From a virus, in UHGV virus genome UHGV-1374556: a DNA stretch of 37,445 nucleotides; one strand, given 5' to 3'. Shown here one piece after another: positions 1 to 37,445 of the stretch. The translations under genes were made by a program, and so were the position numbers. Below the pieces are notes generated by a model. The model was not told the origin of the DNA and made no database searches. It was given only the letters and a program-made list of their open reading frames with translations. Positions within the stretch are counted from its first letter, which is position 1; each line of letters begins with the position of its first letter.

Positions 1-157
1 AATATTAACGATACTTTAATATCAGGCTGTATTTAGAATGGTATGATTTGCATAAGAAATGGGACGAAAATGGTAGGTTTTATGCGGGTTTGCGCCGTTT
101 TTGTAACTTCCGGTTCCTACCGCTTTCTACCATGTTATTAGGGTTTATTGGTCACAA

Positions 158-169
158 TAAAGTCACAAA
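158..169. repeat. attL core candidate TAAAGTCACAAA
   Basis: Exact 12-bp match to 37393-37404. Overlaps the integrase stop codon (TCA on the plus strand at 163-165). Confidence 0.6.
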
Positions 170-1299
170 TCAATGATTATCTTTTCTAGCTCTTTTCGCA
201 GATCCTCTATGTCACGGTGGCCGTAAACCTTGTTGGTAATGTCGGCCTTGAATGAGTGTCCCATCATCCGTTTACGGTCGTTTTCTTTTACCTCATACTT
301 TTCGCACAACATAGAAAATGTATGCCGGCAGTCATGTGGTGTATGTTTGGGGTCACCTGGAATTCCAAGCCGGTTTAGTAGCTCATCCATTTGTTTTCTG
401 AAATCTTTGTCGCTGCACGGAAGGAGCTTCCCATACTTGCTTATCCGGCGTTCAACCAAAGGGAGAATACCGGAATGAATTGGTACGATACGTCCTTTAC
501 CAGCTTCCGTTTTTATTCCACCCATAAAATACTTTTTCTGTAAATTCACTTCGAGGCCAATGTATTCTGATATACGCCATCCGGAATAGCACATTATGAG
601 AAGCATCTCAGCGGTTTCATTTGTTTTGTTATCCCACAGGATTTTCAGGTCTGCATCTGAAAATGGCACACCATGTTCATCATCGTCATCCCGTTTGATT
701 TTGACATACTGGCTATAATCCTTATCACACCATCCTTGACTGTCAGCGTACTTATACATTTGCCTGTACAGGTTCCTGATAAGTTCCAGGCTGGCATATT
801 TTAGATTACACGCATCCAGGTTATCCTGCAGGTCTTTTGCGCGGAGGGAGCTAAATATTTTATCATAGAGAGACGCACAGTTTTTATATGCGGCCTTGAT
901 TGAATATTTGGTTGCATTAGAGTATTTATTGCCTTCGGAGAATTTATCCGTGTAGAAGGCCTTGTAGACCTCTGAGAAGGTCTTTTCGGGTTCGTCCGGT
1001 TCAATTCCCTTGACGCGGTTGTAATCAGCCATAATCTTTTCCGCCAGGGCATCAAGGCTCCCAGTGGAATCAGGCAGCCGCAGGGTGGCCTCCATGCCGG
1101 GGGTATAGGTGCCAGCTTTGAGGGATGTGAGGATGATGAAGCCTTTCATCCAGTCATCCACGTAGCAGAGGGCCGGGGGCCGGTTCCCATCAATGTCTGC
1201 CGGTGGGTGGACCGCATAGGGGTTCCTCCGGCTCTTGCCAAGGTATCGGATGGAGCCGTAGCCGTTGGGGAGCCTGGGATGTTTCTTTCGTTTTGGCAT
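163..1299 (-). CDS. int: Tyrosine recombinase / phage integrase
   Basis: 378 aa. C-terminal catalytic motifs HDCRHTF...MMGHS...VYGHRD (R, H-x-x-R, H, Y). Positioned at the prophage end next to att. Confidence 0.9.
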   Translation of the reverse strand: MPKRKKHPRLPNGYGSIRYLGKSRRNPYAVHPPADIDGNRPPALCYVDDWMKGFIILTSLKAGTYTPGMEATLRLPDSTGSLDALAEKIMADYNRVKGIEPDEPEKTFSEVYKAFYTDKFSEGNKYSNATKYSIKAAYKNCASLYDKIFSSLRAKDLQDNLDACNLKYASLELIRNLYRQMYKYADSQGWCDKDYSQYVKIKRDDDDEHGVPFSDADLKILWDNKTNETAEMLLIMCYSGWRISEYIGLEVNLQKKYFMGGIKTEAGKGRIVPIHSGILPLVERRISKYGKLLPCSDKDFRKQMDELLNRLGIPGDPKHTPHDCRHTFSMLCEKYEVKENDRKRMMGHSFKADITNKVYGHRDIEDLRKELEKIIIDL

Positions 1300-1315
1300 A
1301 ATATCATTCCTTTCC

Positions 1316-1331
1316 GTTGCGATATCGCAAC
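1316..1331. promoter_or_regulatory. Palindrome GTTGCGATATCGCAAC, copy 1 of 4
   Basis: Perfect 16-bp palindrome lying 16 nt upstream of the int start codon, just 5' of its RBS GGAAAGGA. Identical copies at 10007, 19785 (14-bp core) and 34997. Confidence 0.7.
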
Positions 1332-1481
1332 TGATTTTGGGTAAAATTAATACGCCCCTTGCCAGGACGTTTCAGGAATGATATAATTTACTTGCTTAAG
1401 GTAATTATATCTTCCGTGGCAGTCCGGTAAGAGAATCTATGCGAAAAGCTCTAGGGGTTTGCGGCTCCTGGGGCTTTCTGC

Positions 1482-2285
1482 TTATTGCTCGGTTGCTATT
1501 AAAGAGTACTTCGCACTTGTACTGATTTCAAAAGTGTAATCGGATTCTAATTTTAAATTACTATAAGAATCCCTTACTATTTCCTTTAAGCGGTCATTTT
1601 TGTCTCTTACGGTCAGACTCCCAATTCCATTTTCTTTGACAACATTATAAACTCCAGATGGAATATCCTTCCCGACCAGATAGTTTCCTGGAGTAAAGCT
1701 AAATGCTTCTGGTTGCGATTCCGATTCTGTATCACTCTTCATGCTCTCAGTGGTTTCGCTTTCGATTGGAACAAGCATCTCGTTTTCAGATTCAGAAGTT
1801 TCTCCATTTTTTTCATCCCAAATATGAGAAAGCACAGAGTTTCTATCCTTATCACACCAAATAGTAATCATAGGGACGTCCCCAACATATTGTGTCCATA
1901 GGACATGGTCATAATCAAACCAATCTTGGTTCATTAATTCATTTATTTGGCTTCCAACAACTTTGGAATCGGCACCTGATAAGGTGGTTATATACAGTAA
2001 CTGCTGCCCATCAACGCGCACCCCCGTCACGGTACTCCCTATAAGATTCGAATATGCATAGTCAGCAACCTTGTCAAAGGAAGTCTCTGCTTGATTAGGG
2101 GAAGACGAGCTATCCTCGTTGGATTGCTGTAATACTGCCGCGTATTCAGATTCCATTTCTGTATTTTTTTCTTTTAGAATATTATATTCCGATTTTAGCC
2201 TATCGTATTCATTCTGCGAAACCCCATTGCTACATGCTGTTAATGAAAGCACAAGCAGGGGGAAAATAATAAAGCGCTTTTTCAT
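1482..2285 (-). CDS. Lipoprotein moron between int and the repressor module (Ltp-like superinfection-exclusion candidate)
   Basis: 267 aa. Signal peptide plus lipobox LSLTAC-S. AT-rich relative to neighbours. AGGAGG RBS upstream of the ATG. Confidence 0.7.
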   Translation of the reverse strand: MKKRFIIFPLLVLSLTACSNGVSQNEYDRLKSEYNILKEKNTEMESEYAAVLQQSNEDSSSSPNQAETSFDKVADYAYSNLIGSTVTGVRVDGQQLLYITTLSGADSKVVGSQINELMNQDWFDYDHVLWTQYVGDVPMITIWCDKDRNSVLSHIWDEKNGETSESENEMLVPIESETTESMKSDTESESQPEAFSFTPGNYLVGKDIPSGVYNVVKENGIGSLTVRDKNDRLKEIVRDSYSNLKLESDYTFEISTSAKYSLIATEQ

Positions 2286-2333
2286 AAAACCTCCTTAGTT
2301 TTGGTTATGCCATTTTTATTAAAAAGCAATAAG

Positions 2334-2771
2334 CTATTTTAATCTTAAATCAAGTAATTCTTCTGGATACCCAGTACATTTGCAGAACTGATTCTTTGTG
2401 CACCCGACATAGCATTTTAGTAGCTCATTATCAATAAGGAGATGGGCTGCAAATATATTTGCCTGTTTTTCTATCCGCGAGGTCAAAAGAAGTGTACTAT
2501 TCTTCATAAACGCACAGTTTTCTTTTGGATGCATTACTGCATGACCAAGTTCGTGCGCCAGAACAACTCGGAGAAATATTGCATCATCGATGTCTGAATT
2601 GAGAAAGATGTATTTCCTTCGTTTTAGCAATTTGTAAAATCCGGCAACAACATCTTCTAACGGTGCCCTGATTATGGTCACACCAAGATAATCCGCAATT
2701 TCTTCCGGGTCACCAGTTTTATATTTTCTTTTTAGATATGAAACAAGTTTTTTTATTTTTTTACTATTCAA
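2334..2771 (-). CDS. immA: ImmA/IrrE-family metallopeptidase (HEXXH), anti-repressor protease
   Basis: 145 aa. LAHELGHAVMH zinc-metalloprotease motif. Sits directly downstream of an XRE repressor as in ImmR/ImmA pairs. TTG start with AGGTGGTGA RBS. Confidence 0.75.
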   Translation of the reverse strand: MNSKKIKKLVSYLKRKYKTGDPEEIADYLGVTIIRAPLEDVVAGFYKLLKRRKYIFLNSDIDDAIFLRVVLAHELGHAVMHPKENCAFMKNSTLLLTSRIEKQANIFAAHLLIDNELLKCYVGCTKNQFCKCTGYPEELLDLRLK

Positions 2772-2795
2772 AGTCCATTCACCACCTAGACCCAG

Positions 2796-3236
2796 TTATT
2801 CCTTTTCAGGTCTGGGCTTATGCTTGTATGGTCGATAGGTTTCTTTGTTCTTAACTTTTGCATCTTCCAACGCTATTTCTATTGCATTCCTCAATAAATC
2901 TACTTTGTTTTTAGGGATTGGTTTGTCATTGTAATATAGAGGGCTATCCTCTCCATCTGCTATTTCCTTCATTATTCGGTCAAGATCTTTTGCAATATTA
3001 CGTTTGTCCCGGGCAGTTAATCCTGGAGCCATCTCTTTGGGTTCATTTTTCCCCGTCATTAAATAATCCACACTCACACCAAAATAATCAGCTATCTTTT
3101 TCATATTGCCACTTTTGGGAGTACTTCGGCCACGTTTCCAGTCGCTGAGCGTAGATTGTGTGACTCCTGTTTCTTTTGACACTTTGTAGGCCGTTACGCC
3201 ATTCTTTTGTAATAATTGTTCAAATATCTCATACAT
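2796..3236 (-). CDS. immR: XRE-family HTH repressor (CI/ImmR-like)
   Basis: HTH motif YKVSKETGVTQSTLSDWKRG. Trimmed to the MYEIFEQ start at 3236, which has a GGTGG RBS. No S24 peptidase domain, consistent with an ImmA-dependent repressor. Confidence 0.8.
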   Translation of the reverse strand: MYEIFEQLLQKNGVTAYKVSKETGVTQSTLSDWKRGRSTPKSGNMKKIADYFGVSVDYLMTGKNEPKEMAPGLTARDKRNIAKDLDRIMKEIADGEDSPLYYNDKPIPKNKVDLLRNAIEIALEDAKVKNKETYRPYKHKPRPEKE

Positions 3237-3291
3237 AATTGTCCACCTTTCACAAACCGCAGACAATACTATGAAAAACCGAAAAATTCTA

Positions 3292-3320
3292 TTGACATTA
3301 TCGGAAATGCATAGTATAGT
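3292..3320 (+). promoter_or_regulatory. Sigma-A-like promoter, TTGACA-17-TATAGT, for the rightward early operon
   Basis: TTGACA at 3292-3297, 17-nt spacer, TATAGT at 3315-3320, within the divergent int/cro-type intergenic region. Confidence 0.55.
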
Positions 3321-3412
3321 ATGAGCATACAAAGGAATTACGTTGTAAAACCTTTGCACACTGCGGAAATGTTATTTACTTCGTCTGATAAACAAAGCAT
3401 ATCACATTTCCG
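3302..3412. promoter_or_regulatory. Three copies of the operator-like half-site CGGAAATG
   Basis: CGGAAATG at 3302-3309 and 3364-3371, with the inverted copy CATTTCCG at 3405-3412. All lie between the divergent repressor and cro-like genes, overlapping the promoter. Confidence 0.5.
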
Positions 3413-3447
3413 TAGCATTTTCAATATTTATATTAAAGAAAGGTGGT

Positions 3448-3666
3448 GTGGTTTTGTACAAAAAATTTGCAGCTTTATTAGAGAAAAGTAACAAAACATC
3501 TTATCAAGTATCTAAAGAGACAGGAATTGCTCAATCTGTTTTATCTGACTGGAAAAATGGCCGTAGCAAACCAAAGTTTGACAAATTGTTAATCCTGGCA
3601 AAATACTTCGGCGTACCAGTAGAGTACTTTGCGGATAGTGAAAAGACAGAAAAGGAGGATACATAA
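3448..3666 (+). CDS. XRE-family HTH, Cro-like regulator
   Basis: 72 aa. HTH YQVSKETGIAQSVLSDWKNG. Divergent from the repressor. GTG/TTG-region start with AAAGGTGG RBS. Confidence 0.8.
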   Translation: MVLYKKFAALLEKSNKTSYQVSKETGIAQSVLSDWKNGRSKPKFDKLLILAKYFGVPVEYFADSEKTEKEDT

Positions 3667-3667
3667 T

Positions 3668-4255
3668 ATGAGTGGTATTTTTAATGAGGTTTTTACAGGA
3701 AGAGACACATCGAGGCTGACCCCGATTGAAATTGCATTGGGGATTGACAACGAAGGGAGAACAACGGCAACAAAGCTCTACGATTTTCTGGAGCTGAACC
3801 CCAGCAACTATTCCAAGTGGTTCCGTAAGAACATTCTTGAAAATGAGTTTGCGGAAGAAACAGTGGATTATTTCCCATTCGTACTCCGGTACGAGTCGCT
3901 GACAGGCGAAAAGGAGAGGCAGGATGCCAAACTCACGGCCCATTTTGCAAAGAAGCTTTCGATGGTTCAGAAGAATCAGAAAGGTGATGCAGCCAGGAAC
4001 TACTTTGTAGGCGTGGAAAATGGGGCTAAAAATCTGATATCGCAATACAAAGCGTTATCACCAACTGAACGCCCAGGAGAGGTGGCTAACCTTATAAAGG
4101 TGATTACCCGGATAATGGAGAAACAGGGTTCTGCACCTTGTAAGGTCTCTGAGAACGCACAACTTATCTGCGCCCAGTACGGAATTACCTTGTCCTCTGA
4201 TTTTGTGAAGGTTCCAGAATATGAGCAAATGAGCCTTGATGATTTTATGAAATAG
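3668..4255 (+). CDS. Phage antirepressor-like protein (KilAC/Ant-type C-terminal domain)
   Basis: Start at MSGIFNEV with AGGAGG RBS, spacing 9. Motif ARNYFVGVENG is typical of the KilAC/antirepressor domain. The family call is tentative. Confidence 0.55.
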   Translation: MSGIFNEVFTGRDTSRLTPIEIALGIDNEGRTTATKLYDFLELNPSNYSKWFRKNILENEFAEETVDYFPFVLRYESLTGEKERQDAKLTAHFAKKLSMVQKNQKGDAARNYFVGVENGAKNLISQYKALSPTERPGEVANLIKVITRIMEKQGSAPCKVSENAQLICAQYGITLSSDFVKVPEYEQMSLDDFMK

Positions 4256-4269
4256 GAAGGAGAAAGAGA

Positions 4270-4707
4270 ATGAAAGATTCAAAAATTATTGCAAAACGGT
4301 TATTGATGGATTTGGGAAAAGATGAGTTAAAAGATGGGAAATCAGTAGCGGAAGATATTAGGGTAATGGCAGAGGAGAGTGAAAGTTTTGAAAATGCTGT
4401 GTTCGAAGTTGGAGCCATGAAAATTGCAAAAGATTGCGCAAAACTTTGCAGTAAGGGTGGGGACACGGCAGATAAAGCAGCAGTATGTTTAGATGAAATA
4501 GGATATGACAAAAAGAAAATTAAGAGCCTCAAAAACTGGTGCGTATGTGAAATTGATGGAGGTTATCTTGAGGAAGGTGAGCAGTACATTAGTATGACTT
4601 TCTACAACCCAGCTACTCAAAAGTATGTGGAGTTGGAGTTTGATTCAGATGGATGTGTATTTATTACTGCTCCACACGATACGAAAACGAAGGGAGAAAG
4701 AGGATGA
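4270..4707 (+). CDS. Hypothetical protein whose C-terminal about 60 aa are paralogous to ORF 5593-5820
   Basis: 145 aa with AAGGAG RBS. The C-terminus GEQYISMTFYNPATQKYVELEFDSDG aligns with GERFIQLSFCNPYSSKLAQLRFYEDG of the 75-aa ORF. Confidence 0.6.
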   Translation: MKDSKIIAKRLLMDLGKDELKDGKSVAEDIRVMAEESESFENAVFEVGAMKIAKDCAKLCSKGGDTADKAAVCLDEIGYDKKKIKSLKNWCVCEIDGGYLEEGEQYISMTFYNPATQKYVELEFDSDGCVFITAPHDTKTKGERG

Positions 4708-5564
4708 ATGAGATTATAAAAGTAGGAAACCACAATGTGGTGGAAATCCAGTGGAAGGGACGGAAGGTCATTACCACGGCTCAGCTGGCGGAGGTATATG
4801 AGACCGATGCCAATAACGTGCAAGCTAATTTTGGAAGGAATCAGGAACGTTTTAAAGAGGGAGTACATTATTTTTTGTTGAAGGGGCAGGAGTTGAGGGA
4901 ATTTAAAGACTACCTGACTGATAGTCAGTTAGTTGCTAAGAATGCGCCCTTGCTCTACCTCTGGACTCACCGTGGCGCCAGCCGTCACTGTAAAATACTG
5001 GACACTGAGAAAGCATGGGAGCAGTTCGACAACCTGGAAGAAGCGTATTTTAACCCGCAGTCATCTATTAACATGGATGACCTGGACCCTGATACACAGC
5101 TAATGAATCTGCTTGTTAGAAATATTTCAAAACAGGAGTTGGAGCAGAAGCGACAACGAGAAGAGCAGAAGAGACAGGCTGAAAAATTGGAACAGCTGGA
5201 TGATAGAATTGACGCTATCAAGGAAGTGGTTTCGCTACGTCCAAACGCCTGGAGAAAAGATACTGCCAATATTATAAACAAGATGGCGTTGAAGGCCGGG
5301 GGATATGACCACATAAAGCTTATCAGAGATGAATCCTATCGCATCCTGGAAGAGCGGATGCATGTAGCGCTGAATATTCGTCTCACAAATAAGAAAAAGA
5401 CAATGGCGCTCAATAATGTATGCAAGTCTAAACTGGACAAGTTAAACATACTCGATGTAATTGCGGATGATCCCAAATTGATTGAGGGGTATATATCAGT
5501 TATTAAGGATATGGCAATTAAATATGGAATTGCAGATGCGAAAGACATTTTAAACGAAAACTAA
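4704..5564 (+). CDS. ORF6N-domain phage protein (antirepressor-family N-terminal domain)
   Basis: Motif VVEIQWKGRKVITTAQLAEVYETDANNVQANFGRNQERFKEGVHYF matches the ORF6N pattern. ATGA overlap with the upstream gene. GGGAGAAAGAGG RBS. Confidence 0.6.
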   Translation: MNEIIKVGNHNVVEIQWKGRKVITTAQLAEVYETDANNVQANFGRNQERFKEGVHYFLLKGQELREFKDYLTDSQLVAKNAPLLYLWTHRGASRHCKILDTEKAWEQFDNLEEAYFNPQSSINMDDLDPDTQLMNLLVRNISKQELEQKRQREEQKRQAEKLEQLDDRIDAIKEVVSLRPNAWRKDTANIINKMALKAGGYDHIKLIRDESYRILEERMHVALNIRLTNKKKTMALNNVCKSKLDKLNILDVIADDPKLIEGYISVIKDMAIKYGIADAKDILNEN

Positions 5565-5592
5565 AATAAAAAAGTATGGAGGAATAGAAAAT

Positions 5593-5820
5593 ATGGTCAT
5601 TACATTGAATAGAATCAAATTTAGCAGGGATGAGTTAAAAGCTGTTGAGGGATGCTGTGTGCGTGGAGTTGTTGATAACGTAGATGATGACGGGGAGAGA
5701 TTTATACAATTAAGCTTTTGCAATCCATACTCCTCAAAACTTGCTCAGTTAAGATTTTATGAGGATGGAACTATGTGTATAGGCACATCCATTAGCGGGA
5801 GTGAAAGAGAAGGGGTGTGA
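5593..5820 (+). CDS. Hypothetical small protein, paralogue of the 4270-4707 C-terminal domain
   Basis: 75 aa with GGAGG RBS. Shares the CxV...GE.FI.LSF.NP...K...L.F..DG motif. Confidence 0.55.
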   Translation: MVITLNRIKFSRDELKAVEGCCVRGVVDNVDDDGERFIQLSFCNPYSSKLAQLRFYEDGTMCIGTSISGSEREGV

Positions 5821-5824
5821 TGTT

Positions 5825-6049
5825 ATGGCAAGACTATGGCTGAGCCCGGAGGAGGCAGCCCCTGTCCTGGGAATGAAACCAGCAAAGATTCGGGATTACA
5901 TGCGCAGGGATATCTTGGACCTGGGGCTGGCAATCCCACCGGAGAAAACCGGAAAGACCATGTGGGAGTTCCGGATATACCCTGCGAAGATTGAAAAGAT
6001 AATTGGTGAGAAACTGGAGCGTCCAGAGGAAGGGGAGAAACAGGAATGA
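5825..6049 (+). CDS. Small HTH DNA-binding protein (excisionase/AlpA-like)
   Basis: N-terminus MARLWLSPEEAAPVLGMKPAKIRDYMRR is typical of Xis/MerR-like HTH proteins. GAAGGGGTG RBS. Confidence 0.5.
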   Translation: MARLWLSPEEAAPVLGMKPAKIRDYMRRDILDLGLAIPPEKTGKTMWEFRIYPAKIEKIIGEKLERPEEGEKQE

Positions 6050-6168
6050 GACGGAACAATGAGCCGGATAAGATGCAACGGGCGTTGGCAATCATCACAA
6101 TGGTGATGACGATGTTGTATATGTACAAATGCTGGCAGGTGGACCAGCTGGTAAGAATGATATAGGAG
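6046..6168 (+). CDS. Small hydrophobic peptide (40 aa), translationally coupled to the upstream gene
   Basis: MRRNNEPDKMQRALAIITMVMTMLYMYKCWQVDQLVRMI. ATGA overlap with the previous stop. GGGGAG RBS 10 nt upstream. Below the six-frame track size cutoff. Confidence 0.35.
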
Positions 6169-6179
6169 AGGTAAGGACA

Positions 6180-7313
6180 ATGGAGAAAGAAACCAAAGAA
6201 GTGGTATTGAGCCATATTAAGGATGGGACCTATGTTCCGGATATGCTGTTTGACATACAGAAACTGATGGCCCAGGCCGGGATGGAGCTATATGCAAAGC
6301 CATGCTGTGACCGGATTGAGGCGGCAGGCCTGGTGGACAAAGTACATGTCCTGCGGATTCAGCCATCCCCATGGAAATTACAGGTGGATGCCGATGGCAT
6401 GGAGGCCTGCCGTGAGGTATTGGAGGCGTACCTACAGCCTGAATATCTGAATGAAATGTATGAAATCATCAAGAGGTGCCGTGACTGGACCATATCTGTC
6501 AACAACATGCTCTATTCTTTACGGAAGATAAGCAGTAAAGACCTTAAGGCTGAGCTTATGGACAACTTTGTATATAAGGTAGGAGAGGACGACGAGCAGG
6601 ACGTCACGGAGCTGTTTAAAGCGGAGTTAGAGAACCGGAAGCTCCTGGGCAGGATGCGTAAGCTGACAAGGAGGACTGCCTTTGTAATCCAGATGTTAAG
6701 GATGTTCCCCGGTCCGCTCCAGATACTGGTACCATTCATCAGGGAATCCTGGAAGAGCTGGAATACAGCAGGAATTGTGCCACATGTAGAGAGCAATGGG
6801 AAATATACTAAGGCCCTGAGACGCTTTACGGATATCCATGGCGGTACCCGCTGCATAGAAAGACTACAGGGAGTTGACCTGGAACGATACATATTCCTGG
6901 CGGTCAAGGCCTATGGAAAAGAGAATCATGCAGAGTTTAACCACACAAAAGCCCATAAGTCCTGCCTGGAGATAGAGAACAGATACCAGGAGTTAAAGCA
7001 GGTCATGGAGACCATAGGCAGGCTGACACCTTTGGAGCTGCTGAGGATGTTCCCGGTCAAGAAGGAATACGACGGAAAGAATTGGGGAACAAAGGATTAC
7101 TACTATACCATGGACCGATTAAGGCGCCTGCCGGCAGACAAGCCCATAGGGGACGCCCAGGACGTTGCAGTTCTCCTATGGGACTATCAGAACTGGGACC
7201 TGGCGGAACTATTATTTCAATGGCAGAACGTTCTGGGAGATTTGCACATCTATTGCAATGATTCTGGGCCACATGATGAACTTCATGACAGGATGATGCG
7301 GAGGGCGGTGTAA
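6180..7313 (+). CDS. Hypothetical early protein of unknown function with internal LRMFP repeat
   Basis: 377 aa from MEKETKEV with GGAGAGG RBS. No motif recognisable to me. LRMFPGP and LLRMFPVK recur about 120 aa apart. Confidence 0.65.
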   Translation: MEKETKEVVLSHIKDGTYVPDMLFDIQKLMAQAGMELYAKPCCDRIEAAGLVDKVHVLRIQPSPWKLQVDADGMEACREVLEAYLQPEYLNEMYEIIKRCRDWTISVNNMLYSLRKISSKDLKAELMDNFVYKVGEDDEQDVTELFKAELENRKLLGRMRKLTRRTAFVIQMLRMFPGPLQILVPFIRESWKSWNTAGIVPHVESNGKYTKALRRFTDIHGGTRCIERLQGVDLERYIFLAVKAYGKENHAEFNHTKAHKSCLEIENRYQELKQVMETIGRLTPLELLRMFPVKKEYDGKNWGTKDYYYTMDRLRRLPADKPIGDAQDVAVLLWDYQNWDLAELLFQWQNVLGDLHIYCNDSGPHDELHDRMMRRAV

Positions 7314-7335
7314 ACGGATGGGGAGAAGCAGAGCA

Positions 7336-7494
7336 ATGAAGCCGACCCGGAACCAGAAGGCACTGATGAGTAAGACTGGTCTGGTGGTAAAGAACTGGCT
7401 GGTGTTGGAAGAAACAAAGACGGAGCTGAGGCTTGTGAGCCGCGGCGCCGGCGTGAGGCGCACAATAAAAAAGTCCCTAACTAACGCCAATTAG
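7336..7494 (+). CDS. Possible small basic protein (52 aa)
   Basis: GGGGAG RBS 10 nt upstream of the ATG. Ends inside the stem-loop at 7473-7502. Weak support. Confidence 0.25.
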   Translation: MKPTRNQKALMSKTGLVVKNWLVLEETKTELRLVSRGAGVRRTIKKSLTNAN

Positions 7495-7502
7495 TTAAGG
7501 AC
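7473..7502. terminator. Stem-loop with 12-bp stem, GTCCCTAACTAA-CGCCAA-TTAGTTAAGGAC
   Basis: Near-perfect inverted repeat with one mismatch. Preceded by AAAAAA on the plus strand, equivalent to a T-run on the minus strand. Confidence 0.4.
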
Positions 7503-7587
7503 AAGTATAGGCCTGGAGGCGCTATACCAAAGTTCAACCACTTATAAGTATAGCACTTCTGAGCCGGAAAGGGAAGATGGTAGATTT

Positions 7588-8067
7588 ATGATTTATCCGA
7601 ATTTAATAGCAGAGCATCAAGCTTTTTGGTGCCTGGAAGCAATGGCCAGGGGCGCAGAGGTAACACCGGAACTGATGGGCGCAGTGTTAGAGGGAAAAGA
7701 GCCACTAATGGCTGATGAGGCATTACGTCTGGCACAGTATATGATGGTCAAGACCAGCTATTTATTCAGCACGTCATTGTCCGTACTGAATAGAAAGAGC
7801 AACCGGCATCGACGCTGGATGGCTGGATTGGAACGAAATCTGTACGAGATATATGAGGCTGGCAAGAAGGGAGATTACTGGGTCCTGGACTTTTTACGCG
7901 CAAATAAACGAATCAGGTACGCGAATATGGATCTGAGTTTTCGAAACGGCCAACAAGTAACATATGCGGAATATAAGGCTGTAAAGACGGATATAGAGTG
8001 GGCCTTGTGTCATATCCGTGAGAAACAGCATAAGCCGCGTGGCCTGGAAGGAAAGGTGGCCGTATGA
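7588..8067 (+). CDS. Hypothetical protein
   Basis: 159-aa ORF in the co-oriented early operon. Confidence 0.5.
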   Translation: MIYPNLIAEHQAFWCLEAMARGAEVTPELMGAVLEGKEPLMADEALRLAQYMMVKTSYLFSTSLSVLNRKSNRHRRWMAGLERNLYEIYEAGKKGDYWVLDFLRANKRIRYANMDLSFRNGQQVTYAEYKAVKTDIEWALCHIREKQHKPRGLEGKVAV

Positions 8068-8264
8068 TGCTGCATGAAGATTTAGTTCAGGAATTGGTTA
8101 TGGAACTATATAAGCTGGATGTTGATGAGTTGTTGATATTCAAGGGAGATGAAGCGGAGGAACTGGAAGCACAAGGTATTCCCAAAGAGATACGAGACCG
8201 TTGCCTTCGAATCGTTGATATAGTGATACAAGTGAAGCAGGAAGAGATGAGTAACGCAGTATGA
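8064..8264 (+). CDS. Hypothetical protein
   Basis: 66 aa. AAAGGTGG RBS. ATGA overlap with the upstream gene. Confidence 0.5.
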   Translation: MMLHEDLVQELVMELYKLDVDELLIFKGDEAEELEAQGIPKEIRDRCLRIVDIVIQVKQEEMSNAV

Positions 8265-8431
8265 CATTTCCAATAGATGAGCAGGTATTTATAGATAGGT
8301 GGTTATCAGCGTTAAATGAGCCAGATGAAGGGGATAGGGAACAGGCAGAGGCCACGGTGCAGACAATCACCCGGGCATATTATGCAGGTTTGGAAGATGG
8401 AAGGAAGGAGACAGCAGCATGCAGAGAATGA
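8261..8431 (+). CDS. Hypothetical small protein (56 aa)
   Basis: ATGA overlap with the upstream stop. Weak RBS. Confidence 0.3.
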   Translation: MTFPIDEQVFIDRWLSALNEPDEGDREQAEATVQTITRAYYAGLEDGRKETAACRE

Positions 8432-8667
8432 TGTGTATATCAGTGGAGCAGCACAACCGGATGATTGAAAGCTATGACAAAGCCATGGAAGAGTTACAGG
8501 AGCTTAGAGAGCTGCTACAGATGACCCCGGGCGACGTGGACGAAGTTGCACCGATGCAACCAAAGGGCCGTCTTAGGGACATTATGGATACCCTTATGTC
8601 GGCTAACGATGAAACCTTGAAGGAAGTTTACTATTTCGTCCAAGGTTATGCAGGGAGGACATATTGA
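8419..8667 (+). CDS. Hypothetical protein
   Basis: 82 aa. AAGGAG RBS, spacing 8. Confidence 0.55.
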   Translation: MQRMMCISVEQHNRMIESYDKAMEELQELRELLQMTPGDVDEVAPMQPKGRLRDIMDTLMSANDETLKEVYYFVQGYAGRTY

Positions 8668-8668
8668 T

Positions 8669-8770
8669 ATGGATGATTGCAAACAGAGGATTATTGGATT
8701 AATAAACGGCGCACAGGATGATGAGAAGCTGGAACTGATACTTCGGTTTATCAGAAGGCTGTTAAATTAA
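8669..8770 (+). CDS. Hypothetical small protein (33 aa)
   Basis: GGAGG RBS about 10 nt upstream. Tight packing with its neighbours. Confidence 0.3.
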   Translation: MDDCKQRIIGLINGAQDDEKLELILRFIRRLLN

Positions 8771-8783
8771 GGAGGCGAAGAGC

Positions 8784-8951
8784 ATGGAAAGGAACGAAGA
8801 TAACAGGGCATCCATGTATCGGAGGGAGATTTTACGTCTTTTACGGTTTCTGTGGAAACAGCAGGACTTAAGGATGTGGCAGCAGATATACACGGTCATC
8901 CACTGTTTCTGCAATATGAAAGGGGTGGAGAAACATGACGGAAGAAGATAG
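8784..8951 (+). CDS. Hypothetical small protein (55 aa)
   Basis: GGAGG RBS, spacing 8. Confidence 0.4.
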   Translation: MERNEDNRASMYRREILRLLRFLWKQQDLRMWQQIYTVIHCFCNMKGVEKHDGRR

Positions 8952-9111
8952 AAAAGGAGTTGCCCGGGAATGCAGGAAAAGCATTATGAGCGCATTAAAG
9001 GATGTTGATGACCTTAAATTCCTGCGGCGAATCTACATAAGCATATTGGTTGCTAAAAATGGAAAGGTGGGTGACTGCCATGACAAACGAGCAGCTTGTA
9101 GCACAGATTAA
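8935..9111 (+). CDS. Hypothetical small protein (58 aa)
   Basis: GGTGGAG RBS. Overlaps the sigma-factor start by 32 nt. Confidence 0.3.
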   Translation: MTEEDRKGVARECRKSIMSALKDVDDLKFLRRIYISILVAKNGKVGDCHDKRAACSTD

Positions 9112-10045
9112 GGCCGGAGAGGATGTACAGAAGAACATGGAACAGCTTTATCTGCAGGTGAGGGACTACATTCATTCTGTGGCCATGAAGTACTGTAACA
9201 GCGGAGAGGTGGAGGACCTGGAGCAGGAAGGGTACCTGGCTCTGCATGCAGCCATTGAAAAGTATGACCCTGGCCAGGGTTTTAAATTCCTGACTTATGC
9301 AGCGTATTACATCCGGCAGGGGATGCAGCGTTACCTGCAGGTGAATGGGAGCTGCCTGCGTCTGCCGGTCCATTGCCAGGAGAAGATACAGAGGTACAAC
9401 CGGTTTTGTCAATCGTTCAAGATGGAGCATGGCAGGAAACCCACGGATACTGAGATTGCAGCAGGGCTGGACCTTATTTTGGAGCAGGTATGGGAAATCA
9501 AGGAGAATGCCCGGGCAATTCACCTGGGCAGCCTGGATGCTCCAGTTATGGGGATAGAAGGCGGTGAGGATGCCACCGTGGGAGAATTGACTGGAGATGA
9601 TACGGATGTAGAGGGAGAGGTTGTAGAACAGATCCAGGACGGGCAGCTTAAGGATATATTGTGGGGATGTGTGGATGCTCTCCCGGACCGGCAGCCGGAG
9701 GTGATACGGAAACGGTATCAGCAGGACATGACCCTGGCTGAAATCGGAAAAACATATGGAGTCACTGCAGAGGCAGTAAGGCAGACACATGCGAAAGCAT
9801 TGCGGGAATTACGGAAACCCAGAGCCGCCAAGCAGCTGCGCCCATTTCTTCCGGGAGTGGGAATCTATGAAGGCGGCATTGATAGCTTTAACAGGACGTG
9901 GACCAGCAGTACCGAAAGGGCAGCACTCAGTATGGCTGAGTCCATGGAGATAGAGGAACGAAGGCGGGAGAAACACATGGAGCTGCTGGATAAAATAAGG
10001 GCGAAAGTTGCGATATCGCAACAGAAGGGAGAACAACATGAATAA
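9080..10045 (+). CDS. Phage-encoded sigma-70 family RNA polymerase sigma factor with a roughly 70-aa C-terminal extension
   Basis: Region 2 EDLEQEGYLALHAAIEKYDPGQGFKFLTYAAYYIRQGMQRYL. Region 4 MTLAEIGKTYGVTAEAVRQTHAKALRELRK. Start at MTNEQ with AAAGGTGGGTG RBS. Confidence 0.85.
   Translation: MTNEQLVAQIKAGEDVQKNMEQLYLQVRDYIHSVAMKYCNSGEVEDLEQEGYLALHAAIEKYDPGQGFKFLTYAAYYIRQGMQRYLQVNGSCLRLPVHCQEKIQRYNRFCQSFKMEHGRKPTDTEIAAGLDLILEQVWEIKENARAIHLGSLDAPVMGIEGGEDATVGELTGDDTDVEGEVVEQIQDGQLKDILWGCVDALPDRQPEVIRKRYQQDMTLAEIGKTYGVTAEAVRQTHAKALRELRKPRAAKQLRPFLPGVGIYEGGIDSFNRTWTSSTERAALSMAESMEIEERRREKHMELLDKIRAKVAISQQKGEQHE
10007..10022. promoter_or_regulatory. Palindrome GTTGCGATATCGCAAC, copy 2 of 4
   Basis: Lies inside the 3' end of the sigma-factor gene, encoding VAISQQ. 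It is 15 nt upstream of the next start codon (10038), directly 5' of its RBS GAAGGGAGA. Confidence 0.7.
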
Positions 10046-10403
10046 AGAAGAGATAAAGAAAATTGTGGTGGACTATATAAACAAGAATGAATCGGCCAGC
10101 TATGCGGAACTGCAGTGGCTGTTTGAGGAGAAGGGCTATGACTACAAAGGAGAACTGCTGTCCTGTTCGGATGTCTGCGAACATGTGGTGTTCTGGAGTG
10201 GCTGGAATGCGGAAGCCTTTGACCTGATGACGGAGCTGTTGCATGAGGAAGTGGTCCACCGGGAGCCGGCACATCCCTTGCGGTATCTTTTAGATGGGGC
10301 CGGGCTTACCCTGCCAAAAGTACAGCGCGCGGTGCAGTATAAGACGGATCACTGGGCGCCGGTGGTGTTTATAAAGGGGCAAGATTCGAGGGCGGCAGAA
10401 TGA
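10038..10403 (+). CDS. Hypothetical protein
   Basis: Start at MNKEEIKK with GGGAGA RBS. 121 aa. Confidence 0.55.
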   Translation: MNKEEIKKIVVDYINKNESASYAELQWLFEEKGYDYKGELLSCSDVCEHVVFWSGWNAEAFDLMTELLHEEVVHREPAHPLRYLLDGAGLTLPKVQRAVQYKTDHWAPVVFIKGQDSRAAE

Positions 10404-10597
10404 GGTGTAAATTTTGTGGGGCTGACATGAGGGCCGTTACCTATAATTCGGATGGATATAGTGAAAGGTTGGTTGTTCTGGATGATTACAACCCCGATTC
10501 CGGCCGATATGAAATGATTGGAAAGGTTATATACTGCCCTGAATGTGGAAACCTGCAGGTGGAATTACAAAGAACGATGGAGTTGTGTAAAAAGTAG
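10400..10597 (+). CDS. Small zinc-ribbon protein
   Basis: 65 aa with CxxC...CxxC (CKFCG...CPECG). ATGA overlap with the upstream gene. Confidence 0.5.
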   Translation: MRCKFCGADMRAVTYNSDGYSERLVVLDDYNPDSGRYEMIGKVIYCPECGNLQVELQRTMELCKK

Positions 10598-10623
10598 TTA
10601 AGATTTTAAGGAGGCGTAATAGC

Positions 10624-10953
10624 ATGTATGCAATTGAAGAAAAAAGAAGAGTTCTGGAAGATGGAACGGAAATCGTTACTTATAGTCGTGATATCTATAA
10701 TGCCAACGTATTAGAAGTGGAAGCTGGTACAACCGGTTATAAGGGAGGTGACACCGGTCACGGTGGACGTACCTATTTCCGAATTAAGGATGCCGGAAGT
10801 ACAGACATTAATGTGCGTACCATTACTGATAGATATAGATATTCTGGTTTCGAGGTCACCCTTGGCGGGGACTGCGAATTGGAAACCATCATTCAGGCAT
10901 TAAAATTTATTACCAAGGTTCTGGAGGATGGAGCAAACGAGGTACACGACTGA
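10624..10953 (+). CDS. Hypothetical protein
   Basis: 109 aa. AAGGAGG RBS, spacing 9. Confidence 0.55.
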   Translation: MYAIEEKRRVLEDGTEIVTYSRDIYNANVLEVEAGTTGYKGGDTGHGGRTYFRIKDAGSTDINVRTITDRYRYSGFEVTLGGDCELETIIQALKFITKVLEDGANEVHD

Positions 10954-10960
10954 TATTTTA

Positions 10961-11032
10961 AATTTGAGAGGTACCCTGAAATTTTGAGAGACCTTTTCAG
11001 GGGTGCGAAAATTTTCACACCCCTTTGAGAAC
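10961..11032. promoter_or_regulatory. Three TTTGAGA repeats in helical phase plus an embedded 26-bp palindrome
   Basis: TTTGAGAG at 10964 and 10984, TTTGAGAA at 11025, spaced 20 and 41 bp. Palindrome AGGGGTGCGAAAATTTTCACACCCCT at 10999-11024 with one mismatch pair. Confidence 0.45.
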
Positions 11033-11135
11033 AATGTAACGGCGCAAGCCTTTACATACAGCAGCTGGTTAATTCAAACCCAACACATGCTTATAATATG
11101 TCACGGTATGAATGCATGAGGTGTTGGACTCACAG

Positions 11136-11173
11136 GGCGGAGCTTGCTGACTATCCTCCGCCCGGGAAGGAGG
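11136..11173 (+). promoter_or_regulatory. 5'-leader hairpin GGGCGGAG-N13-CTCCGCCC abutting the RBS, with a CCTCC anti-SD-like element
   Basis: 8-bp GC stem at 11136-11164. The 3' arm contains CCTCC, which could alternatively pair with the GGAGG SD at 11169-11173. A TATAAT -10 box lies at 11092-11097 upstream. Confidence 0.4.
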
Positions 11174-11179
11174 CTTTAA

Positions 11180-11617
11180 GTGGAACATAGATTAGAAATG
11201 CTATTAAGATTTGAAAATTATAGACAGTATTATCAAATGTGCTCCTTGTGGGCATCTGTGTTTGAGAGCAGAAACATAGAATGGATATACTGTCCTGAGA
11301 GCGATAAAGAAAATGGGATATGGCAAGGCGCAGATTTTTATTTCCCAGAACAGGATACATATTTTGTGGTGGACCAAAGGCGTCCGGGAGGCGGAAAAGG
11401 GCGCATCGGATGCAGAAGCATGTCAAAGAAAACCGGGAAGATGATTGTCATGGGCAATAGCCAGGGCAGTTTTAAGATATTTGAGGGTGGCTTTCGTTCC
11501 AGGAGCATGAGGCCTGGCTGTGTCAATGTAAGACCTGTGGGCAGTATTTCTTTACAAACATACAAGGGGACTATTCATGTAAAATTTGCGGGAGACACGA
11601 TGGAAGGCACCATCTGA
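11180..11617 (+). CDS. Hypothetical protein, first gene of the replication operon
   Basis: 145 aa. GTG start 6 nt after GGAAGGAGG. An alternative ATG start lies at 11198. Confidence 0.5.
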   Translation: MEHRLEMLLRFENYRQYYQMCSLWASVFESRNIEWIYCPESDKENGIWQGADFYFPEQDTYFVVDQRRPGGGKGRIGCRSMSKKTGKMIVMGNSQGSFKIFEGGFRSRSMRPGCVNVRPVGSISLQTYKGTIHVKFAGDTMEGTI

Positions 11618-11676
11618 AACAGATAATATTTGGAAGTGACAGCTTGTTTTAATATATGACGAAAGGAGTAGGCATC

Positions 11677-11838
11677 GTGTTGATACAGGTCAAGATTGTA
11701 GGGAATGGAAACAGTCTCATATTTGACTGCGACCTCAATGACTATGGTCACCTCATATGGCTCCTGGAAATGGCCTGGGAAAGGGATTATGACATTTATA
11801 TTCGCGAAGTCAGGCCGGGTGATTCAGATGAGCAATGA
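11677..11838 (+). CDS. Hypothetical small protein
   Basis: AAAGGAG RBS, spacing 8, to a GTG start. The frame stays open back to 11656. Confidence 0.35.
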   Translation: MLIQVKIVGNGNSLIFDCDLNDYGHLIWLLEMAWERDYDIYIREVRPGDSDEQ

Positions 11839-12589
11839 AGATAAAAATTGGGTGAAGGTGAATAGGACAGTTCAAAGTCACTGGGTATGGATGGACAAGC
11901 CTTTTTCAAGAGGGCAGGCCTGGATTGATTTGATACTGCTGGCGCAGCATCAGGATGGCACTTTTACAGACAGACGAGGAAATCTCATTGACGGAAAGCG
12001 CGGCTGCGTATACCGGAGCGAGCGTTTTTTGGCCGAAAGATGGGGATGGAGCCGGAAAAAGTTAGCTAACTATCTATTGCGGTTAGAACAGGATAACATG
12101 ATAGAAGTGGACAAAAAGAGAGCCAGTGAAAGAACCACCATTTTCATCGTAAATTATGAGACTTTTCAGGGTAAAGGGGCCAGTAAAGGAGCCAGTGGGG
12201 AGCCAGTGGGGAACCAGTCGGGAGCCAGTGGGGAACCAGTCGGGAACATAAACAAGAATGTAAAGAAGGATAAGAATGTAAAGAAGGATAAAGAAAATAA
12301 ATATCCCGCGCTTTTTGAATCTTTTTGGGGAGTGTATCCGAGAAAGAAGGAGAAAGCAAAAGCCTTTAAGTGTTTTCAAACCAGAGTCAACGAAGGATGC
12401 AGTGAGGCGGCTCTTATAGAAGCGGCAAAGGCCTATGCAGAGGAATGTGATGCACAAAGGCAGGAGGAAAGGTTTATTAAGTATCCGGCCACATTTTTGG
12501 GACCCAATAGGCCGTACGAAGATTATTTATTGCGAGAAGGCAAAGAGGCGGTCCCGACAACAACGAAAGATGGGAGGATCCTGCAATGA
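11828..12589 (+). CDS. Replisome organiser / replication initiator-like protein (DnaD-like winged-helix N-domain) with a repeat-encoded linker
   Basis: Start at MSNEDKNW overlapping the upstream stop. N-domain WVWMDKPFSRGQAWIDLILLAQ...YRSERFLAERWGWSRKKLANYL. Linker GASGEPVGN x2 and NVKKDK x2 encoded by tandem DNA repeats. Confidence 0.6.
   Translation: MSNEDKNWVKVNRTVQSHWVWMDKPFSRGQAWIDLILLAQHQDGTFTDRRGNLIDGKRGCVYRSERFLAERWGWSRKKLANYLLRLEQDNMIEVDKKRASERTTIFIVNYETFQGKGASKGASGEPVGNQSGASGEPVGNINKNVKKDKNVKKDKENKYPALFESFWGVYPRKKEKAKAFKCFQTRVNEGCSEAALIEAAKAYAEECDAQRQEERFIKYPATFLGPNRPYEDYLLREGKEAVPTTTKDGRILQ
12178..12292. repeat. Tandem direct repeats inside the replisome-organiser gene (putative ori iterons)
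   Basis: AGCCAGTGGGGAACCAGTCGGG, 22 bp x2, at 12201-12244, with partial copies from 12178. AATGTAAAGAAGGATAAG, 18 bp x2, at 12257-12292. Confidence 0.5.
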
Positions 12590-14640
12590 AATTTGATGAG
12601 AATGAAATCCGAAAAGCCATCTCCATCATGAAACCAAAAAACAGCCTTTTTGAAATCCGGGTCATTGCCGCAGGAGGCGGGAATGCAAGCGGTTATTTCC
12701 GCGACGCGGATACCTGTATTAATGCAATGCGGGGAATCCGCATGGATGGAAACAGCAATGTATATATCACACTGAATGGAATTAAGGATGAATGCCATTC
12801 CAGGCAGCAGAGAAATTGTTTTGTGCGCAATGCAAAACCTAACACATCTGATTCGGATATCTATTGTTTTGATTGGCTGATGGTGGACATGGATCCGGTC
12901 CGCGCAGCCGGCACGTCATCCAGCGAGGAGCAGATTGACTATGCGAAAGAAAAATGTAATGAGGTCTATGCCTTTATGAAACGGACCGGATTTGATGATC
13001 CGATTGTGGCTTTTAGCGGGAATGGGGCACACCTCCTGTATAGTATCGGCCTGGCAATGAATGATGAGAACAAGCAGCTGGTGAAGGACTGCCTGGCGGT
13101 ACTGTCCCTATTCTTTTCTGACGACAAGGTTGACATTGACACGGCCAACTTCAATCCGGCCAGGGTGTGCAAGCTGTATGGTACTCTGGCGCAGAAAGGG
13201 GCCAATACACCGGAGCGGCCGCACAGGATGAGTTATATCGTGCAGGCGCCGGAGAATCCAAAACAGAATGACAAGGCACTGCTGCAGAAACTGGCAGGCT
13301 ACCTGCCGGTCCCGGACAAGCCGCAGGGCTACAACCGGTTTAATCCCAGGGAGTTTGACCTGGACCAGTGGCTGGATGAGCATGGCCTGCATTACACCAA
13401 AGCCAGTTATGGCAGCGGAACCAAGTACATACTGGAGCATTGCCCCTTTGATGAAAACCATACAGGGAAGGATGCCTGTATATTCAAGATGTCTAACGGC
13501 GCCATTGGGTTCCACTGTTTCCACAACTCCTGCGCAGACAGGACCTGGCAGGATGTCCGCAGGATGTTTGAACCGGACGCCTATGACCGGCAGTATGTGA
13601 GGGAGGAGAGGCGGCCAAACTACCAGAACCCCAATTATGTGGTGGAGAAAAAGACGGAAATCAAAATGGTTGATGGCCAGCCGGTATTCTTTACCACGGA
13701 ACAGATCCGACTTATGGAGGAGCCGCCGGAAGAATTTATCAAGACCGGGGTCGATGTGATAGATCAGAAGATGCGCGGGCTTAAGAAAGGGTTTGTCACT
13801 TGTCTGAGTGGACTGAGGGCTGCGGGGAAGTCCAGCATCATCTCTCAGATAACGGTTGAGGCTTCCCAGCAGGGATACCGGACGGCACTATTCAGCGGGG
13901 AGCTTAAGCCTAAGAACCTGCTGAAATGGCTCCTTCTGCAGGCTGCCGGGAAGATGTATGTGAAAGAAACCCAGTATGATAATTATTATGTGGTACCGGA
14001 ACCTTATGACGAGGTTATATCCAAATGGCTGGATGAAAAAGTGTACGTCTATAACAACTATTACGGCAATGAGTTCAGTTCCATCATGGAGCAGATACGC
14101 AAGTGTGTTGTGGAGCATAAGGTTGACCTTATAATTCTGGATAACATGATGGCGCTGAACCTGATGGAGATGGGCAGCGACAAGTACCAGCAGCAGAGCC
14201 ATTTTGTGGAATGCCTGGAGAATTTTGCAAAGGCTGCAAATGTCCATATCCTGTTCGTGGCACATCCCAGGAAGTCCGTTGGATTCCTTCGGCTGGATGA
14301 TGTGTCCGGAAGCAATGACATCGTGAACCGTGTGGATAATGCTTTTATTCTGCACAGGGTCAACAATGACTTCAAGCGATTGACAAAATGCATGTTCAAG
14401 TGGAAGGATGACAACCTACTGTATCAGTCCACCAATGTGATTGAAATATGCAAGGACCGCGATGGCGGCGTACAGGATGAGTTTATCCCGCTATTCTTTG
14501 AGGCTTGCACGAAGCGTCTTAGGAACAGCCCGGGGGAGAATAAGATATACCCATGGAAGGAAGAAATGGCGAAACTATTTGGAAATGATACCGGGAAGTT
14601 TGAGTCTGTACCTTTAGGTGAGGAGCTACCGTTTAGTTAA
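12586..14640 (+). CDS. Bifunctional primase-polymerase (AEP-type) / DnaB-like helicase fusion protein
   Basis: 684 aa. DWLMVDMDP acidic AEP motif. Zinc motif CPFDENHTG...HCFHNSC. Walker A GLRAAGKSS, Walker B LIILDNMM and HILFVAHPRK in the C-terminal half. ATGA overlap and GGGAGG RBS. Confidence 0.7.
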   Translation: MKFDENEIRKAISIMKPKNSLFEIRVIAAGGGNASGYFRDADTCINAMRGIRMDGNSNVYITLNGIKDECHSRQQRNCFVRNAKPNTSDSDIYCFDWLMVDMDPVRAAGTSSSEEQIDYAKEKCNEVYAFMKRTGFDDPIVAFSGNGAHLLYSIGLAMNDENKQLVKDCLAVLSLFFSDDKVDIDTANFNPARVCKLYGTLAQKGANTPERPHRMSYIVQAPENPKQNDKALLQKLAGYLPVPDKPQGYNRFNPREFDLDQWLDEHGLHYTKASYGSGTKYILEHCPFDENHTGKDACIFKMSNGAIGFHCFHNSCADRTWQDVRRMFEPDAYDRQYVREERRPNYQNPNYVVEKKTEIKMVDGQPVFFTTEQIRLMEEPPEEFIKTGVDVIDQKMRGLKKGFVTCLSGLRAAGKSSIISQITVEASQQGYRTALFSGELKPKNLLKWLLLQAAGKMYVKETQYDNYYVVPEPYDEVISKWLDEKVYVYNNYYGNEFSSIMEQIRKCVVEHKVDLIILDNMMALNLMEMGSDKYQQQSHFVECLENFAKAANVHILFVAHPRKSVGFLRLDDVSGSNDIVNRVDNAFILHRVNNDFKRLTKCMFKWKDDNLLYQSTNVIEICKDRDGGVQDEFIPLFFEACTKRLRNSPGENKIYPWKEEMAKLFGNDTGKFESVPLGEELPFS

Positions 14641-14649
14641 GGAGGATGC

Positions 14650-15066
14650 ATGGATAACGATAAGGTCAAAGGGATTTTTTGGAAGAGTTATAACTGGTTC
14701 TGGAATAAGTGGAAGGATGCGATGTTGCCCAGGGAATCAGACAAATGGGACGCGGTGGTAAAGGATGCCAAAGAGGTTATGTGTGAATATGACTGCCGAA
14801 TGTGCAAGAAGATTATTCTGGCCCTGCTGACAGAGCTTGAAGAGCGGAGTTGGGGAAATGGAGGGGATAATGTGAGAGCGTATAAGGTATCGAAGGAATC
14901 GGAACTGACCGTGGAAGAAAAACTTGAGGTGGTCAGGGGCTATGGAGTAGCTGACCTGTTATATGTGATAAGGGAATTTGAGGAGAATCCGGGTAAGTAC
15001 GAACCAGAAGTGATTAAATTGATTGTGCAGCAGCTCACGGATAAGGGCATTATGTTGATGTATTGA
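14650..15066 (+). CDS. Hypothetical protein
   Basis: 138 aa. AAGGAGG RBS. Confidence 0.55.
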   Translation: MDNDKVKGIFWKSYNWFWNKWKDAMLPRESDKWDAVVKDAKEVMCEYDCRMCKKIILALLTELEERSWGNGGDNVRAYKVSKESELTVEEKLEVVRGYGVADLLYVIREFEENPGKYEPEVIKLIVQQLTDKGIMLMY

Positions 15067-15073
15067 GAGGGGG

Positions 15074-15352
15074 ATGTTTTTGAGGCAGATATATTATAAC
15101 GTATATGACTACGGGCGCCTTGTTGGTTCGTATGCGACCATGGATATACAGACTATGCTTCATTGCGGCCGGCAGGTACCTGAACACTGCGCTGCAGACG
15201 GAAAAGCATACCGGGGCAGATATACATTCAAGCGGTTAGGTGACTATGGGGATGTTAAATCCGGCAATTTGGCGGCTGAATGGGACAAGGTGAGATTTCA
15301 GATTCTGCATGGAGCTGGACACGGCATGGGAACAAAAGAGACTACGGGTTAA
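15074..15352 (+). CDS. Hypothetical protein
   Basis: 92-aa ORF. Start codon uncertain (ATG 15074 or TTG 15080). Confidence 0.4.
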   Translation: MFLRQIYYNVYDYGRLVGSYATMDIQTMLHCGRQVPEHCAADGKAYRGRYTFKRLGDYGDVKSGNLAAEWDKVRFQILHGAGHGMGTKETTG

Positions 15353-15357
15353 AGAAA

Positions 15358-15573
15358 GGAATGGGTAACATGAAGAAAATAAATAGAATCGTGATGGTAC
15401 AGAGTATGGTAAACACCCTGGTGGACAGCATCAAGGAATATGAGACTTTTGAGAACAAGAACGGATATCCGCCTATGTATTGCAACACCGAACAGTACAA
15501 TACAAAGGAATCCATCAAGAGACGGATTGTGCAGGCCAGGGCGGAGTTGAACCAGCTGGCCAAGGAGCTGTAA
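15358..15573 (+). CDS. Hypothetical protein
   Basis: 71 aa from MGNMKKINR. The frame is open back to 15280. Confidence 0.4.
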   Translation, partial: GMGNMKKINRIVMVQSMVNTLVDSIKEYETFENKNGYPPMYCNTEQYNTKESIKRRIVQARAELNQLAKEL

Positions 15574-15586
15574 GGAGGCAAAGACG

Positions 15587-15784
15587 ATGAATGAATTTGG
15601 ACAAAGACTCTCTGAGTTGATGAAGAAAAATCAAATGTCAGCATATCGGTTGGCTAAGGAGTTGGATATTCACCAGACTACGATAAAAAATTGGCGTGAA
15701 GGCAAGTGCGAACCTATGGCAAGTCATATAGTGAGCATTGCAATAATATTCAACGTTACATGTGATTATTTGTTAGGGAGGTAA
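15587..15784 (+). CDS. XRE-family HTH regulator
   Basis: 65 aa. HTH MSAYRLAKELDIHQTTIKNWREG. Confidence 0.7.
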   Translation: MNEFGQRLSELMKKNQMSAYRLAKELDIHQTTIKNWREGKCEPMASHIVSIAIIFNVTCDYLLGR

Positions 15785-15789
15785 TCGAA

Positions 15790-16209
15790 TTGGAATTGAC
15801 AGAAAATGAAAAGAAGAAGGAGTTCCTGATGTCCTATCAGAAGGAGAAGCGGCGGGTCCGGCGTTTGGAAGAGCAGTTGGAAGAACTGAGGCGGAATAAA
15901 ATGTCTCCTTCTGTCACCAATGACGGGATGCCTCATGGTACGGATAAGAAGGATTTGTCTGATTACGCAGTGAAGGTGGACGAGATAGAGCAGGAACTGG
16001 TTGCAGCCCGGTACTGCCGGATATGTGCATTTCAGGAGGTACAGAAGCGGATTGAGGCTATGGAGGATGAGAGAGAAAAGGATTTGCTTACATACCGGTA
16101 TCTTAAGGGGCTTAAATGGGAAGAGGTTGCTGTACGAATGGGATATAGCTGGAGGAAAATACACTATCTACATAGTGATGCCTTGGAGCATTTTGAAATT
16201 TGTGCATAG
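15790..16209 (+). CDS. DUF1492 / ArpU-RinA-like late transcriptional regulator (sigma-70 region-4-like)
   Basis: Motif SPSVTNDGMPHG...VDEIEQEL...YRYLKGLKWEEVAVRMGYSWRKIHYLHSDALEHF matches the DUF1492 pattern. Sits upstream of the packaging genes. TTG start with GGGAGG RBS. An alternative ATG at 15829 has an AAGGAG RBS. Confidence 0.65.
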   Translation: MELTENEKKKEFLMSYQKEKRRVRRLEEQLEELRRNKMSPSVTNDGMPHGTDKKDLSDYAVKVDEIEQELVAARYCRICAFQEVQKRIEAMEDEREKDLLTYRYLKGLKWEEVAVRMGYSWRKIHYLHSDALEHFEICA

Positions 16210-16388
16210 AAGTGCACAGTCAATCTGTGTTATAATGTATGAAAAGAAGTGGGCCTACCGGAAACGGCGGGCCTTCTTCCTTTTCCTCTTGGGTGAAATT
16301 CAGACCAGCGAGGAATCCATTCCAGTGCGGGGGCTTTTCTTTTGCCGAAATTTGGTGTAAGATATAAAAAAGCGTGGAGGGTGTATTT

Positions 16389-16883
16389 ATGGAGAGTATA
16401 GCAAGTGGAAGTAATGCAATTTCTGTAACAATAAATTCGTCTAATAGTATATTTTGGACTATCATCTCAGGTGTATTAATATTTATATTAGGACAAATTT
16501 TTGTTGAGGCCATACTGAAGCCACACAAAAGATTTAAAGAACTTAAAGCAAAAATTTCATATTCATTAGTTTTGTATGGAAATATTTACAGTAGCCCGTT
16601 GATAAGAGAGATGAGTAGTGTGGCTGAATTAGGAGAATATGAAGCAGTTGGGAGTGAACTAAGGAAATTGGCATCAGAGCTGACAGGATATCTTGAAGAA
16701 AGGTGGTCAGTGACAGGAAAAGTAAACTCCAATAATATATCAAAGGCGGCTAGTGCATTAATAGGACTATCAAATACTTTAATAGTAAGTGAATGTCATG
16801 TAGATAGGGCGCGTGAAAATAACAGTAGAAGAGTAGAAATCATAAAAGAATCGTTGAAAATACAAAGAAAGATTGAAGTTTAG
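16389..16883 (+). CDS. AT-rich moron: single-pass membrane protein of unknown function
   Basis: 164 aa from MESIASG with GGAGGG RBS. TM helix FWTIISGVLIFILGQIFV. Markedly AT-rich versus its flanks. Its own terminator lies immediately downstream. Confidence 0.65.
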   Translation: MESIASGSNAISVTINSSNSIFWTIISGVLIFILGQIFVEAILKPHKRFKELKAKISYSLVLYGNIYSSPLIREMSSVAELGEYEAVGSELRKLASELTGYLEERWSVTGKVNSNNISKAASALIGLSNTLIVSECHVDRARENNSRRVEIIKESLKIQRKIEV

Positions 16884-16887
16884 ATTA

Positions 16888-16916
16888 GCGGGTTGCTTTT
16901 GCGCAGCCCTTTTTTA
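16888..16916 (+). terminator. Rho-independent terminator
   Basis: Stem GGGTTGC / GCAGCCC (16890-16896 and 16903-16909) followed by TTTTTT. Confidence 0.7.
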
Positions 16917-16955
16917 GTACTCGTAACTTGTCAATAAGAGAAGAGAGGCAATAAG

Positions 16956-17339
16956 ATGCTTAAGTCATGTAAATACTGTGGTCGCATCCATGACAGCCAG
17001 TATGACTGCGGCAGGAAGCCACAACCTCAAAAGAAGATAACCTACATAGACCGGTTCCGTAGCTCCAGAAAGTGGAGGGAGAAACGGGAGCAGATACGCC
17101 GGCGAGACAAGAACCTCTGCCAGGTGTGTATCCGAAACCTTTACGGCACGGACCGGCAGTATAACTACGAGAATCTGTCCGTTCATCATGCCATACCGAT
17201 AGAGACGGACTATGACCGGCGCCTGGATGATGACAACCTGCTGACTGTATGCGGGGTGCACCATGAGATGTGTGAGAGCGGAGAGATACCGTATGAAACT
17301 ATAAAAGAGATTATAGATGAACAGGAGGAAAGTCAGTGA
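16956..17339 (+). CDS. HNH endonuclease (packaging-associated)
   Basis: 127 aa. HNH motifs SVHHAIP and CGVHHEMC. N-terminal CKYCG zinc motif. Immediately upstream of the terminase genes. Confidence 0.85.
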   Translation: MLKSCKYCGRIHDSQYDCGRKPQPQKKITYIDRFRSSRKWREKREQIRRRDKNLCQVCIRNLYGTDRQYNYENLSVHHAIPIETDYDRRLDDDNLLTVCGVHHEMCESGEIPYETIKEIIDEQEESQ

Positions 17340-17569
17340 GACTATGGATTGAAGTTGAAAACGGAAAACGGGTTGAATGTGAAGAGATTAAGACGGTAAA
17401 CGGCCAGGATAGCATTCTTGTCTTTGAGACAGCCAAGAAGCTGACGAAGTCATGCATAGATGACTTTCGTAAGTACATCAAAGAGCAGACCGGTCATGAG
17501 TGTGTCCTGGTGGGTGCAGGAATCCGTCTGGTGGCGGAGGTATCCCCCGGGGAGTTGTGTAAAAAATAG
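17336..17569 (+). CDS. Hypothetical protein
   Basis: 77 aa. GTG start overlapping the HNH stop. AGGAGG RBS, spacing 7. Confidence 0.5.
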   Translation: MRLWIEVENGKRVECEEIKTVNGQDSILVFETAKKLTKSCIDDFRKYIKEQTGHECVLVGAGIRLVAEVSPGELCKK

Positions 17570-17653
17570 ACACACTTCGGGACACCGACGCCCCACCTCC
17601 AAACACACAAAATCTTAGAAATGAGAATATCGGCCCAGAAGGAAGGTGATAGG

Positions 17654-18121
17654 ATGGCAAGGCCAGCTAAATCAGCCAGGGTAAAGACTGGCACAATTAC
17701 AAAAGAAGAAGAGGCGCAGCGCCTTGAGCTGGAGGATAAGCTTCGCGGGAAGAATGACAAACTGGTACCGCCGCTGTACCTAACAGAATCCCAGATGGAG
17801 ATATTCAACTACATTATGGCCGAACTGCAGGAGGCCGACATCCTGGGTAACCTGGACCTGTTCATCCTGGCACAAACCGCCATTGCTGTTGACCGTATTC
17901 AGGAGCTGGACCGGCAGGCCAACGATAAGAAGGAACTGCTCTTTGAGAATTCCTTCCGGATGGCCAGGGCCGAAGCTTCAAAAGAATACTTCCGGTGCTG
18001 CAATGAGCTGTGCCTATCCCCTCAGAGCCGGGCGAAGCTGTCTATTGCGAAAGTGAAGCCTGGAGAGAAGAAAAAGACCATCATGGATTTAATCAATGAG
18101 GACAACGAAGACGAAGGTTAA
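17654..18121 (+). CDS. terS: Terminase small subunit, P27 family
   Basis: Start MARPAKSARVKTGTITKEEE, typical of P27-family TerS. GGAAGGTGA RBS. Confidence 0.8.
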   Translation: MARPAKSARVKTGTITKEEEAQRLELEDKLRGKNDKLVPPLYLTESQMEIFNYIMAELQEADILGNLDLFILAQTAIAVDRIQELDRQANDKKELLFENSFRMARAEASKEYFRCCNELCLSPQSRAKLSIAKVKPGEKKKTIMDLINEDNEDEG

Positions 18122-19784
18122 GCACCCGGCGGTCGCATATGCTGAGGGGGTATGCCGGGGAAAGATTAAAGCGCCGAGGTACGTAATCCTCCAGTGTGCA
18201 GACTTTTTGCAGACGTACAAAGGGAAGAACAAGAAATATATCATCAATGAGAGTCTGCTGGATAAGATATATAAGATTCTTAAGGTGCTCAAGATGGCCA
18301 AGGGACCCAAGGCTGGGAGGTCCATCTATTCGGCGCTGGCCGGGTATCAGTGGCTGCTCATAACGGCGGTCCTCTGTACGGTCCATCGGAATGACAAACG
18401 GATGCGCCGGTACCAGACGGCGGTCCTGGAGATTTGCAGGAAGAATGGCAAAACATTTGTTGTTGCTGTTCTTTTTATTTTGCTCTTTTACCTGGAGCCG
18501 GCCTATTCCCGGTTCTTTTCCGTGGCGCCGGATGGGGCGCTGGCCCGTGAGATTAAGGAGGCTCTGGAGCCGCTGCTGGCAACCAACGTGGAGGTCTTTG
18601 AGGAAAACGAGTTTAAGGTGCTGCGGGACTACATCCTGCATAACCCCACAAAGACGAAGTACACGCCACTCAATTATTCCACCAGCAGGATGGATGGTAA
18701 GGAACCCAGCGTGTTTATTGCGGATGAAGTGGGAGCGCTTCCCACCTCCTACCCGGTGGAGGCCATGCGTTCCGGCCAGCTGCTCATCCGGAATAAGCTG
18801 GGGTTTATCATCTCAACCAAATACCCAACAGCGGACAACCCTCTGGAGGATGAGGTGGACAACGCCAAGAAAATCCTGGATAGTCTGATTGATGATGAGA
18901 CCGTGTTTGCCCTACTCTATGAGCCAGACAATACAAAAGATTGGGCTACGGACGACACCATCCTGGCCCATGGAAATCCTCTGGCATTGGAAATTGAGAT
19001 GGTATGGGATGAACTGCTAAAGAAGCGCCGGAATGCTATCAACCGTGAGAAGCTGCGGGAAAACTTCCTGACCAAGCACTGTAACATCATCTATCAGGGC
19101 GCCGGGACAGAGACATACATCCCGATTGACCAGGTGAAGGCCTGCAAGGTACCGCGGATAGACTGGGAAGGCCGGGAGGTTTATGTGGGGGTTGACCTTG
19201 CAATGACAAACGATAACTGTTCCGTGACCATGTCGGCGGAGGAGGACGGGGAGATACTGAGCCACGTCATGACATTTATACCAGAGGGAAGGATTGATGA
19301 AAAGAGTGAGTTTGAGAAGTTTGATTACAGGGCGGCCATTGCCGCGGGAACCTGCATTGCCTGCGGTGATATGACAGTGGATTACGGTGTGATTGAGGAC
19401 TACGTGGCAGGCCTGGAAGAATCCAGGGGTGTGGTTATTAAGTCAATCGGCTACGACCGGTATAATGCCCTGTCAAGCGCCCAGAAATGGGATAAGGATT
19501 ACACAACAGTAGAAATACGGCAGCATTCGGACACCCTGCATCCTCCCACCAAGTTATTGGCGGAGATGGTGGCAAACCAGAAATGGCATTATGAGGAAAA
19601 CCGGTTGCTGGAAACCAATTTTGAGAACGCGAAGTGTACCTATGACACCAACATGAACCGGTATGTCAACAAGAAGAAATCCAAGGGGAAGGTGGACGGA
19701 GTGGTGAGCATTATCAACTCAGTGTACCTGCTCCAACAGGATATCCTTTTTGACGACAGTGGTTTTACAGTGCAGGTGTGTTAG
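18096..19784 (+). CDS. terL: Terminase large subunit
   Basis: 562 aa. N-terminus HPAVAYAEGVCRGKIKAPRYVILQCADFL. Walker A RKNGKT. C-terminal nuclease region. Overlaps terS. Confidence 0.9.
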   Translation: MRTTKTKVKHPAVAYAEGVCRGKIKAPRYVILQCADFLQTYKGKNKKYIINESLLDKIYKILKVLKMAKGPKAGRSIYSALAGYQWLLITAVLCTVHRNDKRMRRYQTAVLEICRKNGKTFVVAVLFILLFYLEPAYSRFFSVAPDGALAREIKEALEPLLATNVEVFEENEFKVLRDYILHNPTKTKYTPLNYSTSRMDGKEPSVFIADEVGALPTSYPVEAMRSGQLLIRNKLGFIISTKYPTADNPLEDEVDNAKKILDSLIDDETVFALLYEPDNTKDWATDDTILAHGNPLALEIEMVWDELLKKRRNAINREKLRENFLTKHCNIIYQGAGTETYIPIDQVKACKVPRIDWEGREVYVGVDLAMTNDNCSVTMSAEEDGEILSHVMTFIPEGRIDEKSEFEKFDYRAAIAAGTCIACGDMTVDYGVIEDYVAGLEESRGVVIKSIGYDRYNALSSAQKWDKDYTTVEIRQHSDTLHPPTKLLAEMVANQKWHYEENRLLETNFENAKCTYDTNMNRYVNKKKSKGKVDGVVSIINSVYLLQQDILFDDSGFTVQVC

Positions 19785-19798
19785 TTGCGATATCGCAA
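19785..19798. promoter_or_regulatory. Palindrome TTGCGATATCGCAA, copy 3 of 4 (14-bp core)
   Basis: Starts the base after the terL stop codon. Lies 21 nt upstream of the portal ATG, 5' of the AGGAG RBS. Confidence 0.7.
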
Positions 19799-19819
19799 TA
19801 GAGAGAGGAGTGATTGCAT

Positions 19820-21064
19820 ATGTGGTCCTTTCGGTTGAGGGCAGACCCGGAACCAGAGAAAAAAGAAACAGAGTCTAATGAGGATGCATTGCTGAGGGCC
19901 AGTCTGTCGGATGACTACATGACCAGGGACCAGGCCATGAACGTGCCGGCCTTTGCGGCCTGTGTGAATAAGATAGCGGAAACCGTTTCAACCATCCCTG
20001 TTCGGCTTTATAGGCTGGTGGATGGGAAGCTGGAAGCAGTTGAGGATGATGCCAGGGTTCGACTGCTAAATGATGATACCGGGGACACCCTGGATGGGGT
20101 GCAGTTCAAGCGGGCGCTGGTCAGGGACTATCTGACCGGGAAAGGCGGTTATGCTTTCATCAACCGGACCGGGAACCAGATAAGGTCCCTGCATTATGTC
20201 AGGGAATCTGAGGTATCCTTCCTGTTCACATCAGACCCGATTTTTAAGGACTACGACATCATGATTCAAGGGACGAAATATAAGCCCTTTGAATTTCTGA
20301 AAGTGCTCAGGAATACGGAGGATGGACGTTCCGGCAGGAGTGTGGTGGATGAGAACAGTGAAGTCCTGAGCGTAGTCTACCATTCCCTGAAGTACGAAAA
20401 GAACTTGGTCAAGACCGGCGGCAATAAGAAAGGGTTTATCAAGTCGGCAAAAAAACTGGCAGAACCGGCCATTAAGGCATTAAAGGCGGCATGGCACAGA
20501 CTTTACCAGAACAACACGGAAAATGTCGTCATATTGAACGAGGGGTTAGAGTTCCAGGAAGCCAGTAACACATCCGTGGAGATGCAGCTGAATGAGAACA
20601 AGAAAACCAACAGTGACGAAATCTGTAAGCTGTTCAACATGCCGCCGGCCATGATAAACGGCGGCGCCACGGAGCAGGATAAAACAAACTTCGTCCAGTA
20701 CTGCCTGAACCCAATCTTAAAAGAATTTGAGTGTGCCCTGAACCGGGACCTGCTTCTTGAATCAGAGAAGGGGTCCTTTTATTTTGCAACGGATACGTCG
20801 GAGCTGACGAAAGGGGACATTGAAAAACGTTTCCGGGCCTATGAAACGGCCTGTAAGAACGGATTCATGCAGATTGATGAAATACGGCGGTGGGAGAACA
20901 TGCCGCCATTGGGATTGGATTTTGTCCGCCTGGGTCTGCAGGATGTGCTGTATGACCCGGTGACAAAACAGTTTTATATGCCAAACATGAACCAAACCGG
21001 CGGACTCGGACAGAAAGAGTCAGAGCCGGTGCAGAAAGAAGGTGAAAAGAAAAATGAGGATTGA
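19820..21064 (+). CDS. Portal protein, HK97 family
   Basis: About 414 aa with portal-like composition. Sits between terL and the prohead protease. AGGAG RBS. Confidence 0.85.
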   Translation: MWSFRLRADPEPEKKETESNEDALLRASLSDDYMTRDQAMNVPAFAACVNKIAETVSTIPVRLYRLVDGKLEAVEDDARVRLLNDDTGDTLDGVQFKRALVRDYLTGKGGYAFINRTGNQIRSLHYVRESEVSFLFTSDPIFKDYDIMIQGTKYKPFEFLKVLRNTEDGRSGRSVVDENSEVLSVVYHSLKYEKNLVKTGGNKKGFIKSAKKLAEPAIKALKAAWHRLYQNNTENVVILNEGLEFQEASNTSVEMQLNENKKTNSDEICKLFNMPPAMINGGATEQDKTNFVQYCLNPILKEFECALNRDLLLESEKGSFYFATDTSELTKGDIEKRFRAYETACKNGFMQIDEIRRWENMPPLGLDFVRLGLQDVLYDPVTKQFYMPNMNQTGGLGQKESEPVQKEGEKKNED

Positions 21065-21656
21065 ACTAAGGTCGGACAGCGTGGTGATTGAAGGCTATGT
21101 CAATGCCGTGGCCAGAGATTCGCGGCCTATGAGGGACCGTAAGACCGGGAAACGGTTTGTGGAGCAGATTGTACCGGGGGTGTTTGAGCGGGCGCTCAGG
21201 CACAATGAGGTGCAGCTGCTCCTGAACCATGACAAGACCAGAAACCTGGGTTCCACAAGCACAAACCTGGAACTGTATGAGGACAGCATCGGACTCCATG
21301 CCAGGGCGGAGGTCACGGACCCGGAAGTCATTGAAAAGGCCCATAAGAAGAAACTCAGAGGCTGGTCCTTTGGGTTTCGGGAACGGGACGCCAGCACGGA
21401 GGATATCCATGACGCTCTGGAACGCCGGTATGTGGAGGACATGGACCTGGTGGAGGTTTCTATCATTGATGAGAGGAAACAGCCTTGCTATGAGGGCACC
21501 AGTGTTGAGGTGAGGGCAGAGGGTGATATGGTCCTGACACCGGAGCCATTGGAAGTCCGCGCGGATTATGTGGAGGTTAAGGAAACAAAGGAAACGATTG
21601 ATATGAGTAAGTATCACAATAGAATCAAGGAATTAGAGAAGGAGAAAGCAGAATGA
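21054..21656 (+). CDS. Prohead (maturation) protease, HK97 family
   Basis: MRIELRSDSVVIEGYVNA...LLLNHD...LHARAEVTD...GWSFGF pattern of S78 prohead proteases. Confidence 0.85.
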   Translation: MRIELRSDSVVIEGYVNAVARDSRPMRDRKTGKRFVEQIVPGVFERALRHNEVQLLLNHDKTRNLGSTSTNLELYEDSIGLHARAEVTDPEVIEKAHKKKLRGWSFGFRERDASTEDIHDALERRYVEDMDLVEVSIIDERKQPCYEGTSVEVRAEGDMVLTPEPLEVRADYVEVKETKETIDMSKYHNRIKELEKEKAE

Positions 21657-22864
21657 GAAAGAAAACAGTTGTAAGGCAGTACATGCAGTATCGTGCGGAG
21701 GATTTAAAATCTCTTACAGAGCAGCGGGCCGACCTGGTCCAGCAGATGAAAGACCTGACGTCCACCGCAGAGACGGAGCAGAGGGCATTTTCAGAGGAAG
21801 AGGACCAGAGGTTTGATGATCTGGATAAACAGGTGAAGGCCCTGGACAGCACCATTGAGAAGCTGGAACGTGCCAGGGACCTGAAACTGAATATCACCGG
21901 TACGGAGAAGCATGAGGAACTGAAACAGGAGGAGCTGGAAGAAAGGGCCTTTGCGAACTATATTCGCCGGGAATGCGGAGCCACGGGCCTGGAGGTCAGG
22001 GCTGGGGAACAGAACATGACCATGGGGAACAACGGAGCAGTCATCCCCACGACCATTGCGAACCGGATTATTGCAGCGGTTAAGGATATCTGTCCGATTT
22101 ACAGCCGGGCAACCATTTACAACGTAAAAGGTACTTTGAAGGTGCCTGTGTGGGGAAAGGCTAATACAGACCATGACATTGCTGTTGGGTATCAGGAGGA
22201 ATTCACGGATATCACAGCAGATTCCGGGAAATTCACAAGCATTGACTTGTCCGGATATCTGGCCGGTGCACTCACGCTGATTGGCAAATCCGTTGCAAAC
22301 AATGCGCAGGTTGACGTTGTGAGTTTCATTATCACAGAGATGTCCAAGGCAATTGCAGAATTCCTTGAAAAGGAACTGCTGATTGGAACGTCCGGTAAGG
22401 CTCAGGGCGCCCTTTCTACGACCAACACCGTGACGGCAGCTTCTGCAACCGCCATAACTGCTGACGAACTGATTAGCACACAGGCCTCCATCAAACAGGC
22501 CTACCAGACAAATGCCTGCTGGATTATGCATCCGGATACATTCACGGCTTTCCGAAAGCTTAAGGATGGGAATAACCGTTACCTGCTGCAGGATGACTTT
22601 ACCAGTGAGTTTCCATACAGACTGCTTGGGAAGCCAGTGTTTGTATCTGATAACATGCCGAAGATGGGAGCCGGAAAGAAGGCTGTGCTTTATGGAGATA
22701 TGACTGGACTGTCCGTGAATATGCGGGAGAACGTGGAAATCCAGGTACTGCTGGAAAAATATGCCACACAGCATGCGGTTGGTATCGTGTCATGGTTTGA
22801 GTTTGATTCCAAGGTTACCGACAATCAGAAGCTGGTCACGGTATCCATGAAGGCCTCCGCATAA
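21653..22864 (+). CDS. Major capsid protein, HK97 family
   Basis: 403 aa. N-terminal coiled-coil delta domain followed by a capsid fold. Position after the protease. Confidence 0.85.
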   Translation: MRKKTVVRQYMQYRAEDLKSLTEQRADLVQQMKDLTSTAETEQRAFSEEEDQRFDDLDKQVKALDSTIEKLERARDLKLNITGTEKHEELKQEELEERAFANYIRRECGATGLEVRAGEQNMTMGNNGAVIPTTIANRIIAAVKDICPIYSRATIYNVKGTLKVPVWGKANTDHDIAVGYQEEFTDITADSGKFTSIDLSGYLAGALTLIGKSVANNAQVDVVSFIITEMSKAIAEFLEKELLIGTSGKAQGALSTTNTVTAASATAITADELISTQASIKQAYQTNACWIMHPDTFTAFRKLKDGNNRYLLQDDFTSEFPYRLLGKPVFVSDNMPKMGAGKKAVLYGDMTGLSVNMRENVEIQVLLEKYATQHAVGIVSWFEFDSKVTDNQKLVTVSMKASA

Positions 22865-22875
22865 GGAGAAGGTCT

Positions 22876-23172
22876 ATGAAGGTAAGCGAGATAACATTTA
22901 GCGATATCTGCCGGCAGATACGCGAAGAAGAGGCATATGTGACAGAGGAGAGCAGGAAACATCTTTCCATCCTCCAGAAGGCGGCCGTGGACTATGTGAA
23001 GGGATATACAGGCCTTGATGAGGCCGCGATTGATACACATGAGGATATCACAATTGCCGTCCTGGTACTTATCTCCGATATGTACGATAACCGGCAGATG
23101 ACCGTGGACAAGAACAATGTCAACCGGGTGGTGGATACCATCCTGGGGATGTATTGTGTCAATCTTCTGTGA
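22876..23172 (+). CDS. Head-tail connector (gp6-like DNA-packaging protein)
   Basis: 98 aa. Typical size and position. AAGGAG RBS. Confidence 0.65.
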   Translation: MKVSEITFSDICRQIREEEAYVTEESRKHLSILQKAAVDYVKGYTGLDEAAIDTHEDITIAVLVLISDMYDNRQMTVDKNNVNRVVDTILGMYCVNLL

Positions 23173-23184
23173 GGTGGTGATTGG

Positions 23185-23514
23185 ATGAACGCAGGAGCGT
23201 ACCGAGAGCCTGTGACGATTGAGAAGAATGGCTATACCGAGGACGATATAGGGAACCAGATAGCGGGCTGGACGGAATATTACCGTGGATATGCCTACAT
23301 GAACAACCTGTCAGGCTCCGAGTATTGGGAGGCCGCGCAGACACAGTCCCAGAACACAATTATGTTCGTTTTCCGATATCATCCGCTGTTGGGCGCCATG
23401 AATACGAAGGAATACCGGTTGATGCACCGAGGCAAGGCTTATAACATCACCAGTATTGATAATGTGCAGTATAAGAATGAAACCGTGAAAATCCGTGCCA
23501 CAGCAAAGGAGTGA
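23185..23514 (+). CDS. Head closure / head-tail adaptor protein
   Basis: 109 aa. Typical size and position. GAGGTGGTGA RBS. Confidence 0.6.
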   Translation: MNAGAYREPVTIEKNGYTEDDIGNQIAGWTEYYRGYAYMNNLSGSEYWEAAQTQSQNTIMFVFRYHPLLGAMNTKEYRLMHRGKAYNITSIDNVQYKNETVKIRATAKE

Positions 23515-23518
23515 TGTC

Positions 23519-23908
23519 ATGTCAGGAATTGGGATTGACTCTCTGGGAAAAGAGATTGCCAAAATGATGGAGGAATATGCTTCTGAGGTGGCAGCCGACA
23601 TAAAGGCAGAGGCCAGGGCGGTAGCAAAGGAGTCGGTGAAGGAACTGAAAAAGACATCCCCAGATGGGCCTGGGAGCAGGAAGGGGCATTACAAGGATGG
23701 TTGGGCATCCAAGGTGGAAACAGAGAACGCGGTATCAATTGGTATCCAAATCTATAATAAAAAGAAACCGGGCCTTACACACCTGCTGGAGAAAGGACAT
23801 GCAAAACGAGGCGGAGGCCGGGTGGAAGGCATCCCGCATATCGGCCCTGCGGAAAAGCAGGCTGTCAAGGATTATGAAAAACGGCTGAAAGGGAGGTTAT
23901 CACGATGA
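23519..23908 (+). CDS. HK97 gp10-family tail-completion protein
   Basis: Start MSGIGIDSL with AAGGAG RBS. C-terminus LLEKGHAKRGGGRVEGIPHIGPA. Confidence 0.6.
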   Translation: MSGIGIDSLGKEIAKMMEEYASEVAADIKAEARAVAKESVKELKKTSPDGPGSRKGHYKDGWASKVETENAVSIGIQIYNKKKPGLTHLLEKGHAKRGGGRVEGIPHIGPAEKQAVKDYEKRLKGRLSR

Positions 23909-24234
23909 CAGAAAAGGATGTATGCCGGATGGTCAAATCAGCCGGATTCCCTACGGCTTACCATCATTTTGAAGAAGGGCAGGAACCGGGAAAACCCTAT
24001 CTGGTGTATCTGTACCCAGAAACTAATAACTTTTCTGCTGACGGGATTGTTTACCAAGGCATCAATAAACTGGACCTGGAACTGTATACGGATATAAAAG
24101 ACCTGGAAGCAGAAAAAAGCGTGGAGGCCGTGCTGAAAGAGCATGGCTTTTTCTATGAGAAAACAGAGGCGTACCTTGAATCTGAAAAGATGTATGAGGT
24201 GCTGTATGAAATGGAGGTATTAATCAATGAATAA
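23905..24234 (+). CDS. Tail component (tail terminator-like)
   Basis: 109 aa. Position between head-tail joining genes and the major tail gene. GGGAGG RBS. Confidence 0.5.
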
Positions 24235-24796
24235 AGTCAAGTACAACCTTAAGAACGTGCATTACGCAACACAGACAACCGGAGAGGACGGGGCAATCAC
24301 GTTTGCCAAACCGTCACCCATCCGGGGTTCCGTCAGCATTGCCCTGGACGCGCAGGGCGACATCTCCAAGTTTTACGCGGACGGAATCACCTACTATCAG
24401 GCAGCTGCCAATAACGGCTATGAGGGGGACCTGGAGGTGGCCCTGCTGCCGGAAAGCTTCCGGACGGACGTCTTGGGGGAAACATTAGACGGAAAGAAGG
24501 TTCTGGTAGAAAATGCCGATGCCAAACAGACCGCGTTTGCCCTGCTGTTTGAGTTTGACGGTGATGAGAAGGCCATCCGACATGTGCTGTATAACTGTAG
24601 CGCCACCAGGCCGTCCGTGGAGTCCCAGACCAAGGAGGAATCCATTGAACCGGTAACAGAGACTCTGACCATCTCTGCAACACCTCTTCCGGACGGGAGG
24701 ATTAAAGCACGGACCGGTGATACAACGGATGAGGCAACCTATAACGGTTGGTATGACAATGTATATGAGACAGCCGCATCCGGCTTAGGAGCGTAA
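24227..24796 (+). CDS. Major tail protein
   Basis: 189 aa, immediately upstream of the chaperone/tape-measure genes. Beta-rich composition. Confidence 0.7.
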
Positions 24797-24808
24797 CGGA
24801 GGTAAGAC

Positions 24809-25177
24809 ATGATAAGCAAGGAAATAGAGATTGATGGAAAGCTGGTGCCGTTCAAGGCATCGGCTGCCATACCAAGGCTGTACCGGGCGCGGTTCCGGCG
24901 GGATATCTTCCGGGATTTAATGCGTCTGGGAAAGGCCGTGAAAGGCGAGGAAGGCGAGGAAATCCCAATCAGTGACCTGGAGCTGTTTGAGAATGTGGCA
25001 TACATAATGGCGCTTCATGCTGACCCGAACCAGCCAGGGACACCGGAGGAGTGGCTGGACCAGTTCAATACGTTTTCAATTTACACGGTACTGCCCCAGC
25101 TCCTTGACCTGTGGCATCTGAACATTGAGACAGATGTGGAGGCCAAAAAAAAACGAAGCCGAGCAGCCGGGAAATGA
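24809..25177 (+). CDS. Tail assembly chaperone (gpG-like)
   Basis: 122 aa. Ends in a lysine-encoding A-run, followed by a -1 frame open to 25338. Confidence 0.8.
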   Translation: MISKEIEIDGKLVPFKASAAIPRLYRARFRRDIFRDLMRLGKAVKGEEGEEIPISDLELFENVAYIMALHADPNQPGTPEEWLDQFNTFSIYTVLPQLLDLWHLNIETDVEAKKKRSRAAGK

Positions 25178-25338
25178 CAACGCCCTTGTTCATGCTCCGG
25201 GCGGCCCAGCTGGGGGTAGCGGTTAGTGACCTCGACCTGCTCACCATTGGGCTGGTCCTGGACATGTTTACAGAGTCACAAAATGACAGCTATAAGTATC
25301 CAAACCTGGCAACCCAGGAGGATTTTGACAAATTTTAA
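25145..25338 (+). other. Programmed -1 ribosomal frameshift site (A9 slippery run) and gpGT extension
   Basis: AAAAAAAAA at 25145-25153. The -1 frame reads KKTKPSSREMTTPLFMLRAAQLGVAVSDLDLLTIGLVLDMFTESQNDSYKYPNLATQEDFDKF to a TAA at 25336-25338, just before the tape-measure RBS. Confidence 0.75.
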
Positions 25339-25350
25339 GGAGGTGGTATC

Positions 25351-28300
25351 GTGGCAGACCGTATCAAAGGAATCACAATAGAAATCGGTGGGGATACCAC
25401 CGGTCTAAACAAGGCATTAAACGGCGTCAATAAAGAAATCAGCAGCACACAAGGCCAGCTTAAGGATGTGGAGAGGCTGCTGAAACTGGATCCGACCAAC
25501 ACAGAGCTGCTGAGGCAGAAACAGAAGCTCCTGGCGGATGCCGTACAGGGAACCAAGGGCAAACTGGATACGCTGAAAGAGGCAAATAAGCAGGTGACGG
25601 AATCGGCCTCGAATTACGATGCCTGGAAAGAAAAGTATGACCCAATCAAGAAACAGATAGATGAGACCAAAAAGAAACTGGGAGACCTAAAAGAACAGTC
25701 CAGAAACGCCGATGAGCAGTTGGCAAATGGGGAGATATCGCAAGAGAAGTATGACGCCCTGCAGGAGGAAATCAAGAAAACCTCCAGCGAATTAAAAACG
25801 CTCCAGAAATCAGCTAAGGAGGTATCGGATGAATTCGGGAACCCGGTAGCGCCGGAGCAGTACGATGCCCTGCAGAGGGAGATTGCTGAAACGGAGCAGC
25901 AGCTTAAGTCCCTGGAGGACCAGGCCGGGAAGGCCAATACAACGTTGCAGCAGATTAGTGTGGCCGGCGACAAGTTCCAGAAAGTCGGACAGGAGATTGA
26001 AGGTGTCGGAAAGAAATTTCTTCCAGTCACGGCTGCCGTGGCCGGCGTGGGGGCTGCCGCGGTAAAGACAACGGCAGACTTTGACGAGTCCATGTCTAAT
26101 GTGTCAGCCATCAGTGGGGCCACGGGTGAGGAGTTTGACCAGTTAAGGGATAAGGCCAGGGAGATGGGCACAGAGACGAAATTTAGCGCATCTGAGGCCG
26201 CAGACGCCATGAGTTACATGGCAATGGCAGGCTGGAAAACAGATGACATGCTGAACGGTATCAGCGGAATTATGAACCTGGCAGCTGCGTCCGGTGCAGA
26301 CTTGGCGACCACATCCGATATCGTAACGGACGCCCTGACTGGTATGGGATACACGGCAGCGGATGCCGGGCGCCTGGCCGATGTTATGGCGGCTGCTTCC
26401 AGCAATGCCAATACCAATGTGGAGATGATGGGCGAGACATTCAAGTATGTGGCACCTGTTTGTGGCTCTTTGGGGTATTCTATGGAGGATACGGCTCTCG
26501 CAGTGGGATTGATGGCCAATAGTGGCATCAAGGCCAGCCAGGCAGGTACCCAGTTGAGAGCAGCCATCACCAATATGGTAAAACCCACGGAATCCATGGA
26601 AGGCGTCATGAATGAACTGGGGATTGAGATTGCCAATGAAGACGGTTCAATGAAGTCTCTGGATGAGACATTAAAAATCTTGCGGGAATCCTTTGCTGTC
26701 ACCACAGAGGAACAGAAGGCCCAGCGCCTGGCCACCCTGGAACAGCAGGCCGTTGCGGATGGGTACGGGGACACGCTTAAGGGATTATCGGAGGAAGAAA
26801 AGTATTTTCAGCTTGCCATGTATGCCGGCCAGGAGCAGATAAAAGATATGTCTGAGGCACAGTTTAAGAAACAGGCAATGGATAAACTGGGAATCAAGGT
26901 GACCAAAAAGACCAATAAAGCACAGGTGGCCCAGAATCTTGCTTTAGCACTGGGGACTCAGGCTATTGAGGGGCTTACCCAGGAGCAACAGTCCGCATAT
27001 GCGGCAACTCTTTTCGGAAAGGAAGCCATGTCTGGCATGCTGGCGATTATCAACGCCAGCGAAGAGGACTATAACAAGTTGTCTGATGCTATTGCCAATT
27101 CAGAGGGCGCGGCAAAGGAAATGGCAGAGACAATGCAGGACAACCTCAACGGACAGCTGACCATCCTTAAAAGCCAGCTGCAGGAGGCTGCAATTGCGAT
27201 TGGTGACGCGCTGATACCTAAAATACGGGCGCTTGTGGCAAAGATACAGCAGTGGACGGACTGGTTTAATAAACTGGAGGATTCACAGAAGCAGGCTGTC
27301 ATTACGGTTGGGCTGATTGTGGCTGCAATTGGGCCTTTATTGATTGCTATTGGGAAGGCATCAACAGGTATCGGTGCGATAATGAGTGCAGTGACTGCGC
27401 TTGGTCCTATGCTGGCTGGATTATCAGCGGCAGGTGGCCCCATAATGTTGACCGCGGCTGCCCTGGGAGCAATTGCTTATGCAGCATATGACGCGAAAGA
27501 GAGAACCAAAGAATATTATGATAGAGCCGTAGAGCTTACTGACCAGGAACAGCACCATAGGGAGATGATAGATGAATTATACAGCTCATATAAGCTCATG
27601 AACCAAAGTCGTGTGGATGCTGTTAATAGTGTAGAAGCGGAAGCAACAAAGGAACGGGAGTTGTTTAGTGAGCTGCAGAAAGTTGCGGATGAAAATGGAA
27701 ATGTAAAAGCGGGTTACGAAGAGCGGGCAAAGTATATTCTGGGAGAATTATCAACGGCTCTAGGACAGGAATATGAGTTGACTGGAAATCAGATACAGAA
27801 CTACAAAGATATGTGTGACAGTATCGACGACTTAATTCTCAAAAAACAGGCAAATGCGTTAATGGATGCCAATGCTGAAGCTTACGCCGAAGCGCTCAAA
27901 AATAGGACAGATGCATTCATGAAATACAATGATGCACAAAAGGACGTAGAAGAAACAACAAAAAAATTAGAAGAATCGCAACGTCGGGAAGCACTGCTCC
28001 AAGAAGACCTTAATGCTTTGCGAGAAAGTGGAATTGTACATATGCTTGGGCTTTCCAACGAATCGGCGTATCTCGCTGAAAAAGTAAAGGAAGCATCGGA
28101 AACCACTAAAGGATATGAGGATAAGTTGGCTGAATTAGACCAGACGCTTCTGGATGCAGAGACAGCTTATGTCGGATATAAAACAGTTATAAGCAATCAA
28201 GATATGCTGATTGCGGCAAAGGATAATCAAGAACTATTGGCTGATGCTGTATTAATGGCAAGTAATAGTTTTCAGACGGCGGAATCATCAACAAAGGCCT

Positions 28301-29934
28301 CTTTAGAGCGGCAGTTGCAAGACTTTACCGACAAATACCAGGCTATGCAGGCAGCTGTAGATGCAGGAGCGCCAGGCGTAGTACAGGCAGATGTTGATCA
28401 AATGAAAGAACTGGTTGACCGAGCCAAGAAAGAACTAGACAGATTGCCCGATGTGATAAGGGAAACAGCAGGAAAGAACGCTCTTGCGGCTGCCGCAGAA
28501 AGTAATGACGGATATCGGTCAGCAGGAGGGGATTACGCAAAAAAACTGGCAGAAGGAATTGATGACGAGAAAGATGGCGTCGTTGATGCAATGACAGATG
28601 TAGCCAATGAAACTGAATTTGCTGCAGAAGATGGGCTGCCACAGGAAGCATTCTCAAATATTGGAAAGCAAATAACGGCAGGACTAACAGGCGGAATCAC
28701 TTCGGGAAAGAGTGAGGTGGTGAAAAACGTTCAGCGCATGTGCGCTGAAATAATCACGTCTGCAAAAACGCAGTTAGGTGTTCATTCTCCATCCACGGTA
28801 TTCGCGTACATAGGCCAGATGTCCGGTAAAGGATTCATTACCGGATGGGCAGGAACCGTAGCGGAGATGCAGAATACCATCCACTCCTCAGTCAGTAAGG
28901 CCGTGACTGAGGCAACGGCAACATTTTCTGGAATCGAGGACTCATTGCTTTCACTTCGTGATTCATCCGGAAGCACCATTTCCGAAGTAGTAAAAAATGC
29001 AGAAGAAGCGCAGGAAGCCCTGCAGAAGATTCAGGACGGACTTGAAAAAACGATATATGGTCAGATTAATACCTTTGACAAATTTGACGGTAAAACCAAG
29101 ATGTCCACAAATGAACTTTTGGAAAACATGCAGTCTCAGGTTGATGGAACAGAGCAGTGGTCTGATAACTTGAGAGAGCTGGCAGAAAGAGGAATTGACC
29201 AGGGACTATTGCAGAAACTGGCAGAGATGGGGCCGAAAGGTGCTGGATACGTTGCGGTATTCGCTAAAATGACGGAAGAAGAGTTACAAAAGGCGAATGA
29301 TTTATTTGCACAGACAATGACCCTTCCAGAAGCAACTGCGGAAAGCATTATGCAGTCATATCAGGTTGCCGGTGGGTTTAAAGATGGCATAACCGAAGAA
29401 ATCCCACAAGTAATAGAGGAGGTATCGAAAATGTCGCAAGGAATCACCGCAACCATTGAGGCGCTTATCCCTCTGGCCAACACCTGGTCTGGGGATATGA
29501 TGGACGGATCCATCCAGGGAATTAATGCAAAGACATCCGAGGTAGAGGCAGCCTGCCGGAGTGTGGCGGGCACGGTCTCTGACTACCTGCATTTCACCCG
29601 ACCGGAAAAGGGGCCGCTCCGCTATTACGAAGAATGGATGCCTCATATGATGCAGGGCCTGGAAGAAGGTATTAGGGGAAATATGTGGCGCGTAACAGAC
29701 CAGATGGCAGCCCTGGCCGGGAGTATGGACGTCATGACCATGGATATGTCAGGCGGCGGGGAACAGAATGGCAGCGTCACACAGCAGGTCATTTCATTGC
29801 TGGAGACATATCTTCCGGACATTGCCTCCCAAAAGTACGTCATGATGGACGGGAAGGCCCTGGTGGGCAAGACCGCGGGACAAATGGACCGAAAATTGGG
29901 CCAGGTACAGGCCCTTAAGGAGCGGATAGGATGA
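25351..29934 (+). CDS. Tail tape measure protein (1527 aa)
   Basis: GTG start 7 nt after AGGAGG. N-terminus MADRIKGITIEIGGDTTGLNKAL. TMP core MSYMAMAGWKTDDMLNGISGIMNLAAASG. Long coiled-coil regions. Confidence 0.9.
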   Translation: MADRIKGITIEIGGDTTGLNKALNGVNKEISSTQGQLKDVERLLKLDPTNTELLRQKQKLLADAVQGTKGKLDTLKEANKQVTESASNYDAWKEKYDPIKKQIDETKKKLGDLKEQSRNADEQLANGEISQEKYDALQEEIKKTSSELKTLQKSAKEVSDEFGNPVAPEQYDALQREIAETEQQLKSLEDQAGKANTTLQQISVAGDKFQKVGQEIEGVGKKFLPVTAAVAGVGAAAVKTTADFDESMSNVSAISGATGEEFDQLRDKAREMGTETKFSASEAADAMSYMAMAGWKTDDMLNGISGIMNLAAASGADLATTSDIVTDALTGMGYTAADAGRLADVMAAASSNANTNVEMMGETFKYVAPVCGSLGYSMEDTALAVGLMANSGIKASQAGTQLRAAITNMVKPTESMEGVMNELGIEIANEDGSMKSLDETLKILRESFAVTTEEQKAQRLATLEQQAVADGYGDTLKGLSEEEKYFQLAMYAGQEQIKDMSEAQFKKQAMDKLGIKVTKKTNKAQVAQNLALALGTQAIEGLTQEQQSAYAATLFGKEAMSGMLAIINASEEDYNKLSDAIANSEGAAKEMAETMQDNLNGQLTILKSQLQEAAIAIGDALIPKIRALVAKIQQWTDWFNKLEDSQKQAVITVGLIVAAIGPLLIAIGKASTGIGAIMSAVTALGPMLAGLSAAGGPIMLTAAALGAIAYAAYDAKERTKEYYDRAVELTDQEQHHREMIDELYSSYKLMNQSRVDAVNSVEAEATKERELFSELQKVADENGNVKAGYEERAKYILGELSTALGQEYELTGNQIQNYKDMCDSIDDLILKKQANALMDANAEAYAEALKNRTDAFMKYNDAQKDVEETTKKLEESQRREALLQEDLNALRESGIVHMLGLSNESAYLAEKVKEASETTKGYEDKLAELDQTLLDAETAYVGYKTVISNQDMLIAAKDNQELLADAVLMASNSFQTAESSTKASLERQLQDFTDKYQAMQAAVDAGAPGVVQADVDQMKELVDRAKKELDRLPDVIRETAGKNALAAAAESNDGYRSAGGDYAKKLAEGIDDEKDGVVDAMTDVANETEFAAEDGLPQEAFSNIGKQITAGLTGGITSGKSEVVKNVQRMCAEIITSAKTQLGVHSPSTVFAYIGQMSGKGFITGWAGTVAEMQNTIHSSVSKAVTEATATFSGIEDSLLSLRDSSGSTISEVVKNAEEAQEALQKIQDGLEKTIYGQINTFDKFDGKTKMSTNELLENMQSQVDGTEQWSDNLRELAERGIDQGLLQKLAEMGPKGAGYVAVFAKMTEEELQKANDLFAQTMTLPEATAESIMQSYQVAGGFKDGITEEIPQVIEEVSKMSQGITATIEALIPLANTWSGDMMDGSIQGINAKTSEVEAACRSVAGTVSDYLHFTRPEKGPLRYYEEWMPHMMQGLEEGIRGNMWRVTDQMAALAGSMDVMTMDMSGGGEQNGSVTQQVISLLETYLPDIASQKYVMMDGKALVGKTAGQMDRKLGQVQALKERIG

Positions 29935-30635
29935 TACATCAAAGCGTGAGCATAAACGGCATTGACATGCTGTCAACTTATGGGATGGCACTGGCAAACA
30001 GACATTGTGTTCAGCCGCCGGTACCAAAGACAATCTATCAGGATGTTCCGGGGGCCGACGGCTCCCTGGACCTCTCCACAGCGATTGCGGGCCGGATTAT
30101 ATATGAACGGAGGGTAATTACTCTTAATTTTGGATGCGGTTATCCGATGGACAAGTGGCCGGAGGTGTTTTCAGAAATCCTACGAAACTTCCACGGCAGA
30201 GAAGGAAAACTAATATTCGATGATGACCCGATGTACTATTATGCCGGGCGCATGACGGTATCTGAATACTCCAGAGCAAGGACCTTGGGAACATTCACTA
30301 TCAGCGTGAATGCTGACCCTTATAAGTATGAGCTTACGGCGTCAGACGAGGACTGGTTATGGGATTCATTCTCCTTCGAGAAAGGAGTAATTCGTGATTA
30401 TAAGGAACTGGAGGTGATTGGCAGCCTTTCCCTTAACGTCCCAGGCACGCAGAGATGGGTTATTCCTGAAATTACGGTGTCAGCTGCTATGACGGTGAGC
30501 TATGGCGGCAAGGACTATGAACTGAAACAAGGAACGAATAAGATATATGACATTGTTATAAAGGAAGGGGAGAACGTGCTCATGTTCACCGGGACCGGGA
30601 CGGTTACCATATCGTACAGGGGAGGAATATTGTAA
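29931..30635 (+). CDS. Distal tail protein (Dit)
   Basis: 234 aa directly after the tape measure with ATGA overlap. Siphovirus tail-component pattern. Confidence 0.8.
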   Translation: MIHQSVSINGIDMLSTYGMALANRHCVQPPVPKTIYQDVPGADGSLDLSTAIAGRIIYERRVITLNFGCGYPMDKWPEVFSEILRNFHGREGKLIFDDDPMYYYAGRMTVSEYSRARTLGTFTISVNADPYKYELTASDEDWLWDSFSFEKGVIRDYKELEVIGSLSLNVPGTQRWVIPEITVSAAMTVSYGGKDYELKQGTNKIYDIVIKEGENVLMFTGTGTVTISYRGGIL

Positions 30636-32825
30636 ATGTATCGGGTATATGTAAAAAACATGAATGGAGAATACCCCATATACGAGCCGCTTGATGATAC
30701 GCTTCGGATATTTGAGCCAGTGCTTACCCAGGAGATGGGAAGCGCCGGCTCTTTCACATTCCGGGTGCACAAAGAACATCCATACTATAAGCAATTGAAA
30801 GTCCTGACGTCTGAGGTGATTGTTTATGATGATGGCGCATGTGTATTCTGTGGCCGGATGTGGAGACCGGAACAAGACTTTGATAATATGGTCGCGGTTA
30901 CCTGTGAGGGAGAGCTGACGTATCTTCTGGACAGTCGGCAACGCCCCTTTACGTACACTGGAGGGATAGACGGATACATAGGACAGCTTCTTGACGTACA
31001 TAACAGCCAGGTGGACGCCAGCCGGCAGATTAAAAAAGGTAACATAGTGGTGAGTGGGGATGGTGGATACAAAGAGTGGACCGTCCAGGGCTTTCCAGAA
31101 ACGCTCACACTATTGAGGCAGTTGCCGGAATCGTTTGGGGGCTATCTCCGTGTCAGGCATGAGGCCGGAGTGCGTTATTTGGACTATCTGTGGGATTATG
31201 GAGGGATTAACACTCAGGTAATCCGATTTGGGGAGAACCTGCTGGATTTGACACACTATGTTGATGCCACGCAGATTATAACATGTCTGATTCCCCAGGG
31301 GGCAGATGTGGAATACAAGGATGAGTCAGGGGAGACACAGTCCAGGGCAGTGGATATAACATCCGTTAATGGAGGTGTAGACTACATCGAGAACGCGGAA
31401 GCCGTGGAGCTGTACGGGAGAATATGGGGATATCAGAAATGGGACGATGTGACGGAACCTGGTATATTGCTTGCTAAGTCCAGGGAATACCTCAAAGAGG
31501 CTTCAACCCTTCCTGCCTCAATGGAAGTATCTGCTGTGGACCTGGCAGCCATAGACAGCACCGTACAACAATTTCAATTAGGATTCTGGACGGATGTATC
31601 CAGTGACCCTCATGGAATCAATCAGAAGTTCCTGCTTACACGGCGGGAAATCAATCTGCTTGACCCTGGACAGGGTAGTATCACACTGGGGCGGCAGACG
31701 GAGACTCTGACCGGAACCACGGTCAAGAACCAGACAGCTGTATCTGAGCGCATTGAGAAGGTGGCAGAAGATACGGCCCAGGAGATTAACCGCAGGGTGG
31801 AGAATGCCACACAGCTCATTATGGGAGGTAAGGGAGGCTATGTCGTCATTGACAACATAGAACCTGATACCGGGAATACGACCACACCGTGGCGTATCCT
31901 CATCATGAACACGCCGGATAAGGAGACCGCTACGAATGTAATCCAGTTCAATCAGAATGGCATCGGATTTTCGACAACCGGCATCAATGGACCGTATAAG
32001 AATGCATGGACCATAGACGGGAACCTGGTGGCTGATTTTATCACTGCCGGTCAGATGCTGGCGGACCGAATCCGTGGAGGGACGTTGGAGCTTGGAGGTA
32101 CCGGACCTGGTAAGGATGGTGTCCTGATAATCCGAAATGTTGACGGAAAGGAACTGGCGCGTTTCGATAAGAATGGTATAACAATCAATGAGGGTAACAT
32201 CAACATGACATCAGGCAGTATCACACTGCCAGGATTCAAGCTGACATCCGGTGGCGTCCTTACTCTTGACGGTACAAGTAATAATACAACGGTGGGAGCC
32301 AACCTGATTAATGTCAATACGCTCCGGGTTGCGGACCAAATAATGGCCAGCGGAGCATCGTTTAATATAGGTGGTATGTATAGTACAGGCAGCTATGTCC
32401 ACGGCAGTTTCATGGGTGATTTCCACGGGTCATTCTACGAAACATCCGACCGGCGAAAGAAGAAAAGAATACGACCTTTAAAGGATGGTCAGGCTCAGGC
32501 ACTGGTACTTGGGCTGAGTCCCAAAGTATATGTAATGAAAGAGACTGGGGAACCGATGATGGGATTTGTGGCCCAGGACGTGGAGAAGTTGCAGAAGCAG
32601 CTGGGGATTGACTTGCCGTTGACATCCATAGATAAGGATGGGTATTACTGTATCCCCTATATGAATTACATTGCTCTTCTGACCGGTGCAATACAGGCCC
32701 AGCAGAAGCAGATAGACCGTTTAACAAGGAAAAAAGAAAGAGGTGATAAACGATGGCTGACATCAGTAAAGAGATTAATGACTTCAGGGCTGCGGTGTAT
32801 GGGCGGGATGTTCGGGAAAGTATGA
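30636..32825 (+). CDS. Tail-associated lysin / tail tip protein (Tal) with C-terminal intramolecular chaperone domain
   Basis: 729 aa. Prophage-tail N-domain. C-terminal SDRRKKKRIRPL...GFVAQDVEKL...IDKDGYYCIPYMNYIALLTGAIQAQQKQIDRL matches the peptidase S74 chaperone-domain pattern. Confidence 0.8.
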   Translation: MYRVYVKNMNGEYPIYEPLDDTLRIFEPVLTQEMGSAGSFTFRVHKEHPYYKQLKVLTSEVIVYDDGACVFCGRMWRPEQDFDNMVAVTCEGELTYLLDSRQRPFTYTGGIDGYIGQLLDVHNSQVDASRQIKKGNIVVSGDGGYKEWTVQGFPETLTLLRQLPESFGGYLRVRHEAGVRYLDYLWDYGGINTQVIRFGENLLDLTHYVDATQIITCLIPQGADVEYKDESGETQSRAVDITSVNGGVDYIENAEAVELYGRIWGYQKWDDVTEPGILLAKSREYLKEASTLPASMEVSAVDLAAIDSTVQQFQLGFWTDVSSDPHGINQKFLLTRREINLLDPGQGSITLGRQTETLTGTTVKNQTAVSERIEKVAEDTAQEINRRVENATQLIMGGKGGYVVIDNIEPDTGNTTTPWRILIMNTPDKETATNVIQFNQNGIGFSTTGINGPYKNAWTIDGNLVADFITAGQMLADRIRGGTLELGGTGPGKDGVLIIRNVDGKELARFDKNGITINEGNINMTSGSITLPGFKLTSGGVLTLDGTSNNTTVGANLINVNTLRVADQIMASGASFNIGGMYSTGSYVHGSFMGDFHGSFYETSDRRKKKRIRPLKDGQAQALVLGLSPKVYVMKETGEPMMGFVAQDVEKLQKQLGIDLPLTSIDKDGYYCIPYMNYIALLTGAIQAQQKQIDRLTRKKERGDKRWLTSVKRLMTSGLRCMGGMFGKV

Positions 32826-33604
32826 TATCCTTGGCCGAGAAGGTCAACGAAGAAGTTGAGACTAATACAACCTATGTGGATGAGGCAGTGACTACTGCCA
32901 ACGGAGCGAGCCAGAGAGCCACTAAGGCATCGGAGGATGTGCAGAAAGCTATCACAGAGGCCAATACGACTCTGCAGGCGGCCAATGCCGCAAAGGTATC
33001 TGCCCAAGCATCTGCCACGGCCTCAGCGGGTTCCGCATCCGCGGCGGCAGGTTCTGCTTCTAAGGCCTCCGGGAGCGCGGCAGATGCAGCGGCAAGTGCG
33101 AAAGCGGCGGAGGATATTGCTGCGGGAATGGGTGGATTTGATGGTACGGCAACATCCGTCAAGGCAACTGATACACAGGGGATTGTCGTGGCTGCCGGAG
33201 CGGACAGTAATGCCCAGGCCATGCTGGATGCGCTGGCCCGTAAGGTTGCCCTGGAGCTGGTAAGCAATACAGCCCTTACCACGAAATTGGCGGATTATCT
33301 TAAAAAGACTGATATCGTGCAGACAGAGTCCACAGCTACAAATAAGGTCCCATCCAGCGCATACCTAAAATCAGTTAAGGATGATATAAATAGCAATTTA
33401 GTTAGTAAATTAGGTACTGGGTCATTTACGTTCACCCGGTGTCAGAAAATGATAATCTTTGTAAACGAAAACCTCCAAGGGATAACACTGGAATTTATTT
33501 TTAACGAAGAATGGTCACGTTTACTTACATTCTCTAACGATGGAATAACATATGCATCCAGAGACAGAAAAACCGGAACAGATTCCGTAATATGGACAAA
33601 GTGA
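32753..33604 (+). CDS. Tail fibre / receptor-binding protein with Ala/Ser-rich low-complexity linker
   Basis: GAAAGAGGTGA RBS. Conserved fibre-type N-terminus MADISKEINDFRAAVYGRDVRESM. ASAGSASAAAGSASKASGSAADAAASAKAA linker. Overlaps the Tal 3' end by 73 nt. Confidence 0.65.
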   Translation: MADISKEINDFRAAVYGRDVRESMISLAEKVNEEVETNTTYVDEAVTTANGASQRATKASEDVQKAITEANTTLQAANAAKVSAQASATASAGSASAAAGSASKASGSAADAAASAKAAEDIAAGMGGFDGTATSVKATDTQGIVVAAGADSNAQAMLDALARKVALELVSNTALTTKLADYLKKTDIVQTESTATNKVPSSAYLKSVKDDINSNLVSKLGTGSFTFTRCQKMIIFVNENLQGITLEFIFNEEWSRLLTFSNDGITYASRDRKTGTDSVIWTK

Positions 33605-33607
33605 TTA

Positions 33608-33862
33608 TTATGATGGCTTATTAAACTTCCAAACCTGTTTCCATCTTTGACCGTCATAAAAATCATACCAGATACCGGTGTTGTTAAATGCGATTGACGC
33701 AATCTCACCGTTTTCATAGTAGAGCTGGAATGCCCGGTCGGTTCGGTCGGAATACACGGCTGTAAAACCATTAATATTCTTGACGCCGTTTAAAGTCACC
33801 TTTGCATTGGTTTTTGCTAAATTGCTATTTTGTGATAAGAAAAAATGAATCGTAACCTGCAA
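33608..33862 (-). CDS. Convergent antisense ORF (84 codons) of unknown function filling the post-fibre gap
   Basis: Only long open frame in a 320-bp stretch where all three plus-strand frames are closed. TTG start with AGGGA 6 nt upstream. Folded-domain-like sequence IWYDFYDGQRWKQVWKF. Confidence 0.45.
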   Translation of the reverse strand: MQVTIHFFLSQNSNLAKTNAKVTLNGVKNINGFTAVYSDRTDRAFQLYYENGEIASIAFNNTGIWYDFYDGQRWKQVWKFNKPS

Positions 33863-33928
33863 ATCAGGTCCCTAAACCAGGGGCTTATTTTATTGCCCGG
33901 CAGGCCGCTGGGCGGAAAGGAAAAATAA

Positions 33929-34339
33929 ATGAATGAAAAGATTGTATTGAAAAACGGGAAGGAGTACCCGCTGGTCATCGGCGGCACGTCCTCCACACCC
34001 CACACTCTGCAGCTTATCTTCCAGGCGGAGGAACCCTTGGAGGACATCGTGACCGTGTTTGCGGATGCTGCAGCCACGGAGCAGATTAAGACTGTCAATG
34101 ATGATGGCAGCACATTGCTGATGTACGATGGTTATACAGTACTGAATGACCCAAAGAGTATTGATGACAACTATCTTATTACCCCGGAGCAGTACGGAGA
34201 GGACGGAGCCGTCACTGCGGAGGCTGTATATGGCCGTGTGGCGCTCCTAACGCTCTCCCAGCCGGGTGTAGGGGTGCAGGTGGATAAACTTAGGGCCGAT
34301 GTCGATTACGTGGCTATTATGGCCGGTATTGATTTATAG
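33929..34339 (+). CDS. Hypothetical protein (XkdW-like position)
   Basis: 136 aa between the fibre gene and XkdX. Confidence 0.55.
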   Translation: MNEKIVLKNGKEYPLVIGGTSSTPHTLQLIFQAEEPLEDIVTVFADAAATEQIKTVNDDGSTLLMYDGYTVLNDPKSIDDNYLITPEQYGEDGAVTAEAVYGRVALLTLSQPGVGVQVDKLRADVDYVAIMAGIDL

Positions 34340-34353
34340 GAGGAGATGAGACC

Positions 34354-34488
34354 ATGGATGTGAAAGCATTAGCGATAAAGTATTACCCAAAGCTGTGGGA
34401 CATTGACCGGCTTAAGGCCCTGGTGGCCGCGGGTAAACTGTCCGAGGCGGACTACAAGGAGATTACCGGAGAGGACTACACAAAATAA
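34354..34488 (+). CDS. xkdX: XkdX-family small phage protein
   Basis: 44 aa, MDVKALAIKYYPKLWDIDRLKALVAAGKLSEADYKEITGEDYTK. AGGAGG RBS. Immediately upstream of the holin. Below the track cutoff. Confidence 0.7.
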   Translation: MDVKALAIKYYPKLWDIDRLKALVAAGKLSEADYKEITGEDYTK

Positions 34489-34509
34489 AGAAGGGCGAGG
34501 TATATTAAA

Positions 34510-34953
34510 ATGGATAAGGTGAAAGCAGCGTTTGTTGCAGCATTTAGCATGATTTTTGGATGGTTGGGAATTCTGGCAGTTCCCGTGCTTATACTGGCTG
34601 GATTGAATTTTACAGACTACATAACCGGTATCCTGGCATCAAAACGGCGCAATGAGCTGGTGACCAGTGACAAGGGACTGTGGGGCATCGTCAAGAAGAT
34701 AGGTATGTGGATATTGGTGGGATTAGGATGGGCTATGGATGTGCTGATTAATTATGCCGGCCAGTATGTAGGACTGTCTATTAAACTGCCCTTCGTGGTT
34801 GCTACCATCGTGGCAGTATGGCTTATATGTAATGAGATAATCAGCATCCTGGAAAATCTGCTGGATATCGGCGTGGCCATGCCGCCATTTTTAATGCCGC
34901 TGGCCAGGATGATTAAGGGGCAGGTTGAAGATAAGACAAAAATGGATACCTGA
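34510..34953 (+). CDS. Holin
   Basis: 147 aa with three predicted TM helices and a charged C-terminus, immediately upstream of the endolysin. Confidence 0.8.
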   Translation: MDKVKAAFVAAFSMIFGWLGILAVPVLILAGLNFTDYITGILASKRRNELVTSDKGLWGIVKKIGMWILVGLGWAMDVLINYAGQYVGLSIKLPFVVATIVAVWLICNEIISILENLLDIGVAMPPFLMPLARMIKGQVEDKTKMDT

Positions 34954-34996
34954 GAGGAGGTGGTCCGCATATCTCCCGCCGCGGGGTTAAGCGGGC

Positions 34997-35026
34997 GTTG
35001 CGATATCGCAACTTGTGACGTCACAA
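34997..35026. promoter_or_regulatory. Palindrome GTTGCGATATCGCAAC (copy 4 of 4) abutting a second perfect palindrome TTGTGACGTCACAA
   Basis: 16-bp palindrome at 34997-35012 is directly followed by a 14-bp palindrome at 35013-35026 in the holin-endolysin intergenic region. Confidence 0.7.
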
Positions 35027-35034
35027 CTTTTCAT

Positions 35035-35067
35035 GGCTCAGGGATGTCCCTGGGCCTTATTTTTTTT
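35035..35067 (+). terminator. Rho-independent terminator between holin and endolysin
   Basis: GGCTCAGGGATGTCCCTGGGCC stem-loop followed by TTATTTTTTTT. Confidence 0.65.
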
Positions 35068-35083
35068 GATGGAGGAAAACACT

Positions 35084-35857
35084 ATGAGTAAAACAGCAGC
35101 AGGATTAATACGGCACTGCAAGGACAAGCTGGGAACCCCTTACGTCTACGGCGCCAAGGGCGAGGTCCTTACCCAGGCCATCCTGGACCGCCTCGCCCGG
35201 GAGAACCCAGGTACATACACATCCACTTACAAAGCTAAGGCAGCCAAGTACATAGGCCAGCGCTGCACGGACTGTTCCGGCCTTATCAGCTGGTACACTG
35301 GGCGCATCCGCGGCAGCTACAACTACCACGACACAGCCGTGGAGCGCGTGGGTATCGACCATCTGGACGAGTCCATGGTCGGCTGGGCGCTGTGGAAGCC
35401 GGGCCACATCGGGGTATACATAGGTGATGGTTGGTGTATTGAGGCCAAGGGCATCAATTACGGCACCATCAAGTCCAGAGTGACCGCCACACCCTGGCAG
35501 AAGGTCCTCAAGCTCTGCGACATCGACTATACCCCGGTCCCAGTGACATGCACCCAGGGCTTTCATCCGGCCGCAGACGGCCAGCGCTGGCGGTATCAGT
35601 TTACAGACGGCAGCTATGCGGCTAATGGCTGGTATTGGCTCCGGGAGGCCACGGACGGTACCTATGGTTGGTATCTGTTCGATTCCGAGGGCTACATGCT
35701 GACCGGCTACCAGGTGGACCCCGCCGGTGAGGCATTTTTACTCTGTCCAGTCAAGGGCAGCGACGAGGGCAAGTGCATGATTACGGATGCCAGGGGAGCG
35801 CTCCGGATTGCAGAAGAATACGACATGGTAAATCGACGGTACGTGTTCGAGTGGTGA
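35084..35857 (+). CDS. Endolysin: NlpC/P60-family peptidase with C-terminal cell-wall-binding repeats
   Basis: Start MSKTAAG with GGAGGA RBS. Catalytic Cys in RCTDCSGLISW and His in GHIGVYIG. Repeats GWYWLREATDGTYGWYLFDSEGYMLTGY (CW_binding_1-like). Confidence 0.8.
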   Translation: MSKTAAGLIRHCKDKLGTPYVYGAKGEVLTQAILDRLARENPGTYTSTYKAKAAKYIGQRCTDCSGLISWYTGRIRGSYNYHDTAVERVGIDHLDESMVGWALWKPGHIGVYIGDGWCIEAKGINYGTIKSRVTATPWQKVLKLCDIDYTPVPVTCTQGFHPAADGQRWRYQFTDGSYAANGWYWLREATDGTYGWYLFDSEGYMLTGYQVDPAGEAFLLCPVKGSDEGKCMITDARGALRIAEEYDMVNRRYVFEW

Positions 35858-35892
35858 CACTGATGCCAGATAAGGATGGGGATAACAGAGGA

Positions 35893-35923
35893 GATGGGTC
35901 TAGTCCATAGGACCAGACCCATC
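35893..35923. terminator. Long stem-loop, GATGGGTCT...AGACCCATC with inner GTCC/GGAC pairing
   Basis: 9-bp outer stem plus 4-bp inner stem. No U-tract follows. Lies downstream of the endolysin. Confidence 0.35.
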
Positions 35924-36105
35924 CATGTACAAAATATTCGGGGGCATAGATGGTGACATCTACGAAAATATTATATCGACTAAATATAGACAAAGTATGA
36001 ATAGGAAAAATAAAAAGATAACTTAAAAAAAATTTTTAAAATCTGCAACTTTTTTGAAATACAATACGTCTAATATTATGAAATTATAAAAAGGAGGATT
36101 TGATA

Positions 36106-36501
36106 ATGAAGAAAAGAAATGTATTTGTAGCTACTTGTGTAACTTTGATGTTGGTTGCGGGATGTTCCGCGCAGAAAGGTGAAGTGTCTTCCGCAGCGCC
36201 TACACAGATAGTTAGCACTTCGATAGCGGAAAGTACGCTTGATGTGTCTTCCACTAAAAGCGGTGAAAATAGAATGGCTGAAGAAGAATCCACTCTTACA
36301 GGTACTATCAGTGACATTAAGGATTTTATGTTTGTTATCACCGATGGGGATGGAGTGGATTATGTTCTTAGCTTTGAAGGAGAAAAACCAGAAGGATTAT
36401 CTTCTGTCAAAGAAGGAGATACGGTTTCTGTTGTTTATACAGGAAAACTGGAAGAAACAGAAGCATTCACTGGAACTGTGATTTCTGTGACAAAAAAGTA
36501 G
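36106..36501 (+). CDS. Lipoprotein moron
   Basis: MKKRNVFVATCVTLMLVAGCS signal peptide plus lipobox. AAGGAGG RBS. AT-rich upstream region carries a TTGAAA -35-like element. Terminator downstream. Confidence 0.7.
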   Translation: MKKRNVFVATCVTLMLVAGCSAQKGEVSSAAPTQIVSTSIAESTLDVSSTKSGENRMAEEESTLTGTISDIKDFMFVITDGDGVDYVLSFEGEKPEGLSSVKEGDTVSVVYTGKLEETEAFTGTVISVTKK

Positions 36502-36532
36502 CAGGTTTAATTGTTAACTGGAAAAATTTTAA

Positions 36533-36558
36533 GGCGCCATAATGGCGTCTTTTGTTAT
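36533..36558 (+). terminator. Rho-independent terminator
   Basis: GGCGCCA-TAA-TGGCGTC stem-loop followed by TTTTGTTATT. Confidence 0.6.
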
Positions 36559-36705
36559 TAGTAACGAAAAACACCTCAATGTTAATTGAAAATTGAACTG
36601 TTGTTCACAGCCACATGCTTACTGAATTTGTCACAAGTAAAAAATGAATGGGGAAAAATCCCGAAAAAAGCGTTTATATATAAAAATGGTGGGGAGGCAT
36701 AAAGT

Positions 36706-36886
36706 CATGATTGAGGGAGCTTATGTACAATATCAGTCTGTCAGGGCAGCGGAGGACATGTTTAGCGAAATGAGATTACTCATAAATGAGATTACAATGA
36801 GGAATGTCCATTTCATTAGTGATGAAACTGCCGCTACTGTTTTGGAGCTGGCTCTTAAGATAGAGGAGGTGGAAGGCGAAGCGTAA
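36706..36886 (+). CDS. Hypothetical small protein (60 aa)
   Basis: GGGGAGG RBS 8 nt upstream of ATG MIEGAYVQ. The frame is open from 36644. Confidence 0.45.
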
Positions 36887-37090
36887 GGAAAGGAGGCACT
36901 AGAGATGTGGTGCCTGTTCCAGAAAAGAGGAGGACCAGCAGTTTCCTGCCAGCCCTTTTGAAAAAGTATATGAAAAGCATGAAAATGCTTTGCACGTAAT
37001 TTATGATAAGAGATAATTGTGATAAAAGTGTGAACAAACATCTTTTGTTTTGTATTATTTTACATTATAATACAAGCGGGAGGGATGATC

Positions 37091-37315
37091 ATGTTTGAGG
37101 TAGGAGATACCTGCTTCTTTCTGGAGAGCAACATACATGTGATCGAAGGAACAATCAGATCCTGCGTAGGCGGAAAATACATTGTCAGGTATGGGAGTGG
37201 AAAGGGAATTCGACTGACGGAGAAGAGGCTGTACAGTACAAGAGAAGAAGCGGAAGCCGCTACACCAAGAAAGGCAGCAGTGAGCAGAAGAAAAACGCCA
37301 TATGACTATATGTAA
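37091..37315 (+). CDS. Hypothetical small protein (74 aa)
   Basis: GGGAGGG RBS 8 nt upstream of ATG MFEVGDT. TATAAT -10 box at about 37058. Last gene before attR. Confidence 0.5.
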   Translation: MFEVGDTCFFLESNIHVIEGTIRSCVGGKYIVRYGSGKGIRLTEKRLYSTREEAEAATPRKAAVSRRKTPYDYM

Positions 37316-37392
37316 AAGGCGGGTACCGGAATACCGGGCCCGCCTAATTTCATACCATTTCCTACTTTCTTATACTACCCTATTAGACACAG

Positions 37393-37404
37393 TAAAGTCA
37401 CAAA
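37393..37404. repeat. attR core candidate TAAAGTCACAAA
   Basis: Exact 12-bp match to 158-169. Confidence 0.6.
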
Positions 37405-37445
37405 CAAACCAAAAAACCACGTAAAAACGTACTTTTTGCGCCATT

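Follow-up and report, generated by a model that had tools for sequence, protein, structure and literature searches.

A family of 16-bp palindromes as candidate portable junctions in mosaic temperate phages of Lachnospiraceae

Introduction

In the modular theory of phage evolution, short common sequences at module boundaries (the linkers of Susskind and Botstein, the 'boundary sequences' of HK620) were reportedly suggested to direct homologous exchange. Lambdoid phages offer few examples, which are non-palindromic and form no recurring family. P1 (GTTGCGATATCGCAAC) is likewise a short shared sequence at module boundaries, but in contrast to the lambdoid linkers it is a single 16-mer recurring in 250 or more different contexts. 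P1 is one of a family of 16-bp perfect palindromes of the form GTTGY-N6-RCAAC, apparently not described before, which in prophages of gut Lachnospiraceae supply a rare, tangible candidate for the 'linkers' that have long been invoked to account for phage mosaicism.

Centromere sites of the parS/ParB type, including the dispersed sites of plasmid prophages, are perfect palindromes of 14–16 bp that occur in a few dispersed copies and are tolerated in genes. P1 resembles them in all these respects; however, its sequence is unrelated to TGTTNCACGTGAAACA, the phage is integrative, and neither ParA nor ParB is encoded in the window, the whole 37,445-nt stretch of viral DNA analysed here.

In T4-like phages, composite promoter/stem-loop cassettes termed PeSLs mediate modular shuffling (PMC2839356, PMC4122927). 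Both PeSLs and P1 are short conserved intergenic motifs that flank variable, mostly accessory genes and mark the exchange point between otherwise unrelated sequences, with stem-loop terminators and with filled as well as empty slots. PeSLs are longer and non-palindromic, carry a strong sigma-70 early promoter and belong to lytic myoviruses of Gram-negative hosts, whereas P1 is a perfect 16-bp palindrome with no recognisable promoter, occurs in temperate siphoviruses of Firmicutes, has interchangeable core variants and is also found in frame within genes.

Three repeat systems of mycobacteriophages are also comparable. Cluster A stoperators lie in many copies in short intergenic gaps, with a lineage-specific consensus; they are asymmetric, oriented with transcription and bound by a monomeric immunity repressor, and the site also serves as the early-promoter operator (PMC9283540, PMC6550527). 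P1 is similarly one short site in many copies across a temperate phage genome, but it is symmetric and absent from the immunity region, and P1 phages carry different repressors. The Cluster K SAS and ESAS are repeats of unknown function directly 5' of the start codons of unrelated genes: SAS is non-palindromic and contains a Shine-Dalgarno core, and ESAS, which immediately precedes the RBS-like SAS, is an inverted repeat whose imperfect 17-bp repeats are separated by a variable spacer and whose consensus differs between sublineages (PMC3203893). P1 shares the position immediately upstream of unrelated genes' starts; it differs in being a gapless perfect palindrome without a Shine-Dalgarno sequence, and neither SAS nor ESAS is reported as a mosaic joint. 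The 17-bp dyad repeats of Cluster O, with more than 30 copies per genome and a varying central 3 bp, are predicted to bind a dimer, and their authors see few if any taking part in insertions (PMC4351075). Like P1 they are short, dyad-symmetric, partly intergenic and partly intragenic, and predicted to act on DNA; P1, in contrast, has 4–6 copies per genome and is itself the joint.

Results

A scan of the window located exact copies of P1 at 1316, 10007 and 34997, together with a 15/16 copy at 19784 that reads GTTGCGATATCGCAAT and retains an exact 14-mer core (19785–19798). Shuffled windows contained a mean of 0.04 P1 matches and four copies in 0/100 shuffles, in agreement with the initial annotation, which had reported four copies in 37 kb and held that they could not be chance; its view of a dedicated, non-random cis element is supported. 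The copies and adjoining elements are as follows.

P1 copy 1, 1316–1331, unstranded: exact 16-bp palindrome abutting the int RBS (minus strand) on its 5' side
P1 copy 2, 10007–10022, unstranded: exact, within the final codons of the sigma gene
P1 copy 3, 19784–19799, unstranded: 15/16, final base T, at the portal junction
P1 copy 4, 34997–35012, unstranded: exact, 3' of the holin gene
P2, 35013–35026, unstranded: perfect 14-bp palindrome TTGTGACGTCACAA, related to P1 and abutting copy 4
Intrinsic terminator, 35035–35066, plus strand: strong, with a 9-bp G+C-rich stem (35035–35056) followed by a T-run; completes the P1-P2-terminator unit 5' of the endolysin RBS

The contexts that had been described for the four copies could be refined. 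Copy 1, noted before the int RBS, lies immediately upstream of GGAAAGGA and ends 16 nt ahead of the start codon of int (ATG at 1299, minus strand); a divergent sRNA-like promoter has its -35 box 28 bp away, and in loci L397 and L413 the same slot is occupied by P5 (GTTGCGACGTCGCAAC). Copy 2, noted in the last sigma codons upstream of the next gene, is 15 nt 5' of ATG 10038, the start of a gene encoding 121 aa (10038–10403), and the sigma ORF ends ..K VAISQ QKGEQHE*. Copy 3, described as following the terL stop, in fact shares a base with it: the first G of the 16-mer is the third base of the stop codon TAG, with the RBS and portal ATG downstream. Copy 4, noted in the holin-endolysin gap, is the first element of a conserved unit P1-P2-terminator-RBS-endolysin, with the endolysin start at ATG 35109 and not at GTG 35015; P2 was found in 28 distinct contexts among viral loci. 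The int gene served by P1 is on the minus strand of the window, and the other P1-served genes are on the plus strand. The hexamer GATATC is enriched in the window, with 27 copies against 9.0 expected.

The family cores include GATATC, GACGTC, ACCGGT, GCCGGC and AACGTT, and the dominant cores, CGATATCG, CGACGTCG, CACCGGTG, CGCCGGCG, TGACGTCA and ACAATTGT, are all palindromic through the centre. Different members fill identical slots in different phages and lineages. A palindrome may stand between a stop codon or terminator and an RBS, may be followed by a terminator, or may lie in frame within an acidic inter-domain protein linker, and P1 sits only at such places, where 16 extra bp would be harmless. 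Read in frame, P1 gives VAISQ in at least four unrelated proteins, whose C-terminal parts differ past the palindrome. Usually one type is found per lineage, namely P1 in close relatives and P4 or P3 where the RinA-like protein is 46–51% identical. Three types are nevertheless present together in one genome, and tandem arrays of unlike members occur (P1-P2, and P1-P3-P2c in L154).

The initial annotation foresaw neither this family, nor the interchangeability of its members at one slot, nor an exact role at mosaic joints, and it had missed two sites in the window, the second of which is weak.

P3-like palindrome GTTGCACCGATGCAAC, 8545–8560, unstranded: one mismatch, in frame (VAPMQ) within an 82-aa ORF (8419–8667)
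Possible family member TTGTATATGTACAA, 6115–6128, unstranded: one mismatch, abuts ATG 6129, membership uncertain

The site at 8545 is a perfect TTGCACCGGTGCAA in the orthologues L104, L494, L496 and L498, and the C-terminal parts of the 82-aa ORF homologues diverge immediately past the palindrome. The sequence TTGTATATGTACAA is also found in L495 and L497.

Mosaic joints were assessed by an unbiased k-mer test on 128 loci (1.13 Mb) fetched by protein homology alone. Among the 25,926 14-mers recurring in at least six of these loci, P4, P1 and P3 showed the greatest numbers of unrelated flank groups to the left and to the right. Pairs drawn from 251 unique P1 sites had exactly one flank in common in 440 cases and both in 164; on the unshared side, identity stopped within 2 nt of the 14-mer core (1–2 nt from the 16-mer edge) in 368 of the 440. 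Comparison of the phage sequences places the start or stop of similarity at the edge of P1. Certain flanks act as hubs: that of P2-terminator-endolysin joins 13 different partner flanks, T1-terminator flanks join nine each, and that of the 121-aa gene joins seven.

Three junction surveys were carried out independently of the motif. The endolysin unit, found via its downstream sequence alone, had P1 in 52/52 loci (43 exact), preceded by at least six unrelated upstream sequences. For the 121-aa gene, 16 loci were retrieved by protein homology and P1 was present at all 15 readable junctions, following four unrelated classes of upstream sequence, one of them without the whole sigma module (L373); in L374 the homologue has diverged to 68% identity, yet P1 is still 16/16. 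At the TerL-portal junction, P1 is exact in most close relatives and decayed in L297–L299; L301 cleanly lacks 17 bp there, and L302–L306 have P3 at that very position. The placement at module junctions that had been described is supported, inter-phage homology breaking exactly at copies 2, 3 and 4.

Gene slots, both filled and empty, have P1 at one end and a conserved terminator at the other. In SPP1-like relatives, T1-P1-RBS is followed by one of at least four unrelated small genes, among them a Tad2-like anti-Thoeris gene, and then by the conserved terminator T2, and slots without a gene (P1-GGAAA-T2) occur as well. Elsewhere, a T1-P3-RBS insertion splits a minor capsid gene, and in L074 a one-sided joint runs from sigma codon 14 straight into the outer edge of P1. 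An XerC/D-like tyrosine recombinase adjoins P3-gene-P3 in about 15 loci, all from one group of related phages.

In bacterial genomes, among the matches listed, an excess of P1 over chance is confined to prophages of Enterocloster, Hungatella, Lacrimispora and other Lachnospiraceae. Among the 120 genome matches listed, 40 have a prophage-like context and the remainder are at chance level, being scattered singletons in unrelated phyla that agree with the approximately 139 expected by chance in 596 Gb; counts of P1 refer to matches listed and, as many IMG/VR contigs are related, do not represent independent events. P1 is also present in the complete isolate chromosomes of Hungatella hathewayi DSM 13479 and Lacrimispora xylanisolvens and is therefore not an assembly artefact. 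In line with the earlier remark that no such site was known, no description of P1 was found in the literature, Rfam families, or cultured-phage or plasmid records.

Proteins that might bind P1 were compared across loci, and co-occurrence and co-variation did not support any of the three candidates named in the initial annotation. The 65-aa XRE protein was found in only 3 of 18 P1-bearing relatives. The DUF1492/RinA-like protein has a recognition helix that differs among members of the P1 group but resembles that of the P4 group. The sigma gene is missing from relatives that keep P1 at the 121-aa gene (L366–369, L373). A CI-like repressor found no support either: the inverted repeat of the CI/Cro region is another one, and P1 phages differ in their repressors. 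Near P1-family sites across loci, no protein family recurred except structural and lysis genes. No sigma-70-type promoter was found adjoining copies 2, 3 or 4.

Discussion

We tentatively favour, at a little under even confidence, a reading of P1 as a portable junction at the DNA level, a recombination linker offering a shared crossover point at which Lachnospiraceae temperate phages would swap modules, single-gene cassettes and protein domains. Judged by sequence comparison alone, exchange would occur through crossover inside the common palindrome, helped by the near-identical AGAAAGGAG RBS or T-rich tail beside it, for a similarity of perhaps 25–40 bp in all. The crossover could be carried out by the homologous recombination functions of phage or host, or by template switching promoted by a hairpin. 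The variable 6-bp core would set which copies pair, and thereby a compatibility group or gene pool, while full dyad symmetry would make a cassette usable in either orientation.

Since, by the logic of the PeSLs, any conserved cis-regulatory motif would become a crossover point as well, the joints are no proof of selection for linking. Against a linker, 16 bp is short for RecA-type recombination, the L074 joint is not a crossover within a common P1, and single-junction copies decay or vanish at TerL-portal. The intact P1 beside diverged flanks in L374 calls for active maintenance, for which a pure linker model accounts only by repeated exchange or gene conversion. A role in expression might explain why P1 stays intact.

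A rival reading, possible but on balance doubtful, makes P1 an operator or roadblock on duplex DNA for a putative symmetric dimeric protein of phage or host; dispersed copies of P1 would, like stoperators, insulate or silence prophage modules (int, replication genes, portal, endolysin), the junction behaviour being a by-product of sharing a conserved site. Dyad symmetry that is perfect through the centre in all major family members, several copies per genome of mainly one type per lineage, tolerance within genes and the preservation of P1 next to diverged flanks all fit this proposal, and the Cluster A stoperators (PMC9283540) and Cluster O repeats (PMC4351075) provide precedents. However, no matching binding protein emerged, as XRE-65 and the RinA-like, sigma and CI-like proteins all failed the co-occurrence or co-variation tests; copies 2, 3 and 4 have no sigma-70-type promoter beside them; the CI/Cro immunity region carries another inverted repeat; a single genome harbours three types, and types also stand in tandem; and single sites are dispensable (L301).

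An RNA hairpin with a 6-bp stem and AUAU loop, also raised in the initial annotation, is an unlikely explanation. It would act in 5' untranslated or intercistronic RNA by stabilising the 5' end, by guiding endonucleolytic processing or, as a translational operator, from just before the Shine-Dalgarno sequence, and in Bacillus mRNA is stabilised by 5' stem-loops and by ribosome binding near the 5' end. For so small a structure, the predicted hairpin is stable (-6.9 kcal/mol, z = -4.65); it adjoins a 16S-complementary, STAB-SD-like element, and decays mainly at the four central (loop) positions and less at stem positions 5, 6, 11 and 12. An RBS and start codon lie within about 25 nt on one side in 41 of 99 unique P1 sites, 29 of which have a T-rich terminator tail on the opposite side, but RBS adjacency is little informative because in packed operons tolerated inserts must fall between the stop codon and the Shine-Dalgarno sequence. 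Several features weaken the case for RNA: loops need no self-complementarity, yet the centres ATAT, ACGT, CCGG and AATT all have it; P1 is invariant while adjoining terminator stems vary with compensatory changes; among sense-strand variants, A-C mismatches (GTTACG..) are as common as G-U pairs, and decayed copies show no G-U bias; and in-frame copies in mid-gene and copies before terminators have no RBS to serve.

Less probable still is a dedicated symmetric recombinase or nuclease of a phage cassette-exchange system, with two subunits bound to constant arms GTTGC/GCAAC and the 6-bp core as the overlap matched between partners. The architecture of constant arms around a variable palindromic core would suit such an enzyme, as would joints at the exact outer edge (L074 included), the clean 17-bp difference in L301, the insertion into the minor capsid gene and the recombinase beside P3-gene-P3. 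That neighbourhood, however, derives from a single group of related phages, no such enzyme co-occurs with P1-family sites across loci, and the integrase is the only one encoded in the window. We know of no tyrosine or serine recombinase site with arms nearly as short as 5 bp.

Finally, a generic host repeat, restriction-related motif, chance or assembly artefact is highly improbable and largely refuted: the P1 core does contain the over-represented GATATC, but the shuffles, the concentration of listed matches in Lachnospiraceae prophages with singletons at chance density elsewhere, and the copies in two complete isolate chromosomes all speak against it.

Palindrome copies in the phage genome

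Gene annotation identified the window as a temperate siphovirus prophage with the following features.

163-1299, minus strand: integrase (int)
2334-2771: ImmA-like peptidase
2796-3359: XRE repressor
4653-5564: ORF6N antirepressor
9050-10045: sigma-70-family sigma factor
11705-14640: DnaD-like and DnaB-like replication genes
15587-15784: 65-aa XRE protein
15790-16209: RinA/DUF1492-like regulator
16956-21064: HNH, TerS, TerL and portal
34510-34953: holin
35109 (start ATG): NlpC/P60 endolysin

The 16-bp palindrome P1 (GTTGCGATATCGCAAC) is present in exact copies at 1316, 10007 and 34997 (copies 1, 2 and 4). The copy at 19784 (copy 3) reads GTTGCGATATCGCAAT and retains the exact 14-mer core at 19785-19798. 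Dinucleotide-preserving shuffles contained a mean of 0.04 P1 matches, and four copies were found in 0 of 100. The placement of four copies at module junctions, as described in the initial annotation, was correct, with three refinements. Copy 2 is read through by the sigma ORF as VAISQ, and the first G of copy 3 is the final base of the TerL stop codon TAG. Copy 4 is directly abutted by a second palindrome, P2 (TTGTGACGTCACAA, 35013-35026), followed by a strong terminator at 35035-35056; with P2 and this terminator behind copy 4, GTG 35015 is not the endolysin start. Besides four P1 and one P2, the window contains a decayed copy of a third palindrome, P3, at 8545, which is perfect in the orthologues L104, L494, L496 and L498 (L-numbers denote comparison loci from other phages and prophages).

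A palindrome family in Lachnospiraceae phages

The 1.86 Mb of viral loci should contain about 1.8 perfect TTG-N8-CAA palindromes in total by chance, but far more were observed, and they fall into the members listed below.

Table. Palindromes in 1.86 Mb of viral loci (name, sequence, distinct contexts)
P1, TTGCGATATCGCAA, 121
P2, TTGTGACGTCACAA, 28
P3, TTGCACCGGTGCAA, 5
P4, TTGCGCCGGCGCAA, 4

A second scan, with a pattern consisting of the outer arms and ribosome-binding site (RBS) only (GTTG-N8-CAAC-N-GAAAGGAG), gave 90 distinct contexts among the matches listed. The inner eight bases were CACCGGTG in 19, CGATATCG in 14 and CGACGTCG (P5) in 14 of the 90 listed contexts, and 50 of the 90 were perfectly palindromic. 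Most imperfect contexts were one change away from a perfect member, usually within the central four positions. Different members occupy the same slots: P1, P3, P4 or P5, depending on the phage, after the tail of the conserved terminator T1; P1 or P5 on the 5' side of int, where the adjoining sRNA promoter is the same; and P1 or P3 between TerL and portal. In L154, three different members stand in tandem, adjoining a terminator.

P1 gave at least 120 matches in viral contigs, spread over many contigs with G+C of 0.37-0.54; the IMG/VR contigs are partly redundant, and duplicates were removed by flank comparison. Bacterial genomes were scanned at one genome per species (596 Gb), for which approximately 139 chance matches to a 16-bp palindrome are expected. 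Homologues of viral-locus ORFs were encoded at 40 of the 120 genome loci listed, all assigned from the titles of the genome records to Enterocloster, Hungatella, Lacrimispora, [Clostridium] clostridioforme and other Lachnospiraceae. Among the matches listed, all of those in Lachnospiraceae (these 40 loci) were prophage-like, and the remainder were chance-level singletons in unrelated phyla, with no common context. The initial annotation had asked whether the motif is abundant across the host chromosome; above chance, and among the matches listed, P1 is confined to prophages. A REP/BIME-type host repeat was rejected on the same listed matches, and a generic host repeat, a restriction-related motif or a chance or assembly artefact is hardly credible. 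As judged from this distribution, the palindromes constitute a portable perfect-palindrome family restricted to Lachnospiraceae phages. The initial annotation knew of no phage regulatory site with this sequence, in agreement with our searches: Rfam, queried both with the gathering threshold and with E ≤ 1 as cut-off, gave no hit to P1, no relevant paper in the literature contained the P1 sequence (the 14-mer occurs in one irrelevant paper), and none of the cultured phage and plasmid records carried P1-containing units.

Palindromes mark the joints between modules

Three junction surveys retrieved loci without use of the motif. Starting from the endolysin unit, the sequence downstream of P2, P1 was found in 52 of 52 loci (43 exact, 6 ATTGCG.., in which a TAA stop codon gives the A, 2 GTTACG.. 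and 1 decayed), preceded by at least six unrelated sequences. The 121-aa protein encoded at 10038-10403 led to 16 loci, with P1 before the RBS in all 15 readable junctions, which fell into four upstream classes. The upstream sequence was the sigma C-terminus in the first class, an unrelated ORF in the second (L366-369), and in the third the stop codon of the 82-aa gene that holds P3, with the entire sigma module missing (L373). In the fourth it was a diverged sigma (L374), where P1 is conserved at 16 of 16 positions although the protein encoded behind it has only 68% identity. A truncated sigma gene, ending after codon 14, is fused to the outer edge of P1 in L074.

The third survey, of 80 loci found via the portal protein, located P1 in close relatives, joined to a different TerL end in L294 and L313 and decayed at the TerL-portal junction of L297-L299. 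In L301, exactly 17 bp are missing at this junction and the RBS directly follows the stop codon. P3 stands at the same spot in relatives of 71-73% identity, and no palindrome was found there in relatives of ≤68% identity among the 80 loci.

Comparison of 251 unique P1 sites revealed 440 pairs sharing one flank only and 164 sharing both; on the unshared side, 368 of the 440 one-flank pairs lose identity no more than 2 nt from the 14-mer core. The P2-terminator flank was found with 13 partner classes, and the T1 flanks with 9 each. In 128 loci retrieved solely via protein homology, 25,926 14-mers were shared by six or more loci, and P4, P1 and P3 were the top recurrent 14-mers for unrelated flank groups on both sides. 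The comparisons place the ends of homology, for modules, cassettes and domains alike, exactly at the palindromes.

Arrangement of the sites, gene cassettes and in-frame copies

Three arrangements were distinguished. In the first, T1 (stem ATACCACC../..GGTGGTAT, with compensatory variants), a T-rich tail, P1 and an immediate strong RBS, (A/G)GAAAGGAG, precede the start of widely differing genes, with a stop codon in place of the terminator in a variant form. In the second, a stop codon is followed by P1, then by P2 or a P2 variant, then by a conserved terminator and the endolysin RBS, and in the third P1 lies in frame within genes. P1 usually adjoins a conserved terminator, either T1 before it or P2 and its terminator after it. 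An RBS and start codon lie within about 25 nt on one side at 41 of 99 unique sites in the P1-anchored viral sample, 29 of these 41 having a T-rich tail on the opposite side. P1 itself contains no Shine-Dalgarno sequence, and is separated from the start codon by 11-25 nt. The palindromes are evidently placed where 16 bp are harmless.

In SPP1-like relatives, T1-P1-RBS occupies the gap from the head-morphogenesis gene to the scaffold gene; the small gene behind it differs between loci, with at least four unrelated types encoding the following products.

113-aa protein with no assigned function
Tad2-like anti-Thoeris protein (PF11195, E = 2e-21)
protein with a weak, sub-threshold DUF4406 match (E = 0.0017, 19.2 bits vs a cut-off of 22)
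71-aa protein

A second conserved terminator, T2 (CACGCGGGAYTATCCYGGGTG and a T-run), lies directly 3' of the stop codon of each slot gene, and an empty slot, P1-GGAAA-T2, was found in L027, L103 and L485-487. Examples of this accessory slot are L037:7094-7630, L070:1170-1850, L043, L071 and L006. In L405, T1-P3-RBS splits the gene for minor capsid protein 2, which is intact in L037.

Intragenic P1 is always read as GTT GCG ATA TCG CAA (VAISQ); at least four unrelated proteins carry it in acidic linkers. The C-terminal parts diverge past it in several pairs (L018 vs L062, L168 vs L179), and likewise differ past the P3 site in the 82-aa protein family. Two intragenic non-P1 sites use another frame (TTGCACCGGTGCAA in L504 and TTGCAACGTTGCAA in L506/L515); because of these P3/P4-type sites, reading-frame constancy was counted as weak support only.

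Proposed exchange at the palindromes and comparison with known systems

Two accounts exist of the joints in mosaic phage genomes, random illegitimate recombination followed by selection, and exchange at conserved linkers; the debate dates from the modular theory, and concrete testable linkers are few. From sequence comparison, on which all of the analysis rests, the most likely mechanism, advanced tentatively, is that the palindromes provide shared micro-homology where exchange takes place. A similar neighbouring RBS or T-rich tail would aid exchange at the palindrome, and core variants would decide which copies can pair. Full symmetry would permit exchange in either orientation (compare int, on the minus strand), and may promote hairpin-induced template switching.

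In hundreds of contexts from gut phages, exact joints coincide with P1 or a sister palindrome; among them are swaps of terminase against portal, loss or gain of the sigma module, replacement of the gene preceding the endolysin unit, the anti-defence slot and in-frame domain swaps. P1 offers a defined sequence for mutation, crosses and pull-down in cultivable Enterocloster, Hungatella and Lacrimispora, and the palindromes would aid the delimitation of modules and accessory slots in gut virome annotation.

The PeSL motifs of T4-like phages are junction motifs (PMC2839356, PMC4122927) of the same logic, and like them P1 is a conserved short intergenic motif flanking variable (ORFan) genes, at an exchange point between unrelated sequences. 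However, P1 is minimal, promoter-less and palindromic. PeSL carries a strong sigma-70-type early promoter, whereas promoter scans detected nothing resembling a promoter at copies 2, 3 and 4 or next to them; the sole strong promoter, near copy 1, faces away from P1 and belongs to an sRNA-like gene. PeSL also has a terminating stem-loop; P1 alone forms a 6-bp hairpin, lacking a T-run in three of four copies, but usually has a conserved terminator beside it.

Other short motifs repeated in phages include stoperators (PMC9283540), SAS/ESAS (PMC3203893) and the Cluster O dyad repeats (PMC4351075). The stoperators of Cluster A are asymmetric, oriented with transcription, and serve as the early lytic promoter operator for the immunity repressor, whereas P1 is a perfect palindrome whose family is absent from the immunity region of the window. 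SAS/ESAS of Cluster K lie a few nt from the start codon and contain a Shine-Dalgarno core; P1 shares neither property, with an RBS and start at only 41 of 99 sites. A parS/ParB centromere needs a cognate ParB (and ParA), and Pfam and PHROG scans found none among the window proteins. Integron attC sites are imperfect palindromes of 57-141 bp with R''/L''/L'/R' boxes and extrahelical bases, recombined by the adjacent IntI. By inspection, their outer sequences are RYYYAAC..GTTRRRY, whereas P1 is a 16-bp perfect palindrome with the opposite GTT..AAC arrangement. Hairpins of the boxB/nut and coat-protein operator kind are recognised on the transcript, and their loops are free of symmetry constraint; the P1-family centres are self-complementary in all major variants, a property that a loop would not need. 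Four features are new: a minimal form as a perfect palindrome, cores that can replace one another, copies used in frame within genes, and the marked regularity of the joints in temperate gut phages.

Several other identities for P1 were rejected. As a promoter, it fits none of the sigma-70, extended -10 or sigma-54 (TGGCAC-N5-TTGCW) spacings or Bacillus sporulation-sigma consensuses across flank variants when judged by eye, in agreement with the promoter scans. As an intrinsic terminator, it has a 6-bp stem (-6.9 kcal/mol) and a T-rich tail at copy 1 alone, on the plus strand. The reading as two abutted transposon ends was dismissed, since lone half-sites flank nothing in the window. Comparison of the left end with the region beyond 35.85 kb revealed no direct repeat indicative of attachment sites.

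Candidate binding proteins

A possible but distinctly less probable reading is that P1 is an operator or roadblock for a putative dimer, which would account for the persistence of intact P1 beside diverged flanks. The binders suggested in the initial annotation, the XRE, DUF1492 and sigma proteins, did not follow the palindromes. The 65-aa XRE protein occurs in only 3 of 18 P1-bearing relatives, and sigma is absent from L366-369 and L373, which retain P1. The RinA/DUF1492-like protein shows at least 77% identity among P1 phages and 46-51% for P4/P3 phages. Its C-terminal recognition helix, however, differs from one P1 phage to another while being similar across the two groups; the HTH does not co-vary with palindrome type.

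CI/Cro was rejected because its region has other operators: the immunity region (3360-3450) contains a different inverted repeat, CGGAAATGT..ACATTTCCG, and no member of the palindrome family. This 24-nt repeat (3361-3415), in the divergent XRE/Cro-like intergenic region, is likely the immunity operator, unrelated to P1. A CI-like gene is present in few P1 loci only. Pfam and PHROG scans of the window proteins, also at relaxed E-value, revealed no ParB or other hidden DNA-binding protein, and when 9,559 ORFs from 284 loci were clustered all against all, no regulator family recurred near the sites; the comparison loci are 5-20 kb long, so distant binders would escape detection.

Action on DNA or RNA

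The central four bases are self-complementary in all major members (ATAT, ACGT, CCGG, AATT). If the element folded as a hairpin, they would make up the loop, which has no need of symmetry. Conversion of P1 to P5 and then P2 needs paired symmetric changes, one of them at the two central bases. Sense-strand variants include A-C mismatches (GTTACG.. in L243, L268 and L297) and a G-U pair (..CAAT).

The initial annotation had offered an RNA hairpin as an equal alternative to an operator. Such a hairpin is physically plausible (-6.9 kcal/mol), and the excess variation at loop positions agrees with it, but it leaves unexplained the needless symmetry of the loop, the A-C mismatches, and the copies in mid-gene or upstream of terminators, which have no RBS to serve. 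Proximity to the Shine-Dalgarno sequence is a weak argument in its favour, as tight operons force tolerated inserts between the stop codon and the Shine-Dalgarno sequence. We therefore consider the RNA hairpin improbable, and favour action of the palindromes on duplex DNA.

Less probable still is a dedicated exchange system, in which a symmetric recombinase or nuclease would act on the GTTGC/GCAAC arms and the 6-bp core would set compatibility groups, by analogy with the spacer variants of lox and FRT. If so, Lachnospiraceae phages would hold a minimal integron-like machinery for cassette and domain shuffling, working both in intergenic gaps and in frame inside genes. Should a binding protein or dedicated enzyme exist, the system would be new. 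In L424 (2050-3700), a XerC/D-like tyrosine recombinase of 333 aa is followed by P3, an ArpU/RinA-like regulator, a second P3 and TerS. The recombinase and P3-gene-P3 arrangement is found in L424 and about 14 related loci, belonging to one group of related phages, and we regard it as a lead, not as evidence.

Neighbouring elements

A conserved sRNA-like gene (1359-1480, plus strand) diverges from int. It has a strong promoter (TTGCCA-17 nt-TGaTATAAT), a body of some 90 nt that includes a CCGGnnnnTCCGG hairpin, and a terminator at 1445-1477; compensatory changes affect the terminator stem in 8 other loci. Rfam gave no family for this gene. Copy 1 is bracketed by an 11-nt inverted repeat (1300-1312/1374-1384), with one arm at the int start codon and Shine-Dalgarno sequence (minus strand) and the other at the sRNA promoter's -10 region; L042 and L077 show co-variation of the repeat. 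In the RNAfold structure, the int Shine-Dalgarno sequence is base-paired to this repeat, which suggests sequestration of the int translation start.

GATATC occurs 27 times in the window, compared with 9.0 ± 3.2 in shuffles (0 of 100 reach 27), and P1 accounts for only 4 of the 27 sites. About 3.5 kb upstream of the portal gene in L280, L285, L287, L292, L295, L305, L306, L312 and L357, the sequence CCCGGGGGGATACC, which has no copy in the window, recurs with its left flank conserved but with right flanks that are unrelated; it could be a cos motif of the packaging region or a further joint.

The strong intrinsic terminator between the holin and endolysin genes (35035-35066) is conserved in more than 50 loci, so endolysin expression must use read-through, antitermination or an unseen promoter. 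Beside copy 4, at 34956-34996, GAGGAGGTGGTCC is almost perfectly complementary to the 3' end of 16S rRNA and has no ORF behind it; ATCTCCC, able to pair with it, and a G+C-rich hairpin come next. This unit is found elsewhere on either side of P1 (for example in L052, L185 and L036), and could represent a STAB-SD-type mRNA stabiliser or a relic RBS from a lost cassette.

Follow-up and report, generated by a model that had tools for sequence, protein, structure and literature searches.

A prophage-encoded, SigA-like sigma factor with a conserved C-terminal motif, and its apparent family on mobile elements of Lachnospiraceae

Introduction

Why should a prophage carry its own sigma factor in the early operon, and what is the purpose of the long tail at the end of this protein? 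To our knowledge, essentially no work has addressed how phages of the abundant gut Lachnospiraceae control transcription. The questions arise from one gene in a stretch of 37,445 nucleotides (UHGV virus genome UHGV-1374556), the whole of which is called the window here. A sequence-only reading had suggested that this sigma factor may drive middle or late phage genes, or rewire host transcription including sporulation. SigF/G-like sigmas of Bacillus phages have indeed been shown to rewire host transcription, sporulation included (PMC9429907).

Results

Prophage context of the sigma gene

The window is a complete siphovirus-type prophage of ~37 kb, with the sigma gene in its early rightward operon. 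Minus-strand genes encode a tyrosine integrase, an ImmA-like M78 peptidase and an HTH_3 repressor. Further genes encode AntA and ORF6N antirepressor-type proteins, a DnaB-like helicase, TerS, TerL and portal, and the structural and lysis genes comprise an S78 protease, an HK97-type capsid, a tape measure, a holin and an NlpC/P60-like lysin. Att-like repeats lie at 158 and 37393. The earlier placement of the gene in the early operon of a Clostridia prophage, here of Lachnospiraceae type, is borne out.

On the plus strand, no terminator-like site was predicted between 3.6 and 10.9 kb, which fits a single early transcript. A canonical small late activator is encoded directly upstream of terS (15790-16209, phrog_36 and phrog_248), which means that the switch to late genes does not have to depend on the 321-aa sigma. 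No promoter set for the phage sigma was identifiable in the window; a single strong extended -10 promoter of TTGC type was seen, at 1359-1387 beside the integrase, and it is directed away from the phage genes.

A complete, probably active sigma factor

Positions 9080..10045 (+) hold a sigma-70 family gene that translates from an ATG start into 321 aa plus stop. The program-made list of open reading frames gave 9050..10045 with a TTG start. ATG 9080 is preceded by the Shine-Dalgarno-like AAGGTGG and is supported by the N-terminus MTNEQLV in all homologues; moreover, independent gene callers on metagenome contigs gave the identical 321-aa product from this start. The parts of the protein are as follows.

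9146..9340 (+), region 2, aa 23-87 (Pfam PF04542, 9e-15; host SigA comparison)
9380..9601 (+), region 3, aa 101-174 (Pfam PF04539, 4.1e-09; alignments)
9674..9817 (+), region 4, aa 199-246 (Pfam PF04545, 1e-15)
9851..10042 (+), tail after the SigA-like end ...KQLRPFLP (C-terminal extension, aa 258-321)
9887..9928 (+), signature motif FNRTWTSSTERAAL, aa 270-283 (translation)

Sigma-70 family identity had been claimed from regions 2 and 4, and it holds for three regions, as Sigma70_r2 (54.7 bits), r3 (36.8 bits) and r4 (57.4 bits) each exceed the Pfam gathering score. The core-binding segment of region 2 is EDLEQEGYLAL, in which L47, Q49, E50 and G51 are invariant or nearly so in family alignments, and the -10 recognition and melting segment reads FKFLTYAAYYIRQGMQR against FKFSTYATWWIRQAITR in host SigA. 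Region 3.0 (PVHCQE) retains the His and Glu of extended -10 readout, and the region 3.2 linker is acidic (SLDAPVMGIEGGEDATVGEL), with S151, L152 and P155 likewise (nearly) invariant. The recognition helix of region 4 is VTAEAVRQ, compared with VTRERIRQ in SigA. Equivalents of E. coli sigma-70 H455, E458, E585, R588 and Q589 are present, and those of W433/W434 are YY, a replacement seen typically in group 3 sigmas. With an alignment of 89 sequences, AlphaFold2 gave pLDDT >90 across regions 2, 3 and 4, and predicted aa 150-175 as disordered. The phage sigma is complete, with 1.2-like, 2, 3 and 4 regions and without region 1.1, and is probably active.

SigA-like, not sporulation-like

The best NCBIfam and PDB matches of the phage sigma are of RpoD/SigA type, the models scoring ~140 bits (138-143), below the RpoD equivalog cut-offs of 354-572. 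The SigB/F/G model TIGR02980 gave 103 bits (cut-off 234) and the FliA/WhiG (sigma-28) model TIGR02479 gave 106.4 bits (cut-off 189.6), both below threshold. No SigE-, SigK- or SigG-specific model was among the 25 best, and no curated NCBIfam cut-off for a named sigma class was reached; the sole cut-off passed was that of the superfamily model TIGR02937 (99.4 bits, cut-off 42.9). In direct comparison, the protein shares 35% identity with a Lachnospiraceae SigA (133 bits), against 24-28% with SigF/G-like host proteins from related loci (59-61 bits) and 35 bits for a SigE-like one. Foldseek and phmmer also group it with SigA/RpoD holoenzyme structures.

The protein is hence a member of the sigma-70 superfamily and of PHROG 351 ('RNA polymerase sigma factor', 3e-55, residues 2-305), a clustering family. 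It falls outside group 1 primary sigmas, since the RpoD cut-offs are missed, region 1.1 is absent and WW is replaced by YY; outside FliA/WhiG; outside SigF, SigG, SigE and SigK; and, having a well-folded region 3, outside ECF group 4. Homology to sporulation sigmas, which the sequence-only reading had considered, finds no support in these profile scores or in the direct comparison with host SigA and SigF/G/E-like proteins.

The tail carries a family signature

The extension had been put at roughly 70 aa. It is real, and its length is 64 aa (aa 258-321), because alignments to solved SigA/RpoD chains stop at residue 257, the SigA C-terminus. Homologues retain it at 98% coverage. It consists of two parts: a linker with the motif F-N-x-T-W-T-S-S-T-E-R-x-A-L, and then a clade-specific helix of ~35 aa which is limited to the closest clade. 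Most relatives stop 2-10 aa past the motif.

In an alignment of 89 sequences, the members of which were not selected for the tail motif, F270, S276 and E279 show no variation, and conservation reaches 90% or more at T273 and W274. The motif was found in >100 related loci, down to 33% identity, and its synonymous sites vary freely, all synonymous codons being in use. Across the same proteins, contact positions of regions 3.0 and 4.2 vary widely, and the motif is more constant than these. The alignments indicate that this motif, which is previously undescribed, is under protein-level selection. One variant, TWTSEVERE, goes with Mediterraneibacter/Extibacter hosts, and does so in islands of two distinct architectures. 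The sigma of L012 (53% identity) has no tail motif, yet the same phage context; thus, not every lineage requires the motif.

Pfam has no domain that extends over the tail, and a 38-sequence profile found no PDB relative (best match E 1.8). A 44-aa tail query against 1.84 billion representatives gave nine matches. Seven were short stretches in proteins of 89-304 aa, including the C-termini of one 290-aa and one 304-aa protein, and the other two, multi-stretch matches in proteins of 874 and 1104 aa, are taken to be spurious. No tail-carrying homologue was found in 50,697 deposited phage genomes, and no paper containing the motif was found in the literature searched. In two AlphaFold2 runs residues 258-278 were unplaced (pLDDT <50), consistent with a partner-dependent element.

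We propose to define the family by the N-terminus MTNE(Q/E)LV, EDLEQEG in region 2.2, a SigA-like ...LRPFLPE end and the tail (I)Y..A..G.G...F-N-x-T-W-T-S-(S/E)-(T/V)-E-R-x-A-(L/I/M); the window sigma and >100 relatives have all of these features. The tail is therefore a family signature rather than an idiosyncratic appendage, a point beyond the sequence-only reading.

Distribution of the family

Two database searches returned 1721 and 711 matches. The exact 321-aa protein occurs in metagenome contigs only, and all named relatives are from Lachnospiraceae, for example Enterocloster, Lacrimispora, Hungatella and Blautia. The loci (60 viral and 80 genomic, all in Lachnospiraceae-type genomes) are flanked by integrases, repressors, primases and capsid genes, and no neighbouring gene is conserved across the family. 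Copies of 97-99% identity lie on many contigs, and the family as a whole is under strong purifying selection. Judged from these sequences, it is a large, uncharacterised sigma group confined to mobile elements of Lachnospiraceae.

Many relatives are in small satellite-like islands and not in full phages, which the sequence-only reading had overlooked. These integrative islands of ~9-10 kb have the order integrase, primase, scaffold, capsid and sigma, with sigma as the last gene in many of them; a repressor is also present, and terminase, portal and tail genes are lacking. Some sigma/capsid islands are inserted inside prophages. We found no paper describing a sigma factor in Lachnospiraceae satellites.

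A leader RNA upstream of relatives' sigma genes

In relatives, a conserved promoter, a leader RNA and a terminator precede the sigma gene. The covariance model of the leader, R1, in which 12 of 22 pairs covary, matches upstream of sigma on the same strand in 54 loci, at a median distance of 1.7 kb (18 nt in L091 and L136), and Rfam holds no known family that it matches. R1 is also found beside distant short sigmas sharing the N-terminal type and with sigmas lacking the tail motif, and in L151, L157 and L158 it stands without a sigma within 4-10 kb. The window gave a chance-level match only (13 bits, E 0.41, at 10947-11031), and window-like phages gave none.

The promoter of the leader is close to the extended -10 consensus and has the constant form TTGC(A/G)-N17-TGnTATAAT. 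That it is the autoregulated cognate of the sigma is unsupported, as the promoter is constant while region 3.0 and 4.2 contact residues vary freely; sigmas of the L044 type have lost the extended -10 His and Glu.

A palindrome in the last sigma codons

The tail codons had been said to harbour one of four junction palindromes, and this is confirmed: the 14-nt core occurs exactly four times in the window (1317, 10008, 19785 and 34998), against 0.14 expected from shuffles.

1316..1331 (unstranded), palindrome copy 1, on the immediate 5' side of the Shine-Dalgarno sequence and start of the minus-strand integrase
10007..10022 (unstranded), copy 2, perfect 16-bp palindrome GTTGCGATATCGCAAC, whose translation in the frame of sigma is K-V-A-I-S-Q-Q
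19785..19798 (unstranded), copy 3, 14-nt core, at the TerL/portal junction
34997..35026 (unstranded), copy 4 fused to a second palindrome, TTGTGACGTCACAA, between holin and endolysin
10038..10403 (+), downstream ORF, 121 aa, phrog_7134, function not assigned

Copy 2 is part of the tail codons; 15 nt separate it from ATG 10038 of the following ORF, which overlaps sigma, and it lies directly 5' of the Shine-Dalgarno sequence of that ORF. The 8-nt overlap of this ORF with the sigma stop suggests that it is probably translationally coupled to sigma, and it is kept after sigma in L001-L009 and L012. Copy 4 is followed on its 3' side by a terminator-like hairpin and T-run (35036-35068).

The 16-mer is identical among elements whose sigmas are only 53-61% identical and whose flanking codons differ, pointing to a DNA-level constraint on the terminal sigma codons. 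What fixes the last codons (V-A-I-S-Q) is the palindrome, a DNA or RNA element in its own right. That the final part of the tail is shaped in this way had been overlooked. The palindrome is common to phages and islands, and its string was found once in the literature searched, in an unrelated paper.

Two roles for the palindrome were rejected. It is not an att site, given the att-like repeats at the prophage ends; islands L010 and L022 also have their own 14-bp target duplications away from it. Nor does its TTGCGA serve as a -35 element of the sigma, because none of the four sites has a -10-like hexamer spaced 16-18 nt from it. A search by presence and absence for a palindrome-binding protein gave a weak candidate, cluster c12 (window 8419-8667), which is confounded by relatedness.

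Discussion

We consider it rather probable that the gene encodes a functional alternative sigma which redirects host RNA polymerase to promoters of the element, and that the tail motif docks onto an invariant, probably host, partner. The gene would be transcribed within the early rightward operon once the repressor is lifted, as gene position and the lack of a predicted terminator suggest. The protein would then bind host core RNA polymerase, since core-binding, region 3.2 and region 4 features are all retained, and direct it to element-specific promoters, probably of extended -10 type with -12 and -35 readout differing from that of host SigA. Past ...LRPFLP, a flexible linker may present the motif as a short docking element; such constancy, above that of the residues in contact with promoters, is what one would expect of docking onto an invariant partner. 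Because its attachment adjoins region 4, -35 DNA and the beta-flap, the likeliest partner is a surface of host RNA polymerase or some other conserved factor of the host. Several observations weigh against this explanation: no sigma promoter set is found in the window and a separate late activator exists, the tail has no conserved neighbour gene or PDB/Pfam relative, the L012 sigma has no motif, and the replacement of W433/W434 bears on predicted melting competence.

Alternatively, the tail may be a cis-acting regulatory module, which folds onto region 2 or 4 or binds an anti-sigma-like protein and thereby keeps sigma inactive until a signal arrives, as C-terminal extensions do in some ECF sigma groups. 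The extension joins region 4 directly through a flexible linker, its motif is amphipathic and strongly conserved, and the window clade has a small gene that is probably translationally coupled to sigma. Nevertheless, we find this unlikely, as AlphaFold2 with a deep alignment placed residues 258-278 in no intramolecular docking, no partner gene is conserved across the family, and most relatives, ending 2-10 aa past the motif, leave little space for a folded inhibitory domain.

A bolder and improbable extension is a sigma-based late switch common to Lachnospiraceae phages and capsid-encoding satellites, with the TWTSSTER tail as a tether. If so, the tail would hold sigma to transcribing polymerase, a host factor or nascent leader RNA; the sigma of a helper phage, such as that of the window, would turn on the leader-controlled scaffold-capsid-sigma operon of a satellite; and the satellite sigma would in turn drive helper late genes, a sigma version of P2/P4 Ogr-Delta cross-activation. 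As a rival to host docking, one may suppose that sigma, possibly via its tail, acts on the promoter, leader and terminator upstream of relatives' sigma genes, either by recognising the leader promoter (positive feedback) or by riding on elongating polymerase and suppressing the terminator, so that satellites use the same sigma to talk to helper phages. The covarying leader upstream of sigma in 54 loci, and beside distant short sigmas too, agrees with this. However, the leader is absent from the window and all window-like phages, stands without sigma in three loci and accompanies motif-less sigmas, and its promoter does not covary with region 3.0 or 4.2 residues, leaving such a switch decidedly improbable.

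Host reprogramming, meaning competition with the sigmas of the host and a rewiring of its transcription that extends to sporulation, seems very improbable to us. Hosts of relatives do have sporulation sigma genes beside some loci, and phage sigmas altering sporulation are documented, but the window sigma is not sporulation-like by the best-profile criterion of the same study (PMC9429907). Moreover, its similarity to SigF/G- and SigE-like host proteins is at most half of that to SigA, and the gene belongs to the lytic early operon rather than occupying the place of a lysogeny-expressed moron. Finally, a defence or exclusion function akin to the MzaA sigma of the MZA anti-phage system, its top NCBIfam and PADLOC match, or a decaying non-functional copy is scarcely credible: the NF041931 match has 160.5 bits against a cut-off of 800 and covers only profile positions 488-716 of 726, so that this is not the ~700-aa protein with MZA neighbours that defines MzaA, its ~480-aa N-terminal part being absent and PADLOC finding no other MZA component among seven neighbours tested, while decay is contradicted by the intact ORF, the near-identical copies on many contigs and strong purifying selection.

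If the motif docks as we favour, it should bind something conserved in Lachnospiraceae hosts, and the partner would reveal how host RNA polymerase is captured. A near-invariant short motif in a sigma family of mobile elements offers a concrete experimental handle for this. The family is also a practical marker for apparently undescribed small islands encoding capsid and sigma, and through it the leader RNA with its terminator and the 16-bp palindrome were reached as candidate new regulatory elements.

Comparison with known systems places the protein closest to Firmicutes SigA/RpoD, with which 1.2-like, 2, 3 and 4 regions align end to end, to the last residues of SigA (ends ...RKPRAAKQLRPFLP against ...RHPSRSKRLRDFLV in the phage sigma/SigA alignment). 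The protein has retained the His and Glu of extended -10 readout as well as Glu, Arg and Gln for the -35 element. In contrast to SigA, the phage sigma lacks region 1.1 and the N-terminal ~120 aa, starting at the equivalent of SigA residue ~119; it has WW replaced by YY, T440 by Q, and R584 and R586 by A; it carries the 64-aa extension; and its family is encoded on mobile elements only. Like gp28/gp34 of Bacillus phage SPO1 and the SigF/G-like sigmas found in Fah, W-beta and further Bacillota phages (PMC9429907), it is a phage-borne sigma-70 family protein and presumed redirector of host RNA polymerase; it differs in not being sporulation-like and in belonging to a separate, tailed family. The many members on integrative satellite-like islands recall satellite-encoded transcription factors directed at late genes of the helper (P4 Delta, SaPI/PICI operon control); none of these is a sigma factor, and the window sigma is in a full phage. 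The tail itself is comparable in its general idea, a short C-terminal element past the promoter-binding part through which sigma is regulated or touches a further partner, with ECF extensions and with the tail of T4 gp55, which binds the sliding clamp, although Pfam and a PDB profile gave no sequence or fold similarity, and the sigma core here, being neither ECF nor gp55-like, is group 1/3-like with region 3.

Sigma factor gene and its class

The phage sigma factor noted by the sequence-only reading is real. On the best-supported view it would be an alternative sigma, functional and from a family specific to mobile elements; next to region 4, the conserved motif at its C-terminus probably docks a partner that does not vary and is likely to come from the host. 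This makes the finding more interesting than a single isolated phage sigma. The ORF at 9080-10045 (+) encodes 321 aa from an ATG at 9080, which is common to homologues (MTNEQLV...) and was also chosen by independent gene callers on metagenome contigs with the identical protein. Assignment to the sigma-70 family holds, as three Pfam domains all score above gathering:

aa 23-87, Sigma70_r2
aa 101-174, Sigma70_r3
aa 199-246, Sigma70_r4

PHROG 351 'RNA polymerase sigma factor' is matched over residues 2-305 (3e-55), and in phmmer searches against PDB residues 5/30-257 align with the C-terminal two thirds of SigA/RpoD chains, to their last residue. Hence, the protein is a region 1.2-to-4 sigma with 64 extra residues (258-321); the tail claimed after region 4 exists, at this size and not the roughly 70 aa first given. 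An AlphaFold2 model built with an 89-sequence alignment gave pLDDT >90 in all three sigma domains, a disordered acidic region 3.2 linker (aa 150-175), a disordered stretch at aa 258-278 and a confidently predicted long helix at aa 277-320. Foldseek returned SigA and the sigma-70 holoenzyme as top structures.

Schwartz et al. classed phage sigmas by best profile match (PMC9429907), and by this criterion the window sigma is RpoD-like, not sporulation-like. RpoD-type NCBIfam models scored 138-143 bits, FliA/WhiG 106 bits and SigB/F/G 103 bits; the MzaA model reached 160 bits by matching the generic sigma part alone, with a cut-off of 800, and the superfamily model was the sole one above its cut-off. 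Among host sigma genes that chance to sit in related loci, a Lachnospiraceae SigA (374 aa) gave 35% identity and 133 bits, versus 24-28% and 59-61 bits for two SigF/G-like proteins and 35 bits for a SigE-like protein. The proposed sporulation framing was therefore wrong.

DNA-contact positions, given in E. coli sigma-70 numbering, were mapped through PDB/host SigA alignments. Y430, Q437, H455, E458, E585, R588 and Q589 are retained; YY stands in place of W433/W434, Q in place of T440, and A in place of both R584 and R586. Such a pattern predicts, as an inference, extended -10 recognition with -12 and distal -35 specificity altered relative to SigA.

Prophage context

Direct repeats at both ends, probably attL/attR, indicate that the window covers an entire prophage of ~37.2 kb. 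Features of this element are as follows:

158-169 and 37393-37404, att-like direct repeat TAAAGTCACAAA, with imperfect similarity extending upstream
Minus strand, in order: integrase, 267-aa ORF, ImmA-like M78 peptidase, HTH_3 repressor
Early rightward operon: AntA and ORF6N antirepressor-type genes, many small ORFs, sigma, 121-aa ORF, DnaB-like helicase
15790-16209, second sigma-like protein (139 aa, region 4 only), phrog_36 and phrog_248 'transcriptional activator'
Late genes: HNH, TerS, TerL, portal, S78 protease, HK97-type capsid, tape measure, tail endopeptidase, holin, NlpC/P60-like lysin

No terminator was predicted on the + strand from 3.6 to 10.9 kb, so the sigma is an early-operon gene, as had been proposed. 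The 121-aa ORF overlaps its stop. A 294-aa ORF before the helicase had no Pfam match, and it is labelled DnaD-like solely through a 42-nt match with a phage gene carrying that annotation. The 139-aa region 4 protein, not the 321-aa sigma, occupies the canonical late-activator position, and it is probably this protein that switches on the late genes of the window phage. Downstream of it lie an extended -10 element TGTTATAAT without a -35 (16228-16236) and, one ORF further, a terminator-like hairpin (16890-16909).

Of the sigma-A-like promoters in the first 20 kb, the best one (1359-1387 (+), TTGCCA-17-TATAAT with TG) is directed away from the integrase, 28 nt past the first copy of a palindrome described below, and is followed after ~60 nt by a 15-bp hairpin (1445-1477 (+)); the interval from the integrase to the 267-aa ORF may encode a small RNA. 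In the holin-endolysin gap, a terminator-like hairpin with a T-run (35036-35068) comes right after a double palindrome, and the endolysin probably starts at ATG 35084 rather than GTG 35015.

Tail motif as a family signature

Two database searches yielded 1721 and 711 relatives. Among these, the 120 nearest have lengths of about 320 aa and align over 98% of the query, and thus include the tail. In more than 100 loci, with identities as low as 33%, the SigA-like part ends at ...LRPFLPE and is followed by the consensus (I)Y..A(L/Y).G.G(V)..F-N-x-T-W-T-S-(S/E)-(T/V)-E-R-x-A-(L/I/M), and most relatives end 2-10 residues past this TWTSSTER motif. The motif was itself one of two locus-scan patterns, and its regular expression fixed some positions; homologue alignments are not subject to this selection bias, including the 89-sequence alignment, where F270, S276 and E279 are invariant and G266, T273 and W274 are conserved at >=90%. 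Across 96 distinct DNA versions of the motif, Thr, Ser and Glu are each encoded by their full set of synonymous codons, placing the constraint at the protein level.

Region 3.0 and 4.2 contact positions are highly variable in the same proteins that keep the motif. Promoter specificity appears to have diversified around a fixed motif, a pattern expected of contact with something invariant. A variant, TWTSEVERE, occurs where the hosts are Mediterraneibacter and Extibacter, across two distinct island architectures, which hints at a host partner.

Pfam and PDB searches found no relative of the tail. Querying 1.84 billion representative proteins with the tail alone gave 9 weak matches and no convincing tail in other protein kinds, and 50,697 deposited phage genome records gave no match past residue 271 or above 39% identity. 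The sigma of the related locus L012 (7612-8553), 53% identical and found in the same kind of phage context, has no such motif but keeps the terminal helix and palindrome, so the two tail parts are separable. This sigma is a natural deletion variant, useful for probing the role of the motif.

Terminal helix and palindrome

The reported palindrome inside the tail codons, one of four copies in the window, was confirmed (0.14 expected). Read in the sigma frame, GTT GCG ATA TCG CAA C encodes V-A-I-S-Q-(Q). Copies of the 16-bp element GTTGCGATATCGCAAC are located at:

Window: 1316-1331, 10007-10022 (in the sigma tail), 19785-19798, 34997-35012
Related loci: L010:371, 3673, 10935; L022:3981, 10935; L044:6196; L070-L076; L132; L134

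Diverged phages and islands carry it without a single base changed: the identical 16-mer occurs in the window clade, L010, L012, L022, L061 and L134, whose sigmas are only 53-61% identical and whose flanking codons differ, and broken copies come with a different peptide (e.g. ...VAKSQQ). The sigma C-terminus is thus shaped by a nucleic-acid element. Related loci totalling 2.25 Mb contain more than 30 copies. In nearly all cases a purine-rich Shine-Dalgarno sequence begins 1-2 nt past the palindrome and an ATG follows at ~15 nt; in the window, the genes that start in this way are the integrase, portal and the ORF that comes after sigma. Some copies continue into a second palindrome, TTGTGACG(T/C)CACAA.

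As RNA the palindrome forms a hairpin of -8.4 kcal/mol. That its sequence is perfectly conserved points to a sequence-specific protein that would bind it. The only candidate binder, a weak one, is the small protein of neighbour-gene cluster c12 (window 8419-8667). An att site is ruled out by the att-like repeats at 158 and 37393 and by islands with their own duplications, and a role as promoter for the window sigma was rejected.

Genomic settings and the leader of relatives

Neighbour-gene clustering and Pfam-annotated contigs defined three settings. The first comprises islands of ~9-10 kb in the order integrase, repressor, cro-like gene, primase, scaffold (cluster c6), capsid (c4, Pfam Phage_capsid_4) and, last, sigma:

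L061:1991-10969, in Enterocloster asparagiformis, flanked at both ends by host genes
L010:1513-11119, interrupting a prophage major-capsid gene, with 14-bp duplication CCCATGGACATTGA
L022:1777-11119, directly after a capsid gene

Capsid adjoins sigma in at least 25 of 107 loci. These islands are without terminase, portal or tail genes and so look like phage satellites. The second setting is islands with Phage_rep_org_N, DnaB, small genes and then sigma, with integrase downstream. The third is full phages, with sigma in the early operon (window clade, L012) or, where the late region begins, just past a leader (L013, L044, L070-76).

Aligning regions upstream of the scaffold gene revealed this leader, which comprises a near-consensus extended -10 promoter (TTGC(A/G)-N17-TGnTATAAT), a structured RNA with a hairpin between GUACC(C/G)C and G(G/U)AAGCC, and a long terminator hairpin, GGCG(C/U)GGGAA...UUCC(C/U)GCGCC, followed by a U-run. 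Covariation backs 12 of 22 base pairs, and Rfam gave no match. The covariance model R1 matches ~65 of 141 loci, always upstream of sigma on the same strand at a median of 1.7 kb (18 nt in L091 and L136). Examples (R1, alignment A2) are:

L061:7956-8081
L013:8383-8496
L084:8001-8144
L136:9872-9983

Leaders precede scaffold-capsid-sigma or late operons, and sigma is frequently among the first cargo genes. The leader was not found in the window or window-like phages, is also present at loci with no sigma nearby, and did not covary with sigma DNA-contact residues, which makes it a separate late-operon control element. Low-GC viral contigs (L046, L047, L050-L052) carry sigmas of 232-240 aa with the common N-terminus MTNEELV...EDLEQEG and a different tail, also downstream of an R1-type leader; this pairing therefore predates the TWTSSTER motif. 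In layout the leader is analogous to lambda PR'-tR'; in Lachnospiraceae phages and satellites it looks like a late leader under antitermination control, of a kind not described before.

Follow-up and report, generated by a model that had tools for sequence, protein, structure and literature searches.

The stretch of DNA analyzed here (the window) is 37,445 nucleotides long and comes from the viral genome UHGV-1374556, that of a temperate gut siphophage whose host is probably Enterocloster (Lachnospiraceae). Between the gene for a late-type transcriptional regulator and the packaging genes lies a single open reading frame, here called the moron ORF, which is a real gene (Table 1). It is preceded by a Shine-Dalgarno sequence, its homologs start at the same Met, and 12 close homologs of its product were found. 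A GTG at position 16374 was considered as an alternative start and dropped because it has no ribosome-binding site and the homologs begin at the ATG. The GC content of the moron ORF is 0.331 compared to a window mean of 0.472, a value this low being found in just 0.11% of 495-nt windows (z = -2.7), and its GC3 is 0.236 versus 0.54 to 0.66 in the flanking genes. Together with a weak, conserved promoter-like box, the Shine-Dalgarno sequence, and an intrinsic terminator, this 164-amino-acid ORF forms a self-contained cassette extending from approximately 16315 to 16945.

Table 1. Features of the moron locus and of other genes of the window that bear on its interpretation
Feature	Position	Strand	Basis or remark
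Late-type transcriptional regulator with sigma-70 region-4-like domain	15790..16209	+	Pfam Sigma70_r4, E 1.7e-5; phrog_36, E 5e-21
TGTTATAAT box, extended -10-like	16228..16236	+	Conserved backbone, outside the cassette
Conserved hairpin GAAG-GGGCCU-CCG GAAA CGG-GGGCC-CUUC with C/U-rich tail	16246..16279	+	Backbone; terminator or attenuator after the regulator
Promoter-like element	16335..16363	+	-35 TTTTCT (16335-16340), 17-nt spacer, -10 TAAGAT (16358-16363)
Shine-Dalgarno GGAGG	16376-16380	+	8 nt 5' of the ATG; read directly from the sequence
Moron ORF	16389..16883	+	ATG at 16389 to TAG at 16881-16883, 164 aa plus stop; member of a phrog_7512-like family
Predicted transmembrane helix, aa 20-43	16446..16517	+	Hydropathy core aa 25-43
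Predicted cytoplasmic helical-bundle domain, aa 46-156	16524..16856	+	Stalk 46-62; helices 78-104, 114-129, 135-156
Intrinsic terminator GGGTTGC-TTTTGC-GCAGCCC plus T6	16890..16915	+	Terminator scan; stem 16890-16909, T6 16910-16915
HNH endonuclease, first gene of the packaging module	16956..17339	+	phrog_144, E 3e-19; Pfam HNH, E 0.0034, below gathering score
TerS	17621-18121		Downstream flank
TerL	18096-19784		Downstream flank
Holin	34510-34953		Phage_holin_4_1, E 2e-25
Candidate lysin, after the holin	35015-35857		Weak NlpC/P60 match, E 3e-4, below gathering score

Signals flanking the moron ORF

The regulator has homologs of 77 to 96% identity in 20 related viral contigs, the remaining ones being 46 to 51% identical. 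An extended -10-like motif, TGnTATA[AG]TGTA, is kept directly 3' of the regulator stop codon in L029, L030, L033, L036, L038, L045, and L053. It is followed by a hairpin with a free energy of -21.3 kcal/mol (z = -2.45), whose core CCGGARACG was found approximately 50 nt 3' of the regulator in 16 of 32 regulator-bearing viral contigs. Among these, all of the close contigs except two have the core, including phages in which the cargo site is empty. Pairing is preserved despite changes in the stem (for example, in L040 and L026), and a U-run follows the hairpin in most relatives. An Rfam search of positions 15700 to 17400 gave no match. The preliminary description of this DNA had assigned an imperfect hairpin with a T-rich tail to the upstream part of the cassette. 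The hairpin does exist, with a C/U-rich tail, but it also follows the regulator in the empty-site phages; it is thus part of the phage backbone and was ruled out as an element owned by the cassette.

The same description had given the gene a promoter-like region of its own. A scan for sigma-70 promoters upstream of the moron ORF detected none at 9/12 or better, and the best candidate, TTTTCT-17-TAAGAT, matches at 7 of the 12 positions. The sequence GGCTTTTCWTTTG...TTTGKTGTAWRMT is kept in cargo-bearing phages irrespective of which cargo they have (the window, L095, L029, L033, and L075), the box in L033 is the near-consensus TTTTCA-17-TATAAT, and no such box was found at the empty site of L036. 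We therefore consider TTTTCT-17-TAAGAT a weak candidate for the cassette promoter, a poor match that draws its weight solely from its conservation in related phages. Because the moron ORF lies directly downstream of the conserved TGnTATAAT motif and terminator element, late read-through expression is equally possible. We infer that the gene is expressed in the lysogen, and given the 7/12 promoter and the TGnTATAAT-plus-hairpin arrangement upstream, its main expression may come late in the lytic cycle.

On the downstream side, the clean terminator that had been described was confirmed by the terminator scan, with a calculated free energy of -12.6 kcal/mol (z = -2.7). The 72-nt spacer that holds it has between 0 and 4 differences in eight other phages. 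In the lysogen, this terminator would insulate the packaging genes from moron transcription.

A cargo hot spot in related phages

The cassette is a true moron that has been recently mobile. In phages L036 and L038 the regulator-to-HNH site is empty (154 bp), and the regulator and hairpin are followed directly by the HNH gene. Unrelated low-GC cargo is present at the same site in L029, L030, L033, L048, and L055, that of L055 being HicAB. The flanking genes of the compared phages are 84 to 96% (regulator), 87 to 95% (HNH), and 98 to 99% (TerS) identical. The cassette differs between phages by 0 to 4 synonymous nucleotide changes, compared to 32 to 39 of 384 nucleotides (about 10%) for the HNH gene of the same phages, and the replication modules also differ between phages that share a near-identical cassette. 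The metagenome collection lists the identical window protein in 338 blocks, and in all 8 of the 8 loci shown it occupied the regulator-HNH position; neither the locus nor the protein had a match among GenBank phages by megablast or tblastn. The empty or otherwise filled sites of collinear phages and the near-identical cassette DNA bear out the earlier view of an AT-rich, recently acquired single-gene moron.

A classical moron, as defined in HK97 and HK022, is a promoter-ORF-terminator unit, and in lambdoid phages stx lies downstream of Q-PR'-tR'. The cassette resembles the classical examples in its deviant base composition, in its presence in some and absence from other collinear phages, and in its position after a late regulator and terminator, and it too has its own terminator. 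It differs in that its phage is a Clostridia siphophage, of another lineage and with another host, and in that its promoter is putative. At the neighboring HNH-TerS hot spot of L099 we found a Tad2-like counter-defense gene, and the region thus does not carry defense cargo exclusively. These comparisons delimit a cargo hot spot between the regulator and the terminase genes, in which different cargos share a promoter-like leader and further defense and counter-defense genes can be sought.

The encoded protein and the neighborhoods of its homologs

Hydropathy, Pfam, and a structural model agreed with the initial reading of the product as an N-terminal transmembrane (TM) helix followed by a soluble helical part with no recognizable motif. 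The TM helix has conserved residues at T24, S27, G28, G/S35, Q/E36, and E40, with K44-P45 at the membrane boundary; in an alignment of 79 members, G28 was conserved in 76, T24 in 67, Q/E36 in 75, E40 in 57, and P45 in 75. This conservation goes far beyond the needs of a plain anchor. Since 94% of 195 members have an excess of K and R on the C-terminal flank of the helix (3.1 versus 0.5), an N-out/C-in topology is predicted. The soluble domain contains the motifs Y49-K50, YANxYxNP (63-70), R92, and LIGLSN (124-129), and an AlphaFold2 model built from the 79 sequences had a pLDDT of 90.0 and a pTM of 0.79. Taken together, these predictions describe a single-pass inner-membrane protein with a short outward N terminus and a cytoplasmic four-helix bundle.

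A profile search for the family gave 1,735 representative clusters at 50% identity, each of a single domain of 140 to 190 amino acids. By sequence, the window protein belongs to the same family as phrog_7512 (PHROGs v4), which carries no function. This profile, which derives from the branch found in proteobacterial phages, aligns with the window protein only through its TM and stalk part (E 3e-8, aa 18-63). It matched six of seven tested relatives (E 5e-17 to 2e-5), the matches being full length for a gene of a satellite (E 5e-17), P0164 (E 2e-9), and P0008 (E 1e-7). Nothing meaningful was found by Pfam or NCBIfam for the window protein and 79 diverse members. PADLOC-DB v2 assigned the window protein to no family (0 hits) and gave only isolated chance-level matches to unrelated models (E > 1e-3) for the 79 members. 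A sequence-profile search of the PDB returned chance matches only (E >= 0.12). The predicted bundle, compared by structure, matched generic four-helix-bundle folds only, and no homology to a validated defense protein was found. Megablast of the satellite homolog against E. coli genomes gave no match, and a genome scan with a pattern from one family alignment found no related loci. A degenerate DNA pattern was found at only 5 genome loci, which indicates that few species representatives carry a member of the family; in viral contigs the pattern had 0 matches.

The genomic contexts of homologs were compared at 38 distinct loci outside the window, of which 35 came from homolog look-ups and exact-pattern DNA scans and 3 from later contig look-ups. 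The pattern scans, which sampled one clostridial subclade, gave 4 genome loci and 23 metagenome loci of the 35. At approximately 17 of the 38 bacterial loci the homolog was inside or adjoining a type I, II, or III restriction-modification (RM) operon, many of these loci not being independent since the pattern-based ones sample a single subclade, and overlap of stop and start codons with the RM genes was frequent among the RM-linked homologs. With the homolog denoted [M], the type I context was hsdS-[M]-hsdR (L019, L061, and L062; HsdR, E 2e-109), the type II context was MTase-Eco47II-[M] with a 4-bp overlap, and the type III context, at approximately 12 loci, was Mod-(X)-[M]-Res or Mod-[M]. 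The type III neighbors included nine matches to N6_N4_Mtase, seven to ResIII, and five to RE_endonuc, and nine Mod proteins of the sampled loci fell into one cluster. Homologs also adjoin Drt2 (DRT2; E 8e-131), a type XI retron-like protease, a TIR-like effector, and PDC-S15, and GmrSD-HNH and AbiH are found near the gene as well. In enterobacterial capsid-encoding satellites the homolog is a lone accessory gene on the opposite strand, a satellite copy being L013:4140-4607, and in the P1-like phage D6 it is orf109, which lies between humD and phd/doc. Approximately 14 loci had no defense neighbor or too little flanking sequence. All-against-all clustering of 117 neighbors identified no recurrent partner except the RM genes, and the idea of a conserved partner gene for the moron was dropped. 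In the window, no RM gene was found near the moron ORF, which does not lie between hsdS and hsdR as the members in L019, L061, and L062 do.

Candidate functions of the cassette protein

Because the family is often embedded in bacterial RM operons, the moron product is a good candidate for an anti-phage defense protein. The best explanation in our view, for which we see about an even chance, is that the cassette encodes a stand-alone defense protein of the abortive-infection type that acts at the cytoplasmic membrane. The reading as defense cargo that had been proposed for this gene thus received real but circumstantial support, its sole functional basis being guilt by association with the RM, DRT2, TIR-like, PDC-S15, and GmrSD genes in the family neighborhoods. 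The protein would be harmless when made constitutively; homologs are translationally coupled to constitutively expressed RM genes. On infection, the cytoplasmic bundle would sense a phage product or the failure of restriction, and the TM helix with its polar and small residues (T24, G28, G/S35, Q/E36, and E40) would self-associate and depolarize the membrane, aborting the infection. Oligomerization and pore formation in this scheme are conjectures from residue conservation. The PrrC anticodon nuclease provides a conceptual model for such latent backup immunity. If the moron product is a defense effector, a common unannotated single-gene system of approximately 1,700 clusters at 50% identity would be added to the catalog, a recurrent "hypothetical" gene in type I and III RM operons would be explained, and restriction-linked backup immunity of the PrrC/Ronin kind would cover Gram-positive gut bacteria as well as several RM types. 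A more far-reaching version is rather unlikely: the family may be a widespread and so far unrecognized set of backup effectors that are anchored in the membrane and coupled to RM of all three types as a PrrC- or RonA-like layer against anti-restriction. Its members would sense through the conserved cytoplasmic four-helix domain and form pores with the TM helix, and phages, capsid-encoding satellites, and P1-like plasmid prophages would have captured them as stand-alone cargo.

The main rival to the abortive-infection reading is superinfection exclusion, in which a prophage inner-membrane protein blocks DNA entry by related phages without killing the cell. We consider this unlikely, although the product shares with P22 SieA, T4 Imm, and lactococcal Sie2009 the character of a small prophage-encoded inner-membrane accessory protein, is encoded in a promoter(-like)-ORF-terminator cassette, and has homologs carried singly on phages, satellites, and a P1-like plasmid prophage, as is typical of Sie genes. 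At 164 amino acids it is also close in size to SieA, which has 162 to 164 amino acids, three TM segments, and a C-terminal FxRYPxEAxxFNK motif (PMC10883804). However, the window protein has one TM segment, the motif was absent when its sequence was read, and identity with SieA was dropped on these grounds; no PHROG Sie family matched the protein. Because nearly all of the protein is predicted to be cytoplasmic, it would be little exposed to an incoming injection apparatus. Furthermore, SieA is found in phages and not in RM operons, whereas most bacterial homologs of the moron product are chromosomal genes that share an operon with RM, DRT, or TIR genes and lie outside prophage lysogeny modules. 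A further, improbable rival is an RM-dependent guard effector that is held inactive on the RM complex and freed by phage anti-restriction, the phage copy making use of the RM system of its host. Two cell-death effectors, PrrC and the 61-amino-acid, single-TM RonA, are encoded within or in linkage with type I RM loci, and the RonA system (Ronin), for which membrane disruption has been proposed, is linked to hsdS-hsdM and has nuclease-less variants (bioRxiv 10.1101/2023.04.06.535777). The members in L019, L061, and L062 share the hsdS-hsdR niche of prrC (EcoprrI), where the gene is co-expressed, others lie between mod and res, often with 1- to 4-bp overlaps, and Mod-X-[M] trios without Res are reminiscent of the nuclease-less Ronin. 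RonA, compared here by description rather than by sequence, is likewise a small, RM-linked, single-TM protein, but it has no soluble domain, while the moron family has 140 to 190 amino acids and a conserved cytoplasmic four-helix bundle; and it is invariably linked to hsdS-hsdM, while the moron family occurs with RM of all three types and is often solo. The soluble, ABC-ATPase-like tRNA nuclease PrrC has no similarity in sequence or fold to the moron product, a membrane protein in which Pfam and NCBIfam found neither ABC-ATPase-like nor anticodon-nuclease domains of the PrrC/RloC type. The association of the family with at least three mechanistically unrelated RM types and with DRT2, TIR, and GmrSD argues against one specific physical partner, and the gene is solo in the window phage, which has no RM gene near it, in the satellites, and in D6.

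Equally doubtful is a lytic role of benefit to the phage, with late-promoter read-through providing a product for lysis timing, membrane remodeling, or counter-defense. The moron ORF is immediately 3' of the conserved TGnTATAAT box and of the terminator after the regulator, resembling the lambdoid Q-PR'-tR' arrangement, so that an antiterminated late transcript would reach it before any other gene. The TM helix alone gave a weak match to the holin family phrog_9987 (E 0.061), and the next hot spot in L099 has the Tad2-like anti-defense gene. Against this, the gene is dispensable, since collinear phages lack it, its bacterial homologs are in defense operons, which is unusual for anti-defense or lysis genes, and the window has a genuine holin and a candidate lysin elsewhere. 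With that holin at hand and only the TM-restricted match to phrog_9987, a holin identity for the moron product was dropped. Least probable, in our estimate, is a selfish toxin or addiction membrane protein that stabilizes mobile elements and RM islands and has no role in phage defense. It would fit the small size and membrane location of the protein and its carriage by mobile elements, the gene lying beside phd/doc in D6 and the hot spot holding HicAB in L055, but the 117 clustered neighbors included no conserved antitoxin-like partner, and the gene is translationally coupled to RM genes that are constitutively needed.

An AT-rich cargo gene between regulator and packaging genes

The window is a temperate siphophage that carries an integrase gene, an ImmA/IrrE and HTH gene pair, and a holin gene followed by a candidate lysin gene whose match to NlpC/P60 is weak. 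The moron ORF is real, with a GGAGG ahead of the ATG for the same Met used by homologues, and an Enterocloster clostridioformis protein that clusters closely with its product has been annotated as hypothetical. As the preliminary description had stated, the gene lies between the late regulator and the packaging genes and is AT rich: its GC content was 0.331 versus 0.472 for the window as a whole, just 0.11% of 495-nt stretches were as GC poor, and its GC3 was 0.236 versus 0.54 to 0.66 for neighboring genes. A low-GC stretch also adjoins the integrase gene (1300-3900, minus strand), and the lowest-GC 495-nt stretch of the entire sequence starts at 3201.

Relatives of the regulator were found on 32 viral contigs, 5 of which also encoded the same HNH protein (87 to 95% identity) and TerS (98 to 99%). 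The interval between regulator and HNH varied among these five contigs (L036, L038, L030, L029, and L048). It was 154 bp with a GC content of 0.49 in L036 and L038, which represent the empty site, and it held different cargo in the others. Cargo also followed the regulator in L055, which was without the HNH and TerS found in the five contigs, and in L033, where a different HNH-like gene and a different packaging module came next. Contig L075 (reverse strand) stacked two cargos, one of the L048 type and one a 61%-identical copy of the window moron. The zinc-ribbon/endonuclease-like cargo of 203 to 219 aa has a perfect TTGACA-17-TATAAT promoter sequence.

An index of the assembly collection lists the identical 164-aa protein for 338 blocks, and the protein's gene lay between regulator and HNH in all eight loci shown (L095-L102), in phages whose replication modules (Prim-Pol/DUF927 versus DnaB-like) and regulator alleles differ. 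Compared to the window, the moron gene of these loci had 0 to 4 nucleotide differences, all synonymous and at third codon positions, whereas the adjacent HNH gene differed at 32 to 39 of 384 nt; at the nucleotide level, this contrast shows that the cassette was recently exchanged between diverged backbones, and it holds even though the eight loci were selected by protein identity. The leader upstream of the moron occurred in two forms, one the same as in the window and one differing from it at about 34 of 179 nt. The earlier proposal of a recently acquired single-gene moron, as opposed to a gene conserved at backbone GC, is thus upheld by its low GC, its absence from L036 and L038, the other cargo of relatives, and the near identity of the cassettes. 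Four independent metagenome assemblies (L002-L005) end within the moron ORF, and because of these breaks gene callers gave a 90-aa N-terminally truncated fragment (P0004); the breaks probably reflect strain-level heterogeneity at the hot spot.

Features of the window and cargo genes of related contigs
Feature	Position	Description
Integrase	window 163-1299	
Unknown protein	window 1482-2285, minus	267 aa
ImmA/IrrE	window 2334-2771, minus	Peptidase_M78
HTH_3 protein	window 2796-3359, minus	repressor-like
Regulator	window 15790-16209	sigma-70 region-4-like domain (Sigma70_r4, phrog_36), upstream of moron
TGnTATAAT box	window 16228-16236	after regulator stop codon
Upstream hairpin	window 16246-16279	folds at -21.3 kcal/mol
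Promoter-like element	window 16332-16363	
GGAGG	window 16376-16380	before moron start
Moron ORF	window 16389-16883	164 aa; TAG at 16881-16883
Terminator	window 16890-16915	GGGTTGC/GCAGCCC + T6, -12.6 kcal/mol
HNH gene	window 16956-17339	downstream of moron
TerS	window 17621-18121	downstream of moron
TerL	window 18096-19784	downstream of moron
L030 cargo	L030:468-848	126 aa, zinc ribbon + coiled coil
L029 cargo	L029:4602-5084	160 aa, multi-TM, GC 0.30
L048 cargo	L048:4481-5092	203 aa, zinc ribbon, endonuclease-like tail, GC 0.37
L055 cargo	L055:4432-5888	219-aa relative of L048 cargo, GC 0.35, + HicA/HicB-like genes (assigned by reading sequences)
L033 cargo	L033:4727-5023	98 aa, GC 0.34

Signals of the backbone and of the cassette

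Signals of the backbone and the cassette were told apart by alignments of related phages and motif searches. The preliminary description had noted a hairpin upstream of the gene. This hairpin exists, and it is present in most related phages, empty-site ones included (also L026-L041, L055, L075, and L095), where the TGnTATAAT box likewise recurs directly behind the regulator gene. Its core, CCGGARACG, lies about 50 nt past the regulator stop codon and no more than about 10 nt after the TGnTATAAT box, and a U-run follows the stem in most relatives. Because it is so widely kept, with stem substitutions that preserve pairing, the hairpin is a backbone element, either the terminator of the regulator or else an attenuator close to the promoter of the late operon. 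Another conserved element, with the consensus GGCTTTTCWTTTG...TTTGKTGTAWRMT, was common to cargo-bearing phages whatever their cargo (the window, L095, L029, L033, and L075) and was not found at the empty site. It reads TTTTCT-17-TAAGAT in the window and TTTTCA-17-TATAAT in L033, and positions A2 and T6 of the -10 box are invariant. The preliminary description had also listed promoter-like hexamers; a sigma-70 scan reported no promoter upstream of the moron, and no Rfam family matched the moron region. The clean downstream terminator was recovered by a terminator scan. The cassette thus spans about 16315-16945 and comprises the promoter-like box, a Shine-Dalgarno site, the ORF, and the terminator. 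This terminator precedes the packaging genes, and therefore late transcription would either read through it by antitermination or be only partly blocked. Lambdoid phages have a Q-PR'-tR' arrangement, at which stx morons sit. The order of regulator, TGnTATAAT box, and terminator seen here, with a promoter directly before a terminator beside a late regulator, resembles that arrangement and may point to similar antitermination.

A large family in restriction-modification operons

The moron architecture is ordinary, and cargo of this kind is to be expected at the regulator-to-packaging position; the novelty is the family, which is large, unannotated, confidently folded, and found repeatedly inside restriction-modification operons and defense islands. 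When a family profile was run against 1.84 billion representative proteins, it matched 1,735 clusters at an E value of ≤1e-3 and 727 at ≤1e-10, and nearly all of the best 150 of the 1,735 were single-domain proteins of 140 to 190 aa. One 266-aa member, P0006 (L010:653-1453), has a C-terminal extension with two more hydrophobic segments and stands alone among housekeeping genes (rpmF/yceD, ackA, and pta). The soluble region had been described as lacking a recognizable motif, and the family is absent from PADLOC and Pfam. Its conserved columns lie in two parts of the protein. Those in the transmembrane (TM) helix are T24, S27, G28 (76/79), G/S35, Q/E36 (75/79), and E40, followed by K44-P45 (75/79); those in the bundle are Y49-K50, L60, a Y63-A-N-x-Y-x-N-P70 motif, R92 (76/79), N145, and the LIGLSN motif at 124-129 (S128, 75/79; N129, 78/79).

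The N-terminal TM helix and soluble remainder described earlier were confirmed by hydropathy, which gave one TM segment (core, aa 25-43), and by an AlphaFold2 model from 79 sequences (pLDDT, 90.0; pTM, 0.79), in which a long helix (17-62), forming the TM segment and a stalk, packs against helices 78-104, 114-129, and 135-156. An earlier model from 8 sequences had identical topology. Across 195 family members the TM segment starts at a median residue of 8, and K+R was 3.1 on its C-terminal flank versus 0.5 on its N-terminal flank, an excess shared by 94% of members; under the positive-inside rule, the predicted topology is N-out/C-in. The TM helix is highly conserved, with one face made up of small residues and, close to the inner leaflet, two positions that are polar or acidic, which suggests that it is more than an anchor and may mediate helix-helix association or a conducting assembly.

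Family neighborhoods were collected from contig look-ups of homologues, a viral scan, and a degenerate DNA pattern (5 genome and 30 metagenome loci, 26 holding a member), in all about 38 distinct nonwindow loci, and were annotated by Pfam counts over 117 neighbors and targeted Pfam and PADLOC scans. Members occurred within type I operons (hsdS-member-hsdR in L019, L061, and L062; HsdR of L019, E value of 2e-109), after an HTH-C5-MTase and Eco47II with a 4-bp overlap in type II operons (L006-L008), beside a C5 MTase and a HATPase_c_3 protein in another type II locus (L077), and in about 12 type III-like loci arranged as Mod-(variable 170- to 320-aa gene)-member-Res or Mod-member (N6_N4_Mtase, 9; ResIII, 7; RE_endonuc, 5). 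Of the type III-like loci, L106 reads SNF2-DUF4391-TIR-Mod-member. Although the pattern-derived loci represent one clostridial subclade, and related operons do not count as independent, at least 10 distinct architectures were linked to restriction-modification. Further defense neighbors were Drt2 (E value of 8e-131), a protease resembling that of the type XI retron, a TIR-like effector, PDC-S15 (an FRG-domain protein), GmrSD-HNH, and AbiH, and no recurrent partner beyond restriction-modification genes was found among the 117 neighbors. In enterobacterial capsid-encoding satellites the member stands by itself on the opposite strand, flanked by capsid and primase genes, and in the P1-like phage D6 it lies between humD and phd/doc. 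About 14 loci had too little flank or no informative neighbor.

A trio of Mod-like MTase, unknown protein of about 170 to 215 aa, and member occurred with a type III Res in L076 (and in L086, which is without upstream flank) and without Res in L067, L070, and L081, where the genes that come next are small and lie on the other strand. Downstream neighbors, counted as a pool, included ArdA twice and DUF3846 three times. In a Vibrio parahaemolyticus plasmid (L059; NZ_CP114188.1, 257138-268745), the member lies in a row of hypothetical genes that share one strand and include those for a DUF2971 protein, a DUF4365 protein, and a YiiX/YebB-like hydrolase, a run that may be a cassette array or defense island.

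Possible functions of the moron protein

The reading with the best support, to which we give about even chances, is that the moron encodes a stand-alone membrane-acting defense protein, and we favor a latent abortive-infection-type effector. Translational coupling of members to restriction-modification genes argues for constitutive, nontoxic expression, and carriage of solo members on phages and satellites argues for autonomy; a guard strictly dependent on restriction-modification remains an alternative. For the favored effector, an infection cue sensed by the cytoplasmic bundle would lead the TM helix to self-associate and depolarize the membrane. PrrC and RonA, the latter also a single-TM protein, are precedents as restriction-linked cell-death effectors (bioRxiv 10.1101/2023.04.06.535777). 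Superinfection exclusion is likewise retained as an explanation, as SieA-like proteins are close in size to the moron protein; SieA, however, differs in its three TM segments, compared to one here, and in a specific motif (PMC10883804). A selfish toxin is another remaining candidate, as is a lytic-cycle or counterdefense role, with which a Tad2-like gene (anti-Thoeris family) in the next hot spot of L099 is consistent. This second small variable region, between HNH and TerS (window 17336-17620, L099:5948-7081, and L102:6318-6851), holds a 77-aa ORF in the window and an extra 177-aa gene in L102.

Follow-up and report, generated by a model that had tools for sequence, protein, structure and literature searches.

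The PeSL of T4-type phages are mobile regulatory cassettes, each of which contains a consensus sigma-70 early promoter together with a stem-loop terminator, and they mediate modular shuffling (Arbiol et al. 2010, PMC2839356; Comeau et al. 2014, PMC4122927). In cluster A mycobacteriophages, stoperators are asymmetric 13-bp sites, present in 20 to 30 copies per genome and oriented with transcription, that are bound by the monomeric immunity repressor, with which the motif co-varies (PMC6550527, PMC9283540). RCd22-abiF is a terminator-controlled leader located inside the lysis module of Clostridioides difficile prophages (PMC12373285). Here we report that GTTG-N8-CAAC palindromes are a previously undescribed family of boundary (linker) boxes, two of which abut between the holin and endolysin genes of a temperate phage; neither box sequence was met in a relevant context in the literature searched.

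Phage genomes are mosaics, and whether module exchange is directed by sequence has been debated since 1980, the prevailing view being that mosaicism arises through random illegitimate recombination followed by selection. The modular theory of Botstein (1980) reportedly postulated linker, or boundary, sequences between modules. Linker sequences have been reported at some gene boundaries of lambdoid phages, and their general importance has been doubted. Sites of ParB-family proteins, parS and the OB sites of KorB, are perfect palindromes of 13 to 16 bp found in few scattered copies, some of them within coding sequences, and parB genes themselves carry parS. In phage lambda, the terminator tR' is located upstream of S-R-Rz.

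Results

Gene order of the phage and architecture of the gap

The stretch of DNA analysed here, 37,445 nucleotides from a virus (UHGV-1374556) and hereafter the window, is a temperate phage genome of the gut-bacterial prophage type that looks complete. Its genes are ordered as follows:

163-1299, minus strand: tyrosine integrase
next: ImmR/ImmA-type immunity genes, then antirepressors
9050-10045: RpoD-like sigma factor
next: DnaD- and DnaB-like replication genes, an ArpU/RinA-like regulator, an HNH endonuclease and terS
18096-19784: terL
19820-21064: portal
next: head and tail genes and XkdX
34510-34953, plus strand: holin (Phage_holin_4_1)
35084-35857, plus strand: probable endolysin with an NlpC/P60-type domain and C-terminal wall-binding repeats

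The holin matched PF05105 (E 2.1e-25) and the phrog_199 holin. The NlpC/P60 match of the endolysin reached 21.5 bits, below the cut-off of 23, and further support came from a PHROG endolysin match, a weak choline-binding repeat, and the position of the gene 3' of the holin. Both identities hold, that of the endolysin, a probable one, being the weaker. The holin stop codon ends at 34953 and the endolysin ATG is at 35084, leaving a gap of 130 bp that contains:

34954-34996, plus strand: element X, made up of an over-long Shine-Dalgarno-like stretch (GAGGAGGTGGTCC), ATCTCCC, and a small hairpin with the conserved loop GGGTTAA
34997-35012: P1, GTTGCGATATCGCAAC, a 16-bp perfect palindrome that forms the left edge of the portable endolysin cassette
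35013-35026: P2, TTGTGACGTCACAA, a 14-bp perfect palindrome abutting P1, a minor allele of the GTTG-N8-CAAC family
35035-35067, plus strand: terminator T, with its hairpin at 35035-35056 and its tail, TTATTTTTTTT, at 35057-35067
35071-35076, plus strand: endolysin Shine-Dalgarno sequence GGAGGA, 3 nt 3' of the T-tract

An 8-nt spacer separates P2 from the terminator hairpin. The abutting perfect palindromes, the hairpin, and the GGAGGA ribosome-binding site (RBS) described in an earlier, sequence-only reading of this DNA are all present, with slight corrections to coordinates and counts. Its strong terminator with a T-run stood as far as the hairpin is concerned, the run itself being T8 and not T9. 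The CRE-like core that it saw in P2 proved to be a resemblance only, since the half-site spacing is wrong and a promoter context is absent, and CRP and Rex sites were rejected for P2 on the same two grounds. Translation across the gap, whether as a small ORF or by read-through of a stop codon, was likewise rejected; the frame is open for 43 codons and is broken by 1-nt indels in relatives. Searches against Rfam returned nothing at the gathering threshold in the window, and noise only at E values up to 10 in the gap. Element X, found in approximately 30 distinct contexts and also without an Rfam match, keeps its GGTGRTCC, ATCTCCC, and GGGT blocks invariant, and its second stem covaries, with double changes at four pairs.

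A conserved terminator precedes the endolysin

T is the best plus-strand terminator of the region and has the form of an intrinsic terminator, a G+C-rich hairpin followed by a U-tract (tail UUAUUUUUUUU). The hairpin, GGCTCAGGG-ATGT-CCCTGGGCC, consists of nine pairs, including one G-U, and a 4-nt loop, and folds at -17.0 kcal/mol with all pair probabilities at or above 0.99. Structure is conserved over sequence, with 13 stem variants, and an alignment of 24 T variants gave one consensus hairpin with double compensatory changes at three of the nine pairs. Some relatives have short T-tracts of 3 to 4 T only. At the level of predicted folding and covariation, T is shown to be a genuine intrinsic terminator conserved as structure.

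Relatives of the endolysin were collected from 78 IMG/VR loci with 51 distinct upstream sequences. Across these, the block P1-P2-TTTTCATGG-hairpin-T-tract-GATTGGAGG travels with the endolysin while the preceding gene varies, the RBS is kept as GATTGGAGG, and the T hairpin is retained also in relatives that carry neither P1 nor P2. In four relatives the endolysin is coupled directly to the preceding gene, with neither palindrome nor terminator, which identifies the cassette as an optional add-on. The 130-bp gap is best read as a module-boundary cassette belonging to the endolysin module.

Co-transcribed holin and endolysin genes would have no signal between them; here they are parted by 130 bp containing a strong terminator. 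A promoter scan of the plus strand found no promoter-like site at 34506-36036, and neither the gap nor the 3' end of the holin gene has a sigma-A-like promoter on that strand. With no promoter in the gap, and with the T-tract just 3 nt from the RBS, any transcript of the endolysin must cross T. The conservation of T, with compensatory changes directly 5' of the endolysin RBS, makes some insulation or attenuation from the late operon plausible. T may thus attenuate or insulate the endolysin, whose product would come only from read-through transcripts, and, as far as the sequence shows, the gene has no promoter of its own. Of the proposal that the endolysin is transcriptionally insulated from the holin, attenuation by a conserved T therefore survives and a separate transcript does not.

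Separate control of the endolysin had also been suggested, and would make the gene a transcription unit of its own, with a gap promoter controlled via the palindromes, for example by the phage sigma. The strong terminator ahead of the gene and the sigma factor encoded by the phage (9050-10045) are what such a unit would call for. However, the 3 nt between T-tract and RBS leave no room for a promoter, the plus strand around the gap has no promoter-like site, the hexamers of P1 and P2 give no sigma-70 geometry, and any transcript starting upstream still has to cross T. As for the sigma factor, it is RpoD-like, and most cassette-bearing phages lack it or carry it truncated. We consider a separate unit barely credible, and attenuation by T the preferred reading of the gap.

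Two further explanations of expression were rejected. P1 was checked as a promoter by eye and by script, for sigma-A geometry, an extended -10 in the T-tract, a sigmaD-like -10 (CGATAT with TAAA-N15), a sigma-54 -24/-12 element, and an ECF-like -35 (GCAAC); in each case the start would fall inside the downstream ORF, or the element fits single sites only. For a riboswitch or attenuator working by alternative pairing, RNA folding predicted no alternative antiterminator pairing with T, and the 5' arm of T is unpaired before the 3' arm is made.

P1 is a boundary box found across many phages

The palindrome had been described as a repeated junction element in four copies, and the window does contain three exact copies (at 1316, 10007, and 34997) and one with a single mismatch (GTTGCGATATCGCAAT, at 19784). 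With up to three mismatches allowed, these four matches compare with 0.04 expected (0 of 100 shuffles). P2 alone is insignificant in the window, a match with up to two mismatches occurring in 9 of 100 shuffles. Outside the holin-endolysin gap, the boxes and the hairpin associated with the first of them are:

1316-1331: P1, 16 nt 5' of the integrase ATG (minus strand), behind a terminator-like hairpin, in a conserved integrase cassette
1352-1370, minus strand: terminator-like hairpin ahead of P1 and int
8545-8560: degenerate P4-like box, GTTGCACCGATGCAAC, in frame within ORF 8419-8667, at the left breakpoint of a 383-nt insertion
10007-10022: P1 in the last codons of the sigma gene, read VAISQQ, 15 nt before the next ATG
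19784-19799: P1 variant GTTGCGATATCGCAAT, which overlaps the stop codon of terL and precedes the ATG of the portal gene by 20 nt

A divergent sigma-A promoter on the plus strand (1359-1387) has its -35 inside the hairpin at 1352-1370. The integrase cassette precedes at least nine different integrases, and P4, a further allele described below, replaces P1 in the cassette of another phage pool.

An exact-match scan of IMG/VR returned at least 120 stretches with P1, and 119 distinct contexts were present among the matches listed. No INPHARED phage carried the block. In a scan of species-representative genomes, repeated P1 matches occurred in Hungatella, Enterocloster, Lacrimispora, and other Lachnospiraceae, and the setting was prophage-like in every case. 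A host regulon was rejected, as the Lachnospiraceae matches are all prophage-like and those in other phyla look like chance. The half-site GATATCGCAA was not enriched outside P1 (5 contexts against 3.5 expected).

The arrangements of P1 recur. In the commonest, a terminator hairpin with T-tract is followed by P1, a Shine-Dalgarno sequence, and an ATG, and this order precedes accessory genes such as Tad2-like, DUF4406, DUF6275, and ORF6N as well as at least nine different integrases. In another, P1 follows a stop codon, whose last base it often shares, and is itself followed by Shine-Dalgarno sequence and ATG. A further order consists of a stop codon, an optional X, P1, a P2 or P3-type box, a terminator, a Shine-Dalgarno sequence, and the endolysin. 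Most boxes have a terminator within 0 to 25 nt and closely precede an RBS, and among the matches listed a start codon occurs 13 to 20 nt 3' of P1 in 43 of 118 contexts. Most loci were collected by box content, so context frequencies are biased, and ORFs were called by a crude longest-ORF rule on loci that are partial contigs. P1 is a family-wide gene and domain boundary box across hundreds of phage contexts, and is not a lysis-cassette device. The tight box-RBS spacing, and the terminator that is often close by, would also suit a function in gene expression.

Alleles are symmetric, constrained, and private to phage pools

Differences between alleles of the GTTG-N8-CAAC family are symmetric, and only the central dinucleotide is free to vary:

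P1: GTTGCGA-TA-TCGCAAC
P2: (G)TTGTGA-CG-TCACAAC
P3: GTTGTAA-TA-TTACAAC
P4 (GTTGCACCGGTGCAAC): GTTGCAC-YR-GTGCAAC
P5: GTTGTAA-CG-TTACAAC

Constraint was measured on 34 distinct endolysin loci picked by protein similarity. Mean pairwise identity was 0.969 for P1 and 0.973 for P2, compared with 0.881 for the first 300 nt of the endolysin and 0.752 for its third codon positions. With identities above those of the adjacent coding sequence, the boxes are held constant and their neighbours drift. Among the matches listed, P1 variants with one mismatch numbered 9 against 121 perfect contexts. Gene conversion among copies could also explain invariance of this kind, instead of selection for binding.

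P2 was found in 36 distinct contexts elsewhere, mostly beside P1. Its full 16-mer is rare, occurring in 15 IMG/VR stretches that are mostly endolysin leaders, a number that places the P1 and P4 counts far above background. P4 was as abundant as P1, in at least 120 IMG/VR stretches with up to three copies per 14 kb, and its arrangements match those of P1, including an identically built integrase cassette. P4 loci (1.07 Mb) contained 151 copies of P4, one of P1, and none of P2, while P1 loci (1.02 Mb) contained 124 copies of P1, 19 of P2, and one of P4. The P1 and P4 alleles are mutually exclusive and private to phage pools.

Homology breaks and domain swaps coincide with boxes

Homology between phages begins at the P1 edge behind at least 10 different upstream genes. 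One left flank was joined via P1 to different genes, and the converse was also seen. Single ORFs (Tad2-like, DUF4406, DUF6275) are exchanged between P1 plus approximately 10 nt and the downstream terminator; in three such loci, homology extends approximately 10 to 25 nt beyond P1, is absent for one ORF, and returns exactly at the ORF stop codon plus a second conserved terminator. In a further locus (L232), the sigma gene is reduced to 14 codons and the junction is the left edge of P1. The 383-nt segment of the window at 8560-8942, which three relatives lack, has its beginning at the right-hand edge of the P4-like box, and another locus carries a hybrid box at a further breakpoint.

Boxes are also located within genes. 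Among the matches listed, 47 of 122 distinct P4 contexts (38%) are located 60 codons or more inside an ORF. P4 is free of stop codons in all three frames, yet 42 of these 47 copies are in the frame GTT GCA CCG GTG CAA C, read VAPVQ. The in-frame sites are linkers of hydrophilic character in 10 or more protein families that are unrelated to one another, with hosts that include the phrog_15077 HTH-like family (22 contexts), tail-fibre-like proteins, and a tape measure protein, and in an Amidase_3 endolysin P4 is placed exactly where the catalytic domain gives way to the wall-binding one. The same frame is used by P1, giving VAISQ, in phrog_15077 proteins, at the C-terminus of the window sigma, and in one ParB_N protein (L296), and one P2 context is read VVTSQ. 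The proteins of L160 and L176 share 50% identity up to VAISQQ and are unrelated beyond it, while those of L160 and L296 are unrelated before VAISQQ and then have a common Cys-rich domain (43% identity, E 3e-13). As judged from these alignments, homology breaks, single-gene cassette swaps, and domain swaps are shown to occur at boxes, which mark, and probably also mediate, module and domain exchange.

A length of 16 bp is short for homologous recombination. Breakpoints at box edges with an unrelated far side require an illegitimate event or a dedicated enzyme, and no dedicated recombination enzyme for them was found.

The boxes more probably act as double-stranded DNA than as RNA

P1 and P2 could instead be RNA hairpins, bringing about nut/put-like read-through of T or serving as processing or stabiliser hairpins that define cistron 5' ends. 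The nascent-RNA folding probability was 0.95 for P1 and 0.63 to 0.93 for P2, the gap as RNA folded into five consecutive hairpins (z = -2.5), and P1 and P2 are situated 9 nt 5' of a strong terminator. Among the matches listed, P1 ends 1 to 6 nt 5' of an RBS in 43 of 118 contexts. Genes with terminators on both sides need read-through for expression, and C. difficile prophages offer a precedent, a leader RNA with a terminator in the lysis module that controls abiF by read-through (PMC12373285).

Several observations nevertheless make the RNA explanation quite improbable. Compensatory change is the mode of evolution of T and of the second X stem, whereas the stems of P1 and P2 are invariant within an allele and show no such drift. 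All alleles are complementary as far as positions 7 and 10, a 7+2+7 layout, and pairing at these positions and a palindromic centre are useless to a hairpin. Mismatched variants show no strand bias (G-U against A-C), and hence no sense-strand preference for G-U. The commonest arrangement has the terminator 5' of P1, beyond the reach of an RNA hairpin, either P1 or P2 can be the box nearer to the downstream gene, and 38% of P4 copies among the matches listed are within translated ORFs. Neither an antiterminator pairing with T nor an Rfam match was obtained, as noted above. Together, the 7+2+7 layout, the lack of G-U bias, the invertible order, the upstream terminator, and the translated copies favour a two-fold site in double-stranded DNA with a dimeric reader. 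We take these as indications, not proof, that P1 and P2 act at the level of double-stranded DNA rather than RNA.

Candidate readers of the boxes

Invariance, 7+2+7 dyad symmetry, and pool-exclusive alleles make a dimeric DNA-binding protein the most probable reader. The boxes would be DNA-level linker boxes, that is, shared crossover points at module boundaries, most probably recognised by such a protein. In other phages, the leading candidate binder is the phrog_15077 / ParB_N HTH family, which carries the box within the genes that encode it. In phrog_15077 genes the box is located just 3' of the HTH-like N-terminal domain, and the presumed recognition helix differs consistently by allele, reading G[IF]S[KT]ST[AT]SRYM with P1 and G[LIMV]D[KS][TS][QM][VA]SRF[IVM] with P4. 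Despite its four P1 copies, the window encodes no homologue of phrog_15077 or ParB_N, and its boxes are either orphans inherited with modules or read in trans.

Other readers were rejected. P1 is invariant while cI homologues are 25 to 72% identical, which excludes the immunity repressor, and the cI/cro repeat also differs, the operator region of the window (3361-3415) containing an inverted repeat unlike P1. The phage RpoD-like sigma is ruled out by its absence from the majority of P1 loci and its truncation in L232. An analogy to integron attC or REP/RAYT elements remained a remote lead only, the GTT/AAC polarity being reversed and no HUH or IntI gene present.

Binding by a protein need not imply exchange. 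P1 and P2 could be operators of a genome-wide regulator that, in the manner of a roadblock, a stoperator, or a KorB OB site, tunes read-through at terminators into the integrase, replication, head, and endolysin genes, mosaic junctions being a by-product of the shared sites. Dyad-symmetric, invariant boxes in four copies at module starts would suit this, as would their usual position 0 to 25 nt from a terminator and just 5' of an RBS, the pool-exclusive alleles that a cognate regulator would predict, and an HTH/ParB_N family with the site in its own gene and a recognition helix that varies by allele. Yet no promoter stands at a fixed geometry to the box, no regulator gene was a common neighbour among the 1523 ORFs of P1 loci, and operators would hardly be expected in the linkers of lysins, tail fibres, and tape measure proteins. 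P1 also stays constant while the immunity repressor diverges (25 to 72% identity), unlike stoperators (PMC6550527). We judge the operator explanation unlikely.

A bolder version of exchange would make the boxes sites of an allele-specific machinery, with phrog_15077 / ParB_N HTH proteins as candidates, that cuts, pairs, or recombines phage DNA; we hold this to be rather doubtful. The reading that we favour for the locus as a whole, with slightly more confidence than doubt, combines T as an attenuator with dyad-symmetric linker boxes at which crossovers take place and to which a dimeric protein probably binds.

Discussion

One 16-bp palindrome family is found at gene boundaries and at in-frame domain boundaries in hundreds of gut phage contexts. 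A defined box family with private alleles and documented swaps makes the question of directed exchange directly testable. The boxes can serve as practical markers of module borders in uncultured Lachnospiraceae phages, and the in-frame copies offer natural junction points for the swapping of lysin domains. For the lysis cassette, the data point to a conserved design in which endolysin synthesis would depend on terminator read-through. Should a dedicated machinery exist, gut Lachnospiraceae phages would own a programmed system of module and domain shuffling, the in-frame VAxxQ reading would let shuffling work even within genes, and Botstein's linkers would be physically realised, with exchange pools set by box allele.

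Like RCd22-abiF and lambda tR', the endolysin gap has a strong terminator directly 5' of a lysis-cassette gene, with expression by read-through. Those two systems, however, have a promoter of their own ahead of the terminator, and their antitermination or antitoxin RNA mechanism is defined; at the endolysin gap no promoter, antiterminator structure, or factor was identified. In nut and put RNA, hairpins precede the terminators that are read through; the endolysin site has this order, the commonest arrangement has the terminator 5' of P1, and many copies are within ORFs. Unlike nut and put RNA, the stems are invariant within an allele instead of showing compensatory changes, and neither a cognate factor nor an Rfam match was found.

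With stoperators the boxes share a single short motif in multiple scattered copies, most of which fall in short gaps between genes and bear no relation to promoters. In contrast to the numerous asymmetric stoperators, the window has four sites, which are palindromic and 16 bp long, and P1 does not co-vary with the repressor, remaining identical while cI homologues are 25 to 72% identical. Like parS and OB, the boxes are short perfect palindromes in few scattered copies, some of them coding, and the ParB_N protein of L296 and phrog_15077 genes themselves carry P boxes. Unlike those systems, the window has no cognate ParB-family gene, encoding neither ParB_N nor phrog_15077, and since the prophage integrates, a partition function is not expected.

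As with Botstein-type linkers, short shared sequences are present exactly where unrelated modules join. Such linkers are ordinary short homologies without dyad symmetry, alleles, or in-frame use, all of which the boxes have. Like PeSL, the endolysin cassette and its counterparts are short, conserved, composite intergenic motifs, repeated 5' of accessory genes and at exchange points, and they include stem-loop terminators, the hairpins T1, T2, and T adjoining P1. They differ from PeSL in that no sense-strand promoter, sigma-70 or other, was found in any cassette type, in occurring in temperate Firmicutes phages rather than lytic T4-like phages, and in a core that is a 16-bp perfect palindrome, used in frame at domain linkers and represented by pool-specific alleles. 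PeSL cassettes are the closest described systems; the palindromic core, the alleles, and the in-frame use are new here.

An Integrase Cassette Shared with Other Phages and Prophages

The 16-bp perfect palindrome P1 and its sister allele P4 lie at gene and module boundaries. Upstream of the tyrosine integrase gene (int), P1 belongs to a cassette that contains a divergent promoter, and a lipoprotein gene was found next to it:

1300-1480: integrase cassette region
1359-1387, plus strand: near-consensus sigma-A promoter, TTGCCA-17-TGaTATAAT, directed away from int
1482-2285, minus strand: moron-like gene encoding a lipoprotein that has a signal peptide and LTAC lipobox

The complete cassette, approximately 85 bp long, is kept upstream of at least nine different integrases and was found in two versions, one with P1 and the other with P4. 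Among the related phage and prophage loci (L-numbers), those of Enterocloster hominis (L308) and Clostridium sp. 1001271st1 H5 (L283) carry a cassette nearly identical to that of the window, and in L308 the 40 nt leading from P1 into the int coding sequence differ at only three positions. Because of these near matches, the host of the phage is probably an Enterocloster-like member of the Lachnospiraceae. The -35 element of the divergent promoter sits within a hairpin acting as a minus-strand terminator, and transcription from this promoter could yield an RNA of approximately 85 nt that ends near 1445-1477 and is antisense to the lipoprotein gene at its 3' end. The lipoprotein itself, which may serve as a lysogenic conversion or exclusion factor, is encoded between an ImmA-like peptidase and the integrase.

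P Boxes at the Joints of Genes and Domains

Boxes were also found ahead of accessory genes, inside reading frames, and beside inserted DNA:

+250 to +420 relative to P1, in L233, L201, L182, L216, and L278: accessory cassette
8560-8942: 383-nt segment inserted directly behind a degenerate P4-like box (8545-8560)
9050-10045: RpoD-like sigma factor gene encoding regions 2, 3, and 4

In these five loci, accessory genes form self-contained cassettes in which a first terminator hairpin (T1) is followed by P1, an ORF with its Shine-Dalgarno (SD) sequence, and a stop codon with a second hairpin (T2), the latter consisting of AGCACGCGGGATTATCCTGGGTGCT and a T-tract. Each cassette has a terminator at either side, and no promoter was detectable in any of the five. 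The segment behind the P4-like box, which supplies ORF 8419-8667 with its C-terminal part and contains another small ORF, is missing from L262, L199, and L212.

Members of the phrog_15077 family, compared at P1-type (L160, L176, L273, L319) and P4-type loci (L422, L424, L439, L448, and others), carry the box in frame between a conserved HTH-like N-terminal domain and highly variable C-terminal domains, and their presumed recognition helix varies with the box allele. In L296, a ParB_N domain is linked via P1 to the same Cys-rich domain as in L160. At L232 (2699-2760), only the first 14 codons of the sigma factor are retained, fused to P1. The best NCBIfam matches of the window's sigma factor were MzaA/RpoD-type models, under their cut-offs.

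Further Repeats in the Window

12188-12247: five tandem 11-nt units (GGAGCCAGTGG and variants) within the DnaD-like replication initiator gene (11705-12589)
22905-22920: 16-bp perfect palindrome TATCTGCCGGCAGATA, near the start of ORF 22876-23172

The tandem units could represent iterons or an intragenic origin. The palindrome, the sole other one of 16 bp in the window, is unrelated to the P boxes.

A Conserved Element between Holin and P1

34954-34996: X element in the holin-endolysin gap, in three parts (SD-like stretch, ATCTCCC, small hairpin)

X is also present in L210, L189, L343, L013, and approximately 25 further loci, where it either follows a holin-like gene or lies in an ORF-free stretch that separates P1 from a terminator. 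Its first part is an over-long SD-like stretch with no proper start codon downstream; in relatives it reads AGAAAGGAGGTGATCC and is exactly complementary to the 3' end of 16S rRNA. The second part, ATCTCCC, is capable of pairing with this stretch, and the third is a small hairpin with a conserved GGGTTAA loop and a covarying stem. X is absent from Rfam, and could serve as a stabiliser similar to STAB-SD or represent a small RNA.
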